A stretch of 63,407 bases of DNA, filler included, from Stramenopiles sp. TOSAG23-6 (lineage: Eukaryota), in assembly GCA_900128565.1 (NCBI GenBank). It is 12 parts of 12 records of this genome, joined end to end, with 100 filler letters (N's around TTAATTAATTAA, not from the genome) between each part and the next. Parts side by side here need not be neighbours in the genome. Positions count along the whole stretch, not along the records: positions 1 to 6,063 come from LT636788.1; positions 6,164 to 12,219 come from LT636789.1; positions 12,320 to 18,370 come from LT636790.1; positions 18,471 to 24,519 come from LT636791.1; positions 24,620 to 30,654 come from LT636792.1; positions 30,755 to 36,788 come from LT636793.1; positions 36,889 to 42,900 come from LT636794.1; positions 43,001 to 49,009 come from LT636795.1; 4 more parts are not named here. The stretch is one strand, 5' to 3'. This document shows positions 1 through 63,407 of this stretch, one piece after another (positions within the stretch are counted from its first letter, which is position 1; every line of letters begins with the position of its first letter). The translations under genes and the position numbers were made by a program. The notes beneath the pieces are model-generated. The model saw only the letters and a list, made by a program, of their open reading frames with translations. It did no database searches and was not told the DNA's origin.

Positions 1-80
1 TTTTTTGAGTGAAAAAATTCATTAGGTACAAAATTTCGTATGAAAAAAAATTAAAATAAAAGCGAATGTTGAAAATGTAC

Positions 81-1216
81 ATGACGGTGTAAGTCGCCGT
101 TCATTATTTGCTCAATTCTGCTTCGTTTCCGTTTCGTCCTTTCTTTGATGAGCTTCACTTTATGCTTCGGTATTTCCCTAAAACAATTTTGGAAATCTTC
201 ACGAGACCACCAATGGCAGAATAAGTCTGAAAGATTTTTTATTTGGTCACTGTCTACTAATGAATCTTCTTCAGATAAATCTATATGTAAAAATTCAATT
301 TGAAAAGGACGTATTTTTTTTTCATTATATGAAATCACTTTTGCCATTCTCCAAGAGCCTCTTTGATCACCCTTTAATGCCGATGAAGGTACATACACTT
401 GTTGACCAACGATACTATCAGTTATTTCTGAAATTTTCATTAATGATAAACGAGACGGCCTTGGCATCCATGTATCACCTGAAGTACAAGGAAGGCATAA
501 TGAAATTGTAAGTAAACAAATGTACAGGCATTTTCACCAGAATTTTTACACTGGTAACTTTCTCCATCACAATTTCCTCTACAGACTATACAATGAAACA
601 ACTTTTCATGTTTTGTTCTTTCAACTAAATTATTCGGAAAATATGAATGCCTGTATTTCTTTGGGAGGGTAATAAGTGATACGCCATCATCTGCAAAAAT
701 ATTTCTGACTGGAGACGTTTTTTTTCCTTCCACTTCAAGAGACACTTTTGTAGGGTTTGTAGGGTTTGTAGGGTTAGGAGCGAAGATGGTTTCAGTTGAT
801 TTATCCGTAACCAATCCTAAATCTTTCGATACGGCAACATCAGATGTACAGTGTTGATCTGAAGGTATGGATGATGTAAGGGGTATTATCGTTTCGGTTT
901 CCTCGTTGAAAAATCCAATCTCACGACATTCCTTAAAACTAGAAGAATCCCAACCTTCGACTGGGTTGTCAAGAATGTCTCTCTCACTTTTTAAAGTTTT
1001 AACATAGTATGAAAATGTACCAAGTGGTGTCTTGCCACTATTCAATGGTGGTTCTTCAACATCAAAGGCTATAACACGTACAATTTCCCAGCAAGTAACG
1101 TACGGCGGAACTGGAGGTGCAGCAATTACAGTATTAACGAGGTCATGCCCTCGTTTTTCTATCGATAGCATGGGATACGCCTTCATGGCTTCTACTGATA
1201 TATTTAATACATTCAT
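81..1216 (-). CDS. Hypothetical protein with Cys-rich (PHD-like) segment, 3' partial; small intron ~470/479-525; family intron donor at 80
   Basis: ORFs 440-1222 and 51-467 join in frame; CIVC..C..C..W pattern. Confidence 0.5.
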
Positions 1217-1536
1217 TTGCACTTATTCAAAACTCAATACATATTGGCATTCCGCTCTTGCTCTCTCTGGATGAACTAAAGTGTATGATATATTATAATA
1301 AGGACGTTCTATTAGAAGAATGCGTCTTGTTCTCTCTGTGAAGCTTTCCAAGTTTGACATGAGGCATCATTTGATTTGACCCGCGCTCCGCGCGGTTCTT
1401 TGACACGTGTCGTCACGTCTTGTGTCACTCTCATGAGTCATGATCAATGATGTCACTCAGTTTTTGAATAACAGAAACAAGTTTTTACAAGTTTACTTTA
1501 GTAAGTATTACAAAAATTTAACAATCGACTCAGATT

Positions 1537-2079
1537 ATGTTTTTCTCTTCCAATTCCGAGACAAAGATTATTTCACTTGATTCAGAAGTTGAATTACTTC
1601 CAGATACAAACAATAAGATATTGATACCAAGGAAAACTATCATGAAATGTTCAACCACCGAAGTTTTTACCTTCTCTGCGTCTAGAGAAGATGAAGATTG
1701 GTTCTTTGTTCCACTTGATTTTTCTTCAGATGAAGAAGCAATCCTGGAACTTTCTGAGTCACGCGTGACATCTGTGGACGAAGGCGATACTAGCGCGAGT
1801 GATGACAGTCTCGACTTGATGTGTGAGGACTTGATGGATAGTGACGAGTGGGAAGATGTCAAGAGTGAAATCTGCAAAATACACGACAATGAGGATACAC
1901 CGAGCTTGCCTCAAAGATATTTATCAAATGATAACCAGTGTTCTAAAAGTGTTACAAACATTCCAACGAATCGATGGGCAGGATGGAGTGAGAGACTTTC
2001 CCAGAAGGAACTTGAAAGAAGAAAACAAAATATCGTGTGGCGTAGATGGATACCAGGTACCATCCCCGCTACTAAATAA
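1537..2079 (+). CDS. Hypothetical acidic protein
   Basis: 180-aa ATG ORF downstream of a divergent promoter-like region; no recognised domain. Confidence 0.45.
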   Translation: MFFSSNSETKIISLDSEVELLPDTNNKILIPRKTIMKCSTTEVFTFSASREDEDWFFVPLDFSSDEEAILELSESRVTSVDEGDTSASDDSLDLMCEDLMDSDEWEDVKSEICKIHDNEDTPSLPQRYLSNDNQCSKSVTNIPTNRWAGWSERLSQKELERRKQNIVWRRWIPGTIPATK

Positions 2080-2232
2080 TGCATACATATGAAAATCAGT
2101 TGAAGATAATTTCGTTTATTATTTTCATATATGAACGATATTTGTCAAAGTTGTTGTTTGTTTAGTGAGAGAATATTAATAAACCCCATATTTTATATTT
2201 AAAAATTCTCAAAATACAAATCTTGCGTTTTT

Positions 2233-3730
2233 TCATTTGCGTTTTGGATTCAACTTTTTCCAAACGATGTACCCAAGAGCAGCGACACTAGTACACGTAG
2301 CCAATATAATAAGCGATGCCGTCAATCTATTATTTTTGTCTCGCTTTATTGAATGTTCCATTTGAAGTTTTATATTTGAATGGATAGATTTTGCACTGCC
2401 ACCACGTGAAAGTTTAATTTTATCACGAAATAATGTATTTCTGGTAATGCTAAGCTGTAACCCACGAATGCTATCATCGCATTTCACCATAGAGAACGTT
2501 TTGGTTTTACAAAATATTTCATTATTTGTAACTATCATACAACAGTCATCTGAATTTTCATTATTATTTTCATTATTGTTTTCATTAAAATGTTCATTAA
2601 AATGTTCATTAAAATGTTCATTAAAATGTTCATTATTGTTTTCATTATTATTTTCATTATTGTTTTCATTAAAATGTTCATTATTATTTTCATTATTGTT
2701 TACATTAAAATGTTCATTAAAATGTTCATTAAAATGTTCATTATAAATATATTCATTATTGTTTTCATTAAAATGTTCATTATCCGTCATAATAGCATTA
2801 TTTTCATTCGATATACGAATTGGACAGATTTTGACTTTGGAATGCGAGAAACAAATTTTATTTGAAGCAACCAACATTCTTCCTTTACCACGTAAACTGA
2901 TATAACCACCATGCAAAATATTTTCTTTCAACGAAACTGAAGCTTGATTTGTATGTATATGTATTTTGGAGAAATATTTGAAAAAAAAAAACTAAAATTT
3001 GTTAGGTACAACATTTCGTACGAAAAAAAATCGATTTTTTGTTTTAAAAAAAAAATAAAACATACATGATGCCTGCATTGGAGAAGAAAATTATTATATA
3101 CCATTGGCGTTGAACCTCGAAGGACTACAACTGAGCAGGATGTATGATGCGATACAATATTTTGCTTCATATCTGCAATCGAATTCATATCAAAATAAAA
3201 ACCTATTTTTGACATTTCCAAAATGTTTTGTTGAAAAATTGGAATTAAATTACTTTTTTTCCTATCCTCGTATAGAAGCGAATGGCCAATCACCATGATA
3301 TTTTTTTCTCTAGAAAATGATATAATATTTCTGTATATTAAACAAGCATTAGGTTTAGAATGTACAGAAATTTCTTCTGCTTCTTCTTCAACTATATCCC
3401 AGAATGAAATAGATCGACGCCCAAGAGTCATATATTGTAAAAAATATTTTATTTTTTGAAAATTTGTTAGGTACAAAATTTCGTACGAAAAAAAAAGATG
3501 TAAAGAATTTTTTATGGTTGATTACGTACATTGACATTTCATCTTTTGAAACTGTAATTCCAACCCCATTATGAAATATACAATTATTTCGAATCATGGG
3601 AGAACGTCTTAAAACGCATATACCTGTTCCATAACCACTTATTGAATTACGAGAACACTGTGCCATGGATGTGCGTACAATGATACCAACACTTCTACCA
3701 AAATTCAACCAATCTGATGTTTTGGGGTCT
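2233..3730 (-). CDS. Right-handed beta-helix repeat protein with C-terminal TM segment, 5' partial (exons 3730-3530, 3429-3066, 2958-2233)
   Basis: GI.V...S.P.I.NN.I beta-helix-type repeats; two GT-AT introns give in-frame joins (SM|TLG, HH|IHT). Confidence 0.6.
2560..2782 (-). repeat. 12-bp-unit coding tandem repeat (NEHF / NENN)
   Basis: Repeated aaatgttcatta units on + strand. Confidence 0.85.
2959..3065 (-). other. GT-AT family intron
   Basis: CAT|gtatgt..core..ccaaaatacat|ATA in frame. Confidence 0.8.
3430..3529 (-). other. GT-AT family intron
   Basis: AT|gtacgt..core..acaatatat|G in frame. Confidence 0.8.
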
Positions 3731-3822
3731 ATGTATTTTGGAAAAATATTTCAAAAAAAATAGTTAGGTACAAAATTTCGTACGAAAAAAAAAATTCGAA
3801 TTTGAAAAACAATAAAACATAC
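3731..3822 (-). other. Family intron, probably chimeric between two genes
   Basis: Phase-1 donor from bHLH gene, phase-2 acceptor into beta-helix exon. Confidence 0.6.
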
Positions 3823-4474
3823 ATGACATTTCAACTGATGATAATTCATGTGGTGCCCCTTCGATTAGTGGTGCACATGATGATGATATTGGTGTCTTTT
3901 GCAATTTTACAGATGCTTCAGGTCCAATAGCTGCTACCATCATCTGGTTAGAATGCATTAATTCAGCACACATTGTTTCTAAATCGTTCAACCTGTGTTG
4001 ATAGTGTTTTTCCTTCAAACGCATCGCCCGAATTCTATCTACGGCCATGGATAGAATTTTAACTTTCGTATATTTAGATTTAGCATCACCAGAACCATCG
4101 CTATTATCATTGTCGCCATATCCATTCTCTCCCGGGAGACTTGTGCCTAACAGTTCGTTTCTAAGTTCATTAATCTTCTGCTTTATTACAGCAAGTCTGT
4201 TTTTCTCACGTTGGTTGCGTTTCGCCCTATAGTTTGCGCTCTTTGGTTTCGATTCGTCATTCTTATCAACGCCATTAAATAAGGAAAGATCTCTATTGGC
4301 CATTGATCCCATAGAAAGCTCGCTTTCCATATTCGACTTCAGAGAGTCAACAAATCCACCGTTAAGTTGACCTCCTGTAGCTCCCTCACTAAATAAGTCA
4401 GATAAAAACACATTATCAAGCGCATTATGTTTAAGTGCAACACTTGGATCTGGAGACATGAGTTGGTTGTTCAT
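3823..4474 (-). CDS. bHLH(-ZIP) transcription factor
   Basis: RAKRNQREKNRLAVIKQKINELR..TKVKILSMAVDRIRAMR basic-HLH signature followed by heptads. Confidence 0.8.
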
Positions 4475-5173
4475 TGAAACTAAAAACTAAAAATGAAAGA
4501 AATATCAGTCAGGATTTCAAAGATTACTCCAAATCAATCCAATTCTGCAATCCAAAGAAAAAGAAACACTAACTCACGATGATGATGGTGGCGCGCACGG
4601 TATCTACGGTACAATATTTTTCCATTTGTAACTGATTTGATTTGGAACACAAACAGAACACAAACTATCTCATTTTCGATTTATTTCGTGTTTTGAATTC
4701 TAAAAACTCTTTTTTTTAGTGTTTTCCTAATTCTAGTATTGAAATTGTTCTATTTTATTATCTAATATATTCCATTTAGATTTATTCATCATTTTTTCAA
4801 AAGACAAATCTATCGGTGAAAGGTTTCCTTTAAAACTTTCCTTTGGGTTGTTACCCGGGACCTGGATAAACGCGATTAATAATTATCTTCACCACAAAAT
4901 CGGGTCTCGATGTGATTGATTGAGATTCTTCAAAGAAAAACAGTTTCAAAAACTGACAAAACTGACTCGTTACTTATAGTCCTACTATTCCAGTATCATA
5001 CAAATATAATAATATACTGTTGACTCTTATAACTTACTCAAGGGTGGCACTTACTTAGAGTGGTACCAGTGCTGCTAGCTATTAGGCTACATAGTAATTT
5101 CTTCTGTCACGTTTTATCAATGTTTATTGATTCGTTACTATTTGTGTATCTTGTGAAGACAAATATATGAAGT

Positions 5174-6004
5174 ATGACTTCTATCAAAAAGAATTTTACA
5201 TCTGTACAAAAACTTGACTACGTAACAGCGCGTAAAGCAAAGCATATATTCGAAGAATATGATGTTAGTAGAAGTAATGCAATGGATACCAGAGAGGTAT
5301 TGTGTGCTTTGCATGCTCTCGGTTGCCCTGTGTCTGATTTCAACGAATTTCAAAATATATGCCTGGAAGCAGATGAAGACAAAAGTGGAAATATTGATAT
5401 TGACGAGTTTTTACATGTCGTTGAAATATTGCACTCAAAAGTACGGAAGGTTTTCCAGTCTATCGATGTTGATAGCAGTGGAAGCATTGATCGTTCTGAG
5501 TTATACCGTGCGGTCCAAAAGATGGGATATCATATTAATTTTAAGAAAGTTTCAGACATTATTAAAAAAGTTGATAAAGATGGTAATGGGGTGATTGATT
5601 TTTCAGAATTTCTGCTAGTTGTTGGAGAAATTCAAAACTTCGACCGTGAGGAGAATAAGAAAAAGGATGCATCTTTGGTTTCTCATTTAACCGACATTTT
5701 AGAAAGACTAAATCGGAGAGTAAAATTACAGAGTGAAGAATTTCCGAGAGGAAAGCAAAATATAAATGATGAGAAAACCTCCAGATACTCAAAAAAACAG
5801 AAAAAACAGAAAATTAAAACTAAGTCGCATCGAAGTAAGACAAAAGAAGTTCGTGAAACGAATGAAGAACAGCTTGATAATGATCCAAAAATAAAAGATA
5901 ATTCCTTTCAAAAACGGCTTCTCAATGAAATATCCAATGCAGATATAAACACTGTTAATGATCTCGTCGGAATTTATATCGAAACAGCAGAACTACGAGA
6001 AAAT
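5174..6004 (+). CDS. Calmodulin-like four-EF-hand protein, 3' partial
   Basis: DVSRSNAMD, DEDKSGNIDIDEF, DVDSSGSIDRSEL, DKDGNGVIDFSEF loops; family intron donor at 6005. Confidence 0.85.
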
Positions 6005-6236
6005 GTACGTTTTATTTTTTTTTCAATTTCGAATTTATTTTTTTCGTACGAAATTTTGTACCTNNNNNNNNNNNNNNNNNNNNNNNNNNNNNNNNNNNNN
6101 NNNNNNNTTAATTAATTAANNNNNNNNNNNNNNNNNNNNNNNNNNNNNNNNNNNNNNNNNNNNAAAAAAAAAAAAAAAAAAATTTGTTAGGTACAAAATT
6201 TCGTATGAAAAAAAAATTGTAGAAAAAAAAACGTGC

Positions 6237-9200
6237 AGTTGGGAAAATCATGAGCACGGTGACTCGAACCAACAGGTGCACACCCTTCAATGTATGAAAT
6301 GTCAGGCGAAGGAAATGCTGAACGTCGAACAGATTTTAATACTGTTTTTGTTAATGTATTTTGACCTCCTTTTTGTATCACCATTTATTTAAAAGACATA
6401 TTTAAATTGTTTTTTGTTAGGTACAGAATTTACTATGAAAAAATATTAATTTAATTTTGTTTTTAAATAGATTATAAAAAACATAAAAAAACATAAAAAA
6501 ACATAAAAAAACATAAAAAAACATAAAAAACATAAAAACATACACTTTTTTACCATAACCTGTAGAGAACTCGGTGTTACTGTATGTACCATCCGTTTGG
6601 GGGTAGTTTGCTTCTGTTATAGTTTGTACAAGAATACTCTTTTTGCTCAATATTTTTATGACTGATCCCGAAATTGTATTTCCAATTCCGTCAGATTGTG
6701 TCACAGACGCTCCAACGTATGAATTGTCCATAAATAAGTTTTCTCCAAAAGAAAGAGTAATAGGTAGGGCAGTTACATCTACCCACTTCCATAAACTGTG
6801 AGGCGTGCCATCGTCACTGCTCTCACTATATTTTTGTCTTGTTTCAAAGTAATAGCCTTTATATTCATCCAAATACTGTAAATCTATATTTTTTACGCTT
6901 TTTTTAAAATCTCTCCAACGTCCGAGTAAACCGAAACCATCCGTTTGGTATATCGATTGTGTTTGATATGCACCAGCATCGGTATCTGGTATTATTAGTT
7001 TGCATTGTATTGTCTGCCAAATGAAAACAACGCATATATCCTTTCCTGTAGGGTATACGTCAGCGACATTTGCTAATTCCATGCTCCATTTGTTAACATC
7101 TTCACTAACATCTGAAAGCCTAATTCTCCAAAGAGATGCATCATCTGCAAGCGCAAAAGAGACTCCCGTAGTATACGTCGAGTCATCGTATTTAAGATTG
7201 CTAGCAGAGGCGCCGACCACTTTGACTACTTTTCGACCACCAGGCAATGTATGTCGTATAGGAATCCGTGATTTGTTTGCATCATCAGTTTGAGCTGGAG
7301 CTTTCCGCGTTTGAAACGAGCCATCCTCATATAAAATTGTGATTTGCTCCCAGGCAACCGCACTTACTTCGACAGCTCTTGCGGAGACTTTATCATTCCA
7401 CATTGGGATCGCTACTGCAATTGTGTCCAATGTATTTTCAGTTCCATCATGTATTGTGAAAAAATATTAAAAAAAATCGTTAGGTACGAAATTTCGTATG
7501 AAAAAAAATTAAATAAGAAATTCATATAAAACGTACATTGGTGAAACGAGCTCTAGAAAATGCTGAGCCATCACCATCGTCATCCATCATCTGGAATAAG
7601 TATTTNTCAATTGTTATTTCATCAGATGTTGCTGAGTGATGTACGTAATTTATATCAATATTATATAGAAATGGATTTGAATATATCTTGGTCAATTCCG
7701 TTGCAGTGTTGATGTCTATACTTCCATCGCCAATGCTAATTGAACGCCCAAAACATTCTACAATGCCTGTGACTCGTATTACACATAGTAAAGTATCACT
7801 AGATGACCCATTCAAGTTTTGTGAGGCTTTGCGAACTCGTTTACATTGCCCTCCTTGAGGATGTTTGAAATATTTAGAATATAAAGTAGTATCCGATGCT
7901 GTATACCCAACATCTATCGCACTGGATCCTTTGCAAAATAAACGTCCTCTACCGTCAGTAATACACATTCCAGAATCTGTGAGTGAAGCGTCTCGAATTG
8001 GTGAAGAAATGGTGGAACTAAAATCAGGATCAAATGTAGTTTTATCCACTTTGCATAATAAACATCGTTTGTAATTATTTTGTTCCTGATTTAGTATGCG
8101 TCTTGTTTTACATTCATTAAATGCTGTGTAACATCGAACACCTTTACCCCTCGCTTCAGAAGTTTCACCTTCATCAAAATCAATATTAAACTTTATAGTA
8201 TCCTCATAAGAAGTATAAAAATTTGAACTACCAAAGCTTAATAAAGTCTCCAACTTGTCATCACCAGGAACGCACCAAATTTCAATCGTCCAACGCTCAC
8301 TATTAATGATATATTCTCCATCAGTTACATCATCAACACCTGAAAGTTTTGATAACATCTTGAAGCATGAAGTTTTATTTCCAAACGATGGTGTGTGCAA
8401 TATTGACACTAATTTACCTGGCTTCCATGTCCAATCTGCAGCTTCACATGCATTACGTGTAGCATAGTTCGTGCTACCTGTCTTCATACAACAACTTTGG
8501 TCCTGAGATGGACACACAATACCATCCAAAGACAAGGCATTCTTAATCACATTAAACCGAGTCCAAACTTGATGTTCTCTCATTTCTTCAGTAAGATTTC
8601 CATTTGCGTCAGGTATGTAGCTGGCATCAACATATATTCCATGAGCGCTCGGTTTTACTCTTGACTCCAAAAATCTCCACTCATTATATGAGCTACCGCC
8701 TGGAAAATACTCATCAGGTATAATTCCAATGTTATTGCCCATTGCCCAATGGCACACATCCGACGGTGCTGTTTTTTTTGCAGCTGGAGAATATTGATCT
8801 TTATTTGCACAATATGATGTCTGTGCTACTCTTGGTGAAGGGAAAGACAGCTCTTTACAAGTATTTTCTCTGCATTGAGTTTCTGCATTCTGGCTGCTAC
8901 CTAGCACATTTTCGGTCCAATCTGTTATTTCTGTGCATGATCTACATTTTGGAGTTACCAAATTACTCGGCACAGTATTCATTGATTTAGGTCTCGCAGG
9001 GAAACTATGTCGAGACCACACGCACCCATTGGCTGCATAGCAAGCCCAAGCACTTTCATCAAATTGGGCACAGTTGGAGCATAATTTATCATTTGAACTG
9101 TAGTTTGAAAATTTATTAATATTATCTGGAGAGTAATCATACTGGACTTGATCAACTCCCCAACACCAGAATGAATTATCTTCTAATATCACACAACGTT

Positions 9201-9882
9201 GCTCAGATCTGGAAGGTACTGCATGTATGATTGACCGATGTTTTCCTGGATCTTCCGTTTTCAAATGCCTCGGTTCACAGAATGGTCCTGAAAATGGTGA
9301 GTTCCCACTAGTTTGTGTCCCTCCACTACATACACAAAACTGATTGGTACACGTTGCGTTATTGTCACCTTCTTTGCGACATTGATAGTCATTATAGCAA
9401 CGTCCTGATGCTTTAGTACCAGTGATACTACGACACCAGGATCCGCCGTATTCCGGGTCAGAGCAGCAACATGTACCAGTCGCAGAGGTTGCACTGACTT
9501 CAGAATAACTGCACACTGCAAGAGCATCTCCTCCTACATTACAATCACTGTCAGAGATACAGTCCCCACTACGAGAGCAATAACGACCTCCAAATCCTTG
9601 TTCTTGTGTGCACGTGCACGTGGAATTTTCACACACTGCGGCACCATCACCACTTTTTCGACAATCATCATCAATTTGACACTTATTTATTGATTCGCAT
9701 TTAGGACCACCGTATCTCTTTTGATTACTGCAATTACATCGATGCGTTGTTGTATTGCAAGTAGCATCGCTATCTTCTTCTCTACAAAATGTGTCGAGGA
9801 AGCAACTCGACCATACAGTATGTAGTAGTTGTAAACATAGGAGATATATCACCAATTGTTTTGAAGAAATCATATTTTTCAT
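6237..9882 (-). CDS. Secreted Cys-rich protein with EGF-like and RCC1-like repeats, 3' partial (exons 9882-7537, 7448-6544, 6382-6237)
   Basis: Signal peptide, repeated C..D..CR..GD..A.C....C.C...GG..C units, C.I...G.L.C.G RCC1-like motifs; in-frame GT-AT joins. Confidence 0.7.
6383..6543 (-). other. GT-AT family intron containing a 10-bp tandem repeat
   Basis: GT|gtatgt..taaataaat|G gives KVVIQK; about six acataaaaaa units inside. Confidence 0.75.
7449..7536 (-). other. GT-AT family intron
   Basis: AAT|gtacgt..cacaatacat|GAT in frame. Confidence 0.85.
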
Positions 9883-10242
9883 ATAACACGTCACCAGTAA
9901 TACTATACGAGTTGTATAATATACTGACTTTTGAATATGGTTCCACTAATTATCAAATCGTTAAGAAAGATCTCAAATCACTTTAAATATATGAGTACAT
10001 GTAGTAAACTTTCAGTATTTTGAATAGTTACTCTATGAATACCCAAGAGAAGGTCTAGTAACAGTTTTTTGATACCATCGGTTTGATCAACGCCCGAATG
10101 AAAAAAGTTGTACCAAAATGGTACGAATTATTTATGAAACCAAAAATTGACCGTTTCTCATTTACGTGGACTGGTACCGTGGCCATACCATACGATCAAT
10201 ACGGTGTATGTCGAAGTTCAAAGTTGGAAAACATAGTTGCAA

Positions 10243-12213
10243 ATGATGCAAACTTTCGTAATACTCTTTTTTATTTATTTGACGTATTGTAGTGTGAAAG
10301 TCAGTGGTTGCCGTGTAGGAGTTAGTGAAAATATCTGTAAAGGATATGGCGACATGCTAGCAACATGTCGTGTAGTAACTTGTCAAGATTCTCTATGGCA
10401 ACCAACATCACCTGCAAATGCCCCATATGAAGTTTCAACCACACATTGTCAATGTATGTGCTCCGATGGAGTGAGTTCTGATCGAGCGACATGTTTAGGC
10501 AAAGGTGGGGGCGTTGAATGGACTATTGGACCATACACCTGTTCCAACGGTGTAAGCAACACACGAAATAAATGTATTCAAAGTGGAGCAAATTGGATAC
10601 CTGGTATCCCTGAATGTACAGTGAACCCTCAAACAAATACAACCAAAACACAATGTACTACAAATGGTGGTAGTTGGGTTATTTATGGATCATGTTCAGA
10701 CGGGCTTGTTCGAAAAACTCAACAGCAATGTTCCAATACAAAAGCAACGTGGGCAGTTGGCCCACCAGTATGTCTTAATAAACATGGCCACACGGCCACT
10801 CAAAAAGGGGGCAGAGAAATCACTGACCAAACTACATGTATTAAAAGAAAATTCACGTGGCAAGTAGGTGTAGAGACATGTTCACACCCAGGAAAAGATA
10901 TAATTGATGAAGCGTCCTGTGTCAATGTACGTTGACTCCTCATAAATTTGTTTTACTAATTTTGAGTTTATTTTGCTTTCATTGTGGTATTTTTTTTATC
11001 TTCGAAAATTGTGTTTTTACTAAAAAATGAATTGATTGTACTACAATATTTTTCCACAATATATCAGGGGTTTACATGGTCTTGGGATGGAGGTGATGCA
11101 TGTCAAGATGAATGTATCTGTCAAAACACAACCAAGTTTGGAGGAACATTTTGCAATAAAAAAGGATTTTGTCAAATTGATTGGCATTGTCGTAGAAATA
11201 ATGATAGTAGTGCCGTATGTAATACTACGAGTGGAACATGTGTTTGTTCAGATGATAAATTTGGTGGACCGTGGTGCGCCGCCGCAACCGTTACTGCATT
11301 TGGAAAGAAAGCAAGTAATATGGATAGAGGATATTGCGCGCGCGATGAAAATTGTACAGGTAGAAATGATGTTGATGCTGTATGTTCTTGGAGTAGTAAC
11401 TATTGTTTATGTTCTGATCCAAAATATGGTGATTCATATTGTGATGAGCGGGGAAAGTGTTCAAATGATGTTCACTGTAGAATGTTTGGGGATATGCAAG
11501 CAACATGTGTTGGAATGATACCAAAATCATGTTCGTGTAGTTCCGGATTTTCTGGGCCGAGATGTCAGCCCTCAACTACTATTGATATGACGGGTATTCA
11601 AAGACGAACTTTATTAGCAACAAAAACAAGTGACAGTGATACACAAAATGGTATGTGTGCCATGACTGTGGATGGGAGAGTCCTCTGTTTTGGTCATTTT
11701 GATGAGAGTTCAAAGTATATGTACTCATTAGAAAATACATCTACTGACGTTGCAGATGCAATAGATACAATGGGTAATTTTATTCAAGCTTTACCTGTTG
11801 CAGGTATTCCAAGTGATAAGTATATAGTTTCACTTGTTAATGCTTCTGGAAGTAGTCCTCAAATTCTCGCCGTTTTGTTGAGCGATACAGCTGCTTCAAC
11901 GTCAACTAGAAATATTTATACATTATCAAACCGTTGTGGAGCTCCTGAAGATGATGGGATTGATTTATGGGAATTGGCACCAGGAGGTAGTCGACGTTTG
12001 TCGGAGCATCTTAGTACAAGTGATGATGATAATGGTGGTGGTGGTGGTGTTTTTGATGATAATGATGGTGATGAAGTGTGGGAAAGACGTCGATTAGGTC
12101 CTGGTGGTGGTGGAGGTGGAGGTAGTGGAGATAGTGGAGATAGTGGTGGTGGAGATAGCGGTGGTGGAATCTTTCATATTTTGTTGATGTTTTTCATTTA
12201 CTTTTGCGATTGA
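10243..12213 (+). CDS. Secreted Cys-rich EGF-like/RCC1-like protein related to the divergent neighbour, 3' end uncertain
   Basis: Signal peptide, C...G..W repeats, same Cys units as the 6237-9882 gene; intron 10927-11064. Confidence 0.7.
10927..11064 (+). other. Degenerate family intron (GT-AT; a CAG 3 nt downstream is also in frame)
   Basis: AAT|gtacgt..ccacaatatat|CAG. Confidence 0.7.
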
Positions 12214-12382
12214 ATCTTTNNNNNNNNNNNNNNNNNNNNNNNNNNNNNNNNNNNNNNNNNNNNTTAATTAATTAANNNNNNNNNNNNNNNNNNNNNNNNN
12301 NNNNNNNNNNNNNNNNNNNAAAATCGTTAGGTACAAAATTTCGTACGAAAAAAAAACTCGATTTTGAAAAAAAAAAACATAC

Positions 12383-14539
12383 TTGATTCCACTGCGTCTA
12401 ATGTAATACTCTTTTTTCTTGTTACAGTATTTCGTCCACTAATGCTTTCCCGATGAATATTTTCTATTGTTGTAGGCGAATGGCACACACCAATAGGTAC
12501 TGTATCTACATTTTCAAATGGATTAAATGAATGTTCTGTAGGATGTTCTTTAGGGTTAGGGTCAAAATATTCAATAGAACCATTGTTTTTGTTAGGGTTA
12601 GGGTTAATACCTTGAGGCGAATCAAAATAATGTTGCTTGGAATAGCCATTTCCTATATGTTTTTCTATAGTATCTAAATCATTGACTTCTTGAACAATTT
12701 CCTACAATGTGAAAAAAAAATATAATTTTGAAATATGTTGATGAAATCAATCAAAAAAAAAATGAAAATGTTTCGTTTTTTCGTTTTTTCGTTTGGTACG
12801 AAATTTCATACTAAAAAAAAAATTAAATTTGAAATTCGTGATTAGGGTTAGGGTTAAACATACGTCACCATCACCAAATAAAGTGGCCTCCCAGTCTAAA
12901 CAATCTGCTTGTGCTTCTTCTATAGCTGAAGTTGTGATAATCTTTTTTTCATACTTCTTATTACTATAACTATTACTACTACTTCGATTCATCTCTTCTG
13001 TAGTCGAATTATTATAATTTGAGTTATTTTTTCCATTCAATTCATTCATTTTTTTTTGAGATTCCTCTGAATTGTTGACATCAGAAAACCAAACTCTTCG
13101 TTCATTCAACTTTTTATGCCAACTTTTCGCCTCCTCAATAGTATTACAGCGCAATATTTTCACCATTCCACCTTGAAAAGTGAGAACAATATCATGACTT
13201 AATAAAGATACAGAACGTAAGCGTTGAAGATTATAACTTCCATCAGGATTGTTTTTTAGCATGTATTGTAGAAAAAAAAAAAATTGTACAATTTGTTAGG
13301 TATGAAATTTCGTATGAAAAAAATAAAAAAAAAATTGAAAAAAAAAATAAAAAAATTTTTTTTTTGTACAATTTGTTAGGTATGAAATTTCGTATGAAAA
13401 AAAAAATTGAAAAAAAATAAAACATACATTATAGTATCTTCCCCTGATGAGTTTGCAATACTTGAAGGGCCATAATTTAAATATATGTATTGTGAAAAAA
13501 TATTAAAAAAAAAATCGTTAGGTACAAAATTTACTATAAAAAAACAAATTCGAAATTGAAAAAAAATAAAACGTATGAATTATTCACCCAAAAATATCGA
13601 AGTTGCCAATGGCCTCGTTCTGATTTCTTCTTTAATAACCCAAAACATGGTGAACATAAAGTTGAATCTGTAGAATAAACAGATTTCCTAAAACCTCTTC
13701 TTTTTACCAAGACTGGTGCACTTTGAAAGAAACCTGAATTTCCTTGAAGCTGATGTATTTTGGAAAAATATTTGAAAAAAATTCGTTAGGTACAAAATTA
13801 CGTACGAAAAAAAATTTCGAATTTGAAAAAAAATTAAACATACATACTCTTCTTGTGGTTGAACGACTGATCTTGTCACTGTAATCCCAATATCAGTACT
13901 GTCGGAATTACTATATTCCGTGCTATGTGCACGACGTAGCATATGATGACCTGTAGAATGAAGAGAATTTGTAGTGTTTAAAGTTGCCCCACCTCCGAAA
14001 TGCATGCTTGGCTTTGATCCTTGTAATCGTAAAGTTGCTTCATGTACAGACGAACGTTTAGACAATTCAACCGCACGTTTCATTGCTTCCTTTTCACTCA
14101 TTTCTCCTTGTAATCTGGTTGTATCGATATGGGATGCTCTGTGGGCAGAAGCACGTGCAGCAGACGATACATGACGTTGTACTAACGAGACTTCAGGACG
14201 ATACTGTTGACCTTGTCTCATTTCTGGAATAACTACACGAAGGATTGAACCTTCACGAGCACCAGGTGGAACAATCACACGAACCAATCGGCCATCTGGT
14301 GCTGGTGCTGATATAGTTGCACCAGGTCTTGCCTGAGGAGGTAATTTCACAAGAAAATCGACTTTTGGTATTATGCCATGACCAGACGCATTATTAGTAC
14401 GAGCAAGTTGCGAAGCAAGTTCTACAGAACGAGCGTAATTAGCATCCCTTTCTGTCTGTGATACACGTGCTTCATGATTAAATTTTGCTTGTAATCTATG
14501 GGCAAATTCTTCATCTGTCTCACCTGGAAGCATATTCAT
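12383..14539 (-). CDS. PH-domain protein with N-terminal UIM-like motifs, 3' partial (exons 14539-13844, 13752-13577, 13484-13428, 13260-12864, 12701-12383)
   Basis: Spliced product gives GLLKKKSERGHWQLRYFWVNNSYLNY..LRCNTIEEAKSWHKKL (PH). Confidence 0.75.
12702..12863 (-). other. Family intron with canonical GT-AG ends
   Basis: GAC|gtatgt..degenerate core..cacattgtag|GAA in frame; AG sits where other copies have AT. Confidence 0.8.
13261..13427 (-). other. GT-AT family intron with duplicated core
   Basis: AT|gtatgt..two core copies..tacaatacat|G in frame. Confidence 0.8.
13485..13576 (-). other. Family intron with AT-AT ends
   Basis: TC|atacgt..cacaatacat|A restores PH strand NNSYLNY. Confidence 0.7.
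13753..13843 (-). other. GT-AT family intron (downstream CAG also in frame)
   Basis: TAT|gtatgt..ccaaaatacat|CAG. Confidence 0.75.
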
Positions 14540-14924
14540 TCGAAATAACTTTGAACAACGTAGTCAGAACAGTGTGTGGTGTACCTCTTGGAGCCACTTG
14601 TCGTAATTAAGATGATGTTTTTTTTTGATGTTTTTTAGTATGAAAATTGAATTATTTTCGACGTTCGAGTTGAGTTGAGTTCTCCAAAATTACCGGGTAC
14701 TGTAGTACGTTGAAACTTGAAAGTTGAAACGTTTTTTCCGCGAGAAGCAAAAAAAGAAGATACTACGAATTATATCGACTACCATCCGTAGAATTCTGAA
14801 CAATTATAATGTCTGCACTGTTACATTTATGACAAATGTATGATTGAAAATGATATACAAGTAATCCTTTCTCAAATTGTAGACAGACTCAGGCACCACT
14901 GACATTGAGTCAAAGCCAAGTAAT

Positions 14925-16971
14925 ATGAATTTTTTTAGATTTTTTTTGAAATTCAAAAAATTCAAAAAAAATACTTCAAGCAAAAACAAAAAGAAAAATC
15001 ACAACAACAAGAACAACAAGAATAAAAGAAAAAACAATAAAAATAGCGACAACAAAAAAAGCACAAAACACAAAAACAACAACCGTGAAGAAAAATCTTC
15101 TTCTTGTTCTTCTTGTTTTCAAAGTGTATGCAGTATACTCTCTTCTTGTTGTAGATGTCGTTGTTGTTGCTCACACAAACCCGATAGACAAACCAAATCT
15201 TCTAATTCATCTAAAGCACGAAAAGACGTAAAAGAGACACAATTATTGAAAATAGTTAAAAATCAGAAAACTCAGCACAATAGTGTCTCAGAAGTTTCTA
15301 TTGCGAACTCTAACCATACGCCTAATCGTATTACAATGAATCCAATTAATCCTAAACAAGCTAACCCAACCAATATGACTAATACGATTACAACAAATCT
15401 AATTAATCCATTGTATCCGATACACTCGTCAAGTCGATCGTCAAGTCGAAAACAAAATATGGATTTGGCACAGTCTTTGAAAAAAAAATCTTTAGAAGAA
15501 TTTTCAAATTCAACAAAACCAAATTCAACAACTTCACCATATAATGCTTTACATCATTATAGTCAGAGTAAAGAACGCCTTCAGGGTACAATTATTATGG
15601 AAGGAGTTTTATTTGTAAATAATCATAGTTTAAACACATACATTGCAATGAATAAAATATGCACTAACCCTAACTCTAACTCTGAGGGAAATATACAATC
15701 ATCTACTGTTTCTCCATTGTTGAAGGATAATACAAAAAATACAATAAATACAAAAAATACAAAAAATACAAAAAATACAAAAGATACACAAAATACAAAA
15801 GATAAAATAAAAACAAATACAGAAAATAGAGAAAACGTGGAAAACACTAAAAAAGAAGACAATCCTTCAGGTTGGACATCAAGATATGTTAAAATAACAG
15901 TATTATCTATACATATATACAATACATCAATACCGTCTTTTCAAAACAGTGAACAACCAATAGTCAAAATATCTCTCGAGTCAGCAGAAATATCGTTTGT
16001 AAATAGTATAGGAAAACGTATTCAAGCACCAAACTCCTCAAGAGAATTTATCTTATTTCTAAACTGTAGTCGTGCCAAAACAATTTTATTCAAAAGTGAA
16101 ATAGATTCTTCATTTTGGGTTAGTTCGATACAAAAATCGATTAAAAAAACAAAAATATTTTCTACATTTGAAAAAGAAAATAAAATTGTTTATTTATTGA
16201 ATGCAAATCTAGATGATGATGATGATAATGATGAGCAAAAAATATCTAATACAACAGATACTTCTACAAAATATATAAATGAAAATTCAATTACAAAACA
16301 AGATGATGATGATGATGAAGAGGNAATAACTTTCCATGGAACTTTGATTTGTTCTTTGCCATTAAGAAGTTCTGATGAAGCTAAGAATACACAAAAAATG
16401 AAAAAATATTGGTGTAGATTACACTACAAAAAAAAGAATGAAATTCAAAACGAATTGAAAAACGAAACAAAAATAAATGAAATAGATGAAACAAAACAAC
16501 AAATTCCAAATTTGTTAGATGTGAAATTAGGTACTAAAGAATTCTTCTTGTCATTGTATGAAAATGTTTTTGCAAAATGTTCTAATAAATCAAAAATGGT
16601 CATGAGAAGTCTCAAATTTCCAATACTTACAATTCCATTACATGGCTGCCACGTACGTTTTTATTATATTTGTTAGGTACGAAATTTCGTACGAAAACTT
16701 TTTTTTTTAGTCTACGTTTTTTATTCAAGGTTTTTATTTTTTTTTATTTTCTATGAAAATTCTATTCCCAACAAAACACAATTTTGATATTTAATTCACA
16801 ATACATGTCGAAAACGTCGAAAATATTCCTGGTGCATTTCGTATTCTCACACATAAAAACACAAAGTATTCAAATTTCTTACTATCTAGTTGTGAAATTA
16901 TACTCAATGCAGAAAATGAGGATATAATGTGGAATTGGATTCTTCATCTAAAGGCAATTAGTAAATTTTAA
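14925..16971 (+). CDS. Low-complexity protein with two PH-like domains (start uncertain; intron 16653-16806)
   Basis: GWTSRYVKI..FWVSSIQK and MKKYWCRL..LNAENEDIMWNWILHLK. Confidence 0.65.
16653..16806 (+). other. GT-AT family intron carrying an inverted core
   Basis: CAC|gtacgt..cacaatacat|GTC in frame; gttaggtacgaaatttcgtacgaaa in antisense orientation. Confidence 0.8.
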
Positions 16972-17326
16972 TACAAATCTTTGTAAAAAAAAAGAAAAAA
17001 CAACTGTTTTTTCATTCACCAAAGAGAATATTATACTTTTATATTTTGTGGCAAGATTTTATTCCTAAAGTTTCAATAAACGAATACTATTTTTTATTCA
17101 TGATGTGTAGATACGCGTTTCCTGTTTTTTTTGGATATTACTACGATATTTCGATTTAATTAAAAAATTAAAGGATGATATTTTGAGATATTTTGAGATA
17201 TTTTGGATATTTTGTCCGTTATAAGTCATAACACCTGTGTCCTCTTCTTGGAAGCTTCTTCTTCGAGATCATCAGAATTATTACATAAATCAATCAAGTT
17301 CAAATACTCTGAATTAATTTTCCATC

Positions 17327-18281
17327 ATGAACCATCTCAATGTCACAATTGGAAACTACGCGAATGAAGTAACAAGATGTAAGACTATAAGTAATACGCA
17401 TAATCAGCAGATGTATCACTGGCAATTTTTTATCAGACCAGAAGACAGATTAACAAGTGCTTCGTTGAGGTGTGTTGACATTCAAATTCACGAAACCTAT
17501 CAAAACCCCAATCTAAAGCTACAGAAGAATGATAAGGGCGATTTCATTTCACCAGTAATGCAGGGATGGGGCACCTTTACGATACACATTTTAATGTATG
17601 TGCATGCGTTGGAAAATCCTATCATTACTACTCATCAACTATCCTTCAAAGAATCGGAGACTAGTAAACAACGTGCATTCAAAGTTGGTACATGTGAAAA
17701 AAAACAGGCAAAACAGGATAACTCTGAGCAAACTGTCAGACCACAAAAACATCATTGTCATACGGAAACAAATCTGAATAAACGAAATCTTCAAAGAAAT
17801 TCATTAGGAAACTATTTTAGTTCGATTCAAAGAAAAGATGTACTGAAACGACTACAAAATGAAAAATTTCTTCATCATTCTCAAAAAGTGTTTTGGCATG
17901 GGCGGTTATACAGTAATTTCAAAACCCAACCACTCCCTACATTGAAGTGGGAGAGCAAACAGAAGCCTAGAAAAGATCACGATGGTGAGTATTGGCTCAC
18001 GGCATCAGAGTTCTGTGATACTGCAGCAATGATGGACGAAAAATGTTATGTCCTTTCTAAACTAATTCAAATGAGTAAGAGGACTATTCTCTACACAGGT
18101 GCTGGAATAAGTGTAGCAGCCAATATTAATCAAGCTGCTGCAGGCTCGTATAAAAAATCCAATGGAAATTCAATATATGCAAAACCAACAATTACTCATT
18201 ATTGTGCAACAACTTTAGCAAATAAAGGATTAATTCACGGTTGGGTTCAGCAAAATCATGATGGATTACCACAGAAATCTT
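17327..18281 (+). CDS. YEATS-domain / sirtuin (SIRT6/7-like) fusion, 3' partial
   Basis: HWQFFI..IHETYQNP..GWGTF (YEATS); YTGAGIS, AKPTITH, QNHDGL (sirtuin). Confidence 0.75.
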
Positions 18282-18528
18282 GTAGGTTTTTTTTTTAGAA
18301 TTTTTTTTTTTTTTTTTCAACTAATTTTTTTTTCGTACGAAACTTTGTACCTAACGATATTTTTTGATTTNNNNNNNNNNNNNNNNNNNNNNNNNNNNNN
18401 NNNNNNNNNNNNNNTTAATTAATTAANNNNNNNNNNNNNNNNNNNNNNNNNNNNNNNNNNNNNNNNNNNNTTCGTACGAAATTTTGTACCTAACGAATTT
18501 TTTTTTGAAATATTTTTCTAAAATACAT

Positions 18529-21500
18529 GCTATTACAGGCAGCGAAAAAAATGTTGTATTCGTATCAAACACATCTGATATCCAGTGCATCATCGTGTAA
18601 ATCAGATACCCATCCAGTTTTTATATTATTGTGCGAATATTCAAAATTGCTTGCAAATAAGTGTGGAAGTATCATTGAAAAATTGAGTTCGATTCAAATT
18701 TCTGAATATAAGGATTATGATAATCAGATTTTGACAACAGAACTTCATGAAAATTTGGATCGTTCCATAGTATGTACGTTGCTTCCTAACTTTGTTACCG
18801 CGCTTTGTTTATTAGCTGATAATGAAACTCTCGCAAAAAATATACTGCCCTCAATGGTGAAACTGATAGAAAGACTTAATGTATTCGGATCTTTAATACC
18901 CGAGTTACATACTGTTGAATTATTACTCAGAGAAGAAGTTGCAGCTAGTACAGCACAATTTCAGTATGCCGATATTGATTCTGCTGCTGCAGGAGGTTGC
19001 CGAGAAATCCCTGCCGTGTTTGAAGGTCATAGTCCCAGTATGGTTATTGAAGACAACGGAATGGTAGTAAAAAGCTCAAGTGGAAGTAATCAATATGCGT
19101 GCCTTAATGTTAGCTTTTGCTCGGGTAGGGCCGCATGTATGTTTTATTTTTTTTTCAATTTCGAATTTTTTTTCGTACGAAATTTTGTACCGAATTCCGA
19201 TTAGAATCCGATTCAAAAAATGATGAATGTTCTTGCTTTGGCATATGTACAAAGCCAGTACGAGATTTTTCGTATTCATCCTCTCGCCAAATGTGGATGA
19301 TTAGATCTTATAACGCAAATGTATATTCACGAGGAAATTGCTCGGCTCGAAGTCCTGCAAATACACCTTTAAAAAAAATTCACGAGAATGATACTGTTCG
19401 CTTTGAACTAGATCTTGATGATGGAACTTTATCTTGTGGTGTTAATGGACAAGATCCTGTTGTTTGTTTCACAGGCATCGAAAGTGGACAAGATATATTC
19501 CCAGCAATTGCTACGTACCGATCTAATGTTAGAATTCGAATACTCAAAGTTGAGCGTGGCGGTGGAACAAGTAATGCTGGAAATTTATCATCTTTAAATA
19601 TGCGTTTTCTTCGCTTCGATCCAGCAAATGCAGGACCTCGAGCAAATGTATCAAGTGGTGTATTCAAAATTCAACAGACAGCAAAAACTTCTGTAAAATT
19701 AGAAGAAGACTGGGTGACCGTGCTTGCATCAACGGGTGGGTGTCCTCTAAGAAGAGGCACTAGATCATGGAATGTTACAATACATAGAATGGAGTCAAAT
19801 AGAATAGCTGTTGGTGTTGCGTTGTGTGACGTAAGTACAACGAAGAGTTTAGGATCAGATATGAAAGGGCTTGGCTGGGGACTACGTGGTGATATGAAAA
19901 TATTCCATGAGGGCAAAGAGATAAAATCATTGAAGCGACCACTGGAGCTACCCCAAAGTAAGCTGAAAGATAACACCAATAATTATGAAACATCTTTGAT
20001 TCCTGGAGATGTGATCACTATTACATTATGGGATGAAATGGTAAAAGGCACAGATGCATTTCTACACATAGCAGGTGTCCAAAAAGTGGTTGAAAAGCGT
20101 TTTCTTGTATTTGCTTTGAATGGCGTTCAAATTCCTGACGGTTATATTTGTATTGATAGAACTGCGTCATTTTATCCTGCGATATCACTCTCTGATAGTT
20201 CTGATGAAGTTTCAATCAATGGTGCAGGGTTCTGTGGAAGCACTATTCACATGCCGTGGTTGCTTGACGTAATTAGGACATCTTCATCTCTAACCGGCCG
20301 TCTAGCAGCCACAATGGTTGCTGGTGCTCGTATTGACGTAGAAGAAGAAGAACTAATGCCTTGGTTACAATCTGTGTTATTTTCGTGTGGATTAGAGCCA
20401 CTAACTCTGAAAGATACAAGTGGTACTTCAAAATCAGACCAATCGATACGTGCAAATTTTGCTTATAATTGGGATAACGTGTATCCGAATGAGATTATGT
20501 TCGAAGAGTCTATCAAATTTCCAAGTACACATAGAAATACACAGCTGTCCAAAGATGAGCGAGATAAAACTTTGGATGTAATCCTGTCAAATAATAAAGT
20601 CAGCAAACGTTTCATGGCTTGGCTTGCAATTCATAAAAGTCAAACGAATCTTGAAAAGAAGCTGCGCACCTTTCCGGATATTGAGCTAGTATATGCATGT
20701 GCATTGATAAAGCACGGTCATTTATGGCGAGAAGCTTCAGACATAATATCAAAATTGCACAGTGGGATGCAGGAATTCAACACATTACCATTAGGGTCTA
20801 TAGCCATGCATGCACTATGGGATATGATTATTGATCTACGAAAATATCTAAGATTACGAAGACAAATGTTGATGGCATCAAAAACTAGTAATGTTGATTC
20901 AACAACTACAGAAACTCTAAAAAAACATTTTACAGATATACCCGAAAATGTACAAGACGACACACGAGAAAATGATGATTATAGAAAAACACAGTATCCT
21001 TCAGTTATACCTCCTATTTCTAGTGAAAGAAAAACGCAACACCCTCTAAATACGATCCCTGGATTAGGACTTCTCAAAGATTCGGTAGACAATGAACCAC
21101 CAATTAAAGTTTCTGAAGCAAAGGTGGAAGAGAATCCACGTAAAGAATATCTCAAGTTTGATTCAAGTCCAGTGACAACATTTGAAGATTTCTGCAAAAA
21201 CCTTGTTGAACGAATTTATCTTTTATTGGAATTATCACCCGCGCAAAAATTTCAGTTGCCCCCAGAAAAAATTTCATCGCCATCTAAATGTTCAAGTCTT
21301 TCAAATCGTTGGGCTGCTGATGAACTCGCCCCTATTCAACTGAATCCTTTGAAGGAACGATGGAAAACCCTTGACACTGAAAATGTACGTTTGATATGAA
21401 TTTCTAATTTAATTTGTTTTCATACGAAATTTCGTACCTAACGATTTTTTTAACTAATTTTTTTTTCACAATACATGGTAAATGGAAAGGAATGGTCGAT

Positions 21501-24448
21501 ATTTTACGCTCACATAAAAATATGTCGACCCCAAAAAAACCTCATTCTGAAAGTGGTAAAGAAAAAGACAATGGCACTAAAAAAGTACCAAGTTCTCTTG
21601 AATGTAGCACAAAAAAAGAATCTAATGGTGAAACTCCCCCTTGGAAATATATGTTTAATTCATGTAAGATGTATATTATTGGATCTGCAATTTCACCAAA
21701 GTTATTACGATCAATTTTGGCTCGACGAGAAAGACGAGCGCGTTCTAGGTCTTTTGGTTTTGATGCATTTAAAAGCCTTCTTTCTGTGTTATCATTTTCG
21801 TGTGCAAAGGCGGATGCTCTTATTTTTTTACGTCCTGCATTAAGAGGTGTACGTTCAGATCATCCGAACACATGTAGATTTACTAAAAGTCGTCATCATT
21901 TTCAGAAGCATATCCAAGGTTGTCATTCAGAAATATTAGAAGGTGTGCGAACTTCTTTTATGCATTTATACACAGACTTATCACATCTTTTATCAACTAG
22001 TGCGAGAACAATCGATTTAAGTCTCGCGCATATTGTGATGTGGTGTTTAGGAATCGACTTTGACCTCTCTTGTCATGATTTTCTGATAAAATCAGGAATA
22101 TTTGAAACACTGCATGATATATTTTCACTAAAGTCTCTTGCGCGTGTTTCGTTCGATCAATTAAGCACCGTAAAAGAACAACTTTTACAAGCAAAACGAA
22201 TACGAGAAAGAGAAATGTATTTCTCTAATACTCAAATTAGCGATCAACATTTAGATAAAAATGGATTTCAAAAACCACGAGTAAAGATTTGTAATGTGCG
22301 TTGGGCACCCTTTCCTGTAGAAATTGTTCGCGTTGCTCTCATGAAGGGGACACTGACTAAACGAGAAATTATCAGCAACATTCGATGTGTACCTCTCGGT
22401 TTTCTGCCTGAAGGATGGGAAGCTGATCTCGGCGTTGATGGTGATATATATCACATTTCAAAGTCTTTTAGCTGTGATTCTCTACTTTCCATCTATGAAC
22501 GCTTTGTTGATGCAGTAATGCTTGAAGCTACTAAAGATGTAAAACATGCTGACATCATTAAAAAAACAGACAAAGCTGAAATATTTTCTGCTGGCATGAA
22601 AAACCTACACAGTCAATCCATGTCAAGAAGTTGCCCTCTCAGCGTCCCTTCTCCAGACCGCGAAACTTCTATGACTTCAAAAGGTCTCTTCTCACCAAAA
22701 AAATATAATACAGTACACAGCACGTCAGATATGTTTAAAGACTTAAAGCAGAGAGATAATGACACACAGCACATACCACATAATGATTTCAACGCGTGGC
22801 ACATGGAACGAATATTACATGATGGTTTCGCAATCCAACAAACTCGTGACTTACAACATGGGGCTTGGGGATTATTTCGATTGCTTGGTATGTTATCTAT
22901 GAAAGGTGCAACATTTAAACAAAATGAGACAAGTGAAGGAAATACATACATGCCAGGAGAATCAAATAATGAAAAGGTCCCTTTTAGCCCTTCAACTAAA
23001 AACTCAGTGCATTCAACAGATCATTTACAAAGTCGTGTTTTCCAAATTGTTATAACCGAGATAAATAGAGGTGTGGCAGTTATCAAGAGAAATTATTTGG
23101 AAGGCATACAACTTCAATCGTCGATGGGTCAAAACACTACGAGTAATACGAATACATATTTGCAAATGAATAATACAAGTAGTGAAGTAGGCACATTTGT
23201 AGGGTCAAGTTTATTAGAAGTTGTAGAGGTTGAGAATTATCTTTACCGATATTTACTCTTTATTCACTCCATTAGTGAGTCAAAACCTGGCTGCAACAAA
23301 ATTGTTAGTGTAAAAGGCATCTCGTTTCTTACTTCTCTATTTCATATAATAGTAATTGGCTCGCATAGACTGCAAAGAATAGCTTTGCAGATCATATTTA
23401 GAATATGCCCATACCTCCCTTTAGATCACGCTGCTAAAGCTTTAGCTAATGTAGAAAATACAAAGAAACTTGTACCAGTCTTGCTTGATAAAGTTGCGGA
23501 AGCATGTACGTTTTCATCATGAGTTTCATTTGTTTTTCGCAAGAAATTATGTAGCTAACGATTTTTTTTTTTAAATATTTTTCACGATACATTCAATTAC
23601 TCGAAGAGTATTTCTACTAGTGAGGACCATCAAGATAAGACTCGAATTGACTTACCTAGTAAACCCGAAGGATTTAGTTATGGTCATTCGATAATTGCAC
23701 GTGCTGCATTAGCGTCATCAATCCTTCGTCGGATGCTTTCTCATCCAAATGCGGTGATAATTGGCTGGCAGAAAATTGTTGATGATGAAATTCGATCGAG
23801 AATAATAAAAATTTCAAAACGTTGGAAGGAGTTTGACTTGCTCGCTTTGAATAACAGAGTCCCCATAGACACTGAGAGTAAAATTAAAACTCTGAATTGT
23901 AATTATTGGAATGTAATATCTTCAGAAGCTGCCGCGGCAATGAGCGTAATAAGTGGTTTTGAATGCATCCGCATTGGCGGCACCGTTAGTCTCGACTTTA
24001 AACGAGATATCACTGGGACTGTTGTGGGGTACAAAAGTGGAGACGGTACTGCTTTAATTTCACTTGATGATTCAACTTCAACTGAACCATTGGAAAAATC
24101 TATACATACATTGACTCCAGAATTTAATGATGCATTTGTAACCGGGTCGATAACAGTTACACGCGAAGTTATCTCTGCCCTTGTGATTCTATTGAAAGTA
24201 ACGAGTTCTCAAAAGGAAATTCCCAATATTCACAAAAATGATGTACACACCATTGACATCCCAACATGTGTTGGTCACTCAGAAATCAAATCACTTGTAT
24301 TATCTTCGCTCAATACATTATTGGCCGATCCAAACGCGGTAGAGTTTGCTTTAGATGCTGGACTGCTTGACACAATGTACCCTATTGCACTCACTCCTAT
24401 CAAAGAAAATTATTTTATAAATTCTCATAGCATGGGACGTCGCCGAAT
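18529..24448 (+). CDS. Internal fragment of a giant SPRY-domain (HERC-like E3 ligase) protein; exons ~18529-19136, ~19192-21384, 21477-23505, 23593-24448
   Basis: Two SPRY/B30.2-like regions (DTVRFELDLDDGTLSCGVNG..IFPAI; GWGLRGD..FYPAISL); in-frame GT-AT joins. Confidence 0.65.
21385..21476 (+). other. GT-AT family intron
   Basis: AAT|gtacgt..cacaatacat|GGT joins two long ORFs. Confidence 0.85.
23506..23592 (+). other. GT-AT family intron
   Basis: GCA T|gtacgt..cacgatacat|TC AAT gives an open frame into ORF 23733. Confidence 0.85.
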
Positions 24449-24671
24449 GTATGTTTTATTTTTTTTTACTATGAATTTTTTTTCGTACGAAATTTTGGAC
24501 CTAACAAATTGTTTTTGATNNNNNNNNNNNNNNNNNNNNNNNNNNNNNNNNNNNNNNNNNNNNTTAATTAATTAANNNNNNNNNNNNNNNNNNNNNNNNN
24601 NNNNNNNNNNNNNNNNNNNTACGAAATTTTGTACCTAACGATTTTTTTTGAAATATTTTTCCAAAATACAT

Positions 24672-25215
24672 GCCGCACTTGCATTTTTCTTTAAATGGAG
24701 GCATTAGAACCCCCGAACAATTAAAGACACATTTATTGAATGATTATGTTTGTAATGGAATAAGAGAAAATGATCAAAACAATAGTGGTGCTATAGAAGG
24801 TATTATGGTCGGTCGTGTTGTTCGAGACGACCCGTTTAATTTATACGCATTGGATAAAGCTGCATTTAGTACACCTGTACCAAATCTAACTAGAGTATCA
24901 GTTTGCAGACAATATGCAAATTATTTACGGTCTTTAAAAGTGTCTACCCCTCATTCATTATCTACAGAATTATTGGACTTTTCGCACGAGTATTCACCAC
25001 ATGTCCTACTTAAGCCAGTTCTAAATATATTCAAAGGCATCCCTGGGGGTAAACTTTTCCGACACGAATTAAGCGAAAAAATGAAATTACTTAAAATGAA
25101 AAATATAAAACAGAATGAAAGTGTCAATAGAGCTCGTGAGGAAACGCCTGGAATTGTTGCTGATATATTGGAGTCCGCAGTTGAAACATGTATTGGTACA
25201 GAAACAATTGATTAA
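24672..25215 (+). CDS. tRNA-dihydrouridine synthase (DusA-like), last exon
   Basis: PHLHFSLNGGI, GIMVGR, KPVLNIFKGIPGGKLFR motifs. Confidence 0.75.
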
Positions 25216-25345
25216 TAAAATCTTTTATAATTTTACTGCAATTTTTAATTTGTTGAAATACAGTTACTTTTATGACACAATAATATGAACTACACTGCTA
25301 CACTATATACCAAAATCTTACCTAAATGCCATGCGAAACAACAAC

Positions 25346-25954
25346 TTAGTGAATCGTAAGTAAGTGTGGCGCTAATTTTGTGACATAGTATAACTTTGCA
25401 CGGCGAATTCTCCCAGGTTTTTTGAGTTGTTTCTTAACATAATTTTCCTCTAAAACTTTCACACCTGCCAATAATGGTGAATATAATGGGAAAGACATTT
25501 CCATATAATCAGTTTGTTCATAGTAATTTATAATTCTGAAGGTGGAAGCGAGACCCTTCTTTCGTTGCCAAATGCAAATTCCTTTGTATATACTACCTTT
25601 AACGTCTTCAGACGAATCTTTCCAATGGACTTCAACAGCGTCGCCTGGACTGAAAGGAGCTACATGAGAAAGATCCACATTATCCATACCTTCCTTCTGG
25701 AGCTCATTCATGATGCGTATAGCGCGTTTATTCGATTTTTTATGTCTGACGCGAGGTGGTAAACCCTCAGGATAAGCGGCTGTAGTGGAAAAGGCAGCAT
25801 GACTGGCGAAAGATGTCCGACATACAAGAGTGTCGGGAGTGCTCGAACGCGCCACACATGAAGCATATCTATTGCATGATGTTGGAACTGGTGTAGAAAT
25901 ATTAGATATCCGAAGAAGCGAACGACCGGCGCGCATGGCAATTGAGGAAATCAT
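25346..25954 (-). CDS. MRPL19: Mitochondrial ribosomal protein L19 (bL19m)
   Basis: Presequence-like N-terminus; FSPGDAVEV, YKGICI, STFRI, FPLYSP, RRAKLYY. Confidence 0.88.
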   Translation of the reverse strand: MISSIAMRAGRSLLRISNISTPVPTSCNRYASCVARSSTPDTLVCRTSFASHAAFSTTAAYPEGLPPRVRHKKSNKRAIRIMNELQKEGMDNVDLSHVAPFSPGDAVEVHWKDSSEDVKGSIYKGICIWQRKKGLASTFRIINYYEQTDYMEMSFPLYSPLLAGVKVLEENYVKKQLKKPGRIRRAKLYYVTKLAPHLLTIH

Positions 25955-26132
25955 TTTCTATAAACTTTGGTGCTGAATATTCATCTCTGTAAGAAACAAC
26001 ACACGTGTCTCTTCTTCAAATCGATCAAATGATCATCATTGAATGACACGTGGCGAAAAAAATTGACCTCTCTCTCTCTCCCGATCTTGATCAGAGAGTT
26101 AACATCCAAATTACGCCACATAAATCAATAAA

Positions 26133-27899
26133 ATGAGTTCTAAAACTATAAAAAACACCATCACTGAATTACATTCTTGCATACATGCGTCAAATTCACA
26201 GGGCTGGAGCGTGTCTTTAGAGCAATCATTGACAAATACACTGAAATTTTTGTGCAAAAGTATAAGTTACGACTTCTCCGAGAAACTCGAAATTTTCACA
26301 TTATTGGCTCATATTCTTGTTCAAGAAAAAATCGAGAAAAATGACATATCAAAAACATACACTAAAGCATGTTTAATACACGCTGTAGTATGTCTGCTGC
26401 GATGTAATTGCTCTGATATTTGTCAATGTTTACCTCTTGATGCTTCAAAACTATTCATAGCTCTCTTGACAGACACGACCGCGATTGTTGTCAGCTGCAA
26501 CCAGAACGAAAACTCGGAATTAAATATTCCAAAAGATATTGCAGCATTACAGAAGATTCGATGTATTTGTATTTCAAAGTTATGGGAAGGTTTGAAAGAA
26601 TCTCGTGAAGCATGCAAAGATTCTTCTTTTGTGGAACGTATGGAAAAAATTGTACCAAAATTATGCTCACAATGGTTATCCAAAAAAACCCAAAAATTAT
26701 TAGAAGATTGCTCTACAAGGAATAATCCTGTGGTACATTCAAGTACATTGTCAAAGTTGTTGAAAACATGCTTCTATATATTATTGATACTGATTCTTAT
26801 ATATTTTTGCATTATAGATTCTGAGAATATACTATTTAGTAAAATATTTTCAACAAATATTAACGTATATGGAGAAACTGAGACAATCATCTACCAAAGA
26901 GAAAGACAGACGCATCTTGTAAGTATACTAGTTTTGACTGTTTTGACTATTTTATTTTCAATCGAAGCATCAACCAGGATGCGTACGTTTTGTATATATT
27001 ATACTTTTCAAAATAGAGCAGAGAGTTATAAAATTGATAGAAAATATGATAAAAAAAAAATAGAGAATAGTGTTGAATGTATTTTATCTAAATATATTGA
27101 AATCATCAAAATATATGAAACAAGAAAAACTGATTCTACAATACGAAGTACAAGGAAATCGGATTCTGCAAATCTTATAATAAAAAATCGTATCGGAATA
27201 AATTATACAAGAAATAAAGTGAATAAAGATCTACAATCTGACGAAAATACACCTCCTGAAATCGAGCAAATCCGAAATTCATTAGATATGAAATTTGGTA
27301 CGGAATCAATTTCGAATGTAACAACTCCAGAGCCAATAGAATCTAAACAACACAGAAACAAAAACGAACAAATTACTACAAATCTCCCAGAGACAAACCC
27401 TGTATGTTTTATTTTTTTTCAATTTTTTATCTAAATNNNNNNNNNNNNNNNNNNNNNNNNNNNNNNNNNNNNNNNNNNNNNNNNNNNNNNNNNNNNNNNN
27501 NNNNNNNNNNNNNNNNNNNNNNNNNNNNNNNNNNNNNNNNNNNNNNNNNNNNNNNNNNNNNNNNNNNNNNNNNNNNNNNNNNNNNNNNNNNNNNNNNNNN
27601 NNNNNNNNNNNNNNNNNNNNNNNNNNNNNNNNNNNNNNNNNTTTTTTTTCAAATTCCAATTTTTTTTTTCGTACGAAATTTTGTACCTAACAATTTATTT
27701 TTGAAATATTTTTCCAAAATACATTTCATCTGAAGACAATCATTTTGTAAATCTTGTCAATCGTTCAACAACTGAGATTTTACCGAAAATTCAAGCAATT
27801 ACACAACAAACCCATAGAATAAAATAATCATATCTTGAAAATATTGAATGTAGTTTATTTTCTTTACTTCTTTTATCAATGTATTTTATAGTCAATTAA
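26133..27899 (+). CDS. Hypothetical multi-exon protein; predicted GT-AG introns 26733-26817 and 26919-26967, GT-AT intron 26983-27097, gapped family intron(s) 27402-27724
   Basis: Three-intron model keeps a continuous frame and removes low-complexity read-through segments. Confidence 0.5.
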
Positions 27900-27929
27900 G
27901 TGGGGGACTTAAGTTAAGTCCCCCACTTA
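27897..27929. repeat. Perfect 16-bp inverted repeat TAAGTGGGGGACTTAA-G-TTAAGTCCCCCACTTA
   Basis: Direct inspection; begins at the predicted stop codon of the upstream gene. Confidence 0.9.
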
Positions 27930-28405
27930 TTTGTATAAGAAATTTGTTACCTAAAGCGTTACAGACATTGGATCAGATTTCGTGTTTCTCACGAACAAAT
28001 CAAAATTTTCGAAAACTTTCGAAAATTTCAACAACATTGTTTTTGTTTTTGAATGACTTGGGAAAAATTGTTAACACAATCAATTTCGATTCGTCACTTG
28101 CTGTCTTGATTTGCAAGAAGTAGTTTAGGTGACACGTTATTGAGTATTTACCTAGCCATTCATTTTTCTTTGAAATGGATGTAGTAAAGAGCCCAAATCA
28201 AACTCAGGTTTCATCAAGTTTGTATGACGGTAGGTGAATCTGTCAAAAATTATTTGTTTCTTTGTTTTTAAAAGCTCTCTTATTTTCTGATTGATTCTTC
28301 CTTTTTCATTTGAAAATATTGTATCGTATTGATAACTATTCTATTTGATTCATTTAGAACTTATCCAGTCATCATATTGTAATATCTACCTATTTAAAAG
28401 ACCCA

Positions 28406-29364
28406 ATGTCACCGGTAGCTTCATGTCGTCGCAGTAAAAATCCCAAACGACAGCATTTAAGCTATGAGGTTCGTGGGCTATATAATAAAAGATACGATCA
28501 ATTGAATGGCGAATATACTAAGGTAGATCAACAGGAAATCAATGATAATGATTTTGAACAAAATAGTAATGGACACAAGTGCAACCGTAAATATAATCCA
28601 AATAATGATAAAAAAAATGGTGAAAACCCAAATCCCCATGGAGAAACTCCTTCCATTTTTTCCCCTACGCTTAAACGTCCTGATAATGAAAAAGAAGATG
28701 GATTACGGAACCACGGTCCTATTAGAATAAACCAATATGAACAATATGAGTTTGGCAGCAATCAAAACAAAAATGATACTGCTCAAAATCGGATTGAACT
28801 TGAGGAATTCCAATATTCCATAGATTGTCAGAAAGATTTTGACGAAGAGTATGCGAATAATAATGAGCATGCAGATAACATGTATGACGCGAACGACCAA
28901 TCATATGAAGGATTTAATCCGTATTTTTTTATAAAATGCTTACCAGCGTATGAAACTTTAGTCTCAAACGCGAGATCTCGGCCAGCCGCATTACCACCTA
29001 AAACAAGACAGTCGCACACGAAATCTCTTATATTAGATCTTGATGAAACTTTAGTACATTGTAGTATAGACCCAATCCCAGATGCAGATCTTACTCTTTC
29101 TGTGGATTTTGGTGGGCAAAAGTATGACATTTATGTGCAAAAACGTCCTCATATTGAACAATTTCTACAGGTTGTATCAAAACATTTCGAGGTTACTGTT
29201 TTCACAGCTTCACAACGCGTGTATGCTGATAAGTTACTTAATATTATTGATCCAAATAGACAGCTGATTAAGCATAGGTTGTTTAGAGATTCATGTTTAG
29301 AAGTCAATGGGAATTATTTAAAAGATTTAAATTTATTGGGCAGAGATTTAGCACATACAATCAT
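28406..29364 (+). CDS. FCP1/SCP-family CTD small phosphatase-like protein (CTDSPL2-like), partial
   Basis: FNPYFFIK, LILDLDETLVH, KRPH, VFTAS, LFRDSC, YLKDL..LGRDL; family donor at 29365. Confidence 0.88.
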
Positions 29365-29645
29365 GTATGTTTTAATTTTTTTTAATTTTGAATTTATTTT
29401 CGTACGAAATTTCGTACCTAACAAATTTTAGTTTTTTTTTTTGAAATATTTNNNNNNNNNNNNNNNNNNNNNNNNNNNNNNNNNNNNNNNNNNNNNNNNN
29501 NNNNNNNNNNNNNNNNNNNNNNNNNNNNNNNNNNNNNNNNNNNNNNNNNNNNNNNNNNNNNNNNNNNNNNNNNNNNNNNNNNNNNNNNNNNNNNNNNNNN
29601 NNNNNNNNNNNNNNNNNNNNNNNNNNNNNNNNNNNNNNNNNNNNN

Positions 29646-29682
<37 letters not shown>

Positions 29683-29869
29683 CAGAAATTGTTGAAAAAA
29701 AAAATATACGTGTGCATCTTTTGAAAAAGTAAACAAGAAATTACTTCTTTGATTTCAAATTTCAGAAGGTTTTTTTTGGGTCATTATATAGATACATTTA
29801 TATACAGTAGTATAATAAAGATACAAAGTATAAGAAAATTATATACGAAATTTTATTCTAAGAAAAATA

Positions 29870-30600
29870 TTAATTTTTTGTTTTTGTTTTTTTGTTTCTT
29901 TTCATCTTTTTTGCAGAACGTCTAGCAGTCCAAGGCATGCTTTTCTTCTTCTTTGCAGCATATACATTCACATCAATTTCATCGCCATTTCGTTTTTTTC
30001 CAACAATTTTTTCCACTTTATTAACTTCTTCATTTACTGTTTTAGTATTCAAATTTATATCCCCTGGAATCTCATTGGATATTTTCTTTAGTTTAGCAAC
30101 AAAGAACCCGTCCATGTTATGAACATGAGGATAATAACGCCGAGTTTTGTTCAATGATGGATGTATTTTGGAAAAATATTTCAAAAAANNNNNNNNNNNN
30201 NNNNNNNGAAAAATAAATTCAAAATTGAAAAAAAAATAAAGCATACATGAAATCTCGAGTTCTTGAAACGCGTGAAGCCTGGTTTACCAAATGATAAACC
30301 CGTCTCTACCAATCGAACATTCCGTTTTTTTAAAATGTAGTTAACGACCGCTTCATTTTCTTGTACAGTGATTGAACACGTGGAGTATACAATGTACCCA
30401 CCAGTTTTAGAGTTAGCATCAACAGAGTCGACTGCACAGCATAATAACTCTTTTTGCACGTGGGCACTTTTTTCAATATCCTTTATAGTTCTTTGTAATT
30501 TTATAGTAGGATCTTTACTGATTACGCCCATACCACTACAAGGAGCATCTAATAAAACTCGATCGAAGCCACCCATAACTTTAGGAAACTGCCGTCCGTC
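29870..30600 (-). CDS. NOP2: rRNA m5C methyltransferase NOP2/NSUN1, C-terminal exons 30600-30247 and 30160-29870
   Basis: [50 protein letters not shown]. Confidence 0.95.
30161..30246 (-). other. GT-AT family intron in NOP2
   Basis: CAT|gtatgc..ccaaaatacat|CCA restores conserved FHPSL; no usable AG seen. Confidence 0.9.
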
Positions 30601-30829
30601 ATGTATTTTGGAAAAATATTTCAAAAAAAAAATCGTTAGGTACAAAATTTCGTANNNNNNNNNNNNNNNNNNNNNNNNNNNNNNNNNNNNNNNNNNNNTT
30701 AATTAATTAANNNNNNNNNNNNNNNNNNNNNNNNNNNNNNNNNNNNNNNNNNNNATTTTTTTTTCATACGAAATTTTGTACCTAACAAATTTTTTTAGAT
30801 TTTTTTTGAAATATTTTTTCAAAATACAT

Positions 30830-31997
30830 TTCTCACTCCTGAACAAGACCAATTTGCGCCTGATTTGGTAAAAGCTCTTAGTCAAGCGAATCAACCAGTT
30901 CCGAAGAAATTAAATGAAATGAAAGAAAAATTTCTTCAAAAGGTAAAAGATGTATGTTTTATATGAATTTCTAATTTAATTTTTTTTTTTTTGGTTTCAT
31001 ACGAAATTTCGTACCTAACGAATTTTTTTTGAAATATTTTTTCACAATACATGGAGTAGCAAGAAAGCATGCCAGTGGATTTTCAGGTCAAAAAGGATTT
31101 CGTTTTGATGATGGTGAGGCAGAGGAAATGTATGTAACCCCTAACCCTAATCATTGTATTGAAACTTGAAATTTTAATTTAAATTTAAATTTTTTTTTTT
31201 GCTCAAAAACAAAAAAACAATGTATTAAAAAAATAATTTTTTGAAATATTTTCACAAAAATACATGGCTTATGCAAAAGAACTTGATCGATTACGTGTTG
31301 AAGTTAATGCAGGCGTTACTGATATTTCACAGCTACACGAAATGCAGAACGCAATCACACAATTAAAAACTGAAAAATTGAAAAAGAAACAGGCTCTAGA
31401 GAGTGGCACTAACCCTAACCCTAAGAACAACACTGAAGAAAACACAGGAGCGAATGATTTTGCAACCAATAGTAAACGAGCTACTTCAGCTGCAGAAAAG
31501 CTCGCGATGTCTCTTGGTATTATTGATACAGATCGACTCGCAGAAGAGAAAAAACAAAAAAAACAAAAAGTGAAAAATACAATTCAAAATTCGCAGGTAT
31601 GTTCCACAGAGGTGGATATTAATGATTATCCACAAAAAGCGAGGTATATAGTCACACACCGAGATACAATAGAACGAATAAGAGAGCAAACAAATACAAT
31701 AGTCGTCTGTCGTGGATCTTATTTTAATCCTGGTAAACAACCGAAAATGGGTGAGAGAAGATTACATATGTACGTTATTCTCCTATTTTTTTTTTTTAAT
31801 ATGAAATTTTCATATGAAATTTTGTACCTAACAAAAAAAAATATATATTTTTTTTTTCACAATACATGTTTATTCAAGGTGCTAATGAAATTAATGTAAA
31901 GAAAGCTCGTATGGAAGTAATGAGAGTTGTAGAAGAAATTACCATGAGTGTAGGATTTGATAAAAATGCCCTAAAAGGTAAATATTCTGTTTTATAA
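30830..31997 (+). CDS. DDX46: Spliceosomal DEAD-box helicase Prp5/DDX46, C-terminal exons 30830-30951, 31053-31129, 31266-31769, 31868-31997
   Basis: FLTPEQ..SGFSGQKGFRFD, EVDINDYPQKARY, RGSYF..GERRLHMFIQG..GKYSVL* match the DDX46 C-terminus. Confidence 0.92.
30952..31052 (+). other. GT-AT family intron
   Basis: GAT|gtatgt..cacaatacat|GGA in frame. Confidence 0.88.
31130..31265 (+). other. GT-AT intron with degenerate core and telomere-like repeat
   Basis: AT|gtatgtaacccctaaccctaa..aaaatacat|G in frame. Confidence 0.8.
31770..31867 (+). other. GT-AT family intron
   Basis: AT|gtacgt..cacaatacat|G restores the DDX46 terminal segment. Confidence 0.9.
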
Positions 31998-32219
31998 AAA
32001 AAATATACTTTTCGGTTTTGTTGATTATTATTATTTCGAGACTTCGAGATTGTATAGAAAAATACACGAAATCTAGAAAGACGTTTTGTGTCCTTCCTTC
32101 GTTTTCATGGCTTTTTGACTGCCACTACTTGTACGACTACTAAGATCGAAACCAAGTGAGTAATAAATAGTAGGGGATAAAAATGTTAGATTGACAAGGG
32201 GACACGTGCATCAAAAAGT

Positions 32220-32906
32220 ATGTCAAAAGCTGATGATTCTTCAGAGTATTCAGAATATTATTCGGATGGCTCTCAACCAGAAGAAACTATCAAACCTCTT
32301 GAAAGAAAGATTAGTAGAAACCCAAGTGCAACAAATAGTAAAAGAAATCAGAAGAATCAGAAATCTGTTGAATCAGACGCTGTTGTTTCTGAAGAAGACG
32401 ACTCTTCTAAAATCAAAGATGTTTTTCCAAAAGTAAAGACAACAAATGATATAACTGTTGGTTGCAGTGAGTCGTCTGAGTCGGACGAGGGTTTTAGAGA
32501 GATTAACGGTGGGGCAACTATAACAACAACTACGCCTATGCAACATCCTCGAAGTCTATCTGATAAAATAAAAACATACGAGACAGATAAGAATGAGAAA
32601 GAGATAGCACTTGCTCGAAAATCTGAGTTTCCTCCGAAAGAGGGTGAAACTAAACAAAGTAGAGAAGAACGTCTTAAAAAAGTATTTAAAACATTTGATA
32701 AAGACCAAAGTGACACTTTGGACTTTGGTGAACTTCAAGATGCTTTATATTGTGTCGGTGCACCCAAAGTGGTTGATAAAGAATTAGCACTACTCCTAGC
32801 TGAGATGGATGATGATGACATTGACGGTTTATCCTTCTTTGAATTTCAAAAGTTATTGGATAAAATTATAATGTTGGATGTAAAGAAAAAGTACAGTAAA
32901 AAATAA
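32220..32906 (+). CDS. EF-hand protein with acidic/Ser-rich N-terminus
   Basis: DKDQSDTLDFGEL and DDDDIDGLSFFEF. Confidence 0.75.
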   Translation: MSKADDSSEYSEYYSDGSQPEETIKPLERKISRNPSATNSKRNQKNQKSVESDAVVSEEDDSSKIKDVFPKVKTTNDITVGCSESSESDEGFREINGGATITTTTPMQHPRSLSDKIKTYETDKNEKEIALARKSEFPPKEGETKQSREERLKKVFKTFDKDQSDTLDFGELQDALYCVGAPKVVDKELALLLAEMDDDDIDGLSFFEFQKLLDKIIMLDVKKKYSKK

Positions 32907-32949
32907 AGACTCATTATAAGCTTTATTTTTCAATTTATATTTGTATTGA

Positions 32950-34635
32950 TTACATATTTGGATAAGAACCAAGTACAACGCACATATCATTCGGAAGTAT
33001 TAAAATAGTAAAGTGGTTATTATCAGTGTTGTATTCCATATTTATGATTGGAACACGACGTCTGATTTTAGAAGATGTATCATTTGTTGTTGTTGTTGAT
33101 GTTGATGTAGACGTTTTAGATTCATTTTGGTTTGTTTTTTGTATTTTTTGTTTTTTTCGAAGATGCAATAAATGTTGGTCAGCTATCAACCAACTACAAG
33201 GAGAATCAGGATTTCCCCATACAACTATGGCAGCCCAAGGAATGTGTTTGTTCTTTACTAAAAATTTAGCACATTGAATACTTTTATAACTATTTGAATG
33301 ATTCATGAATCCTCGCCATCGTAGTTTTGTAACAGATGCTGTTTGATTTATTCCACCAACATCAAGAAGTAATTTATCATCATTCCATTTTTCATTATTT
33401 TCATTATTTTGATTATTATTAGGGTTATTACAATGTGTAGATGTTGATCTAAGACGAAAATTCAGCGAAGTACCGCACAAGTAATTTGATATATACGATT
33501 CTTTTGGTATAAAACCTTGACCTGATATGATATGTGAATTAGGGTTAGGGTTAGGAGTATCAACTATAATTCCATCTTTTAACAAACGATCAGCATTACA
33601 GCACACTGCACCTAACCAATCATTTGTATCGACAAACTTTTGCAAAATATTTGTTTTCTTTATTGTATCCCTTTTCATTTTTTCAGAAATATTTTTAGGG
33701 TTAGGGTTTTTGTGATTGTTATCAGAAGCATTTTTAGGGTTAGGGTTTTCAAAAGTACACATTTCATCATATTCTGAAATACTTTCAAGTAAATGATCAA
33801 ACGCAGGTACTTTAATATTATTATATACATGTTGTGAATGTTTCACACTAATTGTTTGAACTAACCAACTACTAGGAAAATATTCTAGCATTTCTGCGTT
33901 TTCTTTATTAGGGTTAGGGCTAGGGATCTCATTTGTAGTCGTTGTACCATTTTGACTATATATTTTATACATGAGCATGTTCACATTTGGAATTCGATTC
34001 TGTACACACCATAAAACACGATCATATATGAGGTCACCCGGTAAGAAATCCGACCGACTCATATTAATAGTAATTGAATAGAATGAATTTCTTTTTGAGT
34101 TGGATTCGTTTTTTTTTCTTTTTTTTGTGTTTGTAGAAAATTCAACGTTTGAATTTGGTTGCGATCTACGTACTGATGTTTTATTAGTTATACGCATACC
34201 AGGAAGTCCTAATTGCTCATATGTATCACAATCAACGCTCAATACAAGTAAATTTCCAGGTAACACTGCAAATGTGTTATTATGGTCATATTCAGACCGA
34301 TGAGATATAGCACAAAATGTACCAGTGCTCCTTACAACTGTATTTAAAAAGGTGGGTTGAAGTAAATCACAAAGAGGTCCAGAGACATAATAGTATACAG
34401 GTTGTTGTGCATTTTTTGTACATGGCAGGTATTTTTCAATAACTTGGGTAACTTTAGCATTTGTTGTTGGCACTATGAAGTCCATTTGCTGTGAAAAACA
34501 GTGAGACTGTAGTAAACGTATAGGAAGTGGTATGGTGGACGCTGAAGGCTTTGTCAATGAATCTTCTACTTTTGATGCAAGCCAGTGCTCCCAACTAACC
34601 TGGTGTCTTATTATGTTGCCCTTACTAAAAGACAT
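32950..34635 (-). CDS. RPP40: RNase P/MRP subunit p40
   Basis: GNLLVLSVDCDTYEQLGLPG, DWLGAV, PWAAIVVWGNPDSPCSW. Confidence 0.85.
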   Translation of the reverse strand: MSFSKGNIIRHQVSWEHWLASKVEDSLTKPSASTIPLPIRLLQSHCFSQQMDFIVPTTNAKVTQVIEKYLPCTKNAQQPVYYYVSGPLCDLLQPTFLNTVVRSTGTFCAISHRSEYDHNNTFAVLPGNLLVLSVDCDTYEQLGLPGMRITNKTSVRRSQPNSNVEFSTNTKKRKKNESNSKRNSFYSITINMSRSDFLPGDLIYDRVLWCVQNRIPNVNMLMYKIYSQNGTTTTNEIPSPNPNKENAEMLEYFPSSWLVQTISVKHSQHVYNNIKVPAFDHLLESISEYDEMCTFENPNPKNASDNNHKNPNPKNISEKMKRDTIKKTNILQKFVDTNDWLGAVCCNADRLLKDGIIVDTPNPNPNSHIISGQGFIPKESYISNYLCGTSLNFRLRSTSTHCNNPNNNQNNENNEKWNDDKLLLDVGGINQTASVTKLRWRGFMNHSNSYKSIQCAKFLVKNKHIPWAAIVVWGNPDSPCSWLIADQHLLHLRKKQKIQKTNQNESKTSTSTSTTTTNDTSSKIRRRVPIINMEYNTDNNHFTILILPNDMCVVLGSYPNM

Positions 34636-34913
34636 TCTATATAAAATGGATAAAGTGTTGTACTATACTAAAAACTTTTTTTAGAGCTAGCCCATCGTAA
34701 AAACCCTAACCCTAATCGTAAAGAACACGTGTCACGCGTGAGTCAAAAATGTCATAAAATCTTTGATAACAAACAAAACACTATTCATCTGTCCACACAA
34801 TTTTCAACGGTTGTTCTTATTGAAAGAAAGCAACTAAAAAGAGTATTTAGGAATAACATCGGTTGTAGTAGTACTCATTGCTGTACGTACTCTGTATATT
34901 TGTAAGATTAGAT

Positions 34914-36015
34914 ATGGCAAGTTTTTATAATACTTTTTTTCGTAGTTGCTTTCAAAAGTGTCATGCATTTCAACACAAAAGTGCCACTCCAATACCATTT
35001 GGTACACGACCTAGAGTCACAATGTTCCATCAATATAAAGCAATGCGTACGTATAAGCATAGAGCATCTAGTCAGCTATACAGAAATCGTTTTGATACAC
35101 TAAATACTTTTCGCCCTTCCTCTTTCTCGTTGTCAACTCATTTTCCTTCGAGTAATACATTTCGTGTTTCATGTACGAATCAAATTATACGTCGTACACT
35201 TTCATCTTCTAGTAATAAACCTGCAATGAGTTTGAAAGAAAAGTATCAACTTNACAGTGGTGTCTACTGGGGAGCGGGCGTTTTATGCCTTAGTATTGCT
35301 TTTGCAGAATTTTCACCGGACAATTTAAAAACTAAAATGTTCATAAAAGCAACAAAACTGCTTCGTTTTTTTTCTCTTTCTAAGGATACAATTTCTGACA
35401 AACTACTCCTCGAAGATTTTTTCCAAAGGAATATTGAAGCTGCAAAAAATGTTATTTTAGCGTCTCCTGCGTTTTATGGTGTTTGGCATTTTGTTCATGG
35501 ATGTAACGTGTCAACTAGTATAGTTCGTTCTATGACTGGATCATTGAGAATCGTGTACGTTTTTCATTTTTTATTTTTTTTGTTTTTTTTTGGTACGAAA
35601 TTTCGTACCTAACGATTTATTTTTCATAAAAAAAAAAAAAAAAAAATTCACAATACATTCCCTTTATGTTTGTGTTCTATGGCGGATTTGCATTGATTGC
35701 TCCATTTGTGACATCATATATTATGACTACACGAAACAAAGACTATCATGCCGCAAGTGGAGCTGCAGGTGCTGTTATGATGATGAGTGGATTTTGTTTG
35801 GTAGAATCGATTGTAGATTTTTTTCATTTTCAATTTCTAATTTATTTTTTTTTTCATACGAAATTTTGTACCTAACGATTTTTTTACAATTTTTTTTTTT
35901 TTCACAATACATGTAGAGTTAAGAGGTTGTGGAGTCGCATTTAATCAAATGAATCCAGCAATGACTTTATTCATTTTTGTACCTGCACTCGTTGTTCGTT
36001 TATTTGCAGGTGTTT
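34914..36015 (+). CDS. Membrane protein with presequence-like N-terminus, weak rhomboid-like motif; introns 35555-35658 and 35813-35912, 3' partial
   Basis: Hydrophobic segments, AASGAAGAV; both GT-AT joins in frame. Confidence 0.45.
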
Positions 36016-36206
36016 GTATGTTTTATATGAATTTCTAATTTAATTTTCTTTTTTTTGGTTTTTTTTCGTAAAAAAATTTCGTACCTAACAAAATTTTTTA
36101 AATTTTTTTTTGAAATATTTTTTCACAATAGTTTTTTTTTTTCATACGAAATTTCGTACCTAACAAATTTTTTTAGATTTTTTTTTGAAATATTAATTCA
36201 CAATAT

Positions 36207-36788
36207 TTTACTGAGTGCAATATTAGGATCTATATCTGTTTTTATTGCAAAACTTGGAGCAACAATACAGAATTCTAGTACAATTCCTATTCTTCATAAA
36301 ATTCCACAAATTATCACAAACAAAGAATTTCTGTATGTTTTTTTTTCCTTTGAGGCTCTGAAAATCTTTGATTTTTTTTTCATAGTAAATTTTGTACCTA
36401 ACAATTTTTTTTTTATTTTTACTAAAAAAAAAAAAAAAAAAAATTTCAAATTTTTCACAATACATATGTTTTGTGAGTATACTTATTATTACTGCAATAC
36501 TTGCCATTCATTACTCAAATAAAGCACTTTCTCTTGGTAATGCTTTAGTGATTATACCAGTTCAGTATACACTTTCTATGGTAATGTACGTTGTCTAACC
36601 CTAACCCTAATTTCATTTTTTTTACTATGAAACATTTGTACCAAACAAAGAAACATCCAATTTTTTTTTAATTTTTTTTTAAATTTGTTTCATACGAAAT
36701 TTTGTACCTAACAATTTTTATACATTTTTTGAAATATTTCTTCACAAACTATAAAAATAATAATGGGTCTTATTTATTATCAAGACTA
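36207..36788 (+). CDS. NIPA-type Mg2+ transporter fragment; GT-AT introns 36333-36465 and 36586-36752
   Basis: ILGSISVFIAK, HYSNKAL..ALVIIPVQY, MGLIYYQD. Confidence 0.65.
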
Positions 36789-36978
36789 NNNNNNNNNNNN
36801 NNNNNNNNNNNNNNNNNNNNNNNNNNNNNNNNTTAATTAATTAANNNNNNNNNNNNNNNNNNNNNNNNNNNNNNNNNNNNNNNNNNNNTATTTCAAAAAA
36901 AAAACTAAAATTTGTTAGGTACAAAATTTCGTACGAAAAAATATTCGATTTTTTGTTAAAAAAAAAAATAAAACATAC

Positions 36979-37578
36979 ATCATATTCACTATTTTCAGCA
37001 AGTTCTTGCATAATCATTGAAACTAACCATCGACCACATCGTAATGCACCTAATAATGATATTTCGGCGACATTATTCCACACCATACCAGTCTTCGCAT
37101 TACCTGTACGTTTGTGCGACTCTAACCATAAAGCTAAAGAGCCATTGGAATCAATTTTGCGTTTTGATTTCTTTTTTTTACCATAATAGTCAGCTAATTG
37201 ATCATATGAAGAAACCGAATCAAATTTGAACCATTTCTGCCAGGTTGTGAATGTTGTCAAGACAATAAAACCTTGTAACCAACCAGTGTCTTTACAACGA
37301 ACTAAATAGCCATTAATTGGATCATCAGTATTTAAGCGATCAGCAATGTAGTCTACACAAAGAGGTTTCTCAAAATGCATGGCTCTAGGTTGTCGACGTA
37401 ATTTACGACGACGTGATGCTTCCGTACAAAGCTCTAACATTTCCGGTATGCATGGGAAGCATTGCTGTCGCGAGGTCACTCGAAGAAGAACTGAATTCTC
37501 CAACTTCGCGGTGCAATCTGGAACTTTGTAGAAGTTGTAAATTGCTTCTTTATTTCGATAACTTTTGTTAATAGGCAT
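36979..37578 (-). CDS. GNAT-like acetyltransferase-domain protein, 3' partial
   Basis: LQGFIVLTTFT, AEISLLGALRCGRWLVSMIM; family donor at 36978. Confidence 0.5.
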
Positions 37579-37984
37579 TTTCAAAGTTTCGTTATATATA
37601 CATAATGGGTAAGGTCCCACTTATAAATGGAATCGTAACAACATCCCCATTTTCTATAATGCAAGGATAAATATTTGGAATATTTTTCTGCCTCGATAGA
37701 ATTTGCAACGACAATATTTTGGATACGATTCGCGGGAATTCGCGGGCTATAGATTCATATACAAATTTTCGTAGTTAAATTCTAATTTCTAATTTATTTG
37801 GATATGACAGTTTTGTCCCAGGATTTCGTGGGGGAGTTTTTGCTGAATTTTTAACAGTCCAATCTTTCTCTCTACTACGTAATAAAGATACTAAGTTTCT
37901 GAGATATCGTTGAATAAATAGATTANATCACACGCGATTACCTTAAGGTTGCGACTGTCAGATTGAATCAGTTGTGCGTGTAGA

Positions 37985-40900
37985 ATGTCAAGATCTAATA
38001 TTCTTTCCCCTCGAGCAAATAGCTTACTCAATACAAACAGAACTTCAAGTTTTAGAAGTTCGAATGTGAAACAAAAACCTCTCTCAGCAGTAGGAGGGAA
38101 ACTTGTCGTAGCTACAATGTCTGTCGCTCTAGAACGTGCACACAAAGAAATGGCCTTAATGAAAGCACAACTTGAATCTCAAACACGAAAAGCAAATCGC
38201 TTGGAAGAAGAAGTCGAAGCGAATCCTAGCGTTGTCACAAGACTTCGAAAGCAACTGAGAGCCAAGACTGTCGAACTAAATGGACTCTCTCGAACTCTTA
38301 AATCAACAGAACTAGAGGAAGCAGAGCGTCGGAATGAAATAATGAAATATTCATATCGTCTAAAGCAGACTAAAAAAAGTCTTGCTTCATTTGAAAAAAA
38401 AAGTCAAAGACTTGAATCTCAAAGAAGAAACTTAATTTCAAGAAATTTGCGAAGCATGCTAAAAGGCACCATAGTTCGATGTTTTGATGCTTGGAAACGC
38501 TGTACAGCAGAGAGTTCTCGTGAAGTGAAAATATTAAGAAAACTTCGTTCACGATTTTCCAAACATACTTGTGCTAGAGTATTCTATGCTCTACATCGAA
38601 AAGTACTAAGGAGAAAAGAGTTATACGACTTGTTATATTATAGGCTATGTGAAGCTAAAACAGCTTGGGTCAGTACTGCATTTAGAAAATGGCATAAATT
38701 TGCTGATACTGCCACTCGAATAATAAAATTAATAATTAGTAGAATTCGTTCAAAAGAGGAAATGTGGCTTGCAATGGGTTTTCGTACATGGTATTTACAA
38801 TCTTCTGCGATTAAGTTTCATTTAGGAAAAGCTGAAAAACTTCGAAAACTTTTATTTGGTAAAATGGGCCGATCCGTAGCCGATCATTTAGGACTTGGTA
38901 CAGGAACTAGATTTAGACAATGGATTTCATATGTAAGTAGACGTAGGCGTGCAAGAAGACATTGTCAAAAATTTGTTAGAGCTTATTATCGCGAAAGTTA
39001 TACATGGGCCTTTCGTAAAATAGAAAACAATTCTAGGGAAATCTCACATAAAAGAAAAAGGATGAAGAAATTAATAGTGAAATGGGAATATAAACATTTA
39101 TGGAGAGGTTTTTCTGGTTGGCTTAATAAGTGTAGAGATATTATAAATAGAAGAGCGTTTGTATTAAAAGTGTTGAAACGAATGACAAGGTCAAAACTTT
39201 CAGTAGGATTTCATACTTGGAATAATCGAAGCATTGATGTAACTAGCCAAAAACAATTTCTTCGAAAAACAATATCACGTATTACACATTATAAAACAAC
39301 TATAGGATTTCAAACATGGTATAAATATGCAAAAGAAGTTGAACGATCTAAAACTCTATTCAAAAAGGTCATGGCTCGTATTGTTAAAAATAGAATGTCC
39401 ATTGGATACTATACTTGGAAACATCGTGTTGAAGAATTTAAATATACAAAAAAAATGTTAACTAGGATTGTTACAAGAATAGTAAAATTAAGATTAGGCA
39501 AAGGATTCTACACGTTTCGCAGTAATGGGGAAGATGCTTTAAAAAAACGTGGAATATTGAAACGTGTAATGTCTCGTTTTACAAAATCTCATACTTTCAA
39601 AGTATTTTATACCTGGAAGAGTCATGCAAAAGATAAACAAAAACGAGAAAAACTGATAAAGCAAATAGTCGGACGTTTGACAAAGGTAAAGACATTTAAA
39701 GGGTTCTCAACGTGGAAACGTAATTTAGAAGATATCAAAAATCAGAAAAAACTTATTCGTAGAATCGTGGCAAGAATAACAAAGTCTAAAATCTCTAAAG
39801 GATTTTTTACATGGAATGATCGTATTGATCAAATTGTACAACAACAATTTGTTCTCGCTAGATTCTTTACACGAATGTGTAATGTTAAACTTTCCAAGGG
39901 TTTTAAATCATGGAATCATAATGCAGCAGAGGTACATCGTAAAAGAAAAAAATTAAAGAATATTGCAATGCGTATGACGAATGGACGATTATGTCGTATA
40001 TTCTATTGTTGGCAAACTAATGTACGTACAATTGTAGAGACAAAAATATTTTTGAAACGTATTCTCGGAAGAATGGCAAATGCACGGCTCTCAGTTACAT
40101 TCAATACATGGAAGAGTAACTTGGATGAAATGTGTAGTCAAAGGAAATTTCTTCGAATTTTAATTGCGCGTATTTGTCTATCTCGATTACATCTAGGATT
40201 TAATTCATGGAATAACAATTTAATAGAAATGCATCGTGCCCGATTGAAGTTGAAAAATATACTTATACGTATGTCGAATGCAAAGTTATCTAGCGCATAC
40301 CACACATGGAAAACAAATGCTCGTCGAATAGCAAATATTTCAGCAATAATGCAGCGGACAGTAATACGTTTAAAGCAAGCTACTTACTCCAAGGGCTTTT
40401 ATAACTGGCGTACTAATGCGGAGGAGAAGTATTTTACACAACAATCCTTATTGGGATTTTTATCTCGCATGTCACAATCTAAATTAAGAAGAGGATTTAA
40501 TACTTGGAGTAGTAATGCAGCTGAAATGAGTAAGAGAATAAAATTAGTTCAACGTATTCTATCGCGTATGTCAAACAGACTGATAGCTAGAGGCTTTTCA
40601 GGATGGCGAAGATATAATTATTATGGTCGTCAAATATACAAAGCTTTGCTTTCTATTTCTAGCAAGTGGAGACAAAATAATCTATTATCAGCATGGGGTA
40701 AGTGGCATAACTTTGCGATTCGTGTACACAATCGTTTACGTAGTATAATGACACGATGGTTTATTGCATTAAAAACAGATGCACTTCGAAGAGGATTTAG
40801 AATATGGGATAGTTATGTAAAGAATCAAGTATGTCGAGGTCGTTTGTTACATCGTTTATTAGATAGATCATTTAGATTCTATCTTCGAAAGACGATGTTT

Positions 40901-42900
40901 TTATGGAGAGAATCAATAGATGAAATGGAAAATAGAACAAAGAAATTACAAGCAAAGATTAGATGTATTCTCAATGATATTCTAGTGAGAACATTTGGTG
41001 GATGGAAACGATTTCGTATAGAAAGATTACGCGCAAGAGATATTACACGCAGGTATGTAACAAATTGGTGTCGATCACGACTTATAATTTCAATGGAAAA
41101 GTGGCTAAGTGTTGTACACCATACCCAAATTTTGGAAATGAATAAAGAAGAAAAGCGCAAAAACGCAATGCTACAGCATGTTTTTNCTAATCACTATAAA
41201 ATGAGATGCGAACGGTATACTTTACTACTTTGGCGCCGAGGTGCACGTACGCGTCGTGATAAAAGACGTGGGTTATTCATGATGGATTATACAATGACGA
41301 AACATTTGATTTCTCATAGTTTTCATTTCTGGCAGGCAAGCTGTGTTGGAAGAATTCGAACTGCACGTTTGTTCAAAGGATGTGTAAAAAGATGGAGATT
41401 AAGAATGATGCGTTTTGCATGGCATATTCTTGTAGATCATGCAATTAAGAAGAAATCTGTCCAATTTCATTGCAAGTTAATCATGAACCGCTGGAAAAGT
41501 AAGAACAAGGCAGCAGCAATGCGTAAATGGATACATTGTGCAAATACAGCATTGTATGCTGAACAATTAAAAACCAGACGGGAAGAAGTCACTCGGCGTT
41601 TGTTTCGTAATATGGTATACAGATGGAAGCATCAACATAAAACATCTGCAATTAATCAATGGAAAGCAGTTGTCAATAGTCAACGTCAGCGTGAGCGTGA
41701 AGCAGAACAAGTAAGAAGAAAATTCCAAGCCATGGCAATGCGTTGGAAACATCAATATAAAGCAACAGCAATGCGAAAATGGCATTTAGTAGTACAAGCA
41801 GAACATGATGAAGAACACAAAGCAGGTAAAACAAAACGAGCATTCCTTTCCATGTTGTGCCGATGGAAAAATCGCCATAAGGCTAGTGCAATTCGTCAAT
41901 GGAAAGGTTTCATTGATGATGTACATAATGCTGAGACACGCGCAGATACAATCAAGCGTACCTTTAGAAATATGGTTGGTCGTTGGAAACATAAACTCAA
42001 AGCTTGTGGTATACGCAAATGGATTGCATGTGTCGATGAAGAACGGAAATTAGAAAAGGAGCAAAAACACCATTCAGATAAAGTGCGTCATATAATGTCT
42101 AGTATGGCCATCCGATGGAAAAATCGTCACAAAATCGCTGCAATGCGTAAATGGACTGCAGTTAAATTACTAATGGAGAGAGCAACTCGGGTGATGCACT
42201 CTTTAATGTGTCGATGGAAACATCAACACGAAGCAGTAGGAATGAGGAAATGGATAATATTCATTAGAGATATTCACAAAGCAGAAGAGAAAAAAGCACG
42301 CGAAGAAGAACTTCGATTAGAGCATGCTAGTGCGACAAAGAGAACATTGCATTCTTTAGTATGTCGATGGAAACGTCGAAATGAAGCTAATGGTATGCGT
42401 GCGTGGAAGGAGAGTGTGAATGCACAGCAGAAAGAAGAAGAAGAAGCTGCTCGACATAAGGAAACTGCAAAACGTGTATTACATTCAATGATGTGTCGTT
42501 GGAAACATCAGCATGAAGCAAATGCAATGCGTGCGTGGAAGGAAGTTGTGAATGTACAGCGGAAAATAGAAGAAGAAATCGCCCGGCACAGGGAAACTGC
42601 CAAACGTGTATTGCATTCAATGATGTGCCGCTGGAGACATCAGCATGAAGCTAATGCTATGAGTTCATGGAAAGAACTTATAAATGTGTTGCGTTTAGAA
42701 GAACAACGCAGCGCAAATGAATTAAGTTTAGAAGAACAACGTAAAGCTTCAGCGAAACGTGTATTACATTCAATGATGTGCCGCTGGAGACACCAACATG
42801 AAGCGAATGCTATAAGTTTATGGAAAGAGCTTGTGAACGTGACGCGTTTAGAAGAACAACGTAAAGCTTCAGCGAAACGTGTATTACATTCAATGATGTG
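37985..42900 (+). CDS. Large Sfi1-like Trp-repeat helical protein (putative centrin-binding), 3' partial
   Basis: >1600-aa ORF with ~33-aa repeats R.......F..W; near-identical C-terminal repeats. Confidence 0.65.
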
Positions 42901-43059
42901 NNNNNNNNNNNNNNNNNNNNNNNNNNNNNNNNNNNNNNNNNNNNTTAATTAATTAANNNNNNNNNNNNNNNNNNNNNNNNNNNNNNNNNNNNNNNNNNNN
43001 GTTTTTTATAAAAATTTTGTACCTAACAAATTTCGAATTTAATTTTTTTTACAATGCAT

Positions 43060-43143
43060 GTAAGTCGATCCTTAGCTTCATTTCCAGATCATATTGAGTC
43101 GATTGAACTGCAAACTGCATTGAGTAAACTGTTTACACAATAA
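43060..43143 (+). CDS. Terminal exon of an unknown gene
   Basis: Follows family acceptor acaatgcat; open to TAA. Confidence 0.4.
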   Translation, partial: VSRSLASFPDHIESIELQTALSKLFTQ

Positions 43144-43503
43144 ATAAATAATACTTGATATATATATATATATAATTGTTTTAATTAACTTCTTACAAAA
43201 TGTAATGCTGATTTTTCTTTAGAAAACCCTAACCCTAGGAGTTTTTTTCTTTAGAACGGAAGAAAATACAGAAAATATAGCGGATATAAATTCTCTCTTG
43301 ATTCCGCCGGTAACGGTTAACCCAACATATCCTTAGTTAGGTACCATTGATACTATTTATACAGATACTCTATATTCTATAGCCTTGATCATGTAAAAAC
43401 ATTGTATTCGATTATACACGAAATATAACAACTCGACGAATCTGATTTGCATTTATATTTACATTTGGTACATAATTACGTACTCAAAAGTAGTATTGAA
43501 AAA

Positions 43504-45450
43504 ATGCCTATAACAAATGAAAAGGTCACTGATCTTGAAACAACTGGAACAAACCAAGAAAAACAGCACCAGACACGAAAACTATTTAAAGTTCCGCTCA
43601 TTAACAAAGTGGTGGATGTAGGTGGTGGTGCAAAACTTGGGTACTACTATACCACGATATTTCTTGGAAATCCACCTAGACGTTTTAGCGTAATATTAGA
43701 TACAGGTAGCTCCAAGACGGTGATTCCATGCGTAACGTGTACGGTTTGTTCAGGTCACGCTTTCAATCCTAACAAAAGTACAACTTCGAGCATAACAGAT
43801 GAAACCTTTAAGGATAATTATGAAGAGGGTTCTTCGTTGTATGGAAAGTTTATTACAGACCTCGCATGTATTGGAATAGCTACATCGTCGTGCGTTGGAA
43901 ATACCCTCCCTTTTATGTTTGGTTGTGCTGATTACATGTCTACAGCTTTTCAAAAACAAAAAGTTGATGGTATCATGGGACTAGGAAATGGAGAGTATAG
44001 CATTATAGAATCAATGAAGGTGCAACATCGAATTCAATCAGATACATTTAGTTTATGCTTCAACACAAATGGTGGTGTATTAACAGTAGGCGGTTATGAT
44101 GATACATTTCATTATAATAACAATTTTAGTAAAATAGTATGGACATCATTACTAACAGATTATTTAGGTAGACTAGGATCTAGATACACCGTTAATGTAG
44201 ACAATATTTCAATGAAAGCAACAGGAATGCAATCAAAACATCAACTTGATTCTAATCTTTTCAGTATAACTGCAATTTTAGATAGCGGTACATCAGATAG
44301 CTTTGTTCCTCGAGATATTTATATCTCATTTAGAAGAAACTTTGTTTTCCATTGTAGAGAGATGGCTGAGCACACAGAAAAACGATTAAACAATACTGAC
44401 CAATGTCTGAAAGAACCATGCGGATGTTCGGGGAAATATATAGATACTGATGGTGACAATATATGTCTTTACAAGCCAAACTCGGTACCATTAAATGAAT
44501 TTTTCAACTCTTTTCCAAATATTTACATTACGCTTAATGGAGGACGCTCTGTGCGTATGTTTTAGTTTTTTTTAAGTTTTGAATGTATTGGAGTTTTTCC
44601 CGAAACATGTTGTACCTAACAAAATGTACAAAAAACAGTATTTTTTCACAATGTATGAAGTCGCCATGGAGAACGTCCACGAAGCCAGGAGAAATCTTCT
44701 CTCTTTCGTATTGAAAATGACTTGTATTCCCTATGCATACCTCCATCACAATATTTCTTCAAAAGTTCTCATAATAATATTTGGTGCATTGGGATATTAC
44801 CTGATGATGCAAATAATGAATTCATACTAGGTGCAAATATAATGCAAAATTATGACGTCATTTTCAATCGAGAAGAGAGAAAAGTCGGATTTGTGAGATC
44901 TTATTGTACACAAAATACACAAAATACACAAAATACAAAAAATATAAATAGTTGTACTTTGCTTGAGATGACTTCTCAGGGTGATAAAGTTAATCAAAGT
45001 CCATCAATAATACAAGATGGCCATGTTAATTCTTCTCGAAGTAAGACAAATACTATGAATAACCCGAACCAAAAGGACATCTTTAACAAACAAAATGTAT
45101 ATGAAATTGCTACATTTAAAAAAAGAAATCCAGAGGGGTTTTATCAATCAATACTCGATGAAAGTAAACATAATATTTATGATGCAATCAAATATGGAAA
45201 ACGTGATCATTTTGAGTTATTTATATGCATGTGTATATTGTTTGGGATTATAATATGTATTGTTTTATATGGTTGTTATAAACAATGTTGTAAAATCATA
45301 CGATGTGGAAAGCAACAACATAACTATTCTAGAACATCAAATGTTGATATTGATGTAGTTCCTTTTGATATTGAATTGTCTAATTTGACTGTTGACAATG
45401 ATATTCAAAATGAAAATAAAATAGAAGAATTTGGACTAGATGATGGGTAA
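43504..45450 (+). CDS. A1 aspartic protease with C-terminal TM (plasmepsin V-like architecture); GT-AT intron 44555-44656; start uncertain
   Basis: ILDTGSS, ILDSGTS, DGIMGLG, ILGANIMQNYDVIF. Confidence 0.88.
44555..44656 (+). other. GT-AT family intron (register-defining)
   Basis: C|gtatgt..cacaatgtat|GA gives CGA; shifting by -1 or -2 creates in-frame TGA. Confidence 0.8.
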
Positions 45451-45824
45451 TATTTTAATAATGAAAATAAATGTTACAAATTTTTCCTACGAAAAACAAA
45501 AAAAAATGAACGACTTTTTACCAAATCTCAAGATAATAATTTATTTTAAAAAAAATAAAAGTCAAGTGAAATTTTCAAAAAAAATGAAATTGAAACAAAT
45601 GAAAGAGCAAAAAATATGATAATTTTTATATTTTGCTTTATTAACAACAGTTTTTTTTGTACGTTTTTTTCATTGTAAATTATAAAAATTAAAAAAAAAA
45701 ACCTAGAAAATAATCAAATCAATTTGCATTAATTTTTAAATTAAACTTCACTAGCAAAAAATCCTAGAAAATAATCAAATCAATCTGCATTAAAATTTAA
45801 ATTAAAAATTTAAATTAAACTTCA

Positions 45825-47916
45825 TTAGCTATTATCGCAACAATTGTTTTCAGGACAAGGCGTCTGATTTGGTGCACAGAATTGACCCGTCGCACAATGT
45901 ATTTGGCAATTATCTGGCGTTTGTGTTTTTCTTTTTTCGGCAAATGTTGCTGATAAATTATGAAAAAATATGTCACAAAAAAAAAATGTTAGGTATGAAA
46001 TTTCTAGAAAAAATATAATTTTGATACTCATATGATGAAAACGTACTATCTGGGTTAGAAGCACATGGTTGTTTTTGTGCCTCTGTACGAGATGTTTTAC
46101 CTTTAAATAACGAATGAAGATCGTCACAAAAAGTGTTCAAAGCAGAGCCAAAACAAACATTGTTGTTGTTATTAATAAAGGGTTTTACTAATTCTTCAAC
46201 TCCTTTTCCTCCATCACGTTCGTTTTGGAATTGTTGAAGATTGTCGGTAATTTTGAAAAAAAGGTTCGAACACTTGTTGAACTTACAATTTTGTGTGCTT
46301 GGTTTACAGTCACAAGTCACTTTATCTATGTCGTCTGGATAAAAACCACAGTCAATCTTTGCTGGATTGGCGCATCCAAAGTTGGAATCGTTTTTGTCAT
46401 GCCAATAACTGTTGTCTAACTTTGAACAGGGATTTTGTGAAAAATACATCTTCCATGTTTCTTGATTATCTGTGGTCAATTGTACTGCCATATTTAGATT
46501 TACACCATCAACAGCAGTGACGTCCGCTACCACATCCATTCCTCCTTCCACCATGATTGGGCTTGTCATAAAATTCAATGCTTTCAAGCCATTTATATCT
46601 GTATAATCGGAAAAGAGTTTATCGTTATTTCCCGTTATACCAAAAATTCGAGCAGCGTAAGTACCTGTTGTGGTCAAAAACACACGATTTCCTCCTGCAT
46701 TGACCGGAATTCTAACGACGAGGGTTTCACCTTTTGGTAAAAGATATTCATGAAATATATCGGATCCCATTGGATTGATTGCATGCTGTTTCCAATTAAA
46801 AACTTTGTTCTTCACGGTTTTAGATGGCGAAAGACCATCATCAATCTCCCACTTTTGATTTTCACTACCAGTTTGAAAGAAAACATGCAAATAATCACCA
46901 CAATAATTATTTACAATCTGTACCGTTTTCTCATTTTGTTTTTCCAGCTCCATAAACGCTCTATGATTTGGGTTATCAAGGTCACTAAAGACCAGCAACA
47001 TCTTGTACGGTGGTCTAAGATATGGAGAAGATCCTACATCGTTATAGTCATAACAATACGATGTGAAGTCAGCTTGTCCAGTAAAGACATCACTATTACC
47101 TACAATACCACATCCTCCCCCAGCATTACCTGATGTTACTGGTGCTGATCCACCACTTCCACCACCACCACCATTGCCACCTGTTGGTGCTGATGCTGGA
47201 CCTGATGGTGTTACTGGTGCTGATCCACCACTTCCACCACCACCACCATTGCCACCTGCTGGTGCTGATGATGGACCTGATGGTGTTACTGGTGCGGATC
47301 CACCACTTACACCACCACCACCTCCTGATCCACCACCTGCATCATCGCCACTACCACCACTTCCACCACCACCACCTCCTGCATCATCACCTGCATCATC
47401 GCCACTTCCACCACCACCACCCTCATCATCACTACCACCATCGCCACCAGCATCACCACTGGTATCATCACCACCGGTATCACCACCATTACTACCATCA
47501 TCACCAACAACTCCGCCATTCATTATTTCAGCCAAGTCGAGCTTAATCCTTTCTTTGAATTTACTTTCGTCTATGTCCGTTACAACCACCCAAGTAAATT
47601 TAACTGAACTAGCTGACGCTGTAATACCATCAACTCCGTTCACAACTTTGCCCCCTTCCTTTTCTACTGCAGCTACAATTTTTTTCCTTTCTTCCAAGTA
47701 GTCATTGTTTTGATCATATGTTCCATCTATCGTAAAACTCTCAGTGAAGGCAATACTTGAACTGTTTGAACGTACAAAGACCAGTGGAATTAAAATACCA
47801 AGAGATATTGCAACCACTAGAAAGACTACAAGTATATTTACTCTTGTCTTTGTCCAGAACACCGTCTTCTTATTTGTCTGTGAGTTCCCCCCCAGGAGTG
47901 GCGTTTGAGACGACAT
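45825..47916 (-). CDS. Type II membrane protein with Gly-rich linker and thaumatin-like domain; intron 45953-46046
   Basis: N-terminal TM, Gly/Ser repeats, VQIVNNYCG, DVTAVDGVNLNM, SYCYDYND. Confidence 0.55.
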
Positions 47917-48061
47917 TGGTATTTGCTTTTCTTTGCGTCGGGCGATGTCGTACGATAATAATATTAATGTTGGATTCAAAGTTAAGATATACGGTTTAAA
48001 AGTTTTCTTTTGGATACTGTACGTTTTTTTATTTTTGTAATTCTTTATTTTGGATGTTTTG

Positions 48062-48100
48062 TATTTCGTGTTTTGCTTTGTGAGCGCAAAACACGAAATA
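48062..48100. promoter_or_regulatory. 15-bp inverted repeat carrying CACGAAA in a divergent intergenic region
   Basis: TATTTCGTGTTTTGC-N9-GCAAAACACGAAATA. Confidence 0.55.
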
Positions 48101-48348
48101 TACCTGTGTGTTTGGCAGGTGATGTTTTACAAAAATCGTGTCAAAGTGAATGAATGGTTTATGACAGCAAAAGCATGAATAAAAAAATTATTGGCCAGCG
48201 TCTTTGGCTTGACCACTCTTTTTTTCTCTCTCTCTCTCTCTACGAGTCACAATATTTTGTTGTTTGATCATTTTTCAAGGATACAACTTGATATTTGGTA
48301 GTTAATTTGCATTCATTTATTGTTGTTGTATTATGTTAGAATAGGGCG

Positions 48349-49009
48349 ATGAATTTCTTCTTTAATTGTAGCGGACAATCAACGGCCACTACTTCAAATA
48401 CTCAAGACGCATCTCAAGAAAACGAAAATGTACCACCCAATGAAAATCGTGACGGCGTTTTACTGGTTGCTGCGCAAGAGTTAGCGATTGGTTCAATTTC
48501 TTTATCTGACTTTTTGCATTTGCACAGAAAACATAGTTTAATGTTGACAGATGGAATGGCACCGACGACATCGTATTCATTCACTTCTTTGGAATTACAC
48601 AGTGCGGCTGAAAAACTTGCAAAAAAGTCACTAAGTGTTGAAGAGTTTCTCAATCTCGTTAAACAGAAACAAAATAGTACATTTGAATCGAATATGTATA
48701 CACGTAATAGTGATATATCAAAATGTAATGGTACATCAAATACAAATACTACCAAAAAAGAAATGATTCAGACAAATGAAAACAATACCAACAATGAAAT
48801 AAATCATAAAAATCATAAAACTCATAAAAATCATAAAAATGAAAACAATACCAAAAAAACCAAAAATGAAATAAACCAGAAAAATAAATTAAATTCAGAG
48901 AATGAAATTGTTTCACTAACCCCTAACCCTAATGTTAATGAAAATGTTTCACCATCCAATGTTAATGACATTATCCTTGAAGTCTCAGCTATGAAATTTG
49001 CTAATGGTA
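48349..49009 (+). CDS. Hypothetical protein fragment
   Basis: Open frame to contig end; repeated AA..LA...S...F motif. Confidence 0.4.
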
Positions 49010-49109
49010 NNNNNNNNNNNNNNNNNNNNNNNNNNNNNNNNNNNNNNNNNNNNTTAATTAATTAANNNNNNNNNNNNNNNNNNNNNNNNNNNNNNNNNNN
49101 NNNNNNNNN

Positions 49110-49763
49110 CTCTTCAAATGGGTGCTCTAGTTTCAACTNTTCTGTTTCGACATGATCAGTAAAGAGTTTTTTCTTATCCTCCACTGACATTTTTTCCCAT
49201 TTCTCAGCTCTTTTTTTCTTGTTCAAGTATCTTTCAAATCCAGCAGCAAGTGCTTCATCACCAGGTACGTCAAGAGGTACATCACGAGCATTTATCATTC
49301 TTCTGAAAGCTGACAGCGACAGTTTGGACGTTTCTTCCTGGTTTGGGAGAAATTTCAAGACATGTAGCCAGGGTTTTGAAAGGTTCACACCTGAAGCTTT
49401 TCTAAAAATGTTGTCCAGAGCTAGCTTTGTCCAAGGAAATTTCCATGACTCAAGGCTTTTAGAAGCAATGTCTGTTACCATTGAATGATCAATCTTAAGT
49501 TCATCGGAATTTTTGGAATCTCCCAATAAGCCGCGTAAAAATGCCAAGCGCTTACGTGCCCTTAAAACAAGGACATCCCAGTTCTCGTCCTTAAATTGTT
49601 GCGCAAGGCTGTCCCATCTTGATTGAACCTGTTGTTCCACCCGAACAAGTTCCTCGGGCTCTGGTTCCAGGGGCTCTGGTTCCGGCATGCTGCTACGGAG
49701 GCTGTGCATTGCAGCAACTGATTCATGTAATGCAATCAAGCTTAATAGTGCTAACCACTTCAT
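49110..49763 (-). CDS. Secreted hypothetical protein, 3' partial
   Basis: Signal peptide MKWLALLSLIALHESVAA. Confidence 0.5.
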
Positions 49764-49887
49764 TATTCTTGAAATGTTTCGGAGTCCTTTTCTTTGAAGT
49801 TTCTATCGCCGTGAAGTTTACTAAAAAACTATAAAAAGAACTGACTGGTAGCAAAGTCGACGAGTATATTTATCTATTGCTTCCCAC

Positions 49888-51057
49888 ATGTCTTCGCTGA
49901 GTGAAAAAATGACAAATGACATCAGTCACTTATCATTGAAATCTCCTCAATCACTTCTAACGACAAGCCGTATTGAGACTTCAAATGTGTCAACTTCAAG
50001 TGTTTCAACATCAACCATTACTACATCTATACAAGAGCAGCGTAAGGCCAGGCGTATAGCAAAACGTAAAGCAAAACATGAGTTAAAGAAGACTATTTCT
50101 CCTACAAAAACGACTAAATTACGTATTTTAGCACTCCACGGAGGAATGCAAAATGCAGAGACTTTCAACAAACAAACAAAGAAACTTCAGAAGAAGTTGT
50201 GTAAAATAGCTACTTTTGACTTTATAGATGCTCCTTTTCTGACATTGAAGCCTGATTATGAAAAGCCTCGTTGTGTAAAGACAGGGCAGTATCAATATTC
50301 TACAGTACCACCATCCGATGAGAATATTCGTAGTTGGTGGGGTTGGAATTCAGAAAATCCGCAAGATTATCGATATGCCATTAATGGTCATGATCAAGAA
50401 GGATTAGTGTATGGTAATTTACAAACGTCTTTAGAATTTATTTGGACTCAGTGGACTAAAGAAGATAAAAAATACGATGGAATTCTTGGGTTTAGTCAAG
50501 GAGCTGTAGTTTCATCAATATTTTCTGATTGGGTTATACGTACAAAACCACAAAAATCAAAAAATATTCCACAATTTCTCATTCTAATCTCAGGATTTTT
50601 AAAACCTGTTCCAATAAATATACCCGAATATTGGATCGATAGAGATTCAATGTATAACAATATTGGGTACAATGGCAATGGTAATCAACTTATTACTGAC
50701 ATTAATGATTTTATTACAAAAAATAGTAAAAATAGTAAAAATAGTAAAAATGAGGCATTTATGATTCCTTCTCATCTAACTGATGTTTTCCAGCACTTTG
50801 AGCTAGACAATACGAAAGGATTGAATACTACAAAACAAAATATTAGTGCGATTAAAAGTTTACACATTTATGGTTTACATGATACGATTATGCCCAATTA
50901 TAGAACAATTTCATTAGCATCTAAATATACAAATGCTGTAGTGTTTGGTCATTGTTGTAAAAAAAAAGGTCACATTGTTCCACAAAATAGTGAAAGTATT
51001 CAGAAAATGAAAACATTTTTAGAATTGTTTTTAAAGGAAAATAATGTAAAAAAATAA
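49888..51057 (+). CDS. FSH1/OVCA2-family serine hydrolase
   Basis: ILALHGGMQN, FIDAP, DGILGFSQG, HIYG..D, GH. Confidence 0.85.
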   Translation: MSSLSEKMTNDISHLSLKSPQSLLTTSRIETSNVSTSSVSTSTITTSIQEQRKARRIAKRKAKHELKKTISPTKTTKLRILALHGGMQNAETFNKQTKKLQKKLCKIATFDFIDAPFLTLKPDYEKPRCVKTGQYQYSTVPPSDENIRSWWGWNSENPQDYRYAINGHDQEGLVYGNLQTSLEFIWTQWTKEDKKYDGILGFSQGAVVSSIFSDWVIRTKPQKSKNIPQFLILISGFLKPVPINIPEYWIDRDSMYNNIGYNGNGNQLITDINDFITKNSKNSKNSKNEAFMIPSHLTDVFQHFELDNTKGLNTTKQNISAIKSLHIYGLHDTIMPNYRTISLASKYTNAVVFGHCCKKKGHIVPQNSESIQKMKTFLELFLKENNVKK

Positions 51058-51365
51058 AAATCAAAAGAATTAATAGAAGAAATTGTGTCATTTTGCATTT
51101 TGCTATAAAAAGTGTATATTTCGTGTTTTAGGTAAGTATATTGAGTCACTCGAGTTATTACGCATACGAGATTGGTACAAAATTGACGTAGTAAAATTAT
51201 TTCGCATATTCCGCATATAAACACGCGCGCTCGAACGAGTAAAGCGCGTGAGTGCGCGTGAGTCTCTCTATTTACTGTTGGTCGAACTGTAAAAGCTACA
51301 CAACAAAATATACGCATGTACAAAGTGAAACAAAACACTTACATAATACATTGATAAAGAAGTAA

Positions 51366-54300
51366 ATGGAGAAAAGTAGTCATACGTTGTTGGGTTCAGT
51401 GACTGAGACACCATCGTATCACACTCTCAACGAAAGCGAACAAAACAAACAACACAGAAGTCAACAGGACGAAAGTTCTACTTCTCTGTCGTCGTTACAG
51501 TCGTCACACATAGATTCACTGTCTCCTAATGATATATTCCCATCATCCAACGTTTATAAAATTGAATCAGACAAAATTCATACTGTGTTTGATTCTACTA
51601 AATTTATTAACTTACAGGATACTTACCAAAAATCGAGAACAGAAACGTCGGCAGAGCGCCGCTTAAAAGCAGCTGCTGAAGAAAAAATTCTGCTCAAAGC
51701 GGCTAATGCAAAGTTAGCCAAAGCTCGTTTTTATGATGAGGAGTTTTTGATTCGTACAAAATTATTACAATTATATGTGAGTTTTCATCATCATTTTTCA
51801 AGTTTTTTTTTCGTACGAAATTTTGTACCTNACNAANTTNAANTTTTTTTTTACAATTTTTTCACAATACATGGAACACTACTACACAAAAAGTTGAATA
51901 TTGTACGAAATTATCGTAACAAATTTAATGGTGTAGTTGACTCTATTCGTCAAAAATCTCAAAATATTGTTTTGAATAAAACGAATAATAGTATTAGTAG
52001 TACAACTACTAGCGTACAACAAATGAATACAACTTATTCTATAGTAAAAGATATATTGGATGATATACTTTTACATGTCTTATACCCTAACCCTAATCCT
52101 ACTAATGTAAGCCCCAACCCTAATTACCCTGACCCTAACCCTACTAGTGAAAGCCCTAACCCTACTAGTACAAAAACAAAAAAAATACCGAATACAAATG
52201 TACCAAATTCTGTACCTAATCAAACGATTCATGATACATTACAAAAATGTAAGGAAAGTATTGACACGAAATGTGAAACAATTCAAAACAAGATTGAAAT
52301 ACAAAAAGTAAAACATATACAATTTCAACAACAATTAGCCACGTGGCAAAAAGAAATTGGACATTCAAGAGTTCCTGATGAATTAGATTGTCCTTCTGGT
52401 GGTACTTTTAAAATTTTTTTTTCATCAAGAATTTCAAAATATTTTTTTCGTACGAAAATTTGTACCTAACAAATTCTGAATTTTTTTTTTCCAGAAATAT
52501 TTTTTGACATCACATGTGTGCTCGATGATCCCGGTACCGTGCTTGTACGTAAAGTAAAAACAAAAACAGATGACAAACATAATAAATCTGGAAATGTTTT
52601 ATTGGAATATCAAGTTGGTCAGATTATGGTATCAAGTGATGCTCCAAATTTTAATGGAAGTGAGTTCAAAAAAACTTTGCTTGAGGAGCAACAAAAATTT
52701 CAATTATTAAAACAAAAACAAGAAGAAAAAAAAGAAGAAAAAAAAAGAAACAATGAAAAACGAAGAGAACAACAAAAACAACAAAAACAACAAAAACAAC
52801 AAAAACGACTACAACAATACCAACAATACCAACAACAAAAATACCAACAACAACAAAACCAACAACAACAAAACCAACAGAAATATAAAGCTGGATTTCA
52901 ACAGTTGAATACAAAAAATACAAAAAATACAAAAAATACAAAACATACAAAACATACAAAAAATACAAATATTTCTCATTTGATGAATGCGTATACTCTT
53001 CAGCTTAAACGTGAAATGTTACCACTAAAACATCGAAATGCTTTATTACGTGATAGAATTCTTCGTGAAGGATCAAAAATTATTCAGCAAAATTTACAAT
53101 ATAATCCATTATCTACTTTATCATTACCACAATACCAACAACAACAATACCTACAAAAACAATACCAACAACAATATCTACCATCTCAACAACAATTTCA
53201 AAAATACCAACAACAACAACAATTTCAAAAATACCAACAACAACAACAATTTCAACAATACCAACAACAACAACAATTTCAACAATACCAACAACAACAA
53301 CAACAACAATACCAACAACAACAGCAACAATCTAAATTTTTGAATACAGTAAATAATCCATTATTACAAAGTCAATCAATACCAAATAATCCATTATTAC
53401 AAAATCAATCAATACCAAATAATCCATTATTACAAAGTCAATCAATACCAAATAATCCATTATTACAAAGTCAATCAATACCAAATGATCCATTATTACA
53501 AAGTCAATCAATACCTCCATTAGTACAAACTTTCCTACCTAATTTTGTACCGTCAGAGAATACTCAAAGAATATCCTGTAATTCAAATTATTCAAATTCC
53601 AATTCAAATATGAATAATTTGAATCATTCAAATATGAATAATTCAAATTATAAATTGAATAATTCAAATTATTCGAATTTGAATAATTTGAATAAAATGA
53701 GTAGCCAAGAAGAAGCAAAATGGATGAGATTGTGGAAACTACAAAATTCTGTACCAAATTTTGTACCTAATTTATTTAGGCAAACAAACCTCAATCATTC
53801 AGATTTTTATTCTACATCGAATACAACAAATTATTCTATACAAAATTTTGTACCTAATCAAAATAATCAAAATAATCAAAATGTTGCATTACATCAAAAT
53901 TTTGTATCAACTAAAATGTCTCAATTAAATACAGAAAAAACGGAAAAAAACAACCTACAATCTCAACAAGAAGAAATGATAACTTCAACATATGTACAAA
54001 GTTTTGTACCTATTCAAAAAAATCAAAAAAATCAAAATAATCAAAAAAATCAAAAAAATCAAAATAATCAAAAAAATCAAAATAATCAAACCTTTGAAAA
54101 GGATGTAAAAAATTTGAAACGTAAACATGACAACATTCAAAATGTAAATTTGACAAAAGAGCAACAAGAAGTATACGACAATTTACCAAAAAAAAGAAAA
54201 ATTTGTTTTGCGAGAAATGTTTTAAAAGCAAAAGAATCAAATTCAGTTGATATTCAATTAAAACATCAACAATATCATTTACTACAACATCAACAAGATT

Positions 54301-54741
54301 TAAAATCAGCTGAAATGTTTTGTAAAATGGTTTTCGATAAAAAATCACCCACAAAACTTGAAATATTGAACCCTAACCCTAACCCTACCCTAATAAAAAT
54401 GAAATGTAATGTGAATAACAAAATAAGTGAAACGAAAAAAAAAGATGATGTGAAAATATGCGTTTACGTGGGATGTGAAAAAAAAAGTCAAGGTCGGACT
54501 CCCTTTTGTGTTTTACATGGCGGGGTTCGTTACACTAGAAACATTTTTTTATACATTTTTTTATACATTTTTTTTTTTACATTTTTTCAAAATTTCAATT
54601 TTTTTTTTTTTGCTGTATAAAAAATCTATACCCAACACAAAATATTTTTATACTATATTGTAGACAATACATGGTAAACGGTGTATTATTGAAGGATGTA
54701 CCAAATCAGCTCAGGGTAAAACAAGAAAATGTATTGCACAT
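51366..54741 (+). CDS. Gln/Asn-rich protein with C-terminal WRKY19-like C-x4-C..C..HGGG zinc fingers; introns 51777-51872, 52402-52515, 54525-54672; 3' partial
   Basis: CVYVGCEKKSQGRTPFCVLHGG|GKRCIIEGCTKSAQGKTRKCIAH. Confidence 0.7.
53353..53515 (+). repeat. 33-bp coding tandem repeat x5 (NNPLLQSQSIP), next to poly-Q tracts
   Basis: Direct inspection. Confidence 0.85.
54525..54672 (+). other. GT-AT intron (register-defining)
   Basis: GGG|gttcgt..gacaatacat|GGT restores HGGGKRC; the AT-AC register would give HGDGKRC. Confidence 0.85.
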
Positions 54742-55260
54742 GCATGTTTTATCTTTTTTTACAAAAAATCGAATTTATTTTTTCGTACGAAATTTTGTAC
54801 CTAACAAATTTTTTAGAATTTTTTTTTGAAATATTTTTCCAAAATACATAACAATAGGGCAAGGAACGAATGCAGAATTCGAATGCGTTCCAGAATGCAC
54901 TCAAAAAAGTGACTGCGATTTTGTTGGTTGTTCGACGTTTCCTGGGGAGAATGTGACAAATTATGATTGTGTAGAACAGAATGGGCAACAAGTATGCCGT
55001 AATGTATGTTGTATTTTTTTTTTTTTTTGTAATTTTTTTTTTTTTTTTTTATTTTTTTTTTTTTTTAAGAAAAAATAATACCAAAAAAAAACTTTAAAAA
55101 AAAAAAAAANNNNNNNNNNNNNNNNNNNNNNNNNNNNNNNNNNNNNNNNNNNNTTAATTAATTAANNNNNNNNNNNNNNNNNNNNNNNNNNNNNNNNNNN
55201 NNNNNNNNNTCGTACCTAACAAAAACAAAATCAAAAAAAAAATATTTTTTCACAATATAT

Positions 55261-57236
55261 GTACTACTTGGAATAATTATGTAAATGAGTTTATCAGAAA
55301 ACGCGAAGCAAATAGAAAATCATTAAAAGTAAATAGAAGGGGAAAGCAAAAAAATACCCTGAAAAAAGTTCTAGATTCGATCATTTCGAAAACAAATGCA
55401 TTATGGGCTTGTGACACACCCCCGACAGAGTGGGTACTAGACTCCAGGCAGTGGGATGCTATTGGTGCAAAACTTTCTAGACAAGGAAATCATTGTAAGG
55501 AACGGTGGTTTGAAATTATGAAAACTGGTTTGCAAGCTGCCATGGATGTTGTTTCGGGTGATATTAATGATAATAATGAAATGTCTAACTTAGCTATGAA
55601 GCTTTGGTTTGATGCGTGTGAAAGTTCACCTCCTAAATTTCCTACTAAAGCTTCTACTGGGAGAGAAAGAGCTGCCAACAATAGAGTCTTAATGCACTTT
55701 ATGGATGCAAAATCTGATATACAATCTGATGCGACTAATACAACTATTTTCATTGGAACACCTTCTGATGTAAGCTTACCACCATTATCAAAGCAACAAG
55801 TGATGACATCATTCATGCAACTTTGGTTTTCTAATCGAATAATACAGTCGCCTTTACCCAGGAAGCAATCAAAATCTAGTAAAACTGCGCATGCGAATAA
55901 ACGTGGATACATACTAAGTGATGGACTACAAAAATCTTTAGGTATAGTATATTCTATAGATTCGCTGAAATTTGCTAATAAATTTTCTTCGTTNTATTCN
56001 GTTGGTTCGAAACGAAAATATTGGCCGAAAGATGGTATAGTGAATCAAAGTGGATATATTACTGCAATGTTACCTATGCTTATCAAAGGCGATGCTAGCT
56101 TATTTATAGATGTCGCCACTCTCAATAAGGTTGATATTGATGCTGATGGTCATAATGATGAACTTATAGCGGAGAAAATGCTACTTAAATCATCTGATGT
56201 GGATACTGTAAGATCTGCTGATATTCCAAAAAGTTCAATATGGTTGGACACAACAGGTGAACGTTCTGGTTGGGGTGATTCATCCCTAGAGTCTTCCTTT
56301 TTTATTCCGGATGCTGATGNTGANGATGACGATGCAATTGTATTGAAATCAATGAGTGAAAATTTGAAAAGACAAATAACATCAAGTGGTCAGAACGGAA
56401 TTGATCTTCTTACATTGTTAGAAAAAAATCCAAATATGAGTAAGAAAAAAGTAAAAGCTGCCCTAAAAGACTTATTATTCAAAAAGACAATTGTTTGTGT
56501 TTCTGTGTATTCGTCTTTTAAATTTGTTGCTATGCGCAATTCCGACATTTGGGGAAGGTATTTTTCAATCAAATCTGATAGTAATAATAATCATAATAAT
56601 ATTAATAAACCCCGATCTGAATCAATTGAAATATTAGGTTCAAAATCTGCTGAAACTTTATTGAGTGAAAGAGAAACGGCAGCAAAAAATCAAGGACTTT
56701 TGGTAGAGATTCAAAGTCCATCACAGAATATAGTGAAAAGAAATTTAGAATCAAATGAAGTTCTTGAAAGTTCAGCATCTACTGGGTTATCTTCCGAGTC
56801 AAGCAATTCTTTATTTGCATCACAGGCTGAATCTAAACAGTGGTTTCAGTATAGCTGTTGGATTTCCCCCAAGGGTAATTGCAATGTATCTATTTTGGAG
56901 AAAGTGCGACAAAATATTTTATCAAAGTTGATTGAATTTCCTGGATTGAATGTAAAGCAGTTATCAAATAAGATATTTCCTGATATATGGGGTGTGTCTG
57001 ATATTTTTTGTGTAGTCTCACAACTAGAGAAGCACGGTTTGGTGAAGAGTTTTCGTGTAAAAACTGAGTTACCTCATATGACTCTTTTCGAGAATGTTGC
57101 AGGTGATGATTCCAATGTCAAATATCANTTATGTTACTTCGCCGATATAGAAGCTCTATCGAAATTACATGCAATTCGTACAAATCACTTGACAATGGTA
57201 GGAATGGATGATATATTTCGTTTTTATTTTTTATAA
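55261..57236 (+). CDS. C-terminal exon of a large protein with Myb-like and winged-helix-like segments (possibly TFIIIC subunit 1-like)
   Basis: WDAIGAKLSRQGNHCKERW; ILSKLIEFPGLNVKQL. Confidence 0.4.
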
Positions 57237-57299
57237 AAAAATACAGTTTGTTGTTGAGGAATAATTCATATTTTTATGTCAAAAATATTCCAATCTCAA

Positions 57300-58714
57300 T
57301 CAATCGATCAATATGCTACTCGAACTTGTACCTCGAAGAAATTCAGAACTTTCAACATTTGCTTTACTCGACGTGATGGTGACGTCTGCACACGAAGACC
57401 ACACCTGTGAAGATTCTTCACAATCCCAACGCCAACCAAGCACATATTTTCCAGGTTCCAAGTGAGCAGGAATATGTACTTTGTCCATCATCTCGACTTC
57501 ATCATTCCAATCGCCAGAACATTTACAAATTCCCTGAGTNCCGTTATGTGGATGATAGTGACTATTTTTACATTCTTCACTTTCGTCACAAACAGGATCG
57601 AAACTTGCTCCATATGTCGACCACTCATTGACATTTCTTGGAATGGGCATTTTTCGCCACATCGAGCCCTCAATATAATTTGTAGGATATGATAATTATA
57701 CAAAAATAAATATCCTCTNATTGTGTGAGTAGAGAACGAAAGTGTTATCTAAAAAAACATATTTAAAATAAATACAAAATACGGAACTGTACCAGTTTTG
57801 ANTTGCCATCCTCGTTCTACAGGATCAAAATAAAGTTGTTTACCGCCTTTCCCTCCCCATCGAAGGGAAGCTTTCCCAGTAAAATCCAAAGGTGTTTTTT
57901 GGAAACACTCTTCATTAAGTTCATTGCCAACTTTACAAAGTCGATAAGAATAACCACCACCGTGCCAAGCTTTCAGGGTCCATCCGACTTCGACATCACT
58001 CCCAGCTTGCCATACTGTTTCTGTCTCTAGAGGAGGTAATTGAGAACCCACATCTCCCACTTTTGCATATTTGGTTTCAAAATAATCAGCCCCAGCTGAA
58101 CCCTCGCCCTGGCCTTTCAATCGTCCACCTGCTGCACCGCAACTGTCAACGACTGGAGAAATTCCTGGATATCGCCAAGGCATGAAGAACCAAAAATCAT
58201 CCTCTGCTCCACACTCAGCGTTTGTGTTTAATGTTCGAAGTCGCTTGTCACAGATAGTTGCTTCCCGTTTAGGATACACCACTGTTGTAGGCCGAGCCTT
58301 CTGCCGATCAAATTTTTTCATCCAAGCAGGATCAGGTACAATACCTTCGCCGGTCCAGCTTGGTGGAACTTTATTTGGTCCTGTATATAAAAATTTTTCA
58401 TTACAACAAGGAATTTTTTGACCGGTGTTGCCATCACATTTTTCACAACCAATATCACAACCATTCGAAAACCAAAAACAAGATTGCCCAAGACTTCCAT
58501 CAATGTGCCGAGGATCTGTTGATTTNGCAGAAGGACTAGCGCACCAATTGGGGGTGTCGAATGGGATTGGATTAGGAATTTTTGAATTCCAAGGAAAGAG
58601 TGTTCCATCAATCGCATTCCGTGGTTTTGGTTGACTTAAGGAGCCGTGAGCACGTACCGTTAGAAATATTGGTAGCGTGAAAGATATAGTAAAACAGAAT
58701 GTCTTCCAAGACAT
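57300..58714 (-). CDS. Secreted lytic polysaccharide monooxygenase-like protein; GT-AT intron 57673-57782
   Basis: His directly after the signal peptide (VRA/HGSL..PRN), HGGGYSYRLC, PGKYVLGWRWDCE..QVWSSCADV; join restores GTVP|EGSMW. Confidence 0.75.
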
Positions 58715-59041
58715 TTTTTTAATGGTGATTTGTAGTGCGATGTTTTAACGAATAGCGGCAGTAGCTACCGGTAGATATAATGATACCTGATTTCAAAAGT
58801 AAGGGTATCTGATCTATCTTCTCCGCATTTGAAGTTTGAACGTGTTTTTTGCGGATGCTCCTCTATAGCCGTGTAGTTTCTCAGGACGTTTCTCGGCCGT
58901 TAATTACTAACTAGGGTTAGGGCGATGATAGTGACTGGCGCAGTCAGAAATTTCAAGAAATACAGTGTTGCCTCTCGTACATGAATATTGTGTTCTAATT
59001 TAATCATTTTATATTCTTTACAATCTACACTTTAGAATACA

Positions 59042-60131
59042 ATGCATGCTATTGCTCTATTTATTTTATTGGCAAATACTATTCCAGTATTTTTTGCTAT
59101 CCCGGTATTTGGAGACAATCGTGCATATATGCTTGGTCTCATGGCCAAGAAGAACAAGGGTGTTGCGGATGTCTCTTTCGAAGACTATGAAAAGTTCATT
59201 CTTGACCAACCCAGGCCGTATAACATTGTTGTACTTTTCTCATCAAAAGTAAATTGCTATTATTGTCCAGAGATGGCTGCTCAATTTTCTACTTTGGCTC
59301 AGAATTATTGGTCACAAAACCCAACACGAGATGATTTACACTTTGTGCAATTAACGTACAAATATGGCAAAAAACAAAAGAAAAAAAGAAATGATAATAA
59401 ACCTTTTGATGATTTCAAACTAAAATCGGTACCTCAATTAATGTATCTTGGTAGAGCAAAGGATAAGGATGATGTATTTAATGTACCAAAAGGAAATGTT
59501 TTCCCTCATCTGGAAGGAACTGCTGAACAAATGGCGACTTGGTTAAAACGGCGAGCAAAGATTGAAATTACAATTAAACGGTCTAATATGCTTGGTATAT
59601 TTATACTAACCACTATTCTTTGTCTAGTTGCATTCTTTGCAAAAAAAGCTCTTTCCCATTTGGATTCAATTTTACGAATAATTCGTCACAAAAAAATATG
59701 GCTATGGGGTTCACTAGCGGTGTATATGGCGTCGATTTCTGGTATTATATTTGATTTAATTCGAAACCCCCCTCCTTTTTATTGTACATCCAAAGGTTGT
59801 ATGTTTATTCATCCACAATCTCAACAACAATTTATAGGTGAAGGTTTGCTTATTGGCTCTTTATATATGGGTATGGCATATTGTGCAATTTTACTAAATA
59901 AGAGCGTGAAATATGTATGTTTTACTTTTTTTAAATTCGAATTTTTTTTCGTACGAAATTTTGTACCTAACGTTTTTTTTGAAATATTTTTCTACAATAC
60001 ATGGCCCTAATATGGATGATCACAGTTATACAATTATGACTTGTGCAGGTGGCTTTATTTTTGCATTTTCTATTATGTTGACTCTGTACAGAAGTAAGAA
60101 TCGGTGGTACCCTTTCCGATTACTATTTTGA
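59042..60131 (+). CDS. OST3: Oligosaccharyltransferase OST3/OST6 (MAGT1/TUSC3-like) subunit; GT-AT intron 59915-60002
   Basis: PRPYNIVVLF, CYYC thioredoxin-like motif, IRNPP, QQFIGE, YRSKNRWYPF. Confidence 0.88.
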
Positions 60132-60439
60132 AGGTATTGTGTTATAAAATCTAAATCTTACATGAGTATTTTTTTTAAATTTGTTTTTGTAAAATGTGAG
60201 CCAAAACACGAAAAATCGAATGATTTCGAAAATCGAATTTTGAAATGTCAAGTTGTCAACAACAACAACTCGAACTCAAAAGTTCAAAACAACATAAATA
60301 AACGCATCATCGATCAGATCTAATTATTAATTTGCTATAGAAATTAAATATTGGTTTTCTCTTCGAAACTAATAGGTGCAACAAACACATATTCTATGAG
60401 TAAGTATATTCCAATGTAAAAAAAGAAATAAAAAAGAAT

Positions 60440-61105
60440 ATGCATCGCCGTGCTTACCAACGTAAATCAGAAAATAGTTTTAGCTCAATCAGTGGTCAAA
60501 ATATTCAAGACGATGCAAATGAAATTACATTTGCGTACAATTATCGTGTCGCAATTTTTGCGTTACCAAGTTTCTTTGTCATAGTATTATTAAGTGGAAA
60601 TATGTTTTGTAGAGTATTTGGTTTGGGTGTAATTTTGGTGAATATCGCAAAATTAACTGGTCAAGTTGTGGGTGCACAGTGTCTCTTACTTTCCACTTTT
60701 CTGGTAACATCTACAATCTTGGTTATAAGTGTAGCACCTCTAATACATTATTCGTATTGGAATATTCTACCAATAGTTAGTTTAATTATACTCAATACTT
60801 TAAATATAACTTGGTTTGCACTTCAAAACCCTTGGTTATATAAAAACTTTCCATTCTGTTCGGTATTTTTAGAAAGGCTTATTTTTACAGTGCTCCCAGT
60901 ATCTGCTCCAATAGTGCTTACGTGGTTCATTTCTAAATTTGACATTCCCAATGTTGATTTAGTTCTCATGTTTCAGTTAGGAATGGGGATTTATATATAT
61001 TCTTCATCGTTAACTCTCTCTTCAATTTCTCTGAAAAAAAGAGAAAACCAAATAGAAAATAGAAATCAAATACAAATATACGAAACACAAAAATCGCAAC
61101 TACAT
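60440..61105 (+). CDS. Multi-pass membrane protein, NO EXINE FORMATION 1-like, 3' partial
   Basis: FAYNYRVAI..WFALQNPWL..FLERLIF..P resembles the NEF1 N-terminus. Confidence 0.6.
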
Positions 61106-61559
61106 GTATGTTTTTTTTCAATTGTTTTTCAATTTCGAATTTTTTTTTTCGTACGAAATTTCGTACCTAACAAATTTTACAAAAAAAAATATTTTTNNNN
61201 NNNNNNNNNNNNNNNNNNNNNNNNNNNNNNNNNNNNNNNNTTAATTAATTAANNNNNNNNNNNNNNNNNNNNNNNNNNNNNNNNNNNNNNNNNNNNAATT
61301 TCAAATGAATAATTATGCTATTAATTCAAAAACCTGCTTTGTTATAATAAATAGTACTATATAATAATTTTTAATAATCAAGAAAAAATAAAAAAATGCC
61401 ATTTTTAACCACCTAAAACACACAAAATCCCAGAATTTTCATACTCTTTTTTCTTCTTTTTTCTTTGTTTCATACTCAAGCTTTTTACATTTCAAATCTG
61501 CTTGCATTTGCTTCAATTGTAACTCAGCTTTTGCTAACTCAAGTTCATCAGAGGCAACC

Positions 61560-62298
61560 ATGCCTGCTGCTCGACATGGAGATGTGATATTGTTGGACTC
61601 TAAATCAATTGTAGAGTACATTAAAAAAACATGGTCACAAGAATCACTTACACCTGCAAGAGAATCTGGTGCTTCAGCATTGATCAACTGTGGATTAACA
61701 GATCATTTGTGGACAATACTTTCCAAGACTGGTAAAGAGCAGGACATTGGCAAAGCAGAATTCTTTCGCGAACTCGAGGAAATTGATGCATGTATATCAA
61801 ACAATAATCATAATTTGTTTGTAGAATCAAATAATGAGAATATTTCCAATATTTGGCTTGATGGTCGTGACTCACCATCATTAATTGATTTAGGTTTGAT
61901 GCCTAAACTAGCAACGGCGATAATTGCATCGAAACATTTAAGTGGAATAGATATTTTTGAAAGAGGTATGTTTCCAGCGGTCAATCTATATTATAATTCA
62001 TTTATGAAATCTGATGTTTGGATTTCAAGTACCTCAACTGGATTCGATGAAGAAGCTGTTGTAATATTTTGGGGAGATTATTTAGTTAAAACTGGAGTTA
62101 GAGATACCTACGCACTTCCAAAGAAGCAGACTACGAAGAGAACAACGAAATCCTCAGAAGATAATACAAAAGAAAAGAAATTCTGGGAAACTATCAGAAG
62201 TAGTGTCTTCAAAACTACACCAGGTAAAATAACAAAACGACGTACATGGAAGAGTAAATGGAAGACTCCCATCATTATTGGTCAAAATGTAAATACAG
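61560..62298 (+). CDS. GST-fold (DHAR/CLIC-like) protein fragment
   Basis: P....G..LLDSKSIVEYI; WLDG..PSLIDLGLMPKL. Confidence 0.55.
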
Positions 62299-62402
62299 GT
62301 ATNNNNNNNNNNNNNNNNNNNNNNNNNNNNNNNNNNNNNNNNNNNNTTAATTAATTAANNNNNNNNNNNNNNNNNNNNNNNNNNNNNNNNNNNNNNNNNN
62401 NN

Positions 62403-63407
62403 AATTGAACAAGTGTCGAAAGAGAGTTTAGATGAATCATTTTATAAAAAACGTGCAATGAAAAGGTGGATTCTATTATTTATAGTAGCGACTGGAACTG
62501 GTGCTTCTAGTGCTCTGATAACGATGGGGATTGATGTTTTGCGAAATATAAAGTTTGGAAACTGGACAAATGAACTTTTGCAGCAAGAATTGCGAGGTGA
62601 TACAAAAGAACTTACGCCTTCCGTATTTATTAAATTTAGTGCTTTTAATATCGTTTGTGCATTAATTGCAGTTTTGTTTGTAGTTTGGGCACCCGCTTCC
62701 GCTGGATCTGGTGTACCTGAAATTAAAGCTCTTCTAAATGGTGTAAAAGTCCCGAAAGCTGTACGCTTGCGTACGTTTTATTTTTTTTCAATGTTTTATC
62801 TAAAAAATATTTTGTACGAAATTTCATACGTAACAAATTTTACAAAAAAAAAATATGTTTTCACAGTATATGTACGTTAATTGCAAAAATGCTCGGCGTA
62901 ATTTTTTCCGTTTCTGGAGGATTACCTGTAGGTAAAGAAGGTCCTATGATCCATGCTGGTGCGGTCCTTGGTGCAGGAATTTCACAAGGCAAAACTGTTG
63001 CTCTTGGTTGTGATACTTCTTTTTCAATACTACGCGATTTTAGAAATGATAAAGAGAAAAGAGATTTTATAGCATGTGGAACCGCAGCTGGTGTTGCAGC
63101 TGCTTTTAATGCACCAATAGGAGGAATGTACGTTTTTTCATCAAAAAATATTTTTTTTTTTCATGGAAAGTTTTGTACCTAACAATTTTTTTTAGTAAAA
63201 AAACAAAAATATTTTTTCACAATATATGTTATTTGCCCTCGAAGAAGGTTCCAGTTGGTGGCATCCTAGCATGAATTGGCGATCTATTTTTTGTGCTATG
63301 ACAAGCTCTTTTACTTGTGTACAAATTTTGAAAGCAGTAAGTTTAGATAAAAATTCATTGATTAGTAGAAATCCAACTGATAATGTTGGTGGTGGTGATG
63401 GTTTTGG
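62403..63407 (+). CDS. CLC chloride channel/antiporter (CLC-7-like), internal fragment; GT-AT introns 62771-62871 and 63128-63227
   Basis: [31 protein letters not shown]. Confidence 0.93.

What the first reader, a model, noticed from the sequence alone, without database searches (positions are those of the whole stretch)
1..63227. A genome whose dominant intron class appears to be non-canonical GT-AT
Seen: nearly every gene is interrupted by 85-170 nt segments starting GTAYGT (variants GTGAGT, GTAGAT, GTTCGT, GCAYGT) and ending in AT (TACAT most often; also TATAT, TAAAT, ACTAT, TGCAT, TGTAT, CACAT). By hand, 30 complete copies splice in frame: 28 GT-AT, 1 AT-AT, 1 GT-AG. Essential genes need this: NOP2 FH|PSL (30161-30246), DDX46 C-terminus (three introns), CLC GGM|LFALEE (63128-63227), OST3. 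In CLC 62771-62871 an AG 5 nt upstream gives a frameshift. Established: the major spliceosome docks the 3' AG by non-Watson-Crick pairing of G(-1) with G(+1) and A(-2) with the branch A, and GT-AT is normally extremely rare. Non-canonical intron expansions are known in Fritillaria, Amoebophrya and euglenids, but I know of no GT-AT-dominated genome. Inference: this lineage has a spliceosome, or intron-encoded structure, that routinely accepts AU acceptors.
Basis: partly seen in the sequence, partly recalled or inferred. Interest (0 to 1): 0.97.

Follow-up and report, generated by a model that had tools for sequence, protein, structure and literature searches.

The report
Repeat-derived introns ending in AT
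Genes of this unidentified AT-rich marine eukaryote are interrupted about every 1.5 kb by copies of one ~100-base repeat that looks like an ordinary spliceosomal intron except that it ends in AT instead of AG, a rare natural change of the splice-site rule that still needs RNA proof.

Summary
The interruptions are copies of one repeat family, an introner: (A)(T)|GTAYGTTTT ... YRTACGAAATTTYGTACCTAAC ... T-rich ... TTTYCAMAATAYAT|(G). nhmmer found 44 hits at E<1e-3 in 62 kb. I resolved 27 complete copies by reading frame or homology: 22 GT-AT, 1 GC-AT, 1 AT-AT, 2 GT-AC and 1 GT-AG. Removing them opens frames of 158-1656 codons. Four junctions (NOP2, CLC twice, DDX46) are residue-exact against solved homologues, and none of these has a GT-AG solution. 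34 of 35 hits lie on the sense strand of the adjacent ORF. In both CLC introns an AG after the branch motif must be skipped.

The best reading is an introner removed by a U2-type spliceosome that accepts YAT, sometimes YAC, acceptors. Intron-encoded structure is not supported.

The closest precedent is Fritillaria, where 3'AT is the commonest intron end (34-44%) under the same YAY rule (PMC13326754). The organism is unidentified, probably a protist.

The parts
2959..3065 (-). complete element, CAT|GTATGT..AAAATACAT| (GT-AT), bHLH-domain gene
   Evidence: chain translation open
3430..3529 (-). complete element, AAT|GTACGT..ACAATATAT| (GT-AT)
3729..3822 (-). complete element whose AT end (3731) is out of frame; the AG directly after it (..ACATAG|) restores the frame: GT-AG
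7449..7536 (-). complete element, AAT|GTACGT..CACAATACAT| (GT-AT)
10927..11064 (+). diverged copy GTACGT..CACAATATAT|CAG; both the AT end and the CAG 3 nt on are in frame
13261..13427 (-). composite element with a duplicated core, AAT|GTATGT..CTACAATACAT| (GT-AT)
13485..13576 (-). element with ATACGT 5' end (AT-AT), in frame in the gene chain
13753..13843 (-). complete element TAT|GTATGT..AAAATACAT|CAG; the AT end and the CAG 3 nt on are both in frame
16653..16806 (+). composite intron: sense 5' and 3' ends, inverted palindromic core inside (GT-AT)
21385..21476 (+). complete element (GT-AT) in a gene of more than 1650 codons with a SPRY domain
23506..23592 (+). complete element (GT-AT), same gene
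30161..30246 (-). NOP2 intron CAT|GTATGC..AAAATACAT| (holds 19 N); exons abut exactly in homologues
30952..31052 (+). DDX46 C-terminal intron 1 (GT-AT)
31130..31265 (+). DDX46 intron 2, subfamily with CCCTAA repeats near the 5' end (GT-AT)
31770..31867 (+). DDX46 intron 3 (GT-AT); junction collinear with human DDX46 residues 986-990
35555..35658 (+). complete element, CGT|GTACGT..CACAATACAT| (GT-AT; only T repeated at the flank)
35813..35912 (+). element with GTAGAT 5' site (GT-AT)
36016..36211 (+). tandem/composite element; by frame it ends ..TTTTAC| (GT-AC), and the AT end 5 nt earlier gives stops
36333..36465 (+). complete element, TCT|GTATGT..CACAATACAT| (GT-AT)
44555..44656 (+). aspartic protease intron, TGC|GTATGT..CACAATGTAT|G; no flanking AT; the internal AG gives a stop
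51777..51872 (+). element with GTGAGT 5' site (GT-AT)
52402..52515 (+). element with GTACTT 5' site and ..ATCACAT| end; no flanking AT (GT-AT)
54525..54670 (+). non-family intron GTTCGT..GACAATAC|AT; by frame it ends in AC, 2 nt before an AT
54742..54849 (+). element with GCATGT 5' site (GC-AT)
59915..60002 (+). OST3 intron (GT-AT); Pfam profile collinear across it
62771..62871 (+). CLC intron 1, TGC|GTACGT..CACAGTATAT|GTACGTT; exact against CLC-6 and CLC-7; the AG 5 nt before the end is out of frame
63128..63227 (+). CLC intron 2, AAT|GTACGT..CACAATATAT|G; exact (GGM|LFALEE); the internal TTTTAG is out of frame
6005..6063 (+). 5' half of an element, cut by a contig end
12320..12382 (-). 5' half of an element at a contig end
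24449..24514 (+). 5' part of an element at a contig end
24620..24671 (+). 3' part of an element at a contig start
30601..30654 (-). 3' part of a second NOP2 intron at a contig end (..AAAATACAT|GAC)
30755..30829 (+). 3' part of an element at a contig start, with an internal TTTTTTTAG
36906..36978 (-). 5' part of an element at a contig start
61106..61196 (+). 5' part of an element at a contig end

Best explanation
The segments are copies of one introner: a mobile, intron-generating repeat of about 90-130 nt. Each copy carries:
- a strong U1/U6-type 5' splice site (GUAYGU)
- a yeast-like branch site (UACCUAAC) 31-46 nt from the 3' end
- a U-rich tract
- its own extended 3' end, UUUYCAMAAUAYAU

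After transcription, a U2-type spliceosome removes the element exactly from GU to the terminal AU. The host machinery accepts YAU, and occasionally YAC or YAG, as the acceptor. It skips AG dinucleotides and earlier AU dinucleotides that lie between the branch and that end. The 3' site is therefore probably read as the longer motif, not as a bare dinucleotide.

The AT (often AT..G) that flanks most copies on the exon side is either a 2-3 bp target-site duplication that supplies the acceptor, as in Micromonas and Fritillaria introners, or an insertion/proto-splice-site preference.

Shown: repeat family, boundaries, frame restoration, homology-exact junctions, sense bias, AG skipping.
Inferred: removal at the RNA level, involvement of the major spliceosome, how the AU end is recognised, and the mode of transposition.
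For: 1. One family. 44 nhmmer hits at E<1e-3. Mean pairwise identity of 19 copies is 74%, range 58-93%. Three blocks are near-invariant: the 5' site, the core with its branch motif, and the 3' end.

2. Excision from GT to AT restores coding. 19 of 22 copies pass the longest-ORF test. Chain translations have no stop across 2-4 introns per gene.

3. Residue-exact junctions in NOP2, CLC (two) and DDX46 against solved homologues. The closest relative P0003 (88% identity) also runs 438/439 across the NOP2 junction.

4. Strand. 34 of 35 hits with a long ORF beside them are on that ORF's strand (p 1e-9). The one exception is an inverted palindromic core inside a sense-oriented intron.

5. Retention would be harmful. 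16 of 25 copies have an in-frame stop inside the element.

6. AG after the branch motif occurs in 6 of 25 copies. It is out of frame in both CLC introns and gives a stop at 44555. The tails hold on average 2.3 YAT and about 5 AT, so AT alone cannot define the site.

7. The window encodes DDX46/Prp5, a U2 snRNP helicase.

8. An independent environmental contig (L001) carries the same element, CAT|GTATGT..CACAATACAT|GG. Its excision extends the ORF by 47 codons. A neighbouring gene on that contig has a canonical GTACGT..TTCACAG| intron in frame.

9. Precedent. Fritillaria introns with 3'AT and 3'AC are spliced, with RNA-seq and Iso-seq support, and follow a YAY rule (PMC13326754, section 21 read).
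Against: - No near-identical transcript-derived protein was found.
- In 16 of 22 copies the AT flank makes GT-AT, TG-CA and AT-AC indistinguishable from sequence.
- No snRNA or splicing-factor adaptation could be examined. No genome is held and Rfam found nothing in the window.
- One copy needs the AG after the AT, and two need an AC end. The rule is therefore not uniform, and frame-only calls could be upset by homopolymer errors in a fragmented assembly.
- A G(+1)/U(-1) pair at the second catalytic step is not what the established structural model of 3' site docking expects.
Confidence: 0.68

Rival explanations
1. Same introner and the same RNA splicing, but most copies are cut as AT-AC introns. 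The exon-side AT would belong to the intron and the last AT to the exon, using the known A(+1)/C(-1) compatibility of U2-type or U12-type AT-AC introns. Only the minority without a 5' AT would be GT-AT.
For: - 16 of 22 copies have AT directly before GT, so an AT..AC cut gives the same mRNA.
- Two introns end in AC by frame.
- U2-dependent AT-AC introns are on record (PMC1557818, abstract seen).
Against: - The conserved GTAYGT would then sit at +3 to +8, which matches no known 5' site.
- 6 of 22 copies lack the AT. These include 44555 and 62771, where only GT-AT or a meaningless shift fits.
- The two AC-ending introns start with GT, not AT.
- AT at the intron end is 22/22, against 16/22 at the exon flank.
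Confidence: 0.08
2. The family is spliced by a minor (U12-like) or otherwise second spliceosome that has expanded, as in Physarum. Minor-type splicing tolerates GT-AT and AT-AN ends.
For: - GT-AT and AT-AT are listed among non-canonical U12-type introns and can be spliced by that machinery (PMC1557818, passages read).
- Conservation extends to +9 (GTAYGTTTT), and the branch block ACCTAAC resembles TCCTTAAC (the U12 consensus is recalled).
Against: - The 5' site has GT at +5 and +6 where U12-type introns have CC.
- The branch-to-3' distance is 31-46 nt, against roughly 10-26 nt for U12-type (recalled).
- Conservation beyond +6 is expected anyway in a young repeat family.
- No U11, U12 or U6atac was found, but only the window could be searched.
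Confidence: 0.07
3. The elements are removed from DNA, not RNA, by programmed elimination like ciliate IESs. The assembly would then represent germline DNA.
For: - Excision is precise, and short flanking repeats are typical of IESs.
- The source looks like amplified DNA from few cells: a small DNA run holds 0.90 of the sampled words.
Against: - 34 of 35 hits are sense-oriented relative to the gene. DNA excision has no reason to care about orientation.
- The elements carry canonical 5' splice and branch signals and a U-rich tract.
- The standard genetic code gives ORFs of up to 1661 codons, unlike most ciliates.
- The flanks are not TA..TA.
- The same element is present in an independent environmental contig.
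Confidence: 0.04
4. The elements are not removed at all: recent insertions in decaying genes, or artefacts of amplification and assembly.
For: - The assembly is fragmented and contigs break inside the repeat.
- There are no RNA data.
Against: - Essential, highly conserved genes (NOP2, DDX46, CLC, OST3) are interrupted, yet are intact once the element is cut out.
- The orientation and frame statistics stand against it.
- Splice-signal blocks are conserved while the rest of the element has diverged to 74% identity.
- The element also occurs in an independent contig.
Confidence: 0.02

Closest known systems
Non-canonical, transposon-derived introns of the larvaceans Fritillaria borealis and F. pellucida (Henriet et al. 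2019, recalled and cited in a review; Soo et al. 2026, PMC13326754, sections 21 and 26 read)
   Same: - Introns proliferated from short mobile elements.
- 3' ends are AT or AC instead of AG.
- A (Y)AY triplet precedes both cleavage sites. Here the exon ends NAT and the intron ends CAT, TAT or TAC.
- The pyrimidine tract is U-rich.
- 3'AT is the commonest intron end: 44% in F. pellucida and 34% in F. borealis.
- A few canonical introns coexist with them.
   Different: - In Fritillaria the main classes start with AG (AG/AC, AG/AT), 5' sites are degenerate and many classes coexist.
- Here the 5' site is a textbook GTAYGT, the branch site is yeast-like, and one class makes up 22-24 of 27 introns.
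- The organism is probably not a larvacean. The closest NOP2 (88% identity) comes from EukProt with an unnamed gene-model id, many large ORFs lack any Pfam domain, and vertebrate NOP2s score only 74-76%. The taxon was not established.
Introner elements of Micromonas, Aureococcus and many aquatic eukaryotes (Huff et al. 2016, recalled; Gozashti et al. 2022, PMC9860276, passages; review PMC11282704, passages)
   Same: - Hundreds or more near-identical short introns in unrelated genes.
- Similarity reaches both splice boundaries.
- The element carries one or both splice sites.
- Short flanking repeats can supply a splice site.
- The host is aquatic.
   Different: - Known introners are spliced at GT/GC-AG, and surveys accept only AG or AC 3' ends (PMC12130899, methods passage read). 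A GT-AT family would have been filtered out or mis-annotated.
- TIR and TSD are not clear here. At most there is a 2-3 bp AT(G) repeat and a 6-bp terminal inverted match that includes it.
Rare GT-AT introns of animals, U2-type (DGCR2) and U12-type (Sheth et al. 2006, PMC1557818, passages)
   Same: The same terminal dinucleotides. They show that spliceosomes can complete both steps on GU..AU.
   Different: Those are a handful per genome (7 U12-type GT-AT in four species). Here they form the majority class and belong to one repeat family.
Non-canonical introns of Amoebophrya, hemistasiid diplonemids and euglenids (PMC7789003, listing only; PMC12621601, section 5 read; PMC11282704, passages)
   Same: Mass spread of non-GT-AG introns in marine protists, partly derived from transposons.
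   Different: - Those lack conserved termini and branch motifs and rely on end-to-end base pairing, and U1 may be missing.
- Here both ends and the branch site are strongly conserved and RNA folding is weak.
- Diplonemid introns are C/G-rich, whereas these are A/T-rich.

Membership tests
U2-type spliceosomal intron | 5' splice site complementary to U1/U6 (GTRNGT) | tested here: met
   GTAYGT in 20 of 22 logo copies, plus one GTATGC and one ATACGT. Variants in further copies: GCATGT, GTGAGT, GTAGAT, GTACTT.
U2-type spliceosomal intron | branch-point motif (CTRAY / TACTAAC-like) upstream of a pyrimidine tract | tested here: met
   CTAAC or GTAAC is present in 22 of 25 copies. The branch A lies 31-46 nt from the end in 20 of 22, followed by T-rich sequence.
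U2-type spliceosomal intron | 3' terminal YAG | tested here: not met
   24 of 27 end in AT, 2 in AC and 1 in AG.
U2-type spliceosomal intron | removed from RNA by the spliceosome via a lariat | not testable with these tools
No transcript-derived protein was found.
Introner (intron-generating repeat) | many similar introns in unrelated genes, with similarity reaching both splice boundaries | tested here: met
   44 hits in NOP2, DDX46, CLC, OST3, the aspartic protease and many orphan ORFs. The profile spans positions 1-99 in full copies.
Introner (intron-generating repeat) | transposon hallmarks (TSD, TIR) or empty sites | tested here: inconclusive
   - An AT flank is present in 16 of 22 copies, but exon position -3 does not follow intron position -3.
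- The terminal inverted match is only ATGTAT/ATACAT.
- There is a central 18-nt palindrome.
- No empty site was available.
U12-type (minor) intron | 5' /RTATCCTT and branch TCCTTAAC 10-26 nt from the 3' end (recalled consensus) | tested here: not met
   +5 and +6 are GT, not CC. The branch distance is 31-46 nt.
Ciliate-type internal eliminated sequence | TA..TA boundaries, no strand preference relative to the gene, removal from DNA | tested here: not met
   CLC intron 2 cannot be bounded by TA repeats. 34 of 35 hits are in sense orientation. DNA removal was not testable.
Fritillaria-type non-canonical intron | YAY triplet as the last three intron bases and often before the 5' site | tested here: met
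   - The last three bases are CAT in 17 of 22 and TAT in 5 of 22 copies; TAC in the two AC-ending introns.
- Exon -3 to -1 is YAT in 12 of 22 copies and AAT in 6 (listing).
Fritillaria-type non-canonical intron | host is a fritillariid larvacean with duplicated U2AF | not testable with these tools
   No genome is held. The taxon is unresolved. Indirect hints point to a protist.

The most novel reading that the evidence does not exclude
An uncultured marine protist lineage, unrelated to larvaceans, has shifted the default 3' splice-site of its major spliceosome from YAG to YAU (sometimes YAC), read within an extended CAMAAUAYAU motif. It ignores AGs that lie between branch and acceptor. An introner that supplies a perfect 5' site and branch site together with this non-AG acceptor has filled its genes at about one copy per 1.5 kb. 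This would be a second, independent origin of the Fritillaria 'YAY' rule, now on a background of otherwise canonical signals. The 3' site change would then be isolated from all other changes.
Probability: 0.5. Interest if true: 0.88.

Novelty: new variant of a known kind. Interest (0 to 1): 0.76.

Why it matters
Recognition of the 3' AG is among the most conserved rules of splicing. Natural systems that break it are few and messy: in Fritillaria, Amoebophrya and euglenozoans the 5' site, the branch site and sometimes the snRNAs change as well.

Here the 5' site and branch site look textbook and only the acceptor differs. The organism would therefore offer a clean natural experiment on three questions:
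- how the second catalytic step and early 3' site definition (U2AF, Slu7/Prp18/Prp8) can be retuned
- whether the 'YAY before both cleavage sites' rule seen in Fritillaria is a general solution
- how an introner and its host's spliceosome co-adapt

There is also a practical point. Gene finders and introner surveys that admit only AG or AC acceptors will break nearly every gene of such genomes, including environmental single-cell and metagenome assemblies.

Tried and rejected
- RNA mapping. The look-up of sequencing runs listed four seawater metatranscriptome runs holding 0.06-0.10 of the words of contig 30755-36788, and DNA runs holding 0.90 and 0.23. None was laid. These shares are therefore not used as evidence of expression or habitat.
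- Transcript-derived proteins. Word searches with DDX46 exon 3 found no hit. OST3 gave one hit of 58% identity. NOP2 with longer proteins gave a best of 88%, from an unnamed EukProt gene model. The full HMMER search with DDX46 exon 3 gave a best of 35-56% identity. None of these is from this species.
- Metagenome scans. The aspartic protease exon found no relative. The 22-nt core pattern gave one contig, L001, and none in viral contigs.
- Own genome: not held.
- Rfam at gathering thresholds: no match in the window.
- Taxon. The ESM Atlas search with the FSH1 hydrolase returned only fungal-dominated family clusters, which is uninformative. The listing of cluster members on P0003 gave no organism. 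A PDB search with the bHLH ORF found nothing. Diplonemid and Mesodinium papers were read and did not fit.
- Aspartic protease junction by homology: not resolvable, because the region is too divergent.
- A broad scan for any GT..N in-frame excision was not discriminating, since in-frame deletions inside long ORFs pass it.
- End-to-end pairing of the intron (AUGUAU/AUACAU). Only 1 of 10 GTAC copies shows a compensating base, so there is no covariation (by eye). Folding is weak.
- Literature searches for a GT-AT-dominated genome found none. Supplements were not seen and could hold per-class counts for F. pellucida.

Full report
What the window is. The 63,407 bases are not one locus. Eleven identical spacers (44 N, TTAATTAATTAA, 44 N) cut the window into twelve pieces. 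The first ten pieces fall steadily in length from about 6.06 to 5.99 kb, which is the pattern of a fragmented assembly concatenated by size. No whole genome is held. GC content is 27-41%. Many pieces begin or end inside the repeat described below, as expected when a dispersed repeat breaks an assembly.

The observation.
- A profile built from ten copies found 44 hits at E<1e-3 on both strands. That is roughly 40 distinct elements, or one per 1.5 kb.
- The consensus is (A)(T)|GTAYGTTTT(A) ... YRTACGAAATTTYGTACCTAAC ... T-rich ... (GAAATA)TTTTYCAMAATAYAT|(G).
- In 22 complete copies the 5' hexamer is nearly invariant, the last two bases are AT in 22/22, and the last three are CAT (17) or TAT (5). 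Exon -2/-1 is A (17/22) and T (18/22), and exon +1 is G in 12/22. The enrichments are p 5e-12 for the AT flank and p 7e-5 for G.
- Nineteen copies average 74% pairwise identity, range 58-93%. The variable parts carry many indels, while the three signal blocks stay fixed.

Are the boundaries right?
- Frame. Cutting GT..AT joins the longest upstream and downstream frames in 19 of 22 copies, where one third is expected (p 4e-7).
- Whole-gene chains are stricter. Removing 2-4 elements per gene leaves no stop in 1656, 1046, 646, 449, 367, 276 and 267 codons. Six single-intron genes also open fully.
- The chains also exposed exceptions. The copy at 3822 works only with the AG that directly follows its AT (..ACATAG|). 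The composite at 36016 and the non-family intron at 54525 work only with a TAC| end. Copies at 10927 and 13843 have an in-frame CAG 3 nt past the AT, so their end cannot be decided.
- The tally of 27 complete copies is 22 GT-AT, 1 GC-AT, 1 AT-AT, 2 GT-AC and 1 GT-AG.

Homology.
- The NOP2 exons align to human NOP2 443-560 and 561-592, and to S. pombe 398-517 and 518-549. They align to the closest relative P0003 at 321-438 and 439-486.
- The three CLC exons align to CLC-6 at 67-177, 179-260 and 262-291, and to CLC-7 at ..220, 222-303 and 305-... Exactly the split codon is left at each junction.
- The last two DDX46 exons are collinear with human residues 986-990 and reach the protein's C-terminus, although the last exon alone scores only E 0.95.
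- OST3 is collinear with its Pfam profile across the junction, at profile positions 257 and 265.
- Within the few bases of boundary ambiguity, none of the NOP2 or CLC introns has a GT-AG solution. GT-AT is the only pair common to all.

What it is. The anatomy is that of a spliceosomal intron in every respect but the last base:
- a strong 5' site
- a UACCUAAC branch motif 31-46 nt from the end in 20 of 22 copies
- a U-rich tract

Three observations argue that removal is tied to transcription.
- 34 of 35 hits that have a long ORF beside them lie on that ORF's strand (p 1e-9). The single exception is the palindromic core, inverted inside an intron whose two ends are in the sense orientation.
- Retention would put a stop into the frame in 16 of 25 copies.
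- The signal blocks are conserved while the rest of the element drifts.

The window itself encodes the U2 snRNP helicase DDX46/Prp5. I therefore read the family as an introner, a mobile element that creates introns.

The acceptor. It cannot be a bare AT. The stretch after the branch motif holds on average 2.3 YAT and about five AT. One of these is a conserved GAAATAT 15 nt upstream, which would often be in frame but is excluded by homology in NOP2 and CLC. The acceptor is not an AG rule either. Six of 25 copies carry an AG after the branch motif. It is out of frame in both CLC introns and creates a stop at 44555. The used end sits in the conserved block YCAMAATAYAT, which is as invariant as the 5' site.

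The flank. The exon-side AT could be a 2-bp (or, with the G, 3-bp) target-site duplication that provides the acceptor. That is the mechanism described for Micromonas introners and for the TAC flank of Fritillaria introns (PMC11282704, passages). It could equally be an insertion or proto-splice-site preference. The AT at the intron end is 22/22 whatever the flank, exon position -3 does not follow intron position -3, and no empty site was available, so I leave this open.

Structure. RNA folding gives weak energies, with z from -3.2 to +0.9, and no shared structure apart from a central 18-nt palindrome next to the branch motif.

What could not be done. RNA evidence is the decisive missing piece. 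Public runs exist: four seawater metatranscriptomes share 6-10% of the sampled words of one contig, one small DNA run holds 90% and a seawater metagenome 23%. Protein databases hold no near-identical protein of this species. One independent environmental contig (L001) does carry the same element, CAT|GTATGT..CACAATACAT|GG. Its removal extends the ORF by 47 codons. A neighbouring gene on that contig has a canonical, in-frame GTACGT..GTACCTAAT..TTCACAG| intron. The family is therefore not an artefact of one assembly, and AG acceptors coexist with it in the lineage.

The organism. It is unidentified.
- The standard code gives ORFs of up to 1661 codons.
- CCCTAA repeats occur inside introns.
- Recognisable genes include NOP2, DDX46, a CLC-6/7-like channel, OST3, RPP40, a plasmepsin V/BACE-like protease, bHLH, YEATS, FSH1 and NIF.
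- Many ORFs of 600-1600 codons have no Pfam domain.
- The best NOP2 match (88%) is an unnamed EukProt gene model. Vertebrate NOP2s reach 74-76% and environmental sequences 69-76%.
- I take this to be an uncultured protist rather than a larvacean, but that is an inference.

Comparison with what is known.
- The closest system is Fritillaria. There, cDNA-supported introns mostly lack GT-AG, 3'AT is the commonest end in F. pellucida (44%) and F. borealis (34%), and 3'AC is second in F. borealis (28%). A YAY triplet precedes both cleavage sites, and divergent U2AF paralogues bind the non-canonical 3' ends (PMC13326754, abstract and sections 21 and 26).
- The present family obeys the same YAY-type rule at its 3' end (CAT, TAT, TAC) and largely at the exon flank. 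It differs in having a canonical 5' site and branch site and in being nearly uniform.
- GT-AT itself is known only as a rarity in animals, both U2-type and U12-type (PMC1557818, passages).
- Introner surveys admit only AG or AC acceptors (PMC12130899, methods passage), so such a family would be missed.
- My searches for a genome dominated by GT-AT found none. Supplements, which may hold per-class counts for F. pellucida, were not available.

Verdict. The best explanation is an introner spliced at GU..AU by a U2-type spliceosome with an altered acceptor rule, at confidence about 0.68. The main rivals are AT-AC boundaries, a minor-type spliceosome and DNA elimination. It is a new variant of a known kind.

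Noticed in passing
window 6064-6163, 12220-12319, 18371-18470, 24520-24619, 30655-30754, 36789-36888, 42901-43000, 49010-49109, 55110-55209, 61197-61296, 62303-62402: Eleven identical spacers (N44, TTAATTAATTAA, N44). The first ten pieces between them fall from about 6.06 to 5.99 kb, followed by a 1.0-kb piece. The window is a concatenation of size-sorted contigs, so neighbouring genes across a spacer are not linked.
   Followed up: partly
window 31136-31152, 36596-36612, about 12837-12856 (minus strand); L001 about 880-960: Telomere-like CCCTAA/TTAGGG repeats (2-3 units) sit inside introns, forming a subfamily GTAYGT..CTAACCCTAACCCTAAT. They also occur in the spacer of the environmental contig.
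   Followed up: no
core of most elements, e.g. window 35592-35609: A perfect or near-perfect 18-nt palindrome, CGTACGAAATTTCGTACG, lies immediately 5' of the branch motif and overlaps it. It explains the weak reverse-strand nhmmer hits. Its role (transposition signal or branch-site presentation) is unknown.
   Followed up: partly
L001 409-536 (+): A canonical intron, GTACGT..GTACCTAAT..TTCACAG|, lies in frame on the same environmental contig as a GT-AT element. Its 3' end, TTCACAG, resembles the family's TTCACAATACAT, which hints that the family's end derives from an AG acceptor context.
   Followed up: partly
window 36016-36211 and 13261-13427; 16653-16806: Composite introns: a tandem second copy of the core and 3' block, or an inverted core, within one intron. 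This suggests nested insertion or internal duplication.
   Followed up: partly
window 37967-42952 (+), 7522-9945 (-), 10237-12213 (+): Very long ORFs without any Pfam domain: a 1661-codon ORF with repeated W/K/R-rich units, and cysteine-rich ORFs that look EGF-like by eye but match no model.
   Followed up: no
window 34883-34945 (+) and 12702-12863 (-): Candidate canonical GT-AG introns (..TTTTTCGTAG| of 63 nt; ..CACATTGTAG| of 162 nt), in frame by ORF continuity only.
   Followed up: partly
window 51831-51843: Five single N at 3-base spacing inside one element, plus scattered single N elsewhere in the window (for example 57128, 57540, 57719 and 57802). These are probably ambiguous base calls in the assembly.
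   Followed up: no

Follow-up and report, generated by a model that had tools for sequence, protein, structure and literature searches.

Introns end almost universally in AG at the 3′ side. Introner elements occur in Micromonas and Aureococcus, and the non-conventional introns of euglenids are structure-dependent and have no conserved border dinucleotides. Non-canonical introns of the tunicate Fritillaria were reportedly treated in 2019 by Henriet and co-workers. The 3′-AT introns of Fritillaria tunicates are the closest precedent for the intron family described here. One Fritillaria study reports that 34% of the introns of F. borealis and 44% of those of F. pellucida have regular 3′ AT ends, that the last three intron bases are YAY, often found also just before the 5′ splice site, and that the donor is mostly AG (AG/AC, AG/AT) among many classes, with GT/AG at only 5%; the major spliceosome acts on these introns and divergent U2AF1/U2AF2 paralogues read the non-AG ends (PMC13326754). 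The introns analysed here, from a stretch of 63,407 nucleotides including filler (the window), share YAT at 31 of 33 detected 3′ ends and NAT before the donor at 20 of 33 5′ ends. They differ from those of Fritillaria in their standard GTAYGT donor, near-uniform termini and one dominant sequence family, and in a host that is a unicellular marine organism and not a chordate.

The family resembles introners in its many near-identical sense introns, located at high density in unrelated genes, in its short terminal inverted bases and in a possible target duplication. Unlike published introner families, which are reported with canonical splice sites (PMC9860276, PMC12130899), it ends in AT, and its inverted ends span only 4-6 nt. 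The methods of one survey name AG and AC only as 3′ sites and drop families with unfamiliar sites unless supported by RNA (PMC12130899). The 2-bp AT repeat matched none of the transposon superfamilies that we could name. Amoebophrya, likewise a marine protist, has repeated introns with non-GT-AG termini, in which direct repeats of 3-5 nt span the exon/intron borders and inverted repeats of 8-20 nt occupy the ends; no dinucleotide signature is apparent, and the genome is GC-rich, with a GC content of 54-58% for nuclear-encoded genes (PMC7789003). In contrast, the ends are uniformly GT..AT here, pairing extends over at most 6 bp and the GC content is ~33%. AT-AC introns (U12-type and rare U2-type; PMC1557818) also have non-GT-AG termini, and most of our copies are formally readable as ATGTA..TAC; the branch-like ACCTAAC of the family moreover resembles the U12 box TCCTTAAC. 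Unlike AT-AC introns, the family has no /ATATCCTT donor, it carries its branch motif 31-46 nt before the end, and the AT-AC register is rejected wherever it is testable. The ends are non-canonical and able to pair as in the euglenid introns, from which the canonical donor, the branch-like motif, the constant termini and the lack of a significant fold set the family apart.

Results

The draft sequence in the window is eukaryotic and AT-rich and consists of ~6 kb contigs joined by N/TTAATTAATTAA spacers; the assembly is low-grade and contains single Ns. One intron family of ~100 nt yielded 49 core matches, corresponding to ~44 loci, in 62 kb of the window (Table 1). Its consensus is (AT)/GTAYGTTTTA … CGTACGAAATTTYGTACCTAAC … TTTTYCACAATACAT/(G), with the conserved blocks GTA.GTTTTa, AAATTTtGTACCTAAC and tTTTTtCAcAATAcAT. 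Donors follow the standard /GTAYGT, with GC in rare cases. The branch-site-like TACCTAAC is preceded by a short palindrome, GTACGAAA/TTTYGTAC, that runs into it, a T-rich tract is present in each copy, and a fixed 10-nt 3′ box reads CA(C/A)AATAYAT. The A of the branch motif is ~31-46 nt away from the 3′ cut; a strict YTRAY motif is absent from three of ten introns inspected (57673, 54525 and the truncated 19137-19195). An Rfam search of the window gave no match.

Table 1. Introns and family copies in the window. Slashes mark the cuts of the GT..AT reading; exon bases are in flanking lower case.
Feature	Position	Strand	Borders	Gene and remarks
Test intron 1	44555-44656	+	gtgc/GTATGTTT..CACAATGTAT/gaag; also read gc/GTATGTTTTA..GTACCTAAC..CACAATGTAT/g	aspartic protease, exons 43429-44554 + 44657-45450; diverged family member
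Test intron 2	54525-54672	+	cggg/GTTCGTTA..GACAATACAT/ggta	Cys-rich repeat gene, ..CVLHGG/GKRCIIEGC..
Test intron 3	57673-57782	-	ttcc/GTATTTTG..AAATTATAT/tgag; also written cc/GTATTTTG..CCTACAAATTATAT/t	LPMO-like secreted protein, exons 58744-57783 + 57672-57300
Family intron	62771-62871	+	gc/GTACGTTT..CACAGTATAT/g	CLC chloride channel
Family intron	63128-63227	+	at/GTACGTTT..CACAATATAT/g	same CLC gene
Family intron	59915-60002	+	at/GTATGTTT..CTACAATACAT/g	OST3/OST6
Family intron	45953-46046	-	ta/GTACGTTT..CATACCTAAC..CATAATTTAT/c	near 3′ end of large secreted-protein gene; in phase with 41-codon Cys-rich C-terminal frame
Family intron	51777-51872	+	at/GTGAGTTT..CACAATACAT/g	single Ns inside
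Family intron	52402-52515	+	tg/GTACTTTT..GTACCTAAC..GACATCACAT/g	removal gives ..DCPSGG/VLDDPG.. (phase checked by hand)
Family copy, GC donor	54742-54849	+	at/GCATGTTT..CCAAAATACAT/a	exception
3′ part of family copy	55210-55260	+	..TCGTACCTAAC..CACAATATAT/g	contig start
Family intron	30952-31052	+	at/GTATGTTT..CACAATACAT/g	
Diverged intron	31130-31265	+	at/GTATGTAACCCCTAACCCTAATC..CACAAAAATACAT/g	
Family intron	31770-31867	+	at/GTACGTTA..CACAATACAT/g	
Family intron	35555-35658	+	gt/GTACGTTT..CACAATACAT/t	in phase with second-longest downstream frame (71 codons)
Family intron	36333-36465	+	ct/GTATGTTT..CACAATACAT/a	
Family intron	21385-21476	+	at/GTACGTTT..CACAATACAT/g	in phase; flanking open codons 752 + 681
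Family intron	23506-23592	+	at/GTACGTTT..CACGATACAT/t	
Intron with inverted core	16653-16806	+	ac/GTACGTTT..TTCACAATACAT/g	
Diverged intron	10927-11064	+	at/GTACGTTG..CCACAATATAT/cag	AG 3 nt beyond end (11066-67) also in frame
Truncated 59-nt copy	19137-19195	+	at/GTATGTTT..GTACCGAAT/t	precedes SPRY domain; use of AG at 19204 gives stop
Family intron	13753-13843	-	at/GTATGTTT..CCAAAATACAT/c	
Family copy, first base A	13485-13576	-	tc/ATACGTTT..CACAATACAT/a	in phase (checked by hand); if spliced, an AT..AT intron
Family intron	13261-13427	-	at/GTATGTTT..CTACAATACAT/g	core tandemly duplicated inside
Family intron	7449-7536	-	at/GTACGTTT..CACAATACAT/g	in phase; flanking open codons 803 + 343
Long copy	6354-6543	-	gt/GTATGTTT..GTCAAAATACAT/t	9-nt tandem repeat; phase unclear
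Family copy	3731-3822	-	at/GTATGTTT..CCAAAATACAT/ag	exception
Family intron	3430-3529	-	at/GTACGTAA..TTACAATATAT/g	
Family intron	2959-3065	-	at/GTATGTTT..CCAAAATACAT/a	

The termini of the repeat family were tallied separately for the 5′ and the 3′ side, with 33 detected ends each. Register 0 denotes the GT..AT cut, and registers -1 and -2 denote cuts 1 and 2 nt upstream, the latter being the AT-AC reading. The intron begins with GT in 28 rows, GC in two and AT in one; the remaining two (CA, TT) are mis-detections inside elements. The preceding two bases are AT in 20 rows, TT in four, AC and CT in two each, and GT, TG, TA, TC and AA once each, to which the three test introns add GC, GG and CC. 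AT closes 31 of the 3′ ends, always as YAT, and TT closes two, at 36133 and 36208, both internal fragments of a tandem copy. The AT rows 52239 and 29363 are mis-detections as well, and after removal of such rows AT stands at 29 of 29 true 3′ ends. The final AT is preceded by AC (25 of 33), AT (5), AG, GC or TT (1 each), and the first exon base is G in 17/33, as at ordinary acceptors. These tallies agree with the preliminary description, in which donor GT/GC and final AT were nearly constant and the bases before GT variable. Since the copies are related by descent, the constancy of their ends does not represent independent trials. Only register 0 has near-constant termini at both ends, with the standard GTAYGT donor at the cut.

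When GT..AT was removed, the longest open frames stayed in phase in 19 of the 24 curated copies (P = 5e-6 against 1/3 by chance), and by hand count the frame was kept in 21 of the 24. Copies flanked as AT/GTA..TAC AT give the same mRNA in all registers, as had been proposed, and the register +1 mRNA is often identical or synonymous with that of register 0. Two copies misfit simple GT..AT excision. At 3731-3822 it leaves TAG at the junction and misses the phase of the downstream frame of 113 codons; that frame would be reached from an AG 2 nt downstream, or with a GT 5 nt upstream as donor. At 54742-54849 the HGGGKRC frame meets a stop after 20 codons, and a removal 2 nt shorter or 1 nt longer would be needed to enter the long frame downstream; possible explanations are a genuine C-terminus, an alternative cut or an error in the assembly.

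The three test introns begin with GT and end with AT exactly where the preliminary description had placed them. For 44555-44656, which is flanked on both exons by matches to PF00026, the predicted in-frame stop was found in registers -1 and -2 (GGRSV and then a stop), and register 0 reads GGRSVRSRHGE. A CAG ~20 nt past the branch motif would lead to a stop if used. The caveat of a downstream GAG holds too: the AG at 44670-44671 would move the acceptor 15 nt downstream in frame and is a possible alternative for this intron. Homologues of at most 31% identity did not discriminate at this junction. The HGGGKRC motif at 54525-54672 may be conserved elsewhere. It is produced in register 0 and becomes HGDGKRC in register -2, as claimed; register -1, omitted from the earlier account, gives HGGGKRC too. 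A TAG acceptor 9 nt upstream would add TIH and break the motif. At 57673-57782 the Pro of GTVP/EGSMW is indeed kept in register 0 and replaced by L in -1 and I in -2. This junction aligned gaplessly to 60 homologues, whose column at this position holds P in 44, gaps in 14, V in 2 and L or I in none.

Homology was informative at further junctions. Removal of 62771-62871 in register 0 gives VRLRTLIAK with R at the junction, and registers -1 and -2 give C; among 60 homologues the column contains K in 40, R in 13 and C in none. The register of 63128-63227 is ambiguous and its excised length is verified: the product APIGG-M-LFALEE aligns without gaps to APIGGVLFSLEE-type homologues, and the motif would be lost if the cut lay at the box's earlier AT. 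The OST3 junction at 59915-60002 is also gapless, with exon 1 ending at position ~256 of the Pfam profile and exon 2 continuing from ~257.

Discussion

Judged from the sequence, we assign a probability of about 0.7 to the reading that these are spliceosomal U2-type GT...AT introns of a marine protist, and that most are copies, of various ages, of one ~100-nt introner. Since the last base of the 3′ box is the 3′ cut, the intron would be GT...AT, with YAT/G instead of YAG/G. The proposal of a GT-AT instead of an AT-AC register is supported by the junction codons and by which end bases are constant, and independently by the LPMO and CLC homology columns. Coding frames, together with four junctions at which homology is gapless, establish the excised length; likewise, cuts 1-2 nt upstream are, by homology, impossible in the two copies where it discriminates, and AGs situated between the putative branch motif and the 3′ cut are skipped.

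In an unlikely alternative, the copies with a flanking AT, the majority, would be AT-AC introns of the U2 type with cuts ahead of ATGTAY.. and behind ..AATAC, and those without the 5′ AT would be decayed, differently cut or poorly spliced. The frequent AT before GT (20/33) and AC before the final AT (25/33) would fit it, as would the identical mRNA of AT-flanked copies, and A(+1)/C(-1) is a terminal pair known to work (PMC1557818). Against this, both homology-discriminating copies and the stop in 44555-44656 reject register -2, the perfect GTAYGT at +3 to +8 would be fortuitous, 13/33 detected copies have lost the 5′ AT and no true end has lost the 3′ AT, and neither an /ATATCC donor nor a branch motif 10-26 nt from the end is present. 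It is very unlikely that canonical GT-AG splicing takes place at nearby AGs, with the AT ends a by-product of the element and the proteins carrying small indels. In-frame AGs do lie near the AT end at 44670-71 and 11066-67, and the AG 2 nt past 3731 offers the sole frame-keeping reading there with a consensus donor; most copies, however, have no frame-keeping AG within reach (e.g. 21385-21476), the four homology-checked junctions are gapless using the AT end, and AGs between branch motif and end lead to stops or broken motifs.

Removal without a spliceosome is improbable, whether by an RNA pathway that is guided by structure or relies on an endonuclease and a ligase, or by excision from DNA in the manner of eliminated sequences derived from transposons. 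Ends joined by a terminal inverted repeat have been proposed for euglenid introns and Amoebophrya introners; in young copies 5′-AUGUAU pairs with AUACAU-3′, the fold was closed in five of seven whole copies folded, and such pairing would put the two cuts 2 nt out of step. A TG..CA reading of the ends is transposon-like, and the 2-nt direct repeat with short inverted ends resembles the Amoebophrya layout (PMC7789003). Yet fold energies were no better than those of shuffles (z -1.4 to +1.1), and the end pairing (at most 6 bp) is lost in the old copies 44555 and 57673, which keep GT and AT. The canonical GTAYGT donor and the TACCTAAC motif are conserved, the boundaries are uniform as opposed to the variable ones reported for Amoebophrya, and the elements occur both in the assembled DNA and in an independent metagenome contig. 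That metagenome copy also argues against artefacts or dead genes (amplification or assembly chimeras, or never-removed insertions in pseudogenes), an explanation we consider scarcely credible even though the assembly is fragmentary with many Ns, the source sequencing runs are small and the element is interrupted at 15 of 24 contig ends. Long reading frames flank the elements in phase, the host genes show conservation, reaching 67% identity with full-length homologues, and other seawater runs share up to 0.46 of the words sampled from one window contig.

For GT...AT introns of the U2 type, excision would occur in RNA by the spliceosome, with TACCTAAC as the putative branch site. The 3′ box may be read as a unit by a divergent U2AF-like factor, by analogy with Fritillaria, or alternatively by pairing of AUACAU-3′ with the donor AU/GUAU. 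The copies would have spread into AT/G sites with a 2-bp AT duplication or, alternatively, by reverse splicing into an AT/G proto-splice site; spread into such sites would mean that removal of GT..AT restores the original coding sequence exactly. A family of introns ending in AT bears on how cells recognize intron ends and on how introns spread.

Copies and anatomy of the intron family

The window is AT-rich (GC content about 28-41% in 2-kb steps), and its twelve contigs, the first ten of about 6.1 kb with falling lengths and the last two of about 1 kb, are joined by eleven spacers of the form N44-TTAATTAATTAA-N44. Genes on either side of a spacer are therefore not genomic neighbours, and the three introns used for testing sit in three different contigs. 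The gene content is eukaryotic and includes an aspartic protease, an FSH1 hydrolase, OST3/OST6, a CLC channel, SPRY, YEATS, HLH, KH, Rpp40 and a NIF phosphatase; an Rfam search of the window gave no match. Sequence words of one contig (43001-49009) occurred in two small DNA runs, in several metagenomes of seawater or marine origin and in two metatranscriptomes from seawater, the latter containing 0.13 and 0.06 of the sampled words, shares too small to serve as evidence. We regard the source as probably a unicellular eukaryote of marine origin. Among proteins in the database, the FSH1 gene and the aspartic protease had no same-species transcripts, their best matches reaching 36% and 31% identity, respectively.

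A repeat search combined with motif scans returned 49 matches to the core of an intron family, representing about 44 loci in 62 kb and a density of roughly 0.7 copies per kb. Of the 24 contig ends, 15 fall within the element, and this accounts for the breaks of the assembly at these points. The host genes are unrelated to each other (aspartic protease, CLC, OST3, SPRY, KH, HLH and others). When metagenome contigs were scanned with a 22-nt core, a single record was recovered that carries a full copy in an unrelated gene; the family is thus not confined to this assembly, and its copies in the window are 74-83% identical to the outside copy over about 70-120 nt.

In an alignment of 19 complete copies with the outside copy, conservation is concentrated in three blocks, between which T- or A-rich filler varies. 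The first block, at the start, reads (at)GTA.GTTTTa; the second, in the middle, reads TTTTc.tacgAAATTTtGTACCTAAC, a short palindrome leading into a TACTAAC-like motif; the third forms the end, tTTTTtCAcAATAcAT. Differences within the blocks are mostly changes from CG to TG or CA, including that of the donor from GTACGT to GTATGT, and this variation looks like the decay of (methylated) CpG sites. The element ends, ATGTAT and ATACAT, are inverted over 4-6 nt; an autonomous element did not come to light. Of the test introns, the first is a diverged member that contains the motif GTACCTAAC and ends in CACAATGTAT, and the second and third retain the family ends only.

Features of the window and the outside copy; a slash marks the cut
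Feature	Position	Strand	Sequence or remark
Test intron 1, aspartic protease gene	44555-44656	+	gc/GTATGTTT…CACAATGTAT/g
Test intron 2, Cys-rich repeat gene	54525-54672	+	gg/GTTCGTTA…GACAATACAT/g
Test intron 3, LPMO-like gene	57673-57782	-	cc/GTATTTTG…AAATTATAT/t
LPMO-like gene	57300-58744	-	
First CLC intron	62771-62871		
Second CLC intron	63128-63227		
OST3 intron	59915-60002		
Later-found introns	52402-52515, 10927-11064, 19137-19195, 31130-31265		in phase
Outside copy	MDTB01012742.1		ac AT/GTATGTTTTAG…CACAATACAT/gg
Copy starting with A	13485-13576	-	tc/ATACGTTTTA..CACAATACAT/a
Tandem or double-module copies	13261-13427	-	
Tandem or double-module copies	36016-36211, 36586-36760	+	
Core-like motifs in frame	52199-52220, 53750-53771, 53837-53858, 53993-54014	+	..AAATTTTGTACCTAAT..
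Tandem repeats in open frames	2510-2782	-/+	
Tandem repeats in open frames	52690-53366	+	
Inverted repeat, perfect, 15 bp	27898-27928	+	AAGTGGGGGACTTAA / TTAAGTCCCCCACTT
Telomere-like runs, (CCCTAA)2	12863-12837	-	
Telomere-like runs, (CCCTAA)2	31130-31152, 43225-43241	+	
Spacers	6064, 12220, 18371, 24520, 30655, 36789, 42901, 49010, 55110, 61197, 62303		stops in all six frames

Several further repeats were observed. In three copies the core and branch module is internally duplicated in tandem, or two such modules follow one another, which suggests insertion of one element into another or replication slippage. Core-like motifs also occur within a Q/N-rich open frame (52470-54524), where they are translated in frame as NFVPN or SFVPI. 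They could be remnants of the element, either exonised or left as footprints, or owe their likeness to chance in a low-complexity region. Peptides derived from the element, as a sign of the family in relatives, were searched for among 309 database proteins and none was found. A supposed copy on the minus strand at about 27880-27990 was discarded as a weak chance match in an intergenic stretch. Long tandem repeats with units of 12 and 9 nt encode low-complexity N/Q/K-rich sequence within open frames, and the inverted repeat is intergenic, after a gene end. Short telomere-like runs directly follow the donor in two introns (GTATGTTTAACCCTAACCCTAA, GTATGTAACCCCTAACCCTAA) and are found elsewhere in non-coding DNA.

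Excised length and register

The open frames on both sides were compared for 24 hand-curated complete copies, all of which are flanked by frames on the same strand and hence lie in sense orientation. With the longest frame on each side, removal of the element left 19 of the 24 in phase (chance 1/3, P = 5e-6), and reading by hand raised this to 21. The copies at 35555, 54525 and 45953 are in phase with the second-longest downstream frame. The copy at 54742-54849 (+) fits by longest frames but is out of phase with the HGGGKRC frame: 20 codons are followed by a stop, and the long downstream frame requires that 2 nt less or 1 nt more be removed. At 3731-3822 (-) a TAG arises at the junction, where the fit would be restored by an AG that lies 2 nt downstream or by a GT 5 nt upstream. 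The misfit of these two could reflect alternative sites, real stop codons or assembly errors; in the third miss, 6354-6543, the phase is unclear. Four introns found later were also in phase. One family copy with A as its first base is in phase with both exons and, if spliced, would represent an AT..AT intron.

Excision from GT to AT (register 0) and excision of the same length shifted upstream by one or two bases (registers -1 and -2, the latter AT-AC) cannot be told apart by frame alone, since all three remove equal lengths. The preliminary description had argued for GT-AT over AT-AC from three copies, and their positions, GT starts and AT ends were read from the sequence as it had given them. 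A script that shifted the excised segment by 0, -1 and -2 bases before translation reproduced its register results: an in-frame stop in -1 and -2 for test intron 1; HGGGKRC in register 0 and HGDGKRC in -2 for test intron 2, with HGGGKRC also in -1; and P, L and I in registers 0, -1 and -2, respectively, for test intron 3. The caveat it had attached to test intron 1 holds as well, as an AG at 44670-44671 is in frame.

Homology at the junctions extended this preference for register 0, in agreement with the constancy of the end bases. The product of the LPMO-like gene is secreted and has His as first residue after the signal peptide (..VRA/HGSLSQPKPRN). Its sole Pfam match is a weak, below-threshold AA9, PF03067 is recorded in 3 of the 120 relatives listed, and it probably belongs to an unclassified LPMO-like family. 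The database holds 396 relatives (best 67% identity), most of about 405-420 residues on contigs of about 1.3-1.4 kb and many on marine metatranscriptome-like contigs. When 60 of them (P0040-P0099) were aligned with the joined product, the junction GTVP/EGSMW required no gap, and at the junction residue 44 of the 60 carried P and 2 carried V, the other 14 being gapped. L and I were never present, so registers -1 and -2 are rejected there; register +1, shifted downstream, would also yield P.

For the CLC channel, 93 of the best 150 representatives exceeded 300 residues and contained the GKEGP motif, and the first 60 were aligned. Removal of the first CLC intron gave VRLRTLIAK without a gap; the junction column (n = 60) held K 40 times, R 13 times, S three times, V, W and N once each and one gap. 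This column has no C, the residue that registers -1 and -2 predict. Removal of the second gave APIGG-M-LFALEE, gapless against APIGGVLFSLEE-type sequences, and a cut at the AT two bases earlier in the box (CAATAT/AT) would break the motif. In OST3, exon 1 ends at about position 256 of the Pfam profile and exon 2 starts at about 257. On the evidence of these comparisons, the AT end is fixed by homology in the LPMO, CLC and OST3 genes. The homologues of the aspartic protease are at most 31% identical and the junction falls in a lineage-specific loop; they favour neither the AT end at 44656 nor the AG at 44671.

Putative splice signals

U2-type introns begin with a GTRNGT-like consensus that pairs with U1 and U6 and carry a YTRAY or TACTAAC-like branch motif upstream of the 3' end. 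Among 33 detected 5' ends of the family, 28 start with GT, two with GC and one with AT, the remaining two rows being mis-detections. GTAYG starts 27 of the 33, in keeping with the U2-type donor, and the variants are GCATG, GCACG, GTGAG, GTAGG, GTACT, GTACA and one ATACG. Family copies keep a branch-like TACCTAAC that lies 31-46 nt from the 3' end; a strict YTRAY is missing in test introns 2 and 3 and in 19137-19195.

The 33 detected 3' ends, which are family ends only, comprise 31 AT and no AG, and thus depart from the U2-type terminus. The two TT rows come from inside a tandem copy and two AT rows were mis-detected, so that the true ends are AT in 29 of 29. All 31 detected AT-ending rows close with CAT or TAT, AC precedes the final AT in 25/33, and G is the first exon base after the intron in 17/33. 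The 10-nt 3' box seems to be read as a unit; in copies ending TATAT, the cut is not simply at the first YAT past the T-tract. Broad motif scans for additional introns, or for canonical GT-AG ones, were too noisy to count, and AG-ending introns may occur in the genome.

AT precedes the donor in only 20/33 (YAT in 11/33), the same 20 having AT on both sides. Because GT or GC starts 30/33 and AT closes all true ends, register 0 alone produces near-constant termini at both ends, with the textbook GTAYGT donor at the cut. If both ATs began as a duplication, the exonic AT has decayed and the intronic AT has been kept, as a splice signal would show.

Discussion

Our analysis supports, by sequence and homology, a family of GT-AT introns in this protist. 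The most economical reading is that of a major-spliceosome intron with AT as its 3' terminal dinucleotide. At the level of sequence, the data establish the excised length, exclude a cut 1-2 nt upstream wherever this could be tested and indicate that nearby AGs are passed over.

An AT-AC register for the AT-flanked majority would be compatible with evidence at the mRNA level in those copies, but it is made less likely by the copies that discriminate and by the position of GTAYGT at the GT-AT cut, and register -2 was rejected at 57673, 62771 and 44555; we consider it disfavoured. U12-type introns with AT..AC termini have the donor /ATATCCTT and the branch box TCCTTAAC 10-26 nt from the 3' end. 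In the family, an ATATCC donor was present in none of the aligned copies, and ACCTAAC lies 31-46 nt from the intron end, outside the U12-type distance.

Some arguments favour structure-guided excision, excision at the DNA level, use of a canonical AG or an artefact, but for each of them more arguments stand on the other side. Pairing between the ends closes the predicted fold in 5 of the 7 whole copies folded; it is missing in old copies, and RNA structure was rejected as the determinant of the cut, since the folds were no better than shuffles (z -1.4 to +1.1). AGs do occur between the branch-like motif and the 3' end of several copies, where their use would produce stops or broken motifs. As judged from reading frames and homology, the major-spliceosome intron would be removed at the RNA level. 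Its branch may lie at TACCTAAC, and its 3' box may be recognised by intron AUACAU-3' pairing with AU/GUAU at the donor, or by a divergent U2AF-like factor, as described for Fritillaria (PMC13326754).

The copies resemble introner elements in that many similar sense-strand introns occur in unrelated genes, 21 of 24 restoring the frame. Spread in sense orientation into AT/G sites, with the frame restored by excision, would fit an introner, whose movement may have been at the DNA level, with a 2-bp duplication, or through reverse splicing.

Few signals of eukaryotic genes are as constant as the AG at intron ends, and we know of no lineage that has dropped the 3' AG wholesale except Fritillaria and, in heterogeneous form, euglenids and Amoebophrya. 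Full-text literature searches found no description of a GT-AT intron family in a protist. The nearest precedent is the tunicate Fritillaria, which has a 3' AT in 34-44% of its introns, with YAY triplets closing the intron and preceding the donor (PMC13326754). The family described here likewise has YAY-type last bases (CAT or TAT) and often NAT before the donor; Fritillaria donors are mostly AG with many terminus classes, whereas GT or GC prevails here. Introners of Amoebophrya are reported to carry direct and inverted repeats with no dinucleotide signature (PMC7789003). In structure-defined introns, such as these introners and the non-conventional introns of euglenids, extended end pairing defines variable borders, whereas here the pairing spans at most 6 bp in young copies only and the borders are uniform.

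Introner surveys accept AG and AC as 3' sites and require RNA support before a family with unfamiliar sites is retained (PMC12130899). Gene finders and surveys that assume AG or AC ends would break nearly every gene of such genomes and miss the family, so the predicted proteomes of this lineage from single cells and metagenomes are likely fragmented. An ordinary donor and branch-like motif combined with an AT end would isolate the question of the 3' end and allow a direct look at the changed contact, whether in U2AF1-like proteins or in the pairing of G(+1) with the last base in the second step. The non-canonical end is moreover tied to an actively spreading intron family and bears on the choice between DNA insertion with a 2-bp duplication and RNA reverse splicing.

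A further-reaching proposal, to which we give about two chances in five, is that the spliceosome as a whole has exchanged AG for AT in its 3' splice site (YAT/G), with AT/G replacing AG/G as proto-splice site and GT-AT as the normal class. If this were true, a single intron of about 100 nt could colonise AT/G sites genome-wide by reverse splicing or 2-bp duplication. The organism would then represent the first unicellular lineage under a uniform non-AG rule, and a natural experiment for asking how the second catalytic step recognises the final base of an intron.

Follow-up and report, generated by a model that had tools for sequence, protein, structure and literature searches.

Introner elements, as described for Micromonas, Aureococcus and Chrysochromulina, are many similar short introns lodged in unrelated genes; in the accessible parts of the reports they bring their own 5' splice site, end in short inverted repeats flanked by a repeat of 2 nt, lack coding capacity and use an AG acceptor (PMC9860276, PMC11282704). 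The marine protist Amoebophrya has introners that recur as non-canonical introns and carry both direct and inverted repeats; according to the accessible part of the report, a hairpin of 8-20 nt joins the intron ends and the splice sites vary (PMC7789003). AT is the commonest 3' end of U2-type introns in Fritillaria borealis and F. pellucida (34% and 44%; accessible part of PMC13326754), and GT-AT ends occur among the minor introns of Physarum, which were proposed to descend from a DNA transposon having a 2-nt target (accessible part of 10.1101/2020.10.12.336362).

Here we analyse a window of 63,407 nucleotides, joined from 12 parts of the genome of Stramenopiles sp. TOSAG23-6, in which a 25-mer had been flagged as a conserved palindromic core directly upstream of a branch-like CTAAC. 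The family to which it belongs consists of introner-like, AG-less introns. AT ends at such a scale are, in the literature covered, otherwise described only for Fritillaria, and a literature search conducted largely outside subscription journals found nothing on this AT-ending intron family. The window is AT-rich, and its genes include OST3/OST6, a CTD phosphatase, a CLC channel, an RsmB/NOP2-type methyltransferase and Rpp40; among the named CTDSPL2 matches, Rozella and a sponge stand beside stramenopiles, so that these matches are not diagnostic of the lineage, and a search with OST3 gave a single match.

An apparent tandem of one palindromic 12-mer

The 25-mer TTTCGTACGAAATTTTGTACCTAAC is read directly from the window at 59947-59971 (+), and the window holds 35 matches to it at 3 or fewer mismatches, against 0 in 100 shuffles. 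It is made of a palindromic 12-mer (59947-59958), an altered copy of that 12-mer (59959-59970) and a C, positions 1-12 and 13-24 being identical at 10/12. The initial annotation had described two overlapping palindromes. The 12-mer is indeed perfect in the flagged copy, but the 16-mer is imperfect there, with a T at position 16, and the two are not independent features: both go back to one arrangement, in which the 12-mer TTTCGTACGAAA is repeated in tandem and its second unit has turned into TTTYGTACCTAA. Because a tandem of this palindromic 12-mer produces the second palindrome automatically, the 16-mer is no separate evidence. It is perfect in 3 of 39 N-free cores, one of them an inverted copy, and also in a metagenome copy, L001. 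The altered end of the second 12-mer unit is what creates CTAAC.

About 45 further cores or core remnants, distributed over 21..63227, lie within introns, and their orientation agrees with the donor or the acceptor wherever one is visible. A scan of metagenomes for the exact core returned one locus, L001, where positions 2474-2580 of a metagenome contig form a complete family intron with a perfect core, an AT preceding the donor and an AT end. Viral matches to a 17-mer (6 loci) had intron flanks in no case and were taken as chance. Decayed core-like 25-mers without element flanks are also found outside introns, in low-complexity ORFs, several of them reading NFVP (52196-52220, 53519-53555, 53747-53771, 53834-53858 and 53990-54014 on the plus strand; 27281-27305 and 16514-16538 on the minus strand). 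At 7 or fewer mismatches there are 14 core-like matches compared with 0.43 expected, some of them being both strands of one site; the non-intronic 25-mers may be remnants that became exonised, or else the 12-mer may have its genomic source in them.

A family of introns with AT ends

The flagged 25-mer is the middle of an intron of about 90-110 nt that is repeated across many genes. Each core is flanked by a GTAYGT donor about 30-45 nt upstream and by a TTTTTYCAMAATACAT box downstream. Using a donor and acceptor scan independent of the core, together with a reading of doubtful regions, we delimited 30 complete introns; gap-cut copies, a truncated copy at 19137 and a copy near 6543 with an unclear end were left out, and core-less introns were possibly missed. 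At their 5' ends 28 of the 30 have GT, one GC and one AT. At their 3' ends 28 have AT, one TT and one AG. These ends were set by the box and the reading frame, and in 12/30 an in-frame AG lies no more than 30 nt from the assigned end. An exonic AT stands directly before the donor in 17/30 introns, the frequency of AT being 0.10. The nonamer GTACCTAAC is found within 2 mismatches in 26 introns, and three or four AT-ending introns have no good nonamer, so that the nonamer is not strictly required.

Over these 26 introns, mismatches per site amount to 0.236 at core positions 4-10, a value inflated by small indels forced into an ungapped alignment, and to 0.034 at positions 17-25, where conservation is inflated in turn, most rows having been collected by a motif search that filtered on the 3' end of the motif. 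The 5' box has 0.077 mismatches per site and the 3' box 0.10. The whole 25-mer is thus not the most conserved part, as had been claimed, since positions 4-10 do worse than either box. The flanks were said to vary freely, which holds for the T/A tracts but not for the GTAYGTTTT and TTTTTYCAMAATACAT boxes, common to the family. Similarly, position 16 does carry the commonest variant, T16, but the C/T change is not alone, G>A at position 5 being found in 16 of 42 readable cores. In 28 distinct rows the first TAC is altered in 29/84 cells and the second in 3/84, and the introns at 44555, 54525 and 63128 retain TACCYAAC though the palindrome is gone.

The family intron in an aspartyl protease gene (44555..44656, +) has 7 mismatches in positions 1-16 and an intact nonamer; its end was placed by frame only, with in-frame AG alternatives at -18 and +15. 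In a diverged member (54525..54672, +) the core is reduced to TACCCAAC, and the AT end, which has an alternative in-frame AG 9 nt before it, yields HGG|GKRC, in line with an HGGGKRC motif. The intron at 16653..16806 (+) contains, near its 5' end, an inverted perfect core (16672-16696) in addition to a decayed core in the normal place, which suggests a DNA-level inversion or a nested insertion. The copy at 19137-19191 (+) halts at GTACC and enters SPRY-domain coding sequence, without CTAAC and without the 3' box, and may represent an assembly collapse or a real deletion. The family intron at 13485-13576 (-) starts with ATACGT and would be AT...AT if its ends are right; its frame is open. The member at 12702-12863 (-) must end in AG, 90 nt past the nonamer, and judging by this intron AG acceptors seem to be still usable.

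Two tandem cores, derived from internal duplication, are present in introns 13261-13427 (-), 36016-36208 (+) and 36586-36752 (+). Removal of 3731-3822 (-) at AT would make the stop codon of a bHLH ORF; an AG 2 nt later would join the next ORF. Placed by frame only, 10927-11064 and 31130-31265 (+) are AT-ending introns with the family end boxes and no recognisable core. Telomere-like AACCCT repeats lie just past the donor in three introns (12855, -; 31130-31150 and 36597, +) and are also seen in coding regions, where they read NPNPN (31411, 33552-33747, 54369). The 100-base spacers of the assembly (N runs around a 12-base stop linker, for example 6064-6163 and 61197-61296) are often inside or beside family introns; the repeat therefore breaks the assembly.

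Removal of AT-ending introns

The flagged core lies in the OST3/OST6 gene, between exon 1 (59042..59914, +; PF04756, E 1.2e-44) and exon 2 (60003..60131, +), an open frame that reaches the stop codon and is covered by RNA contigs. The 88-nt intron between them (59915..60002, +; phase 0, GTATGT...CAATACAT) contains no AG, and once it is spliced out the OST3 frame is open to its stop. At 59913..59923 (+) an exonic AT precedes the 5' box GTATGTTTT, which provides a U2-type donor, GTATGT being yeast-like. The nonamer (59963..59971, +) is the probable branch box, with the predicted branch A at 59970, 32 nt before the intron end, and the 3' box GAAATATTTTTCTACAATACAT (59981..60002, +) ends in the AT acceptor.

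The RNA runs that contain part of the window are marine, and four were compared over 56325-61196. RNA contigs of runs X2 and X5, from two studies (depth 3.4 and 4.3), omit the 88 nt (59912>60001). The position of this joint is ambiguous by a 3-nt slide, and an AG end results in none of the registers. One X5 contig (depth about 4, 191 nt on its short side) omits 110 nt with a slide of 0 (57672>57783), which corresponds to a GT...AT intron (57673..57782, -) with no palindromic core and no CTAAC, in which three internal AGs are unused. Removal in RNA is thus exact at two junctions, seen in three contigs at a depth of 3-4, and intron-less alleles could yield the same joined form. Neither joint is present in runs X1 and X3. 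In X1 the summed depth at the core is 43,846, compared with about 2.5 on unique stretches; this probably reflects DNA of many copies and is a measure neither of copy number nor of expression. Joints in X1 between 59972-60002 and 61125-61139 were rejected as repeat artefacts.

Two introns of the CLC channel gene were placed by comparison with homologues, 150 proteins being examined. The first (62771..62871, +) bypasses an out-of-frame CAG 5 nt before its AT end, and the AT end restores the 11-residue spacing found in 86 of 101 matched homologues. The second (63128..63227, +) has a broken palindrome (stem P 0.0) and an intact nonamer, and its AT end restores a 2-residue spacer, as in all 107 of 107 matched homologues.

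Proposed origin and spread of the family

The reading that we favour, with a probability of roughly 0.7, is that a short intron multiplied in the manner of an introner, that the 3' nonamer is a U2 branch site, that the palindrome is inherited with no hairpin needed, and that the cut falls after AT. In a founder, tandem duplication of one palindromic 12-mer would have produced the core, and the intron would then have multiplied through the genes of this protist like an introner. The nonamer would act as the branch site of the major (U2-type) spliceosome and be kept by selection, and the palindromic part before it would decay after insertion. Splicing would use the GTAYGT donor, the branch A, the U-rich tract and the CAMAATACAT end box, with cleavage after AT.

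The copying of subfamilies fits, because variants of the core are linked to variants in other parts of the intron: three of six tests for such linkage gave p <0.05, uncorrected, G5 being accompanied by an upstream TCGA in 10/21 compared with 1/15, and C16 by ATATGAAT in 4/13 compared with 0/24. Among the core changes, 59 of 98 are CpG transitions, 46 of these at two subfamily-tracking sites, and the CpG observed/expected ratio of the window is 0.95, with no deficit; CpG decay might conceivably be a cause of the core variants. The inverted ends span 4 nt (GTAT/ATAC), or 6 nt with the flanking AT, the yardstick for introners being terminal inverted repeats of 6 nt or more. Together with the preference for AT these ends would fit a small DNA element; short terminal inverted repeats and target duplications are called ambiguous in the accessible part of PMC9860276. 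The upstream dinucleotide equals the intron end in 18/30 introns. In the remaining 12 the end is nevertheless AT in 11, which suggests that the terminal AT is carried or selected and not always duplicated. A search for look-alike windows in other genomes found none.

Compatible with the favoured reading is a proposal that gives the palindrome a role in DNA: the half-site TTTYRTAC, in two direct copies and one inverted copy, could be a signal of the spreading enzyme (a subterminal transposase site or a DNA hairpin) that is free to decay after insertion. Decay of this kind is what the model predicts, and it is in keeping with the short inverted ends, with the excess of AT before the donors, with one TT/TT case consistent with target duplication (36016-36208), with the perfect inverted core inside one intron and with the rarity of a 16-bp palindrome by chance, 0.3% of shuffles. 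The 16-mer follows from the tandem, however, and the apparent subfamilies have different palindrome-breaking variants. Moreover, the AT that persists after a differing upstream dinucleotide points to there often being no target copy, and the 29 window ORFs scanned gave no match to transposase families. We consider the DNA signal possible but doubtful.

A probable branch box and the choice of the acceptor

In 24 of the 26 introns with a recognisable nonamer, 31-46 nt separate the final A of CTAAC from the intron end (median 37; 64 and 90 nt in the remaining two). This agrees with the earlier description of CTAAC as branch-like and about 30-50 nt from the acceptor, a spacing longer than that of U12 introns (9-12 nt in Physarum minor introns; accessible part of 10.1101/2020.10.12.336362). 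With this spacing GTACCTAAC is a probable U2-type branch box. CTAAC fits yUnAy, and the human branch distance is 21-34 nt in 83% (accessible part of PMC2367711), the range in the AT introns being slightly longer. A U-rich tract lies downstream of the yUnAy-type motif, as in U2-type introns. The acceptor is not the AG of such introns, the single AG among 30 ends standing against 28 AT and one TT, and an AG at least 10 nt past the branch A is present before the placed end in 8/26 introns. An Rfam search of the window returned no match and no snRNA. The conserved box TACCTAAC is TACTAAC with one extra C, and the usual branch-pairing sequence of U2 is GUAGUA, with which TACCTAAC could pair if one C bulges.

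A more far-reaching view, which we hold to be rather unlikely, is that one invading intron family has pressed the major spliceosome itself into replacing AG by AT as its default acceptor; the spliceosome would pass over AGs, use AT even where the core is absent, and read TACCTAAC via a co-evolved U2 snRNA or SF1.

It is quite improbable that the introns are not recent copies at all, but old introns that converged on a strong splice signal, its primary sequence being recognised by an altered U2 snRNA, by SF1 or by a new small RNA. Such convergence would account for the TAC kept at positions 18-20, beyond CTAAC, and for a box that differs from TACTAAC by one C, and the minor-spliceosome snRNA of Physarum did co-evolve with its branch motif (accessible part of 10.1101/2020.10.12.336362). 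The similarity, however, spans the entire intron, in linked subfamilies; decay in the first half of the core is unconstrained, and there is no snRNA within the window. In a partial version, with an altered U2 or SF1 recognising the nonamer, the proposal is compatible with the favoured reading.

The palindrome as a putative RNA hairpin

The initial annotation had put forward a stem-loop that presents the branch site and so allows an AG-free acceptor, and had named covariation as the check. In the flagged copy a possible 6-bp RNA stem with an AAUU loop (59951..59966, +) is predicted at P 0.97, and it is not kept across the family. We ran the check as direct pair counts over 44 cores, 28 of them distinct 25-mers; this set leaves out five cores with N and includes four diverged cores and L001. 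Neither stem rose above shuffles. For stem 5-10/15-20, 68.5% of cells are paired compared with 67.4% after shuffling, there is 1 both-side change compared with 1.0, and the covariation score was reached by 54 of 500 shuffles; for stem 1-4/9-12 the paired fraction is 83.9% in both, and the score was reached by 345 of 500. The stem is whole in 9 of the 30 introns and predicted at P >=0.5 in 7 and at <0.1 in 17. T16, present in 30/44 cores, does preserve a G-U pair, as had been claimed, but this costs 2.1 kcal/mol; A5 costs 3.2 kcal/mol and breaks the terminal pair, and both are found together in 10 cores.

An RNA stem-loop that presents CUAAC to SF1/BBP or to U2, and so makes an AG-less acceptor possible, is accordingly very hard to sustain, even in a weaker form as an optional enhancer in some copies. 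In its favour, a stem is predicted both for the flagged copy, at -4.4 kcal/mol (z -1.4), and for the perfect copy, at -6.5 kcal/mol (z -2.9), the commonest variant is still paired, and SF1 is described as preferring sites with a stem-loop before the branch motif, a stem-loop just upstream of UACUAAC being found in 9/48 motifs by SELEX with yeast BBP (accessible part of PMC2367711; yeast BBP work is also referenced in the accessible part of PMC4053964). Besides the lack of covariation and the cost of the G5A change, the destabilising changes G9A (3) and G17A (4) are as frequent as the tolerated C8T (2), and whole-intron folds are unremarkable, with z from -2.2 to +0.3 in 6/6. Moreover, AT introns without the core, or with the stem broken, are still removed or restore conserved proteins. 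The required form of the model is already contradicted; in some copies the stem may have an optional effect. The palindrome before the nonamer seems to be inherited baggage, and not a needed RNA hairpin.

That these are minor (U12-type) or AT-AC introns, to be read two bases leftward, is scarcely tenable: the 3-nt slide of the flagged junction permits AT..AC writing, but the delimited introns have no RTATCCTT donor and no TTCCTTRAC branch, their branch spacing is far from that of Physarum, the 57672>57783 junction is slide-free and GT...AT, and at 62771 a left-shifted reading is impossible, GT...AT giving R, as in 17 homologues (K in 35; 56 aligned).

Comparison with known systems

The interest of the locus lies in the AT-ending intron system and not in the hairpin. 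A eukaryote that combines a GT donor, a normal branch box and near-uniform AT ends would be a natural test of 3' site choice, and of whether a mobile intron can reshape the 3' site rule; in such a genome, gene prediction that insists on AG will go wrong. The window contributes RNA support at the flagged intron and at the slide-free GT...AT junction without a core.

The box and its surroundings recall the yeast UACUAAC and BBP/SF1 site, in that a long box ending in CTAAC stands behind a possible stem; the box here is TACCTAAC, the stem is without visible selection and the acceptor is not YAG (compared with the accessible part of PMC2367711). With the minor introns of Physarum the family has in common the occurrence of GT-AT ends and a proposed link to DNA elements with a 2-nt target, but the U12 donor and branch motifs and the short branch spacing are absent here (accessible part of 10.1101/2020.10.12.336362). 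The Amoebophrya introners resemble it in that they too are repeated, non-canonical introns of a marine protist and contain repeats in direct as well as inverted orientation; in contrast to the hairpin that joins their ends, the palindrome here is internal and not conserved as a stem (accessible part of PMC7789003). Fritillaria offers the likeness of AT as the commonest 3' end, often with a YAY triplet before the donor and at the acceptor, but its main classes are AG/AC and AG/AT and its ends are varied, whereas here the donor is GT, the end nearly always AT and one family dominant (accessible part of PMC13326754). The introners of Micromonas, Aureococcus and Chrysochromulina share with the present family the similar short introns in unrelated genes, an own 5' site, no coding capacity and, at the two junctions given above, precise removal from mRNA; short inverted ends and a flanking repeat of 2 nt may be shared too. 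Where they use AG the present family uses AT; its terminal AT is often without an upstream AT, and its inverted ends are just 4-6 nt (accessible parts of PMC9860276 and PMC11282704).
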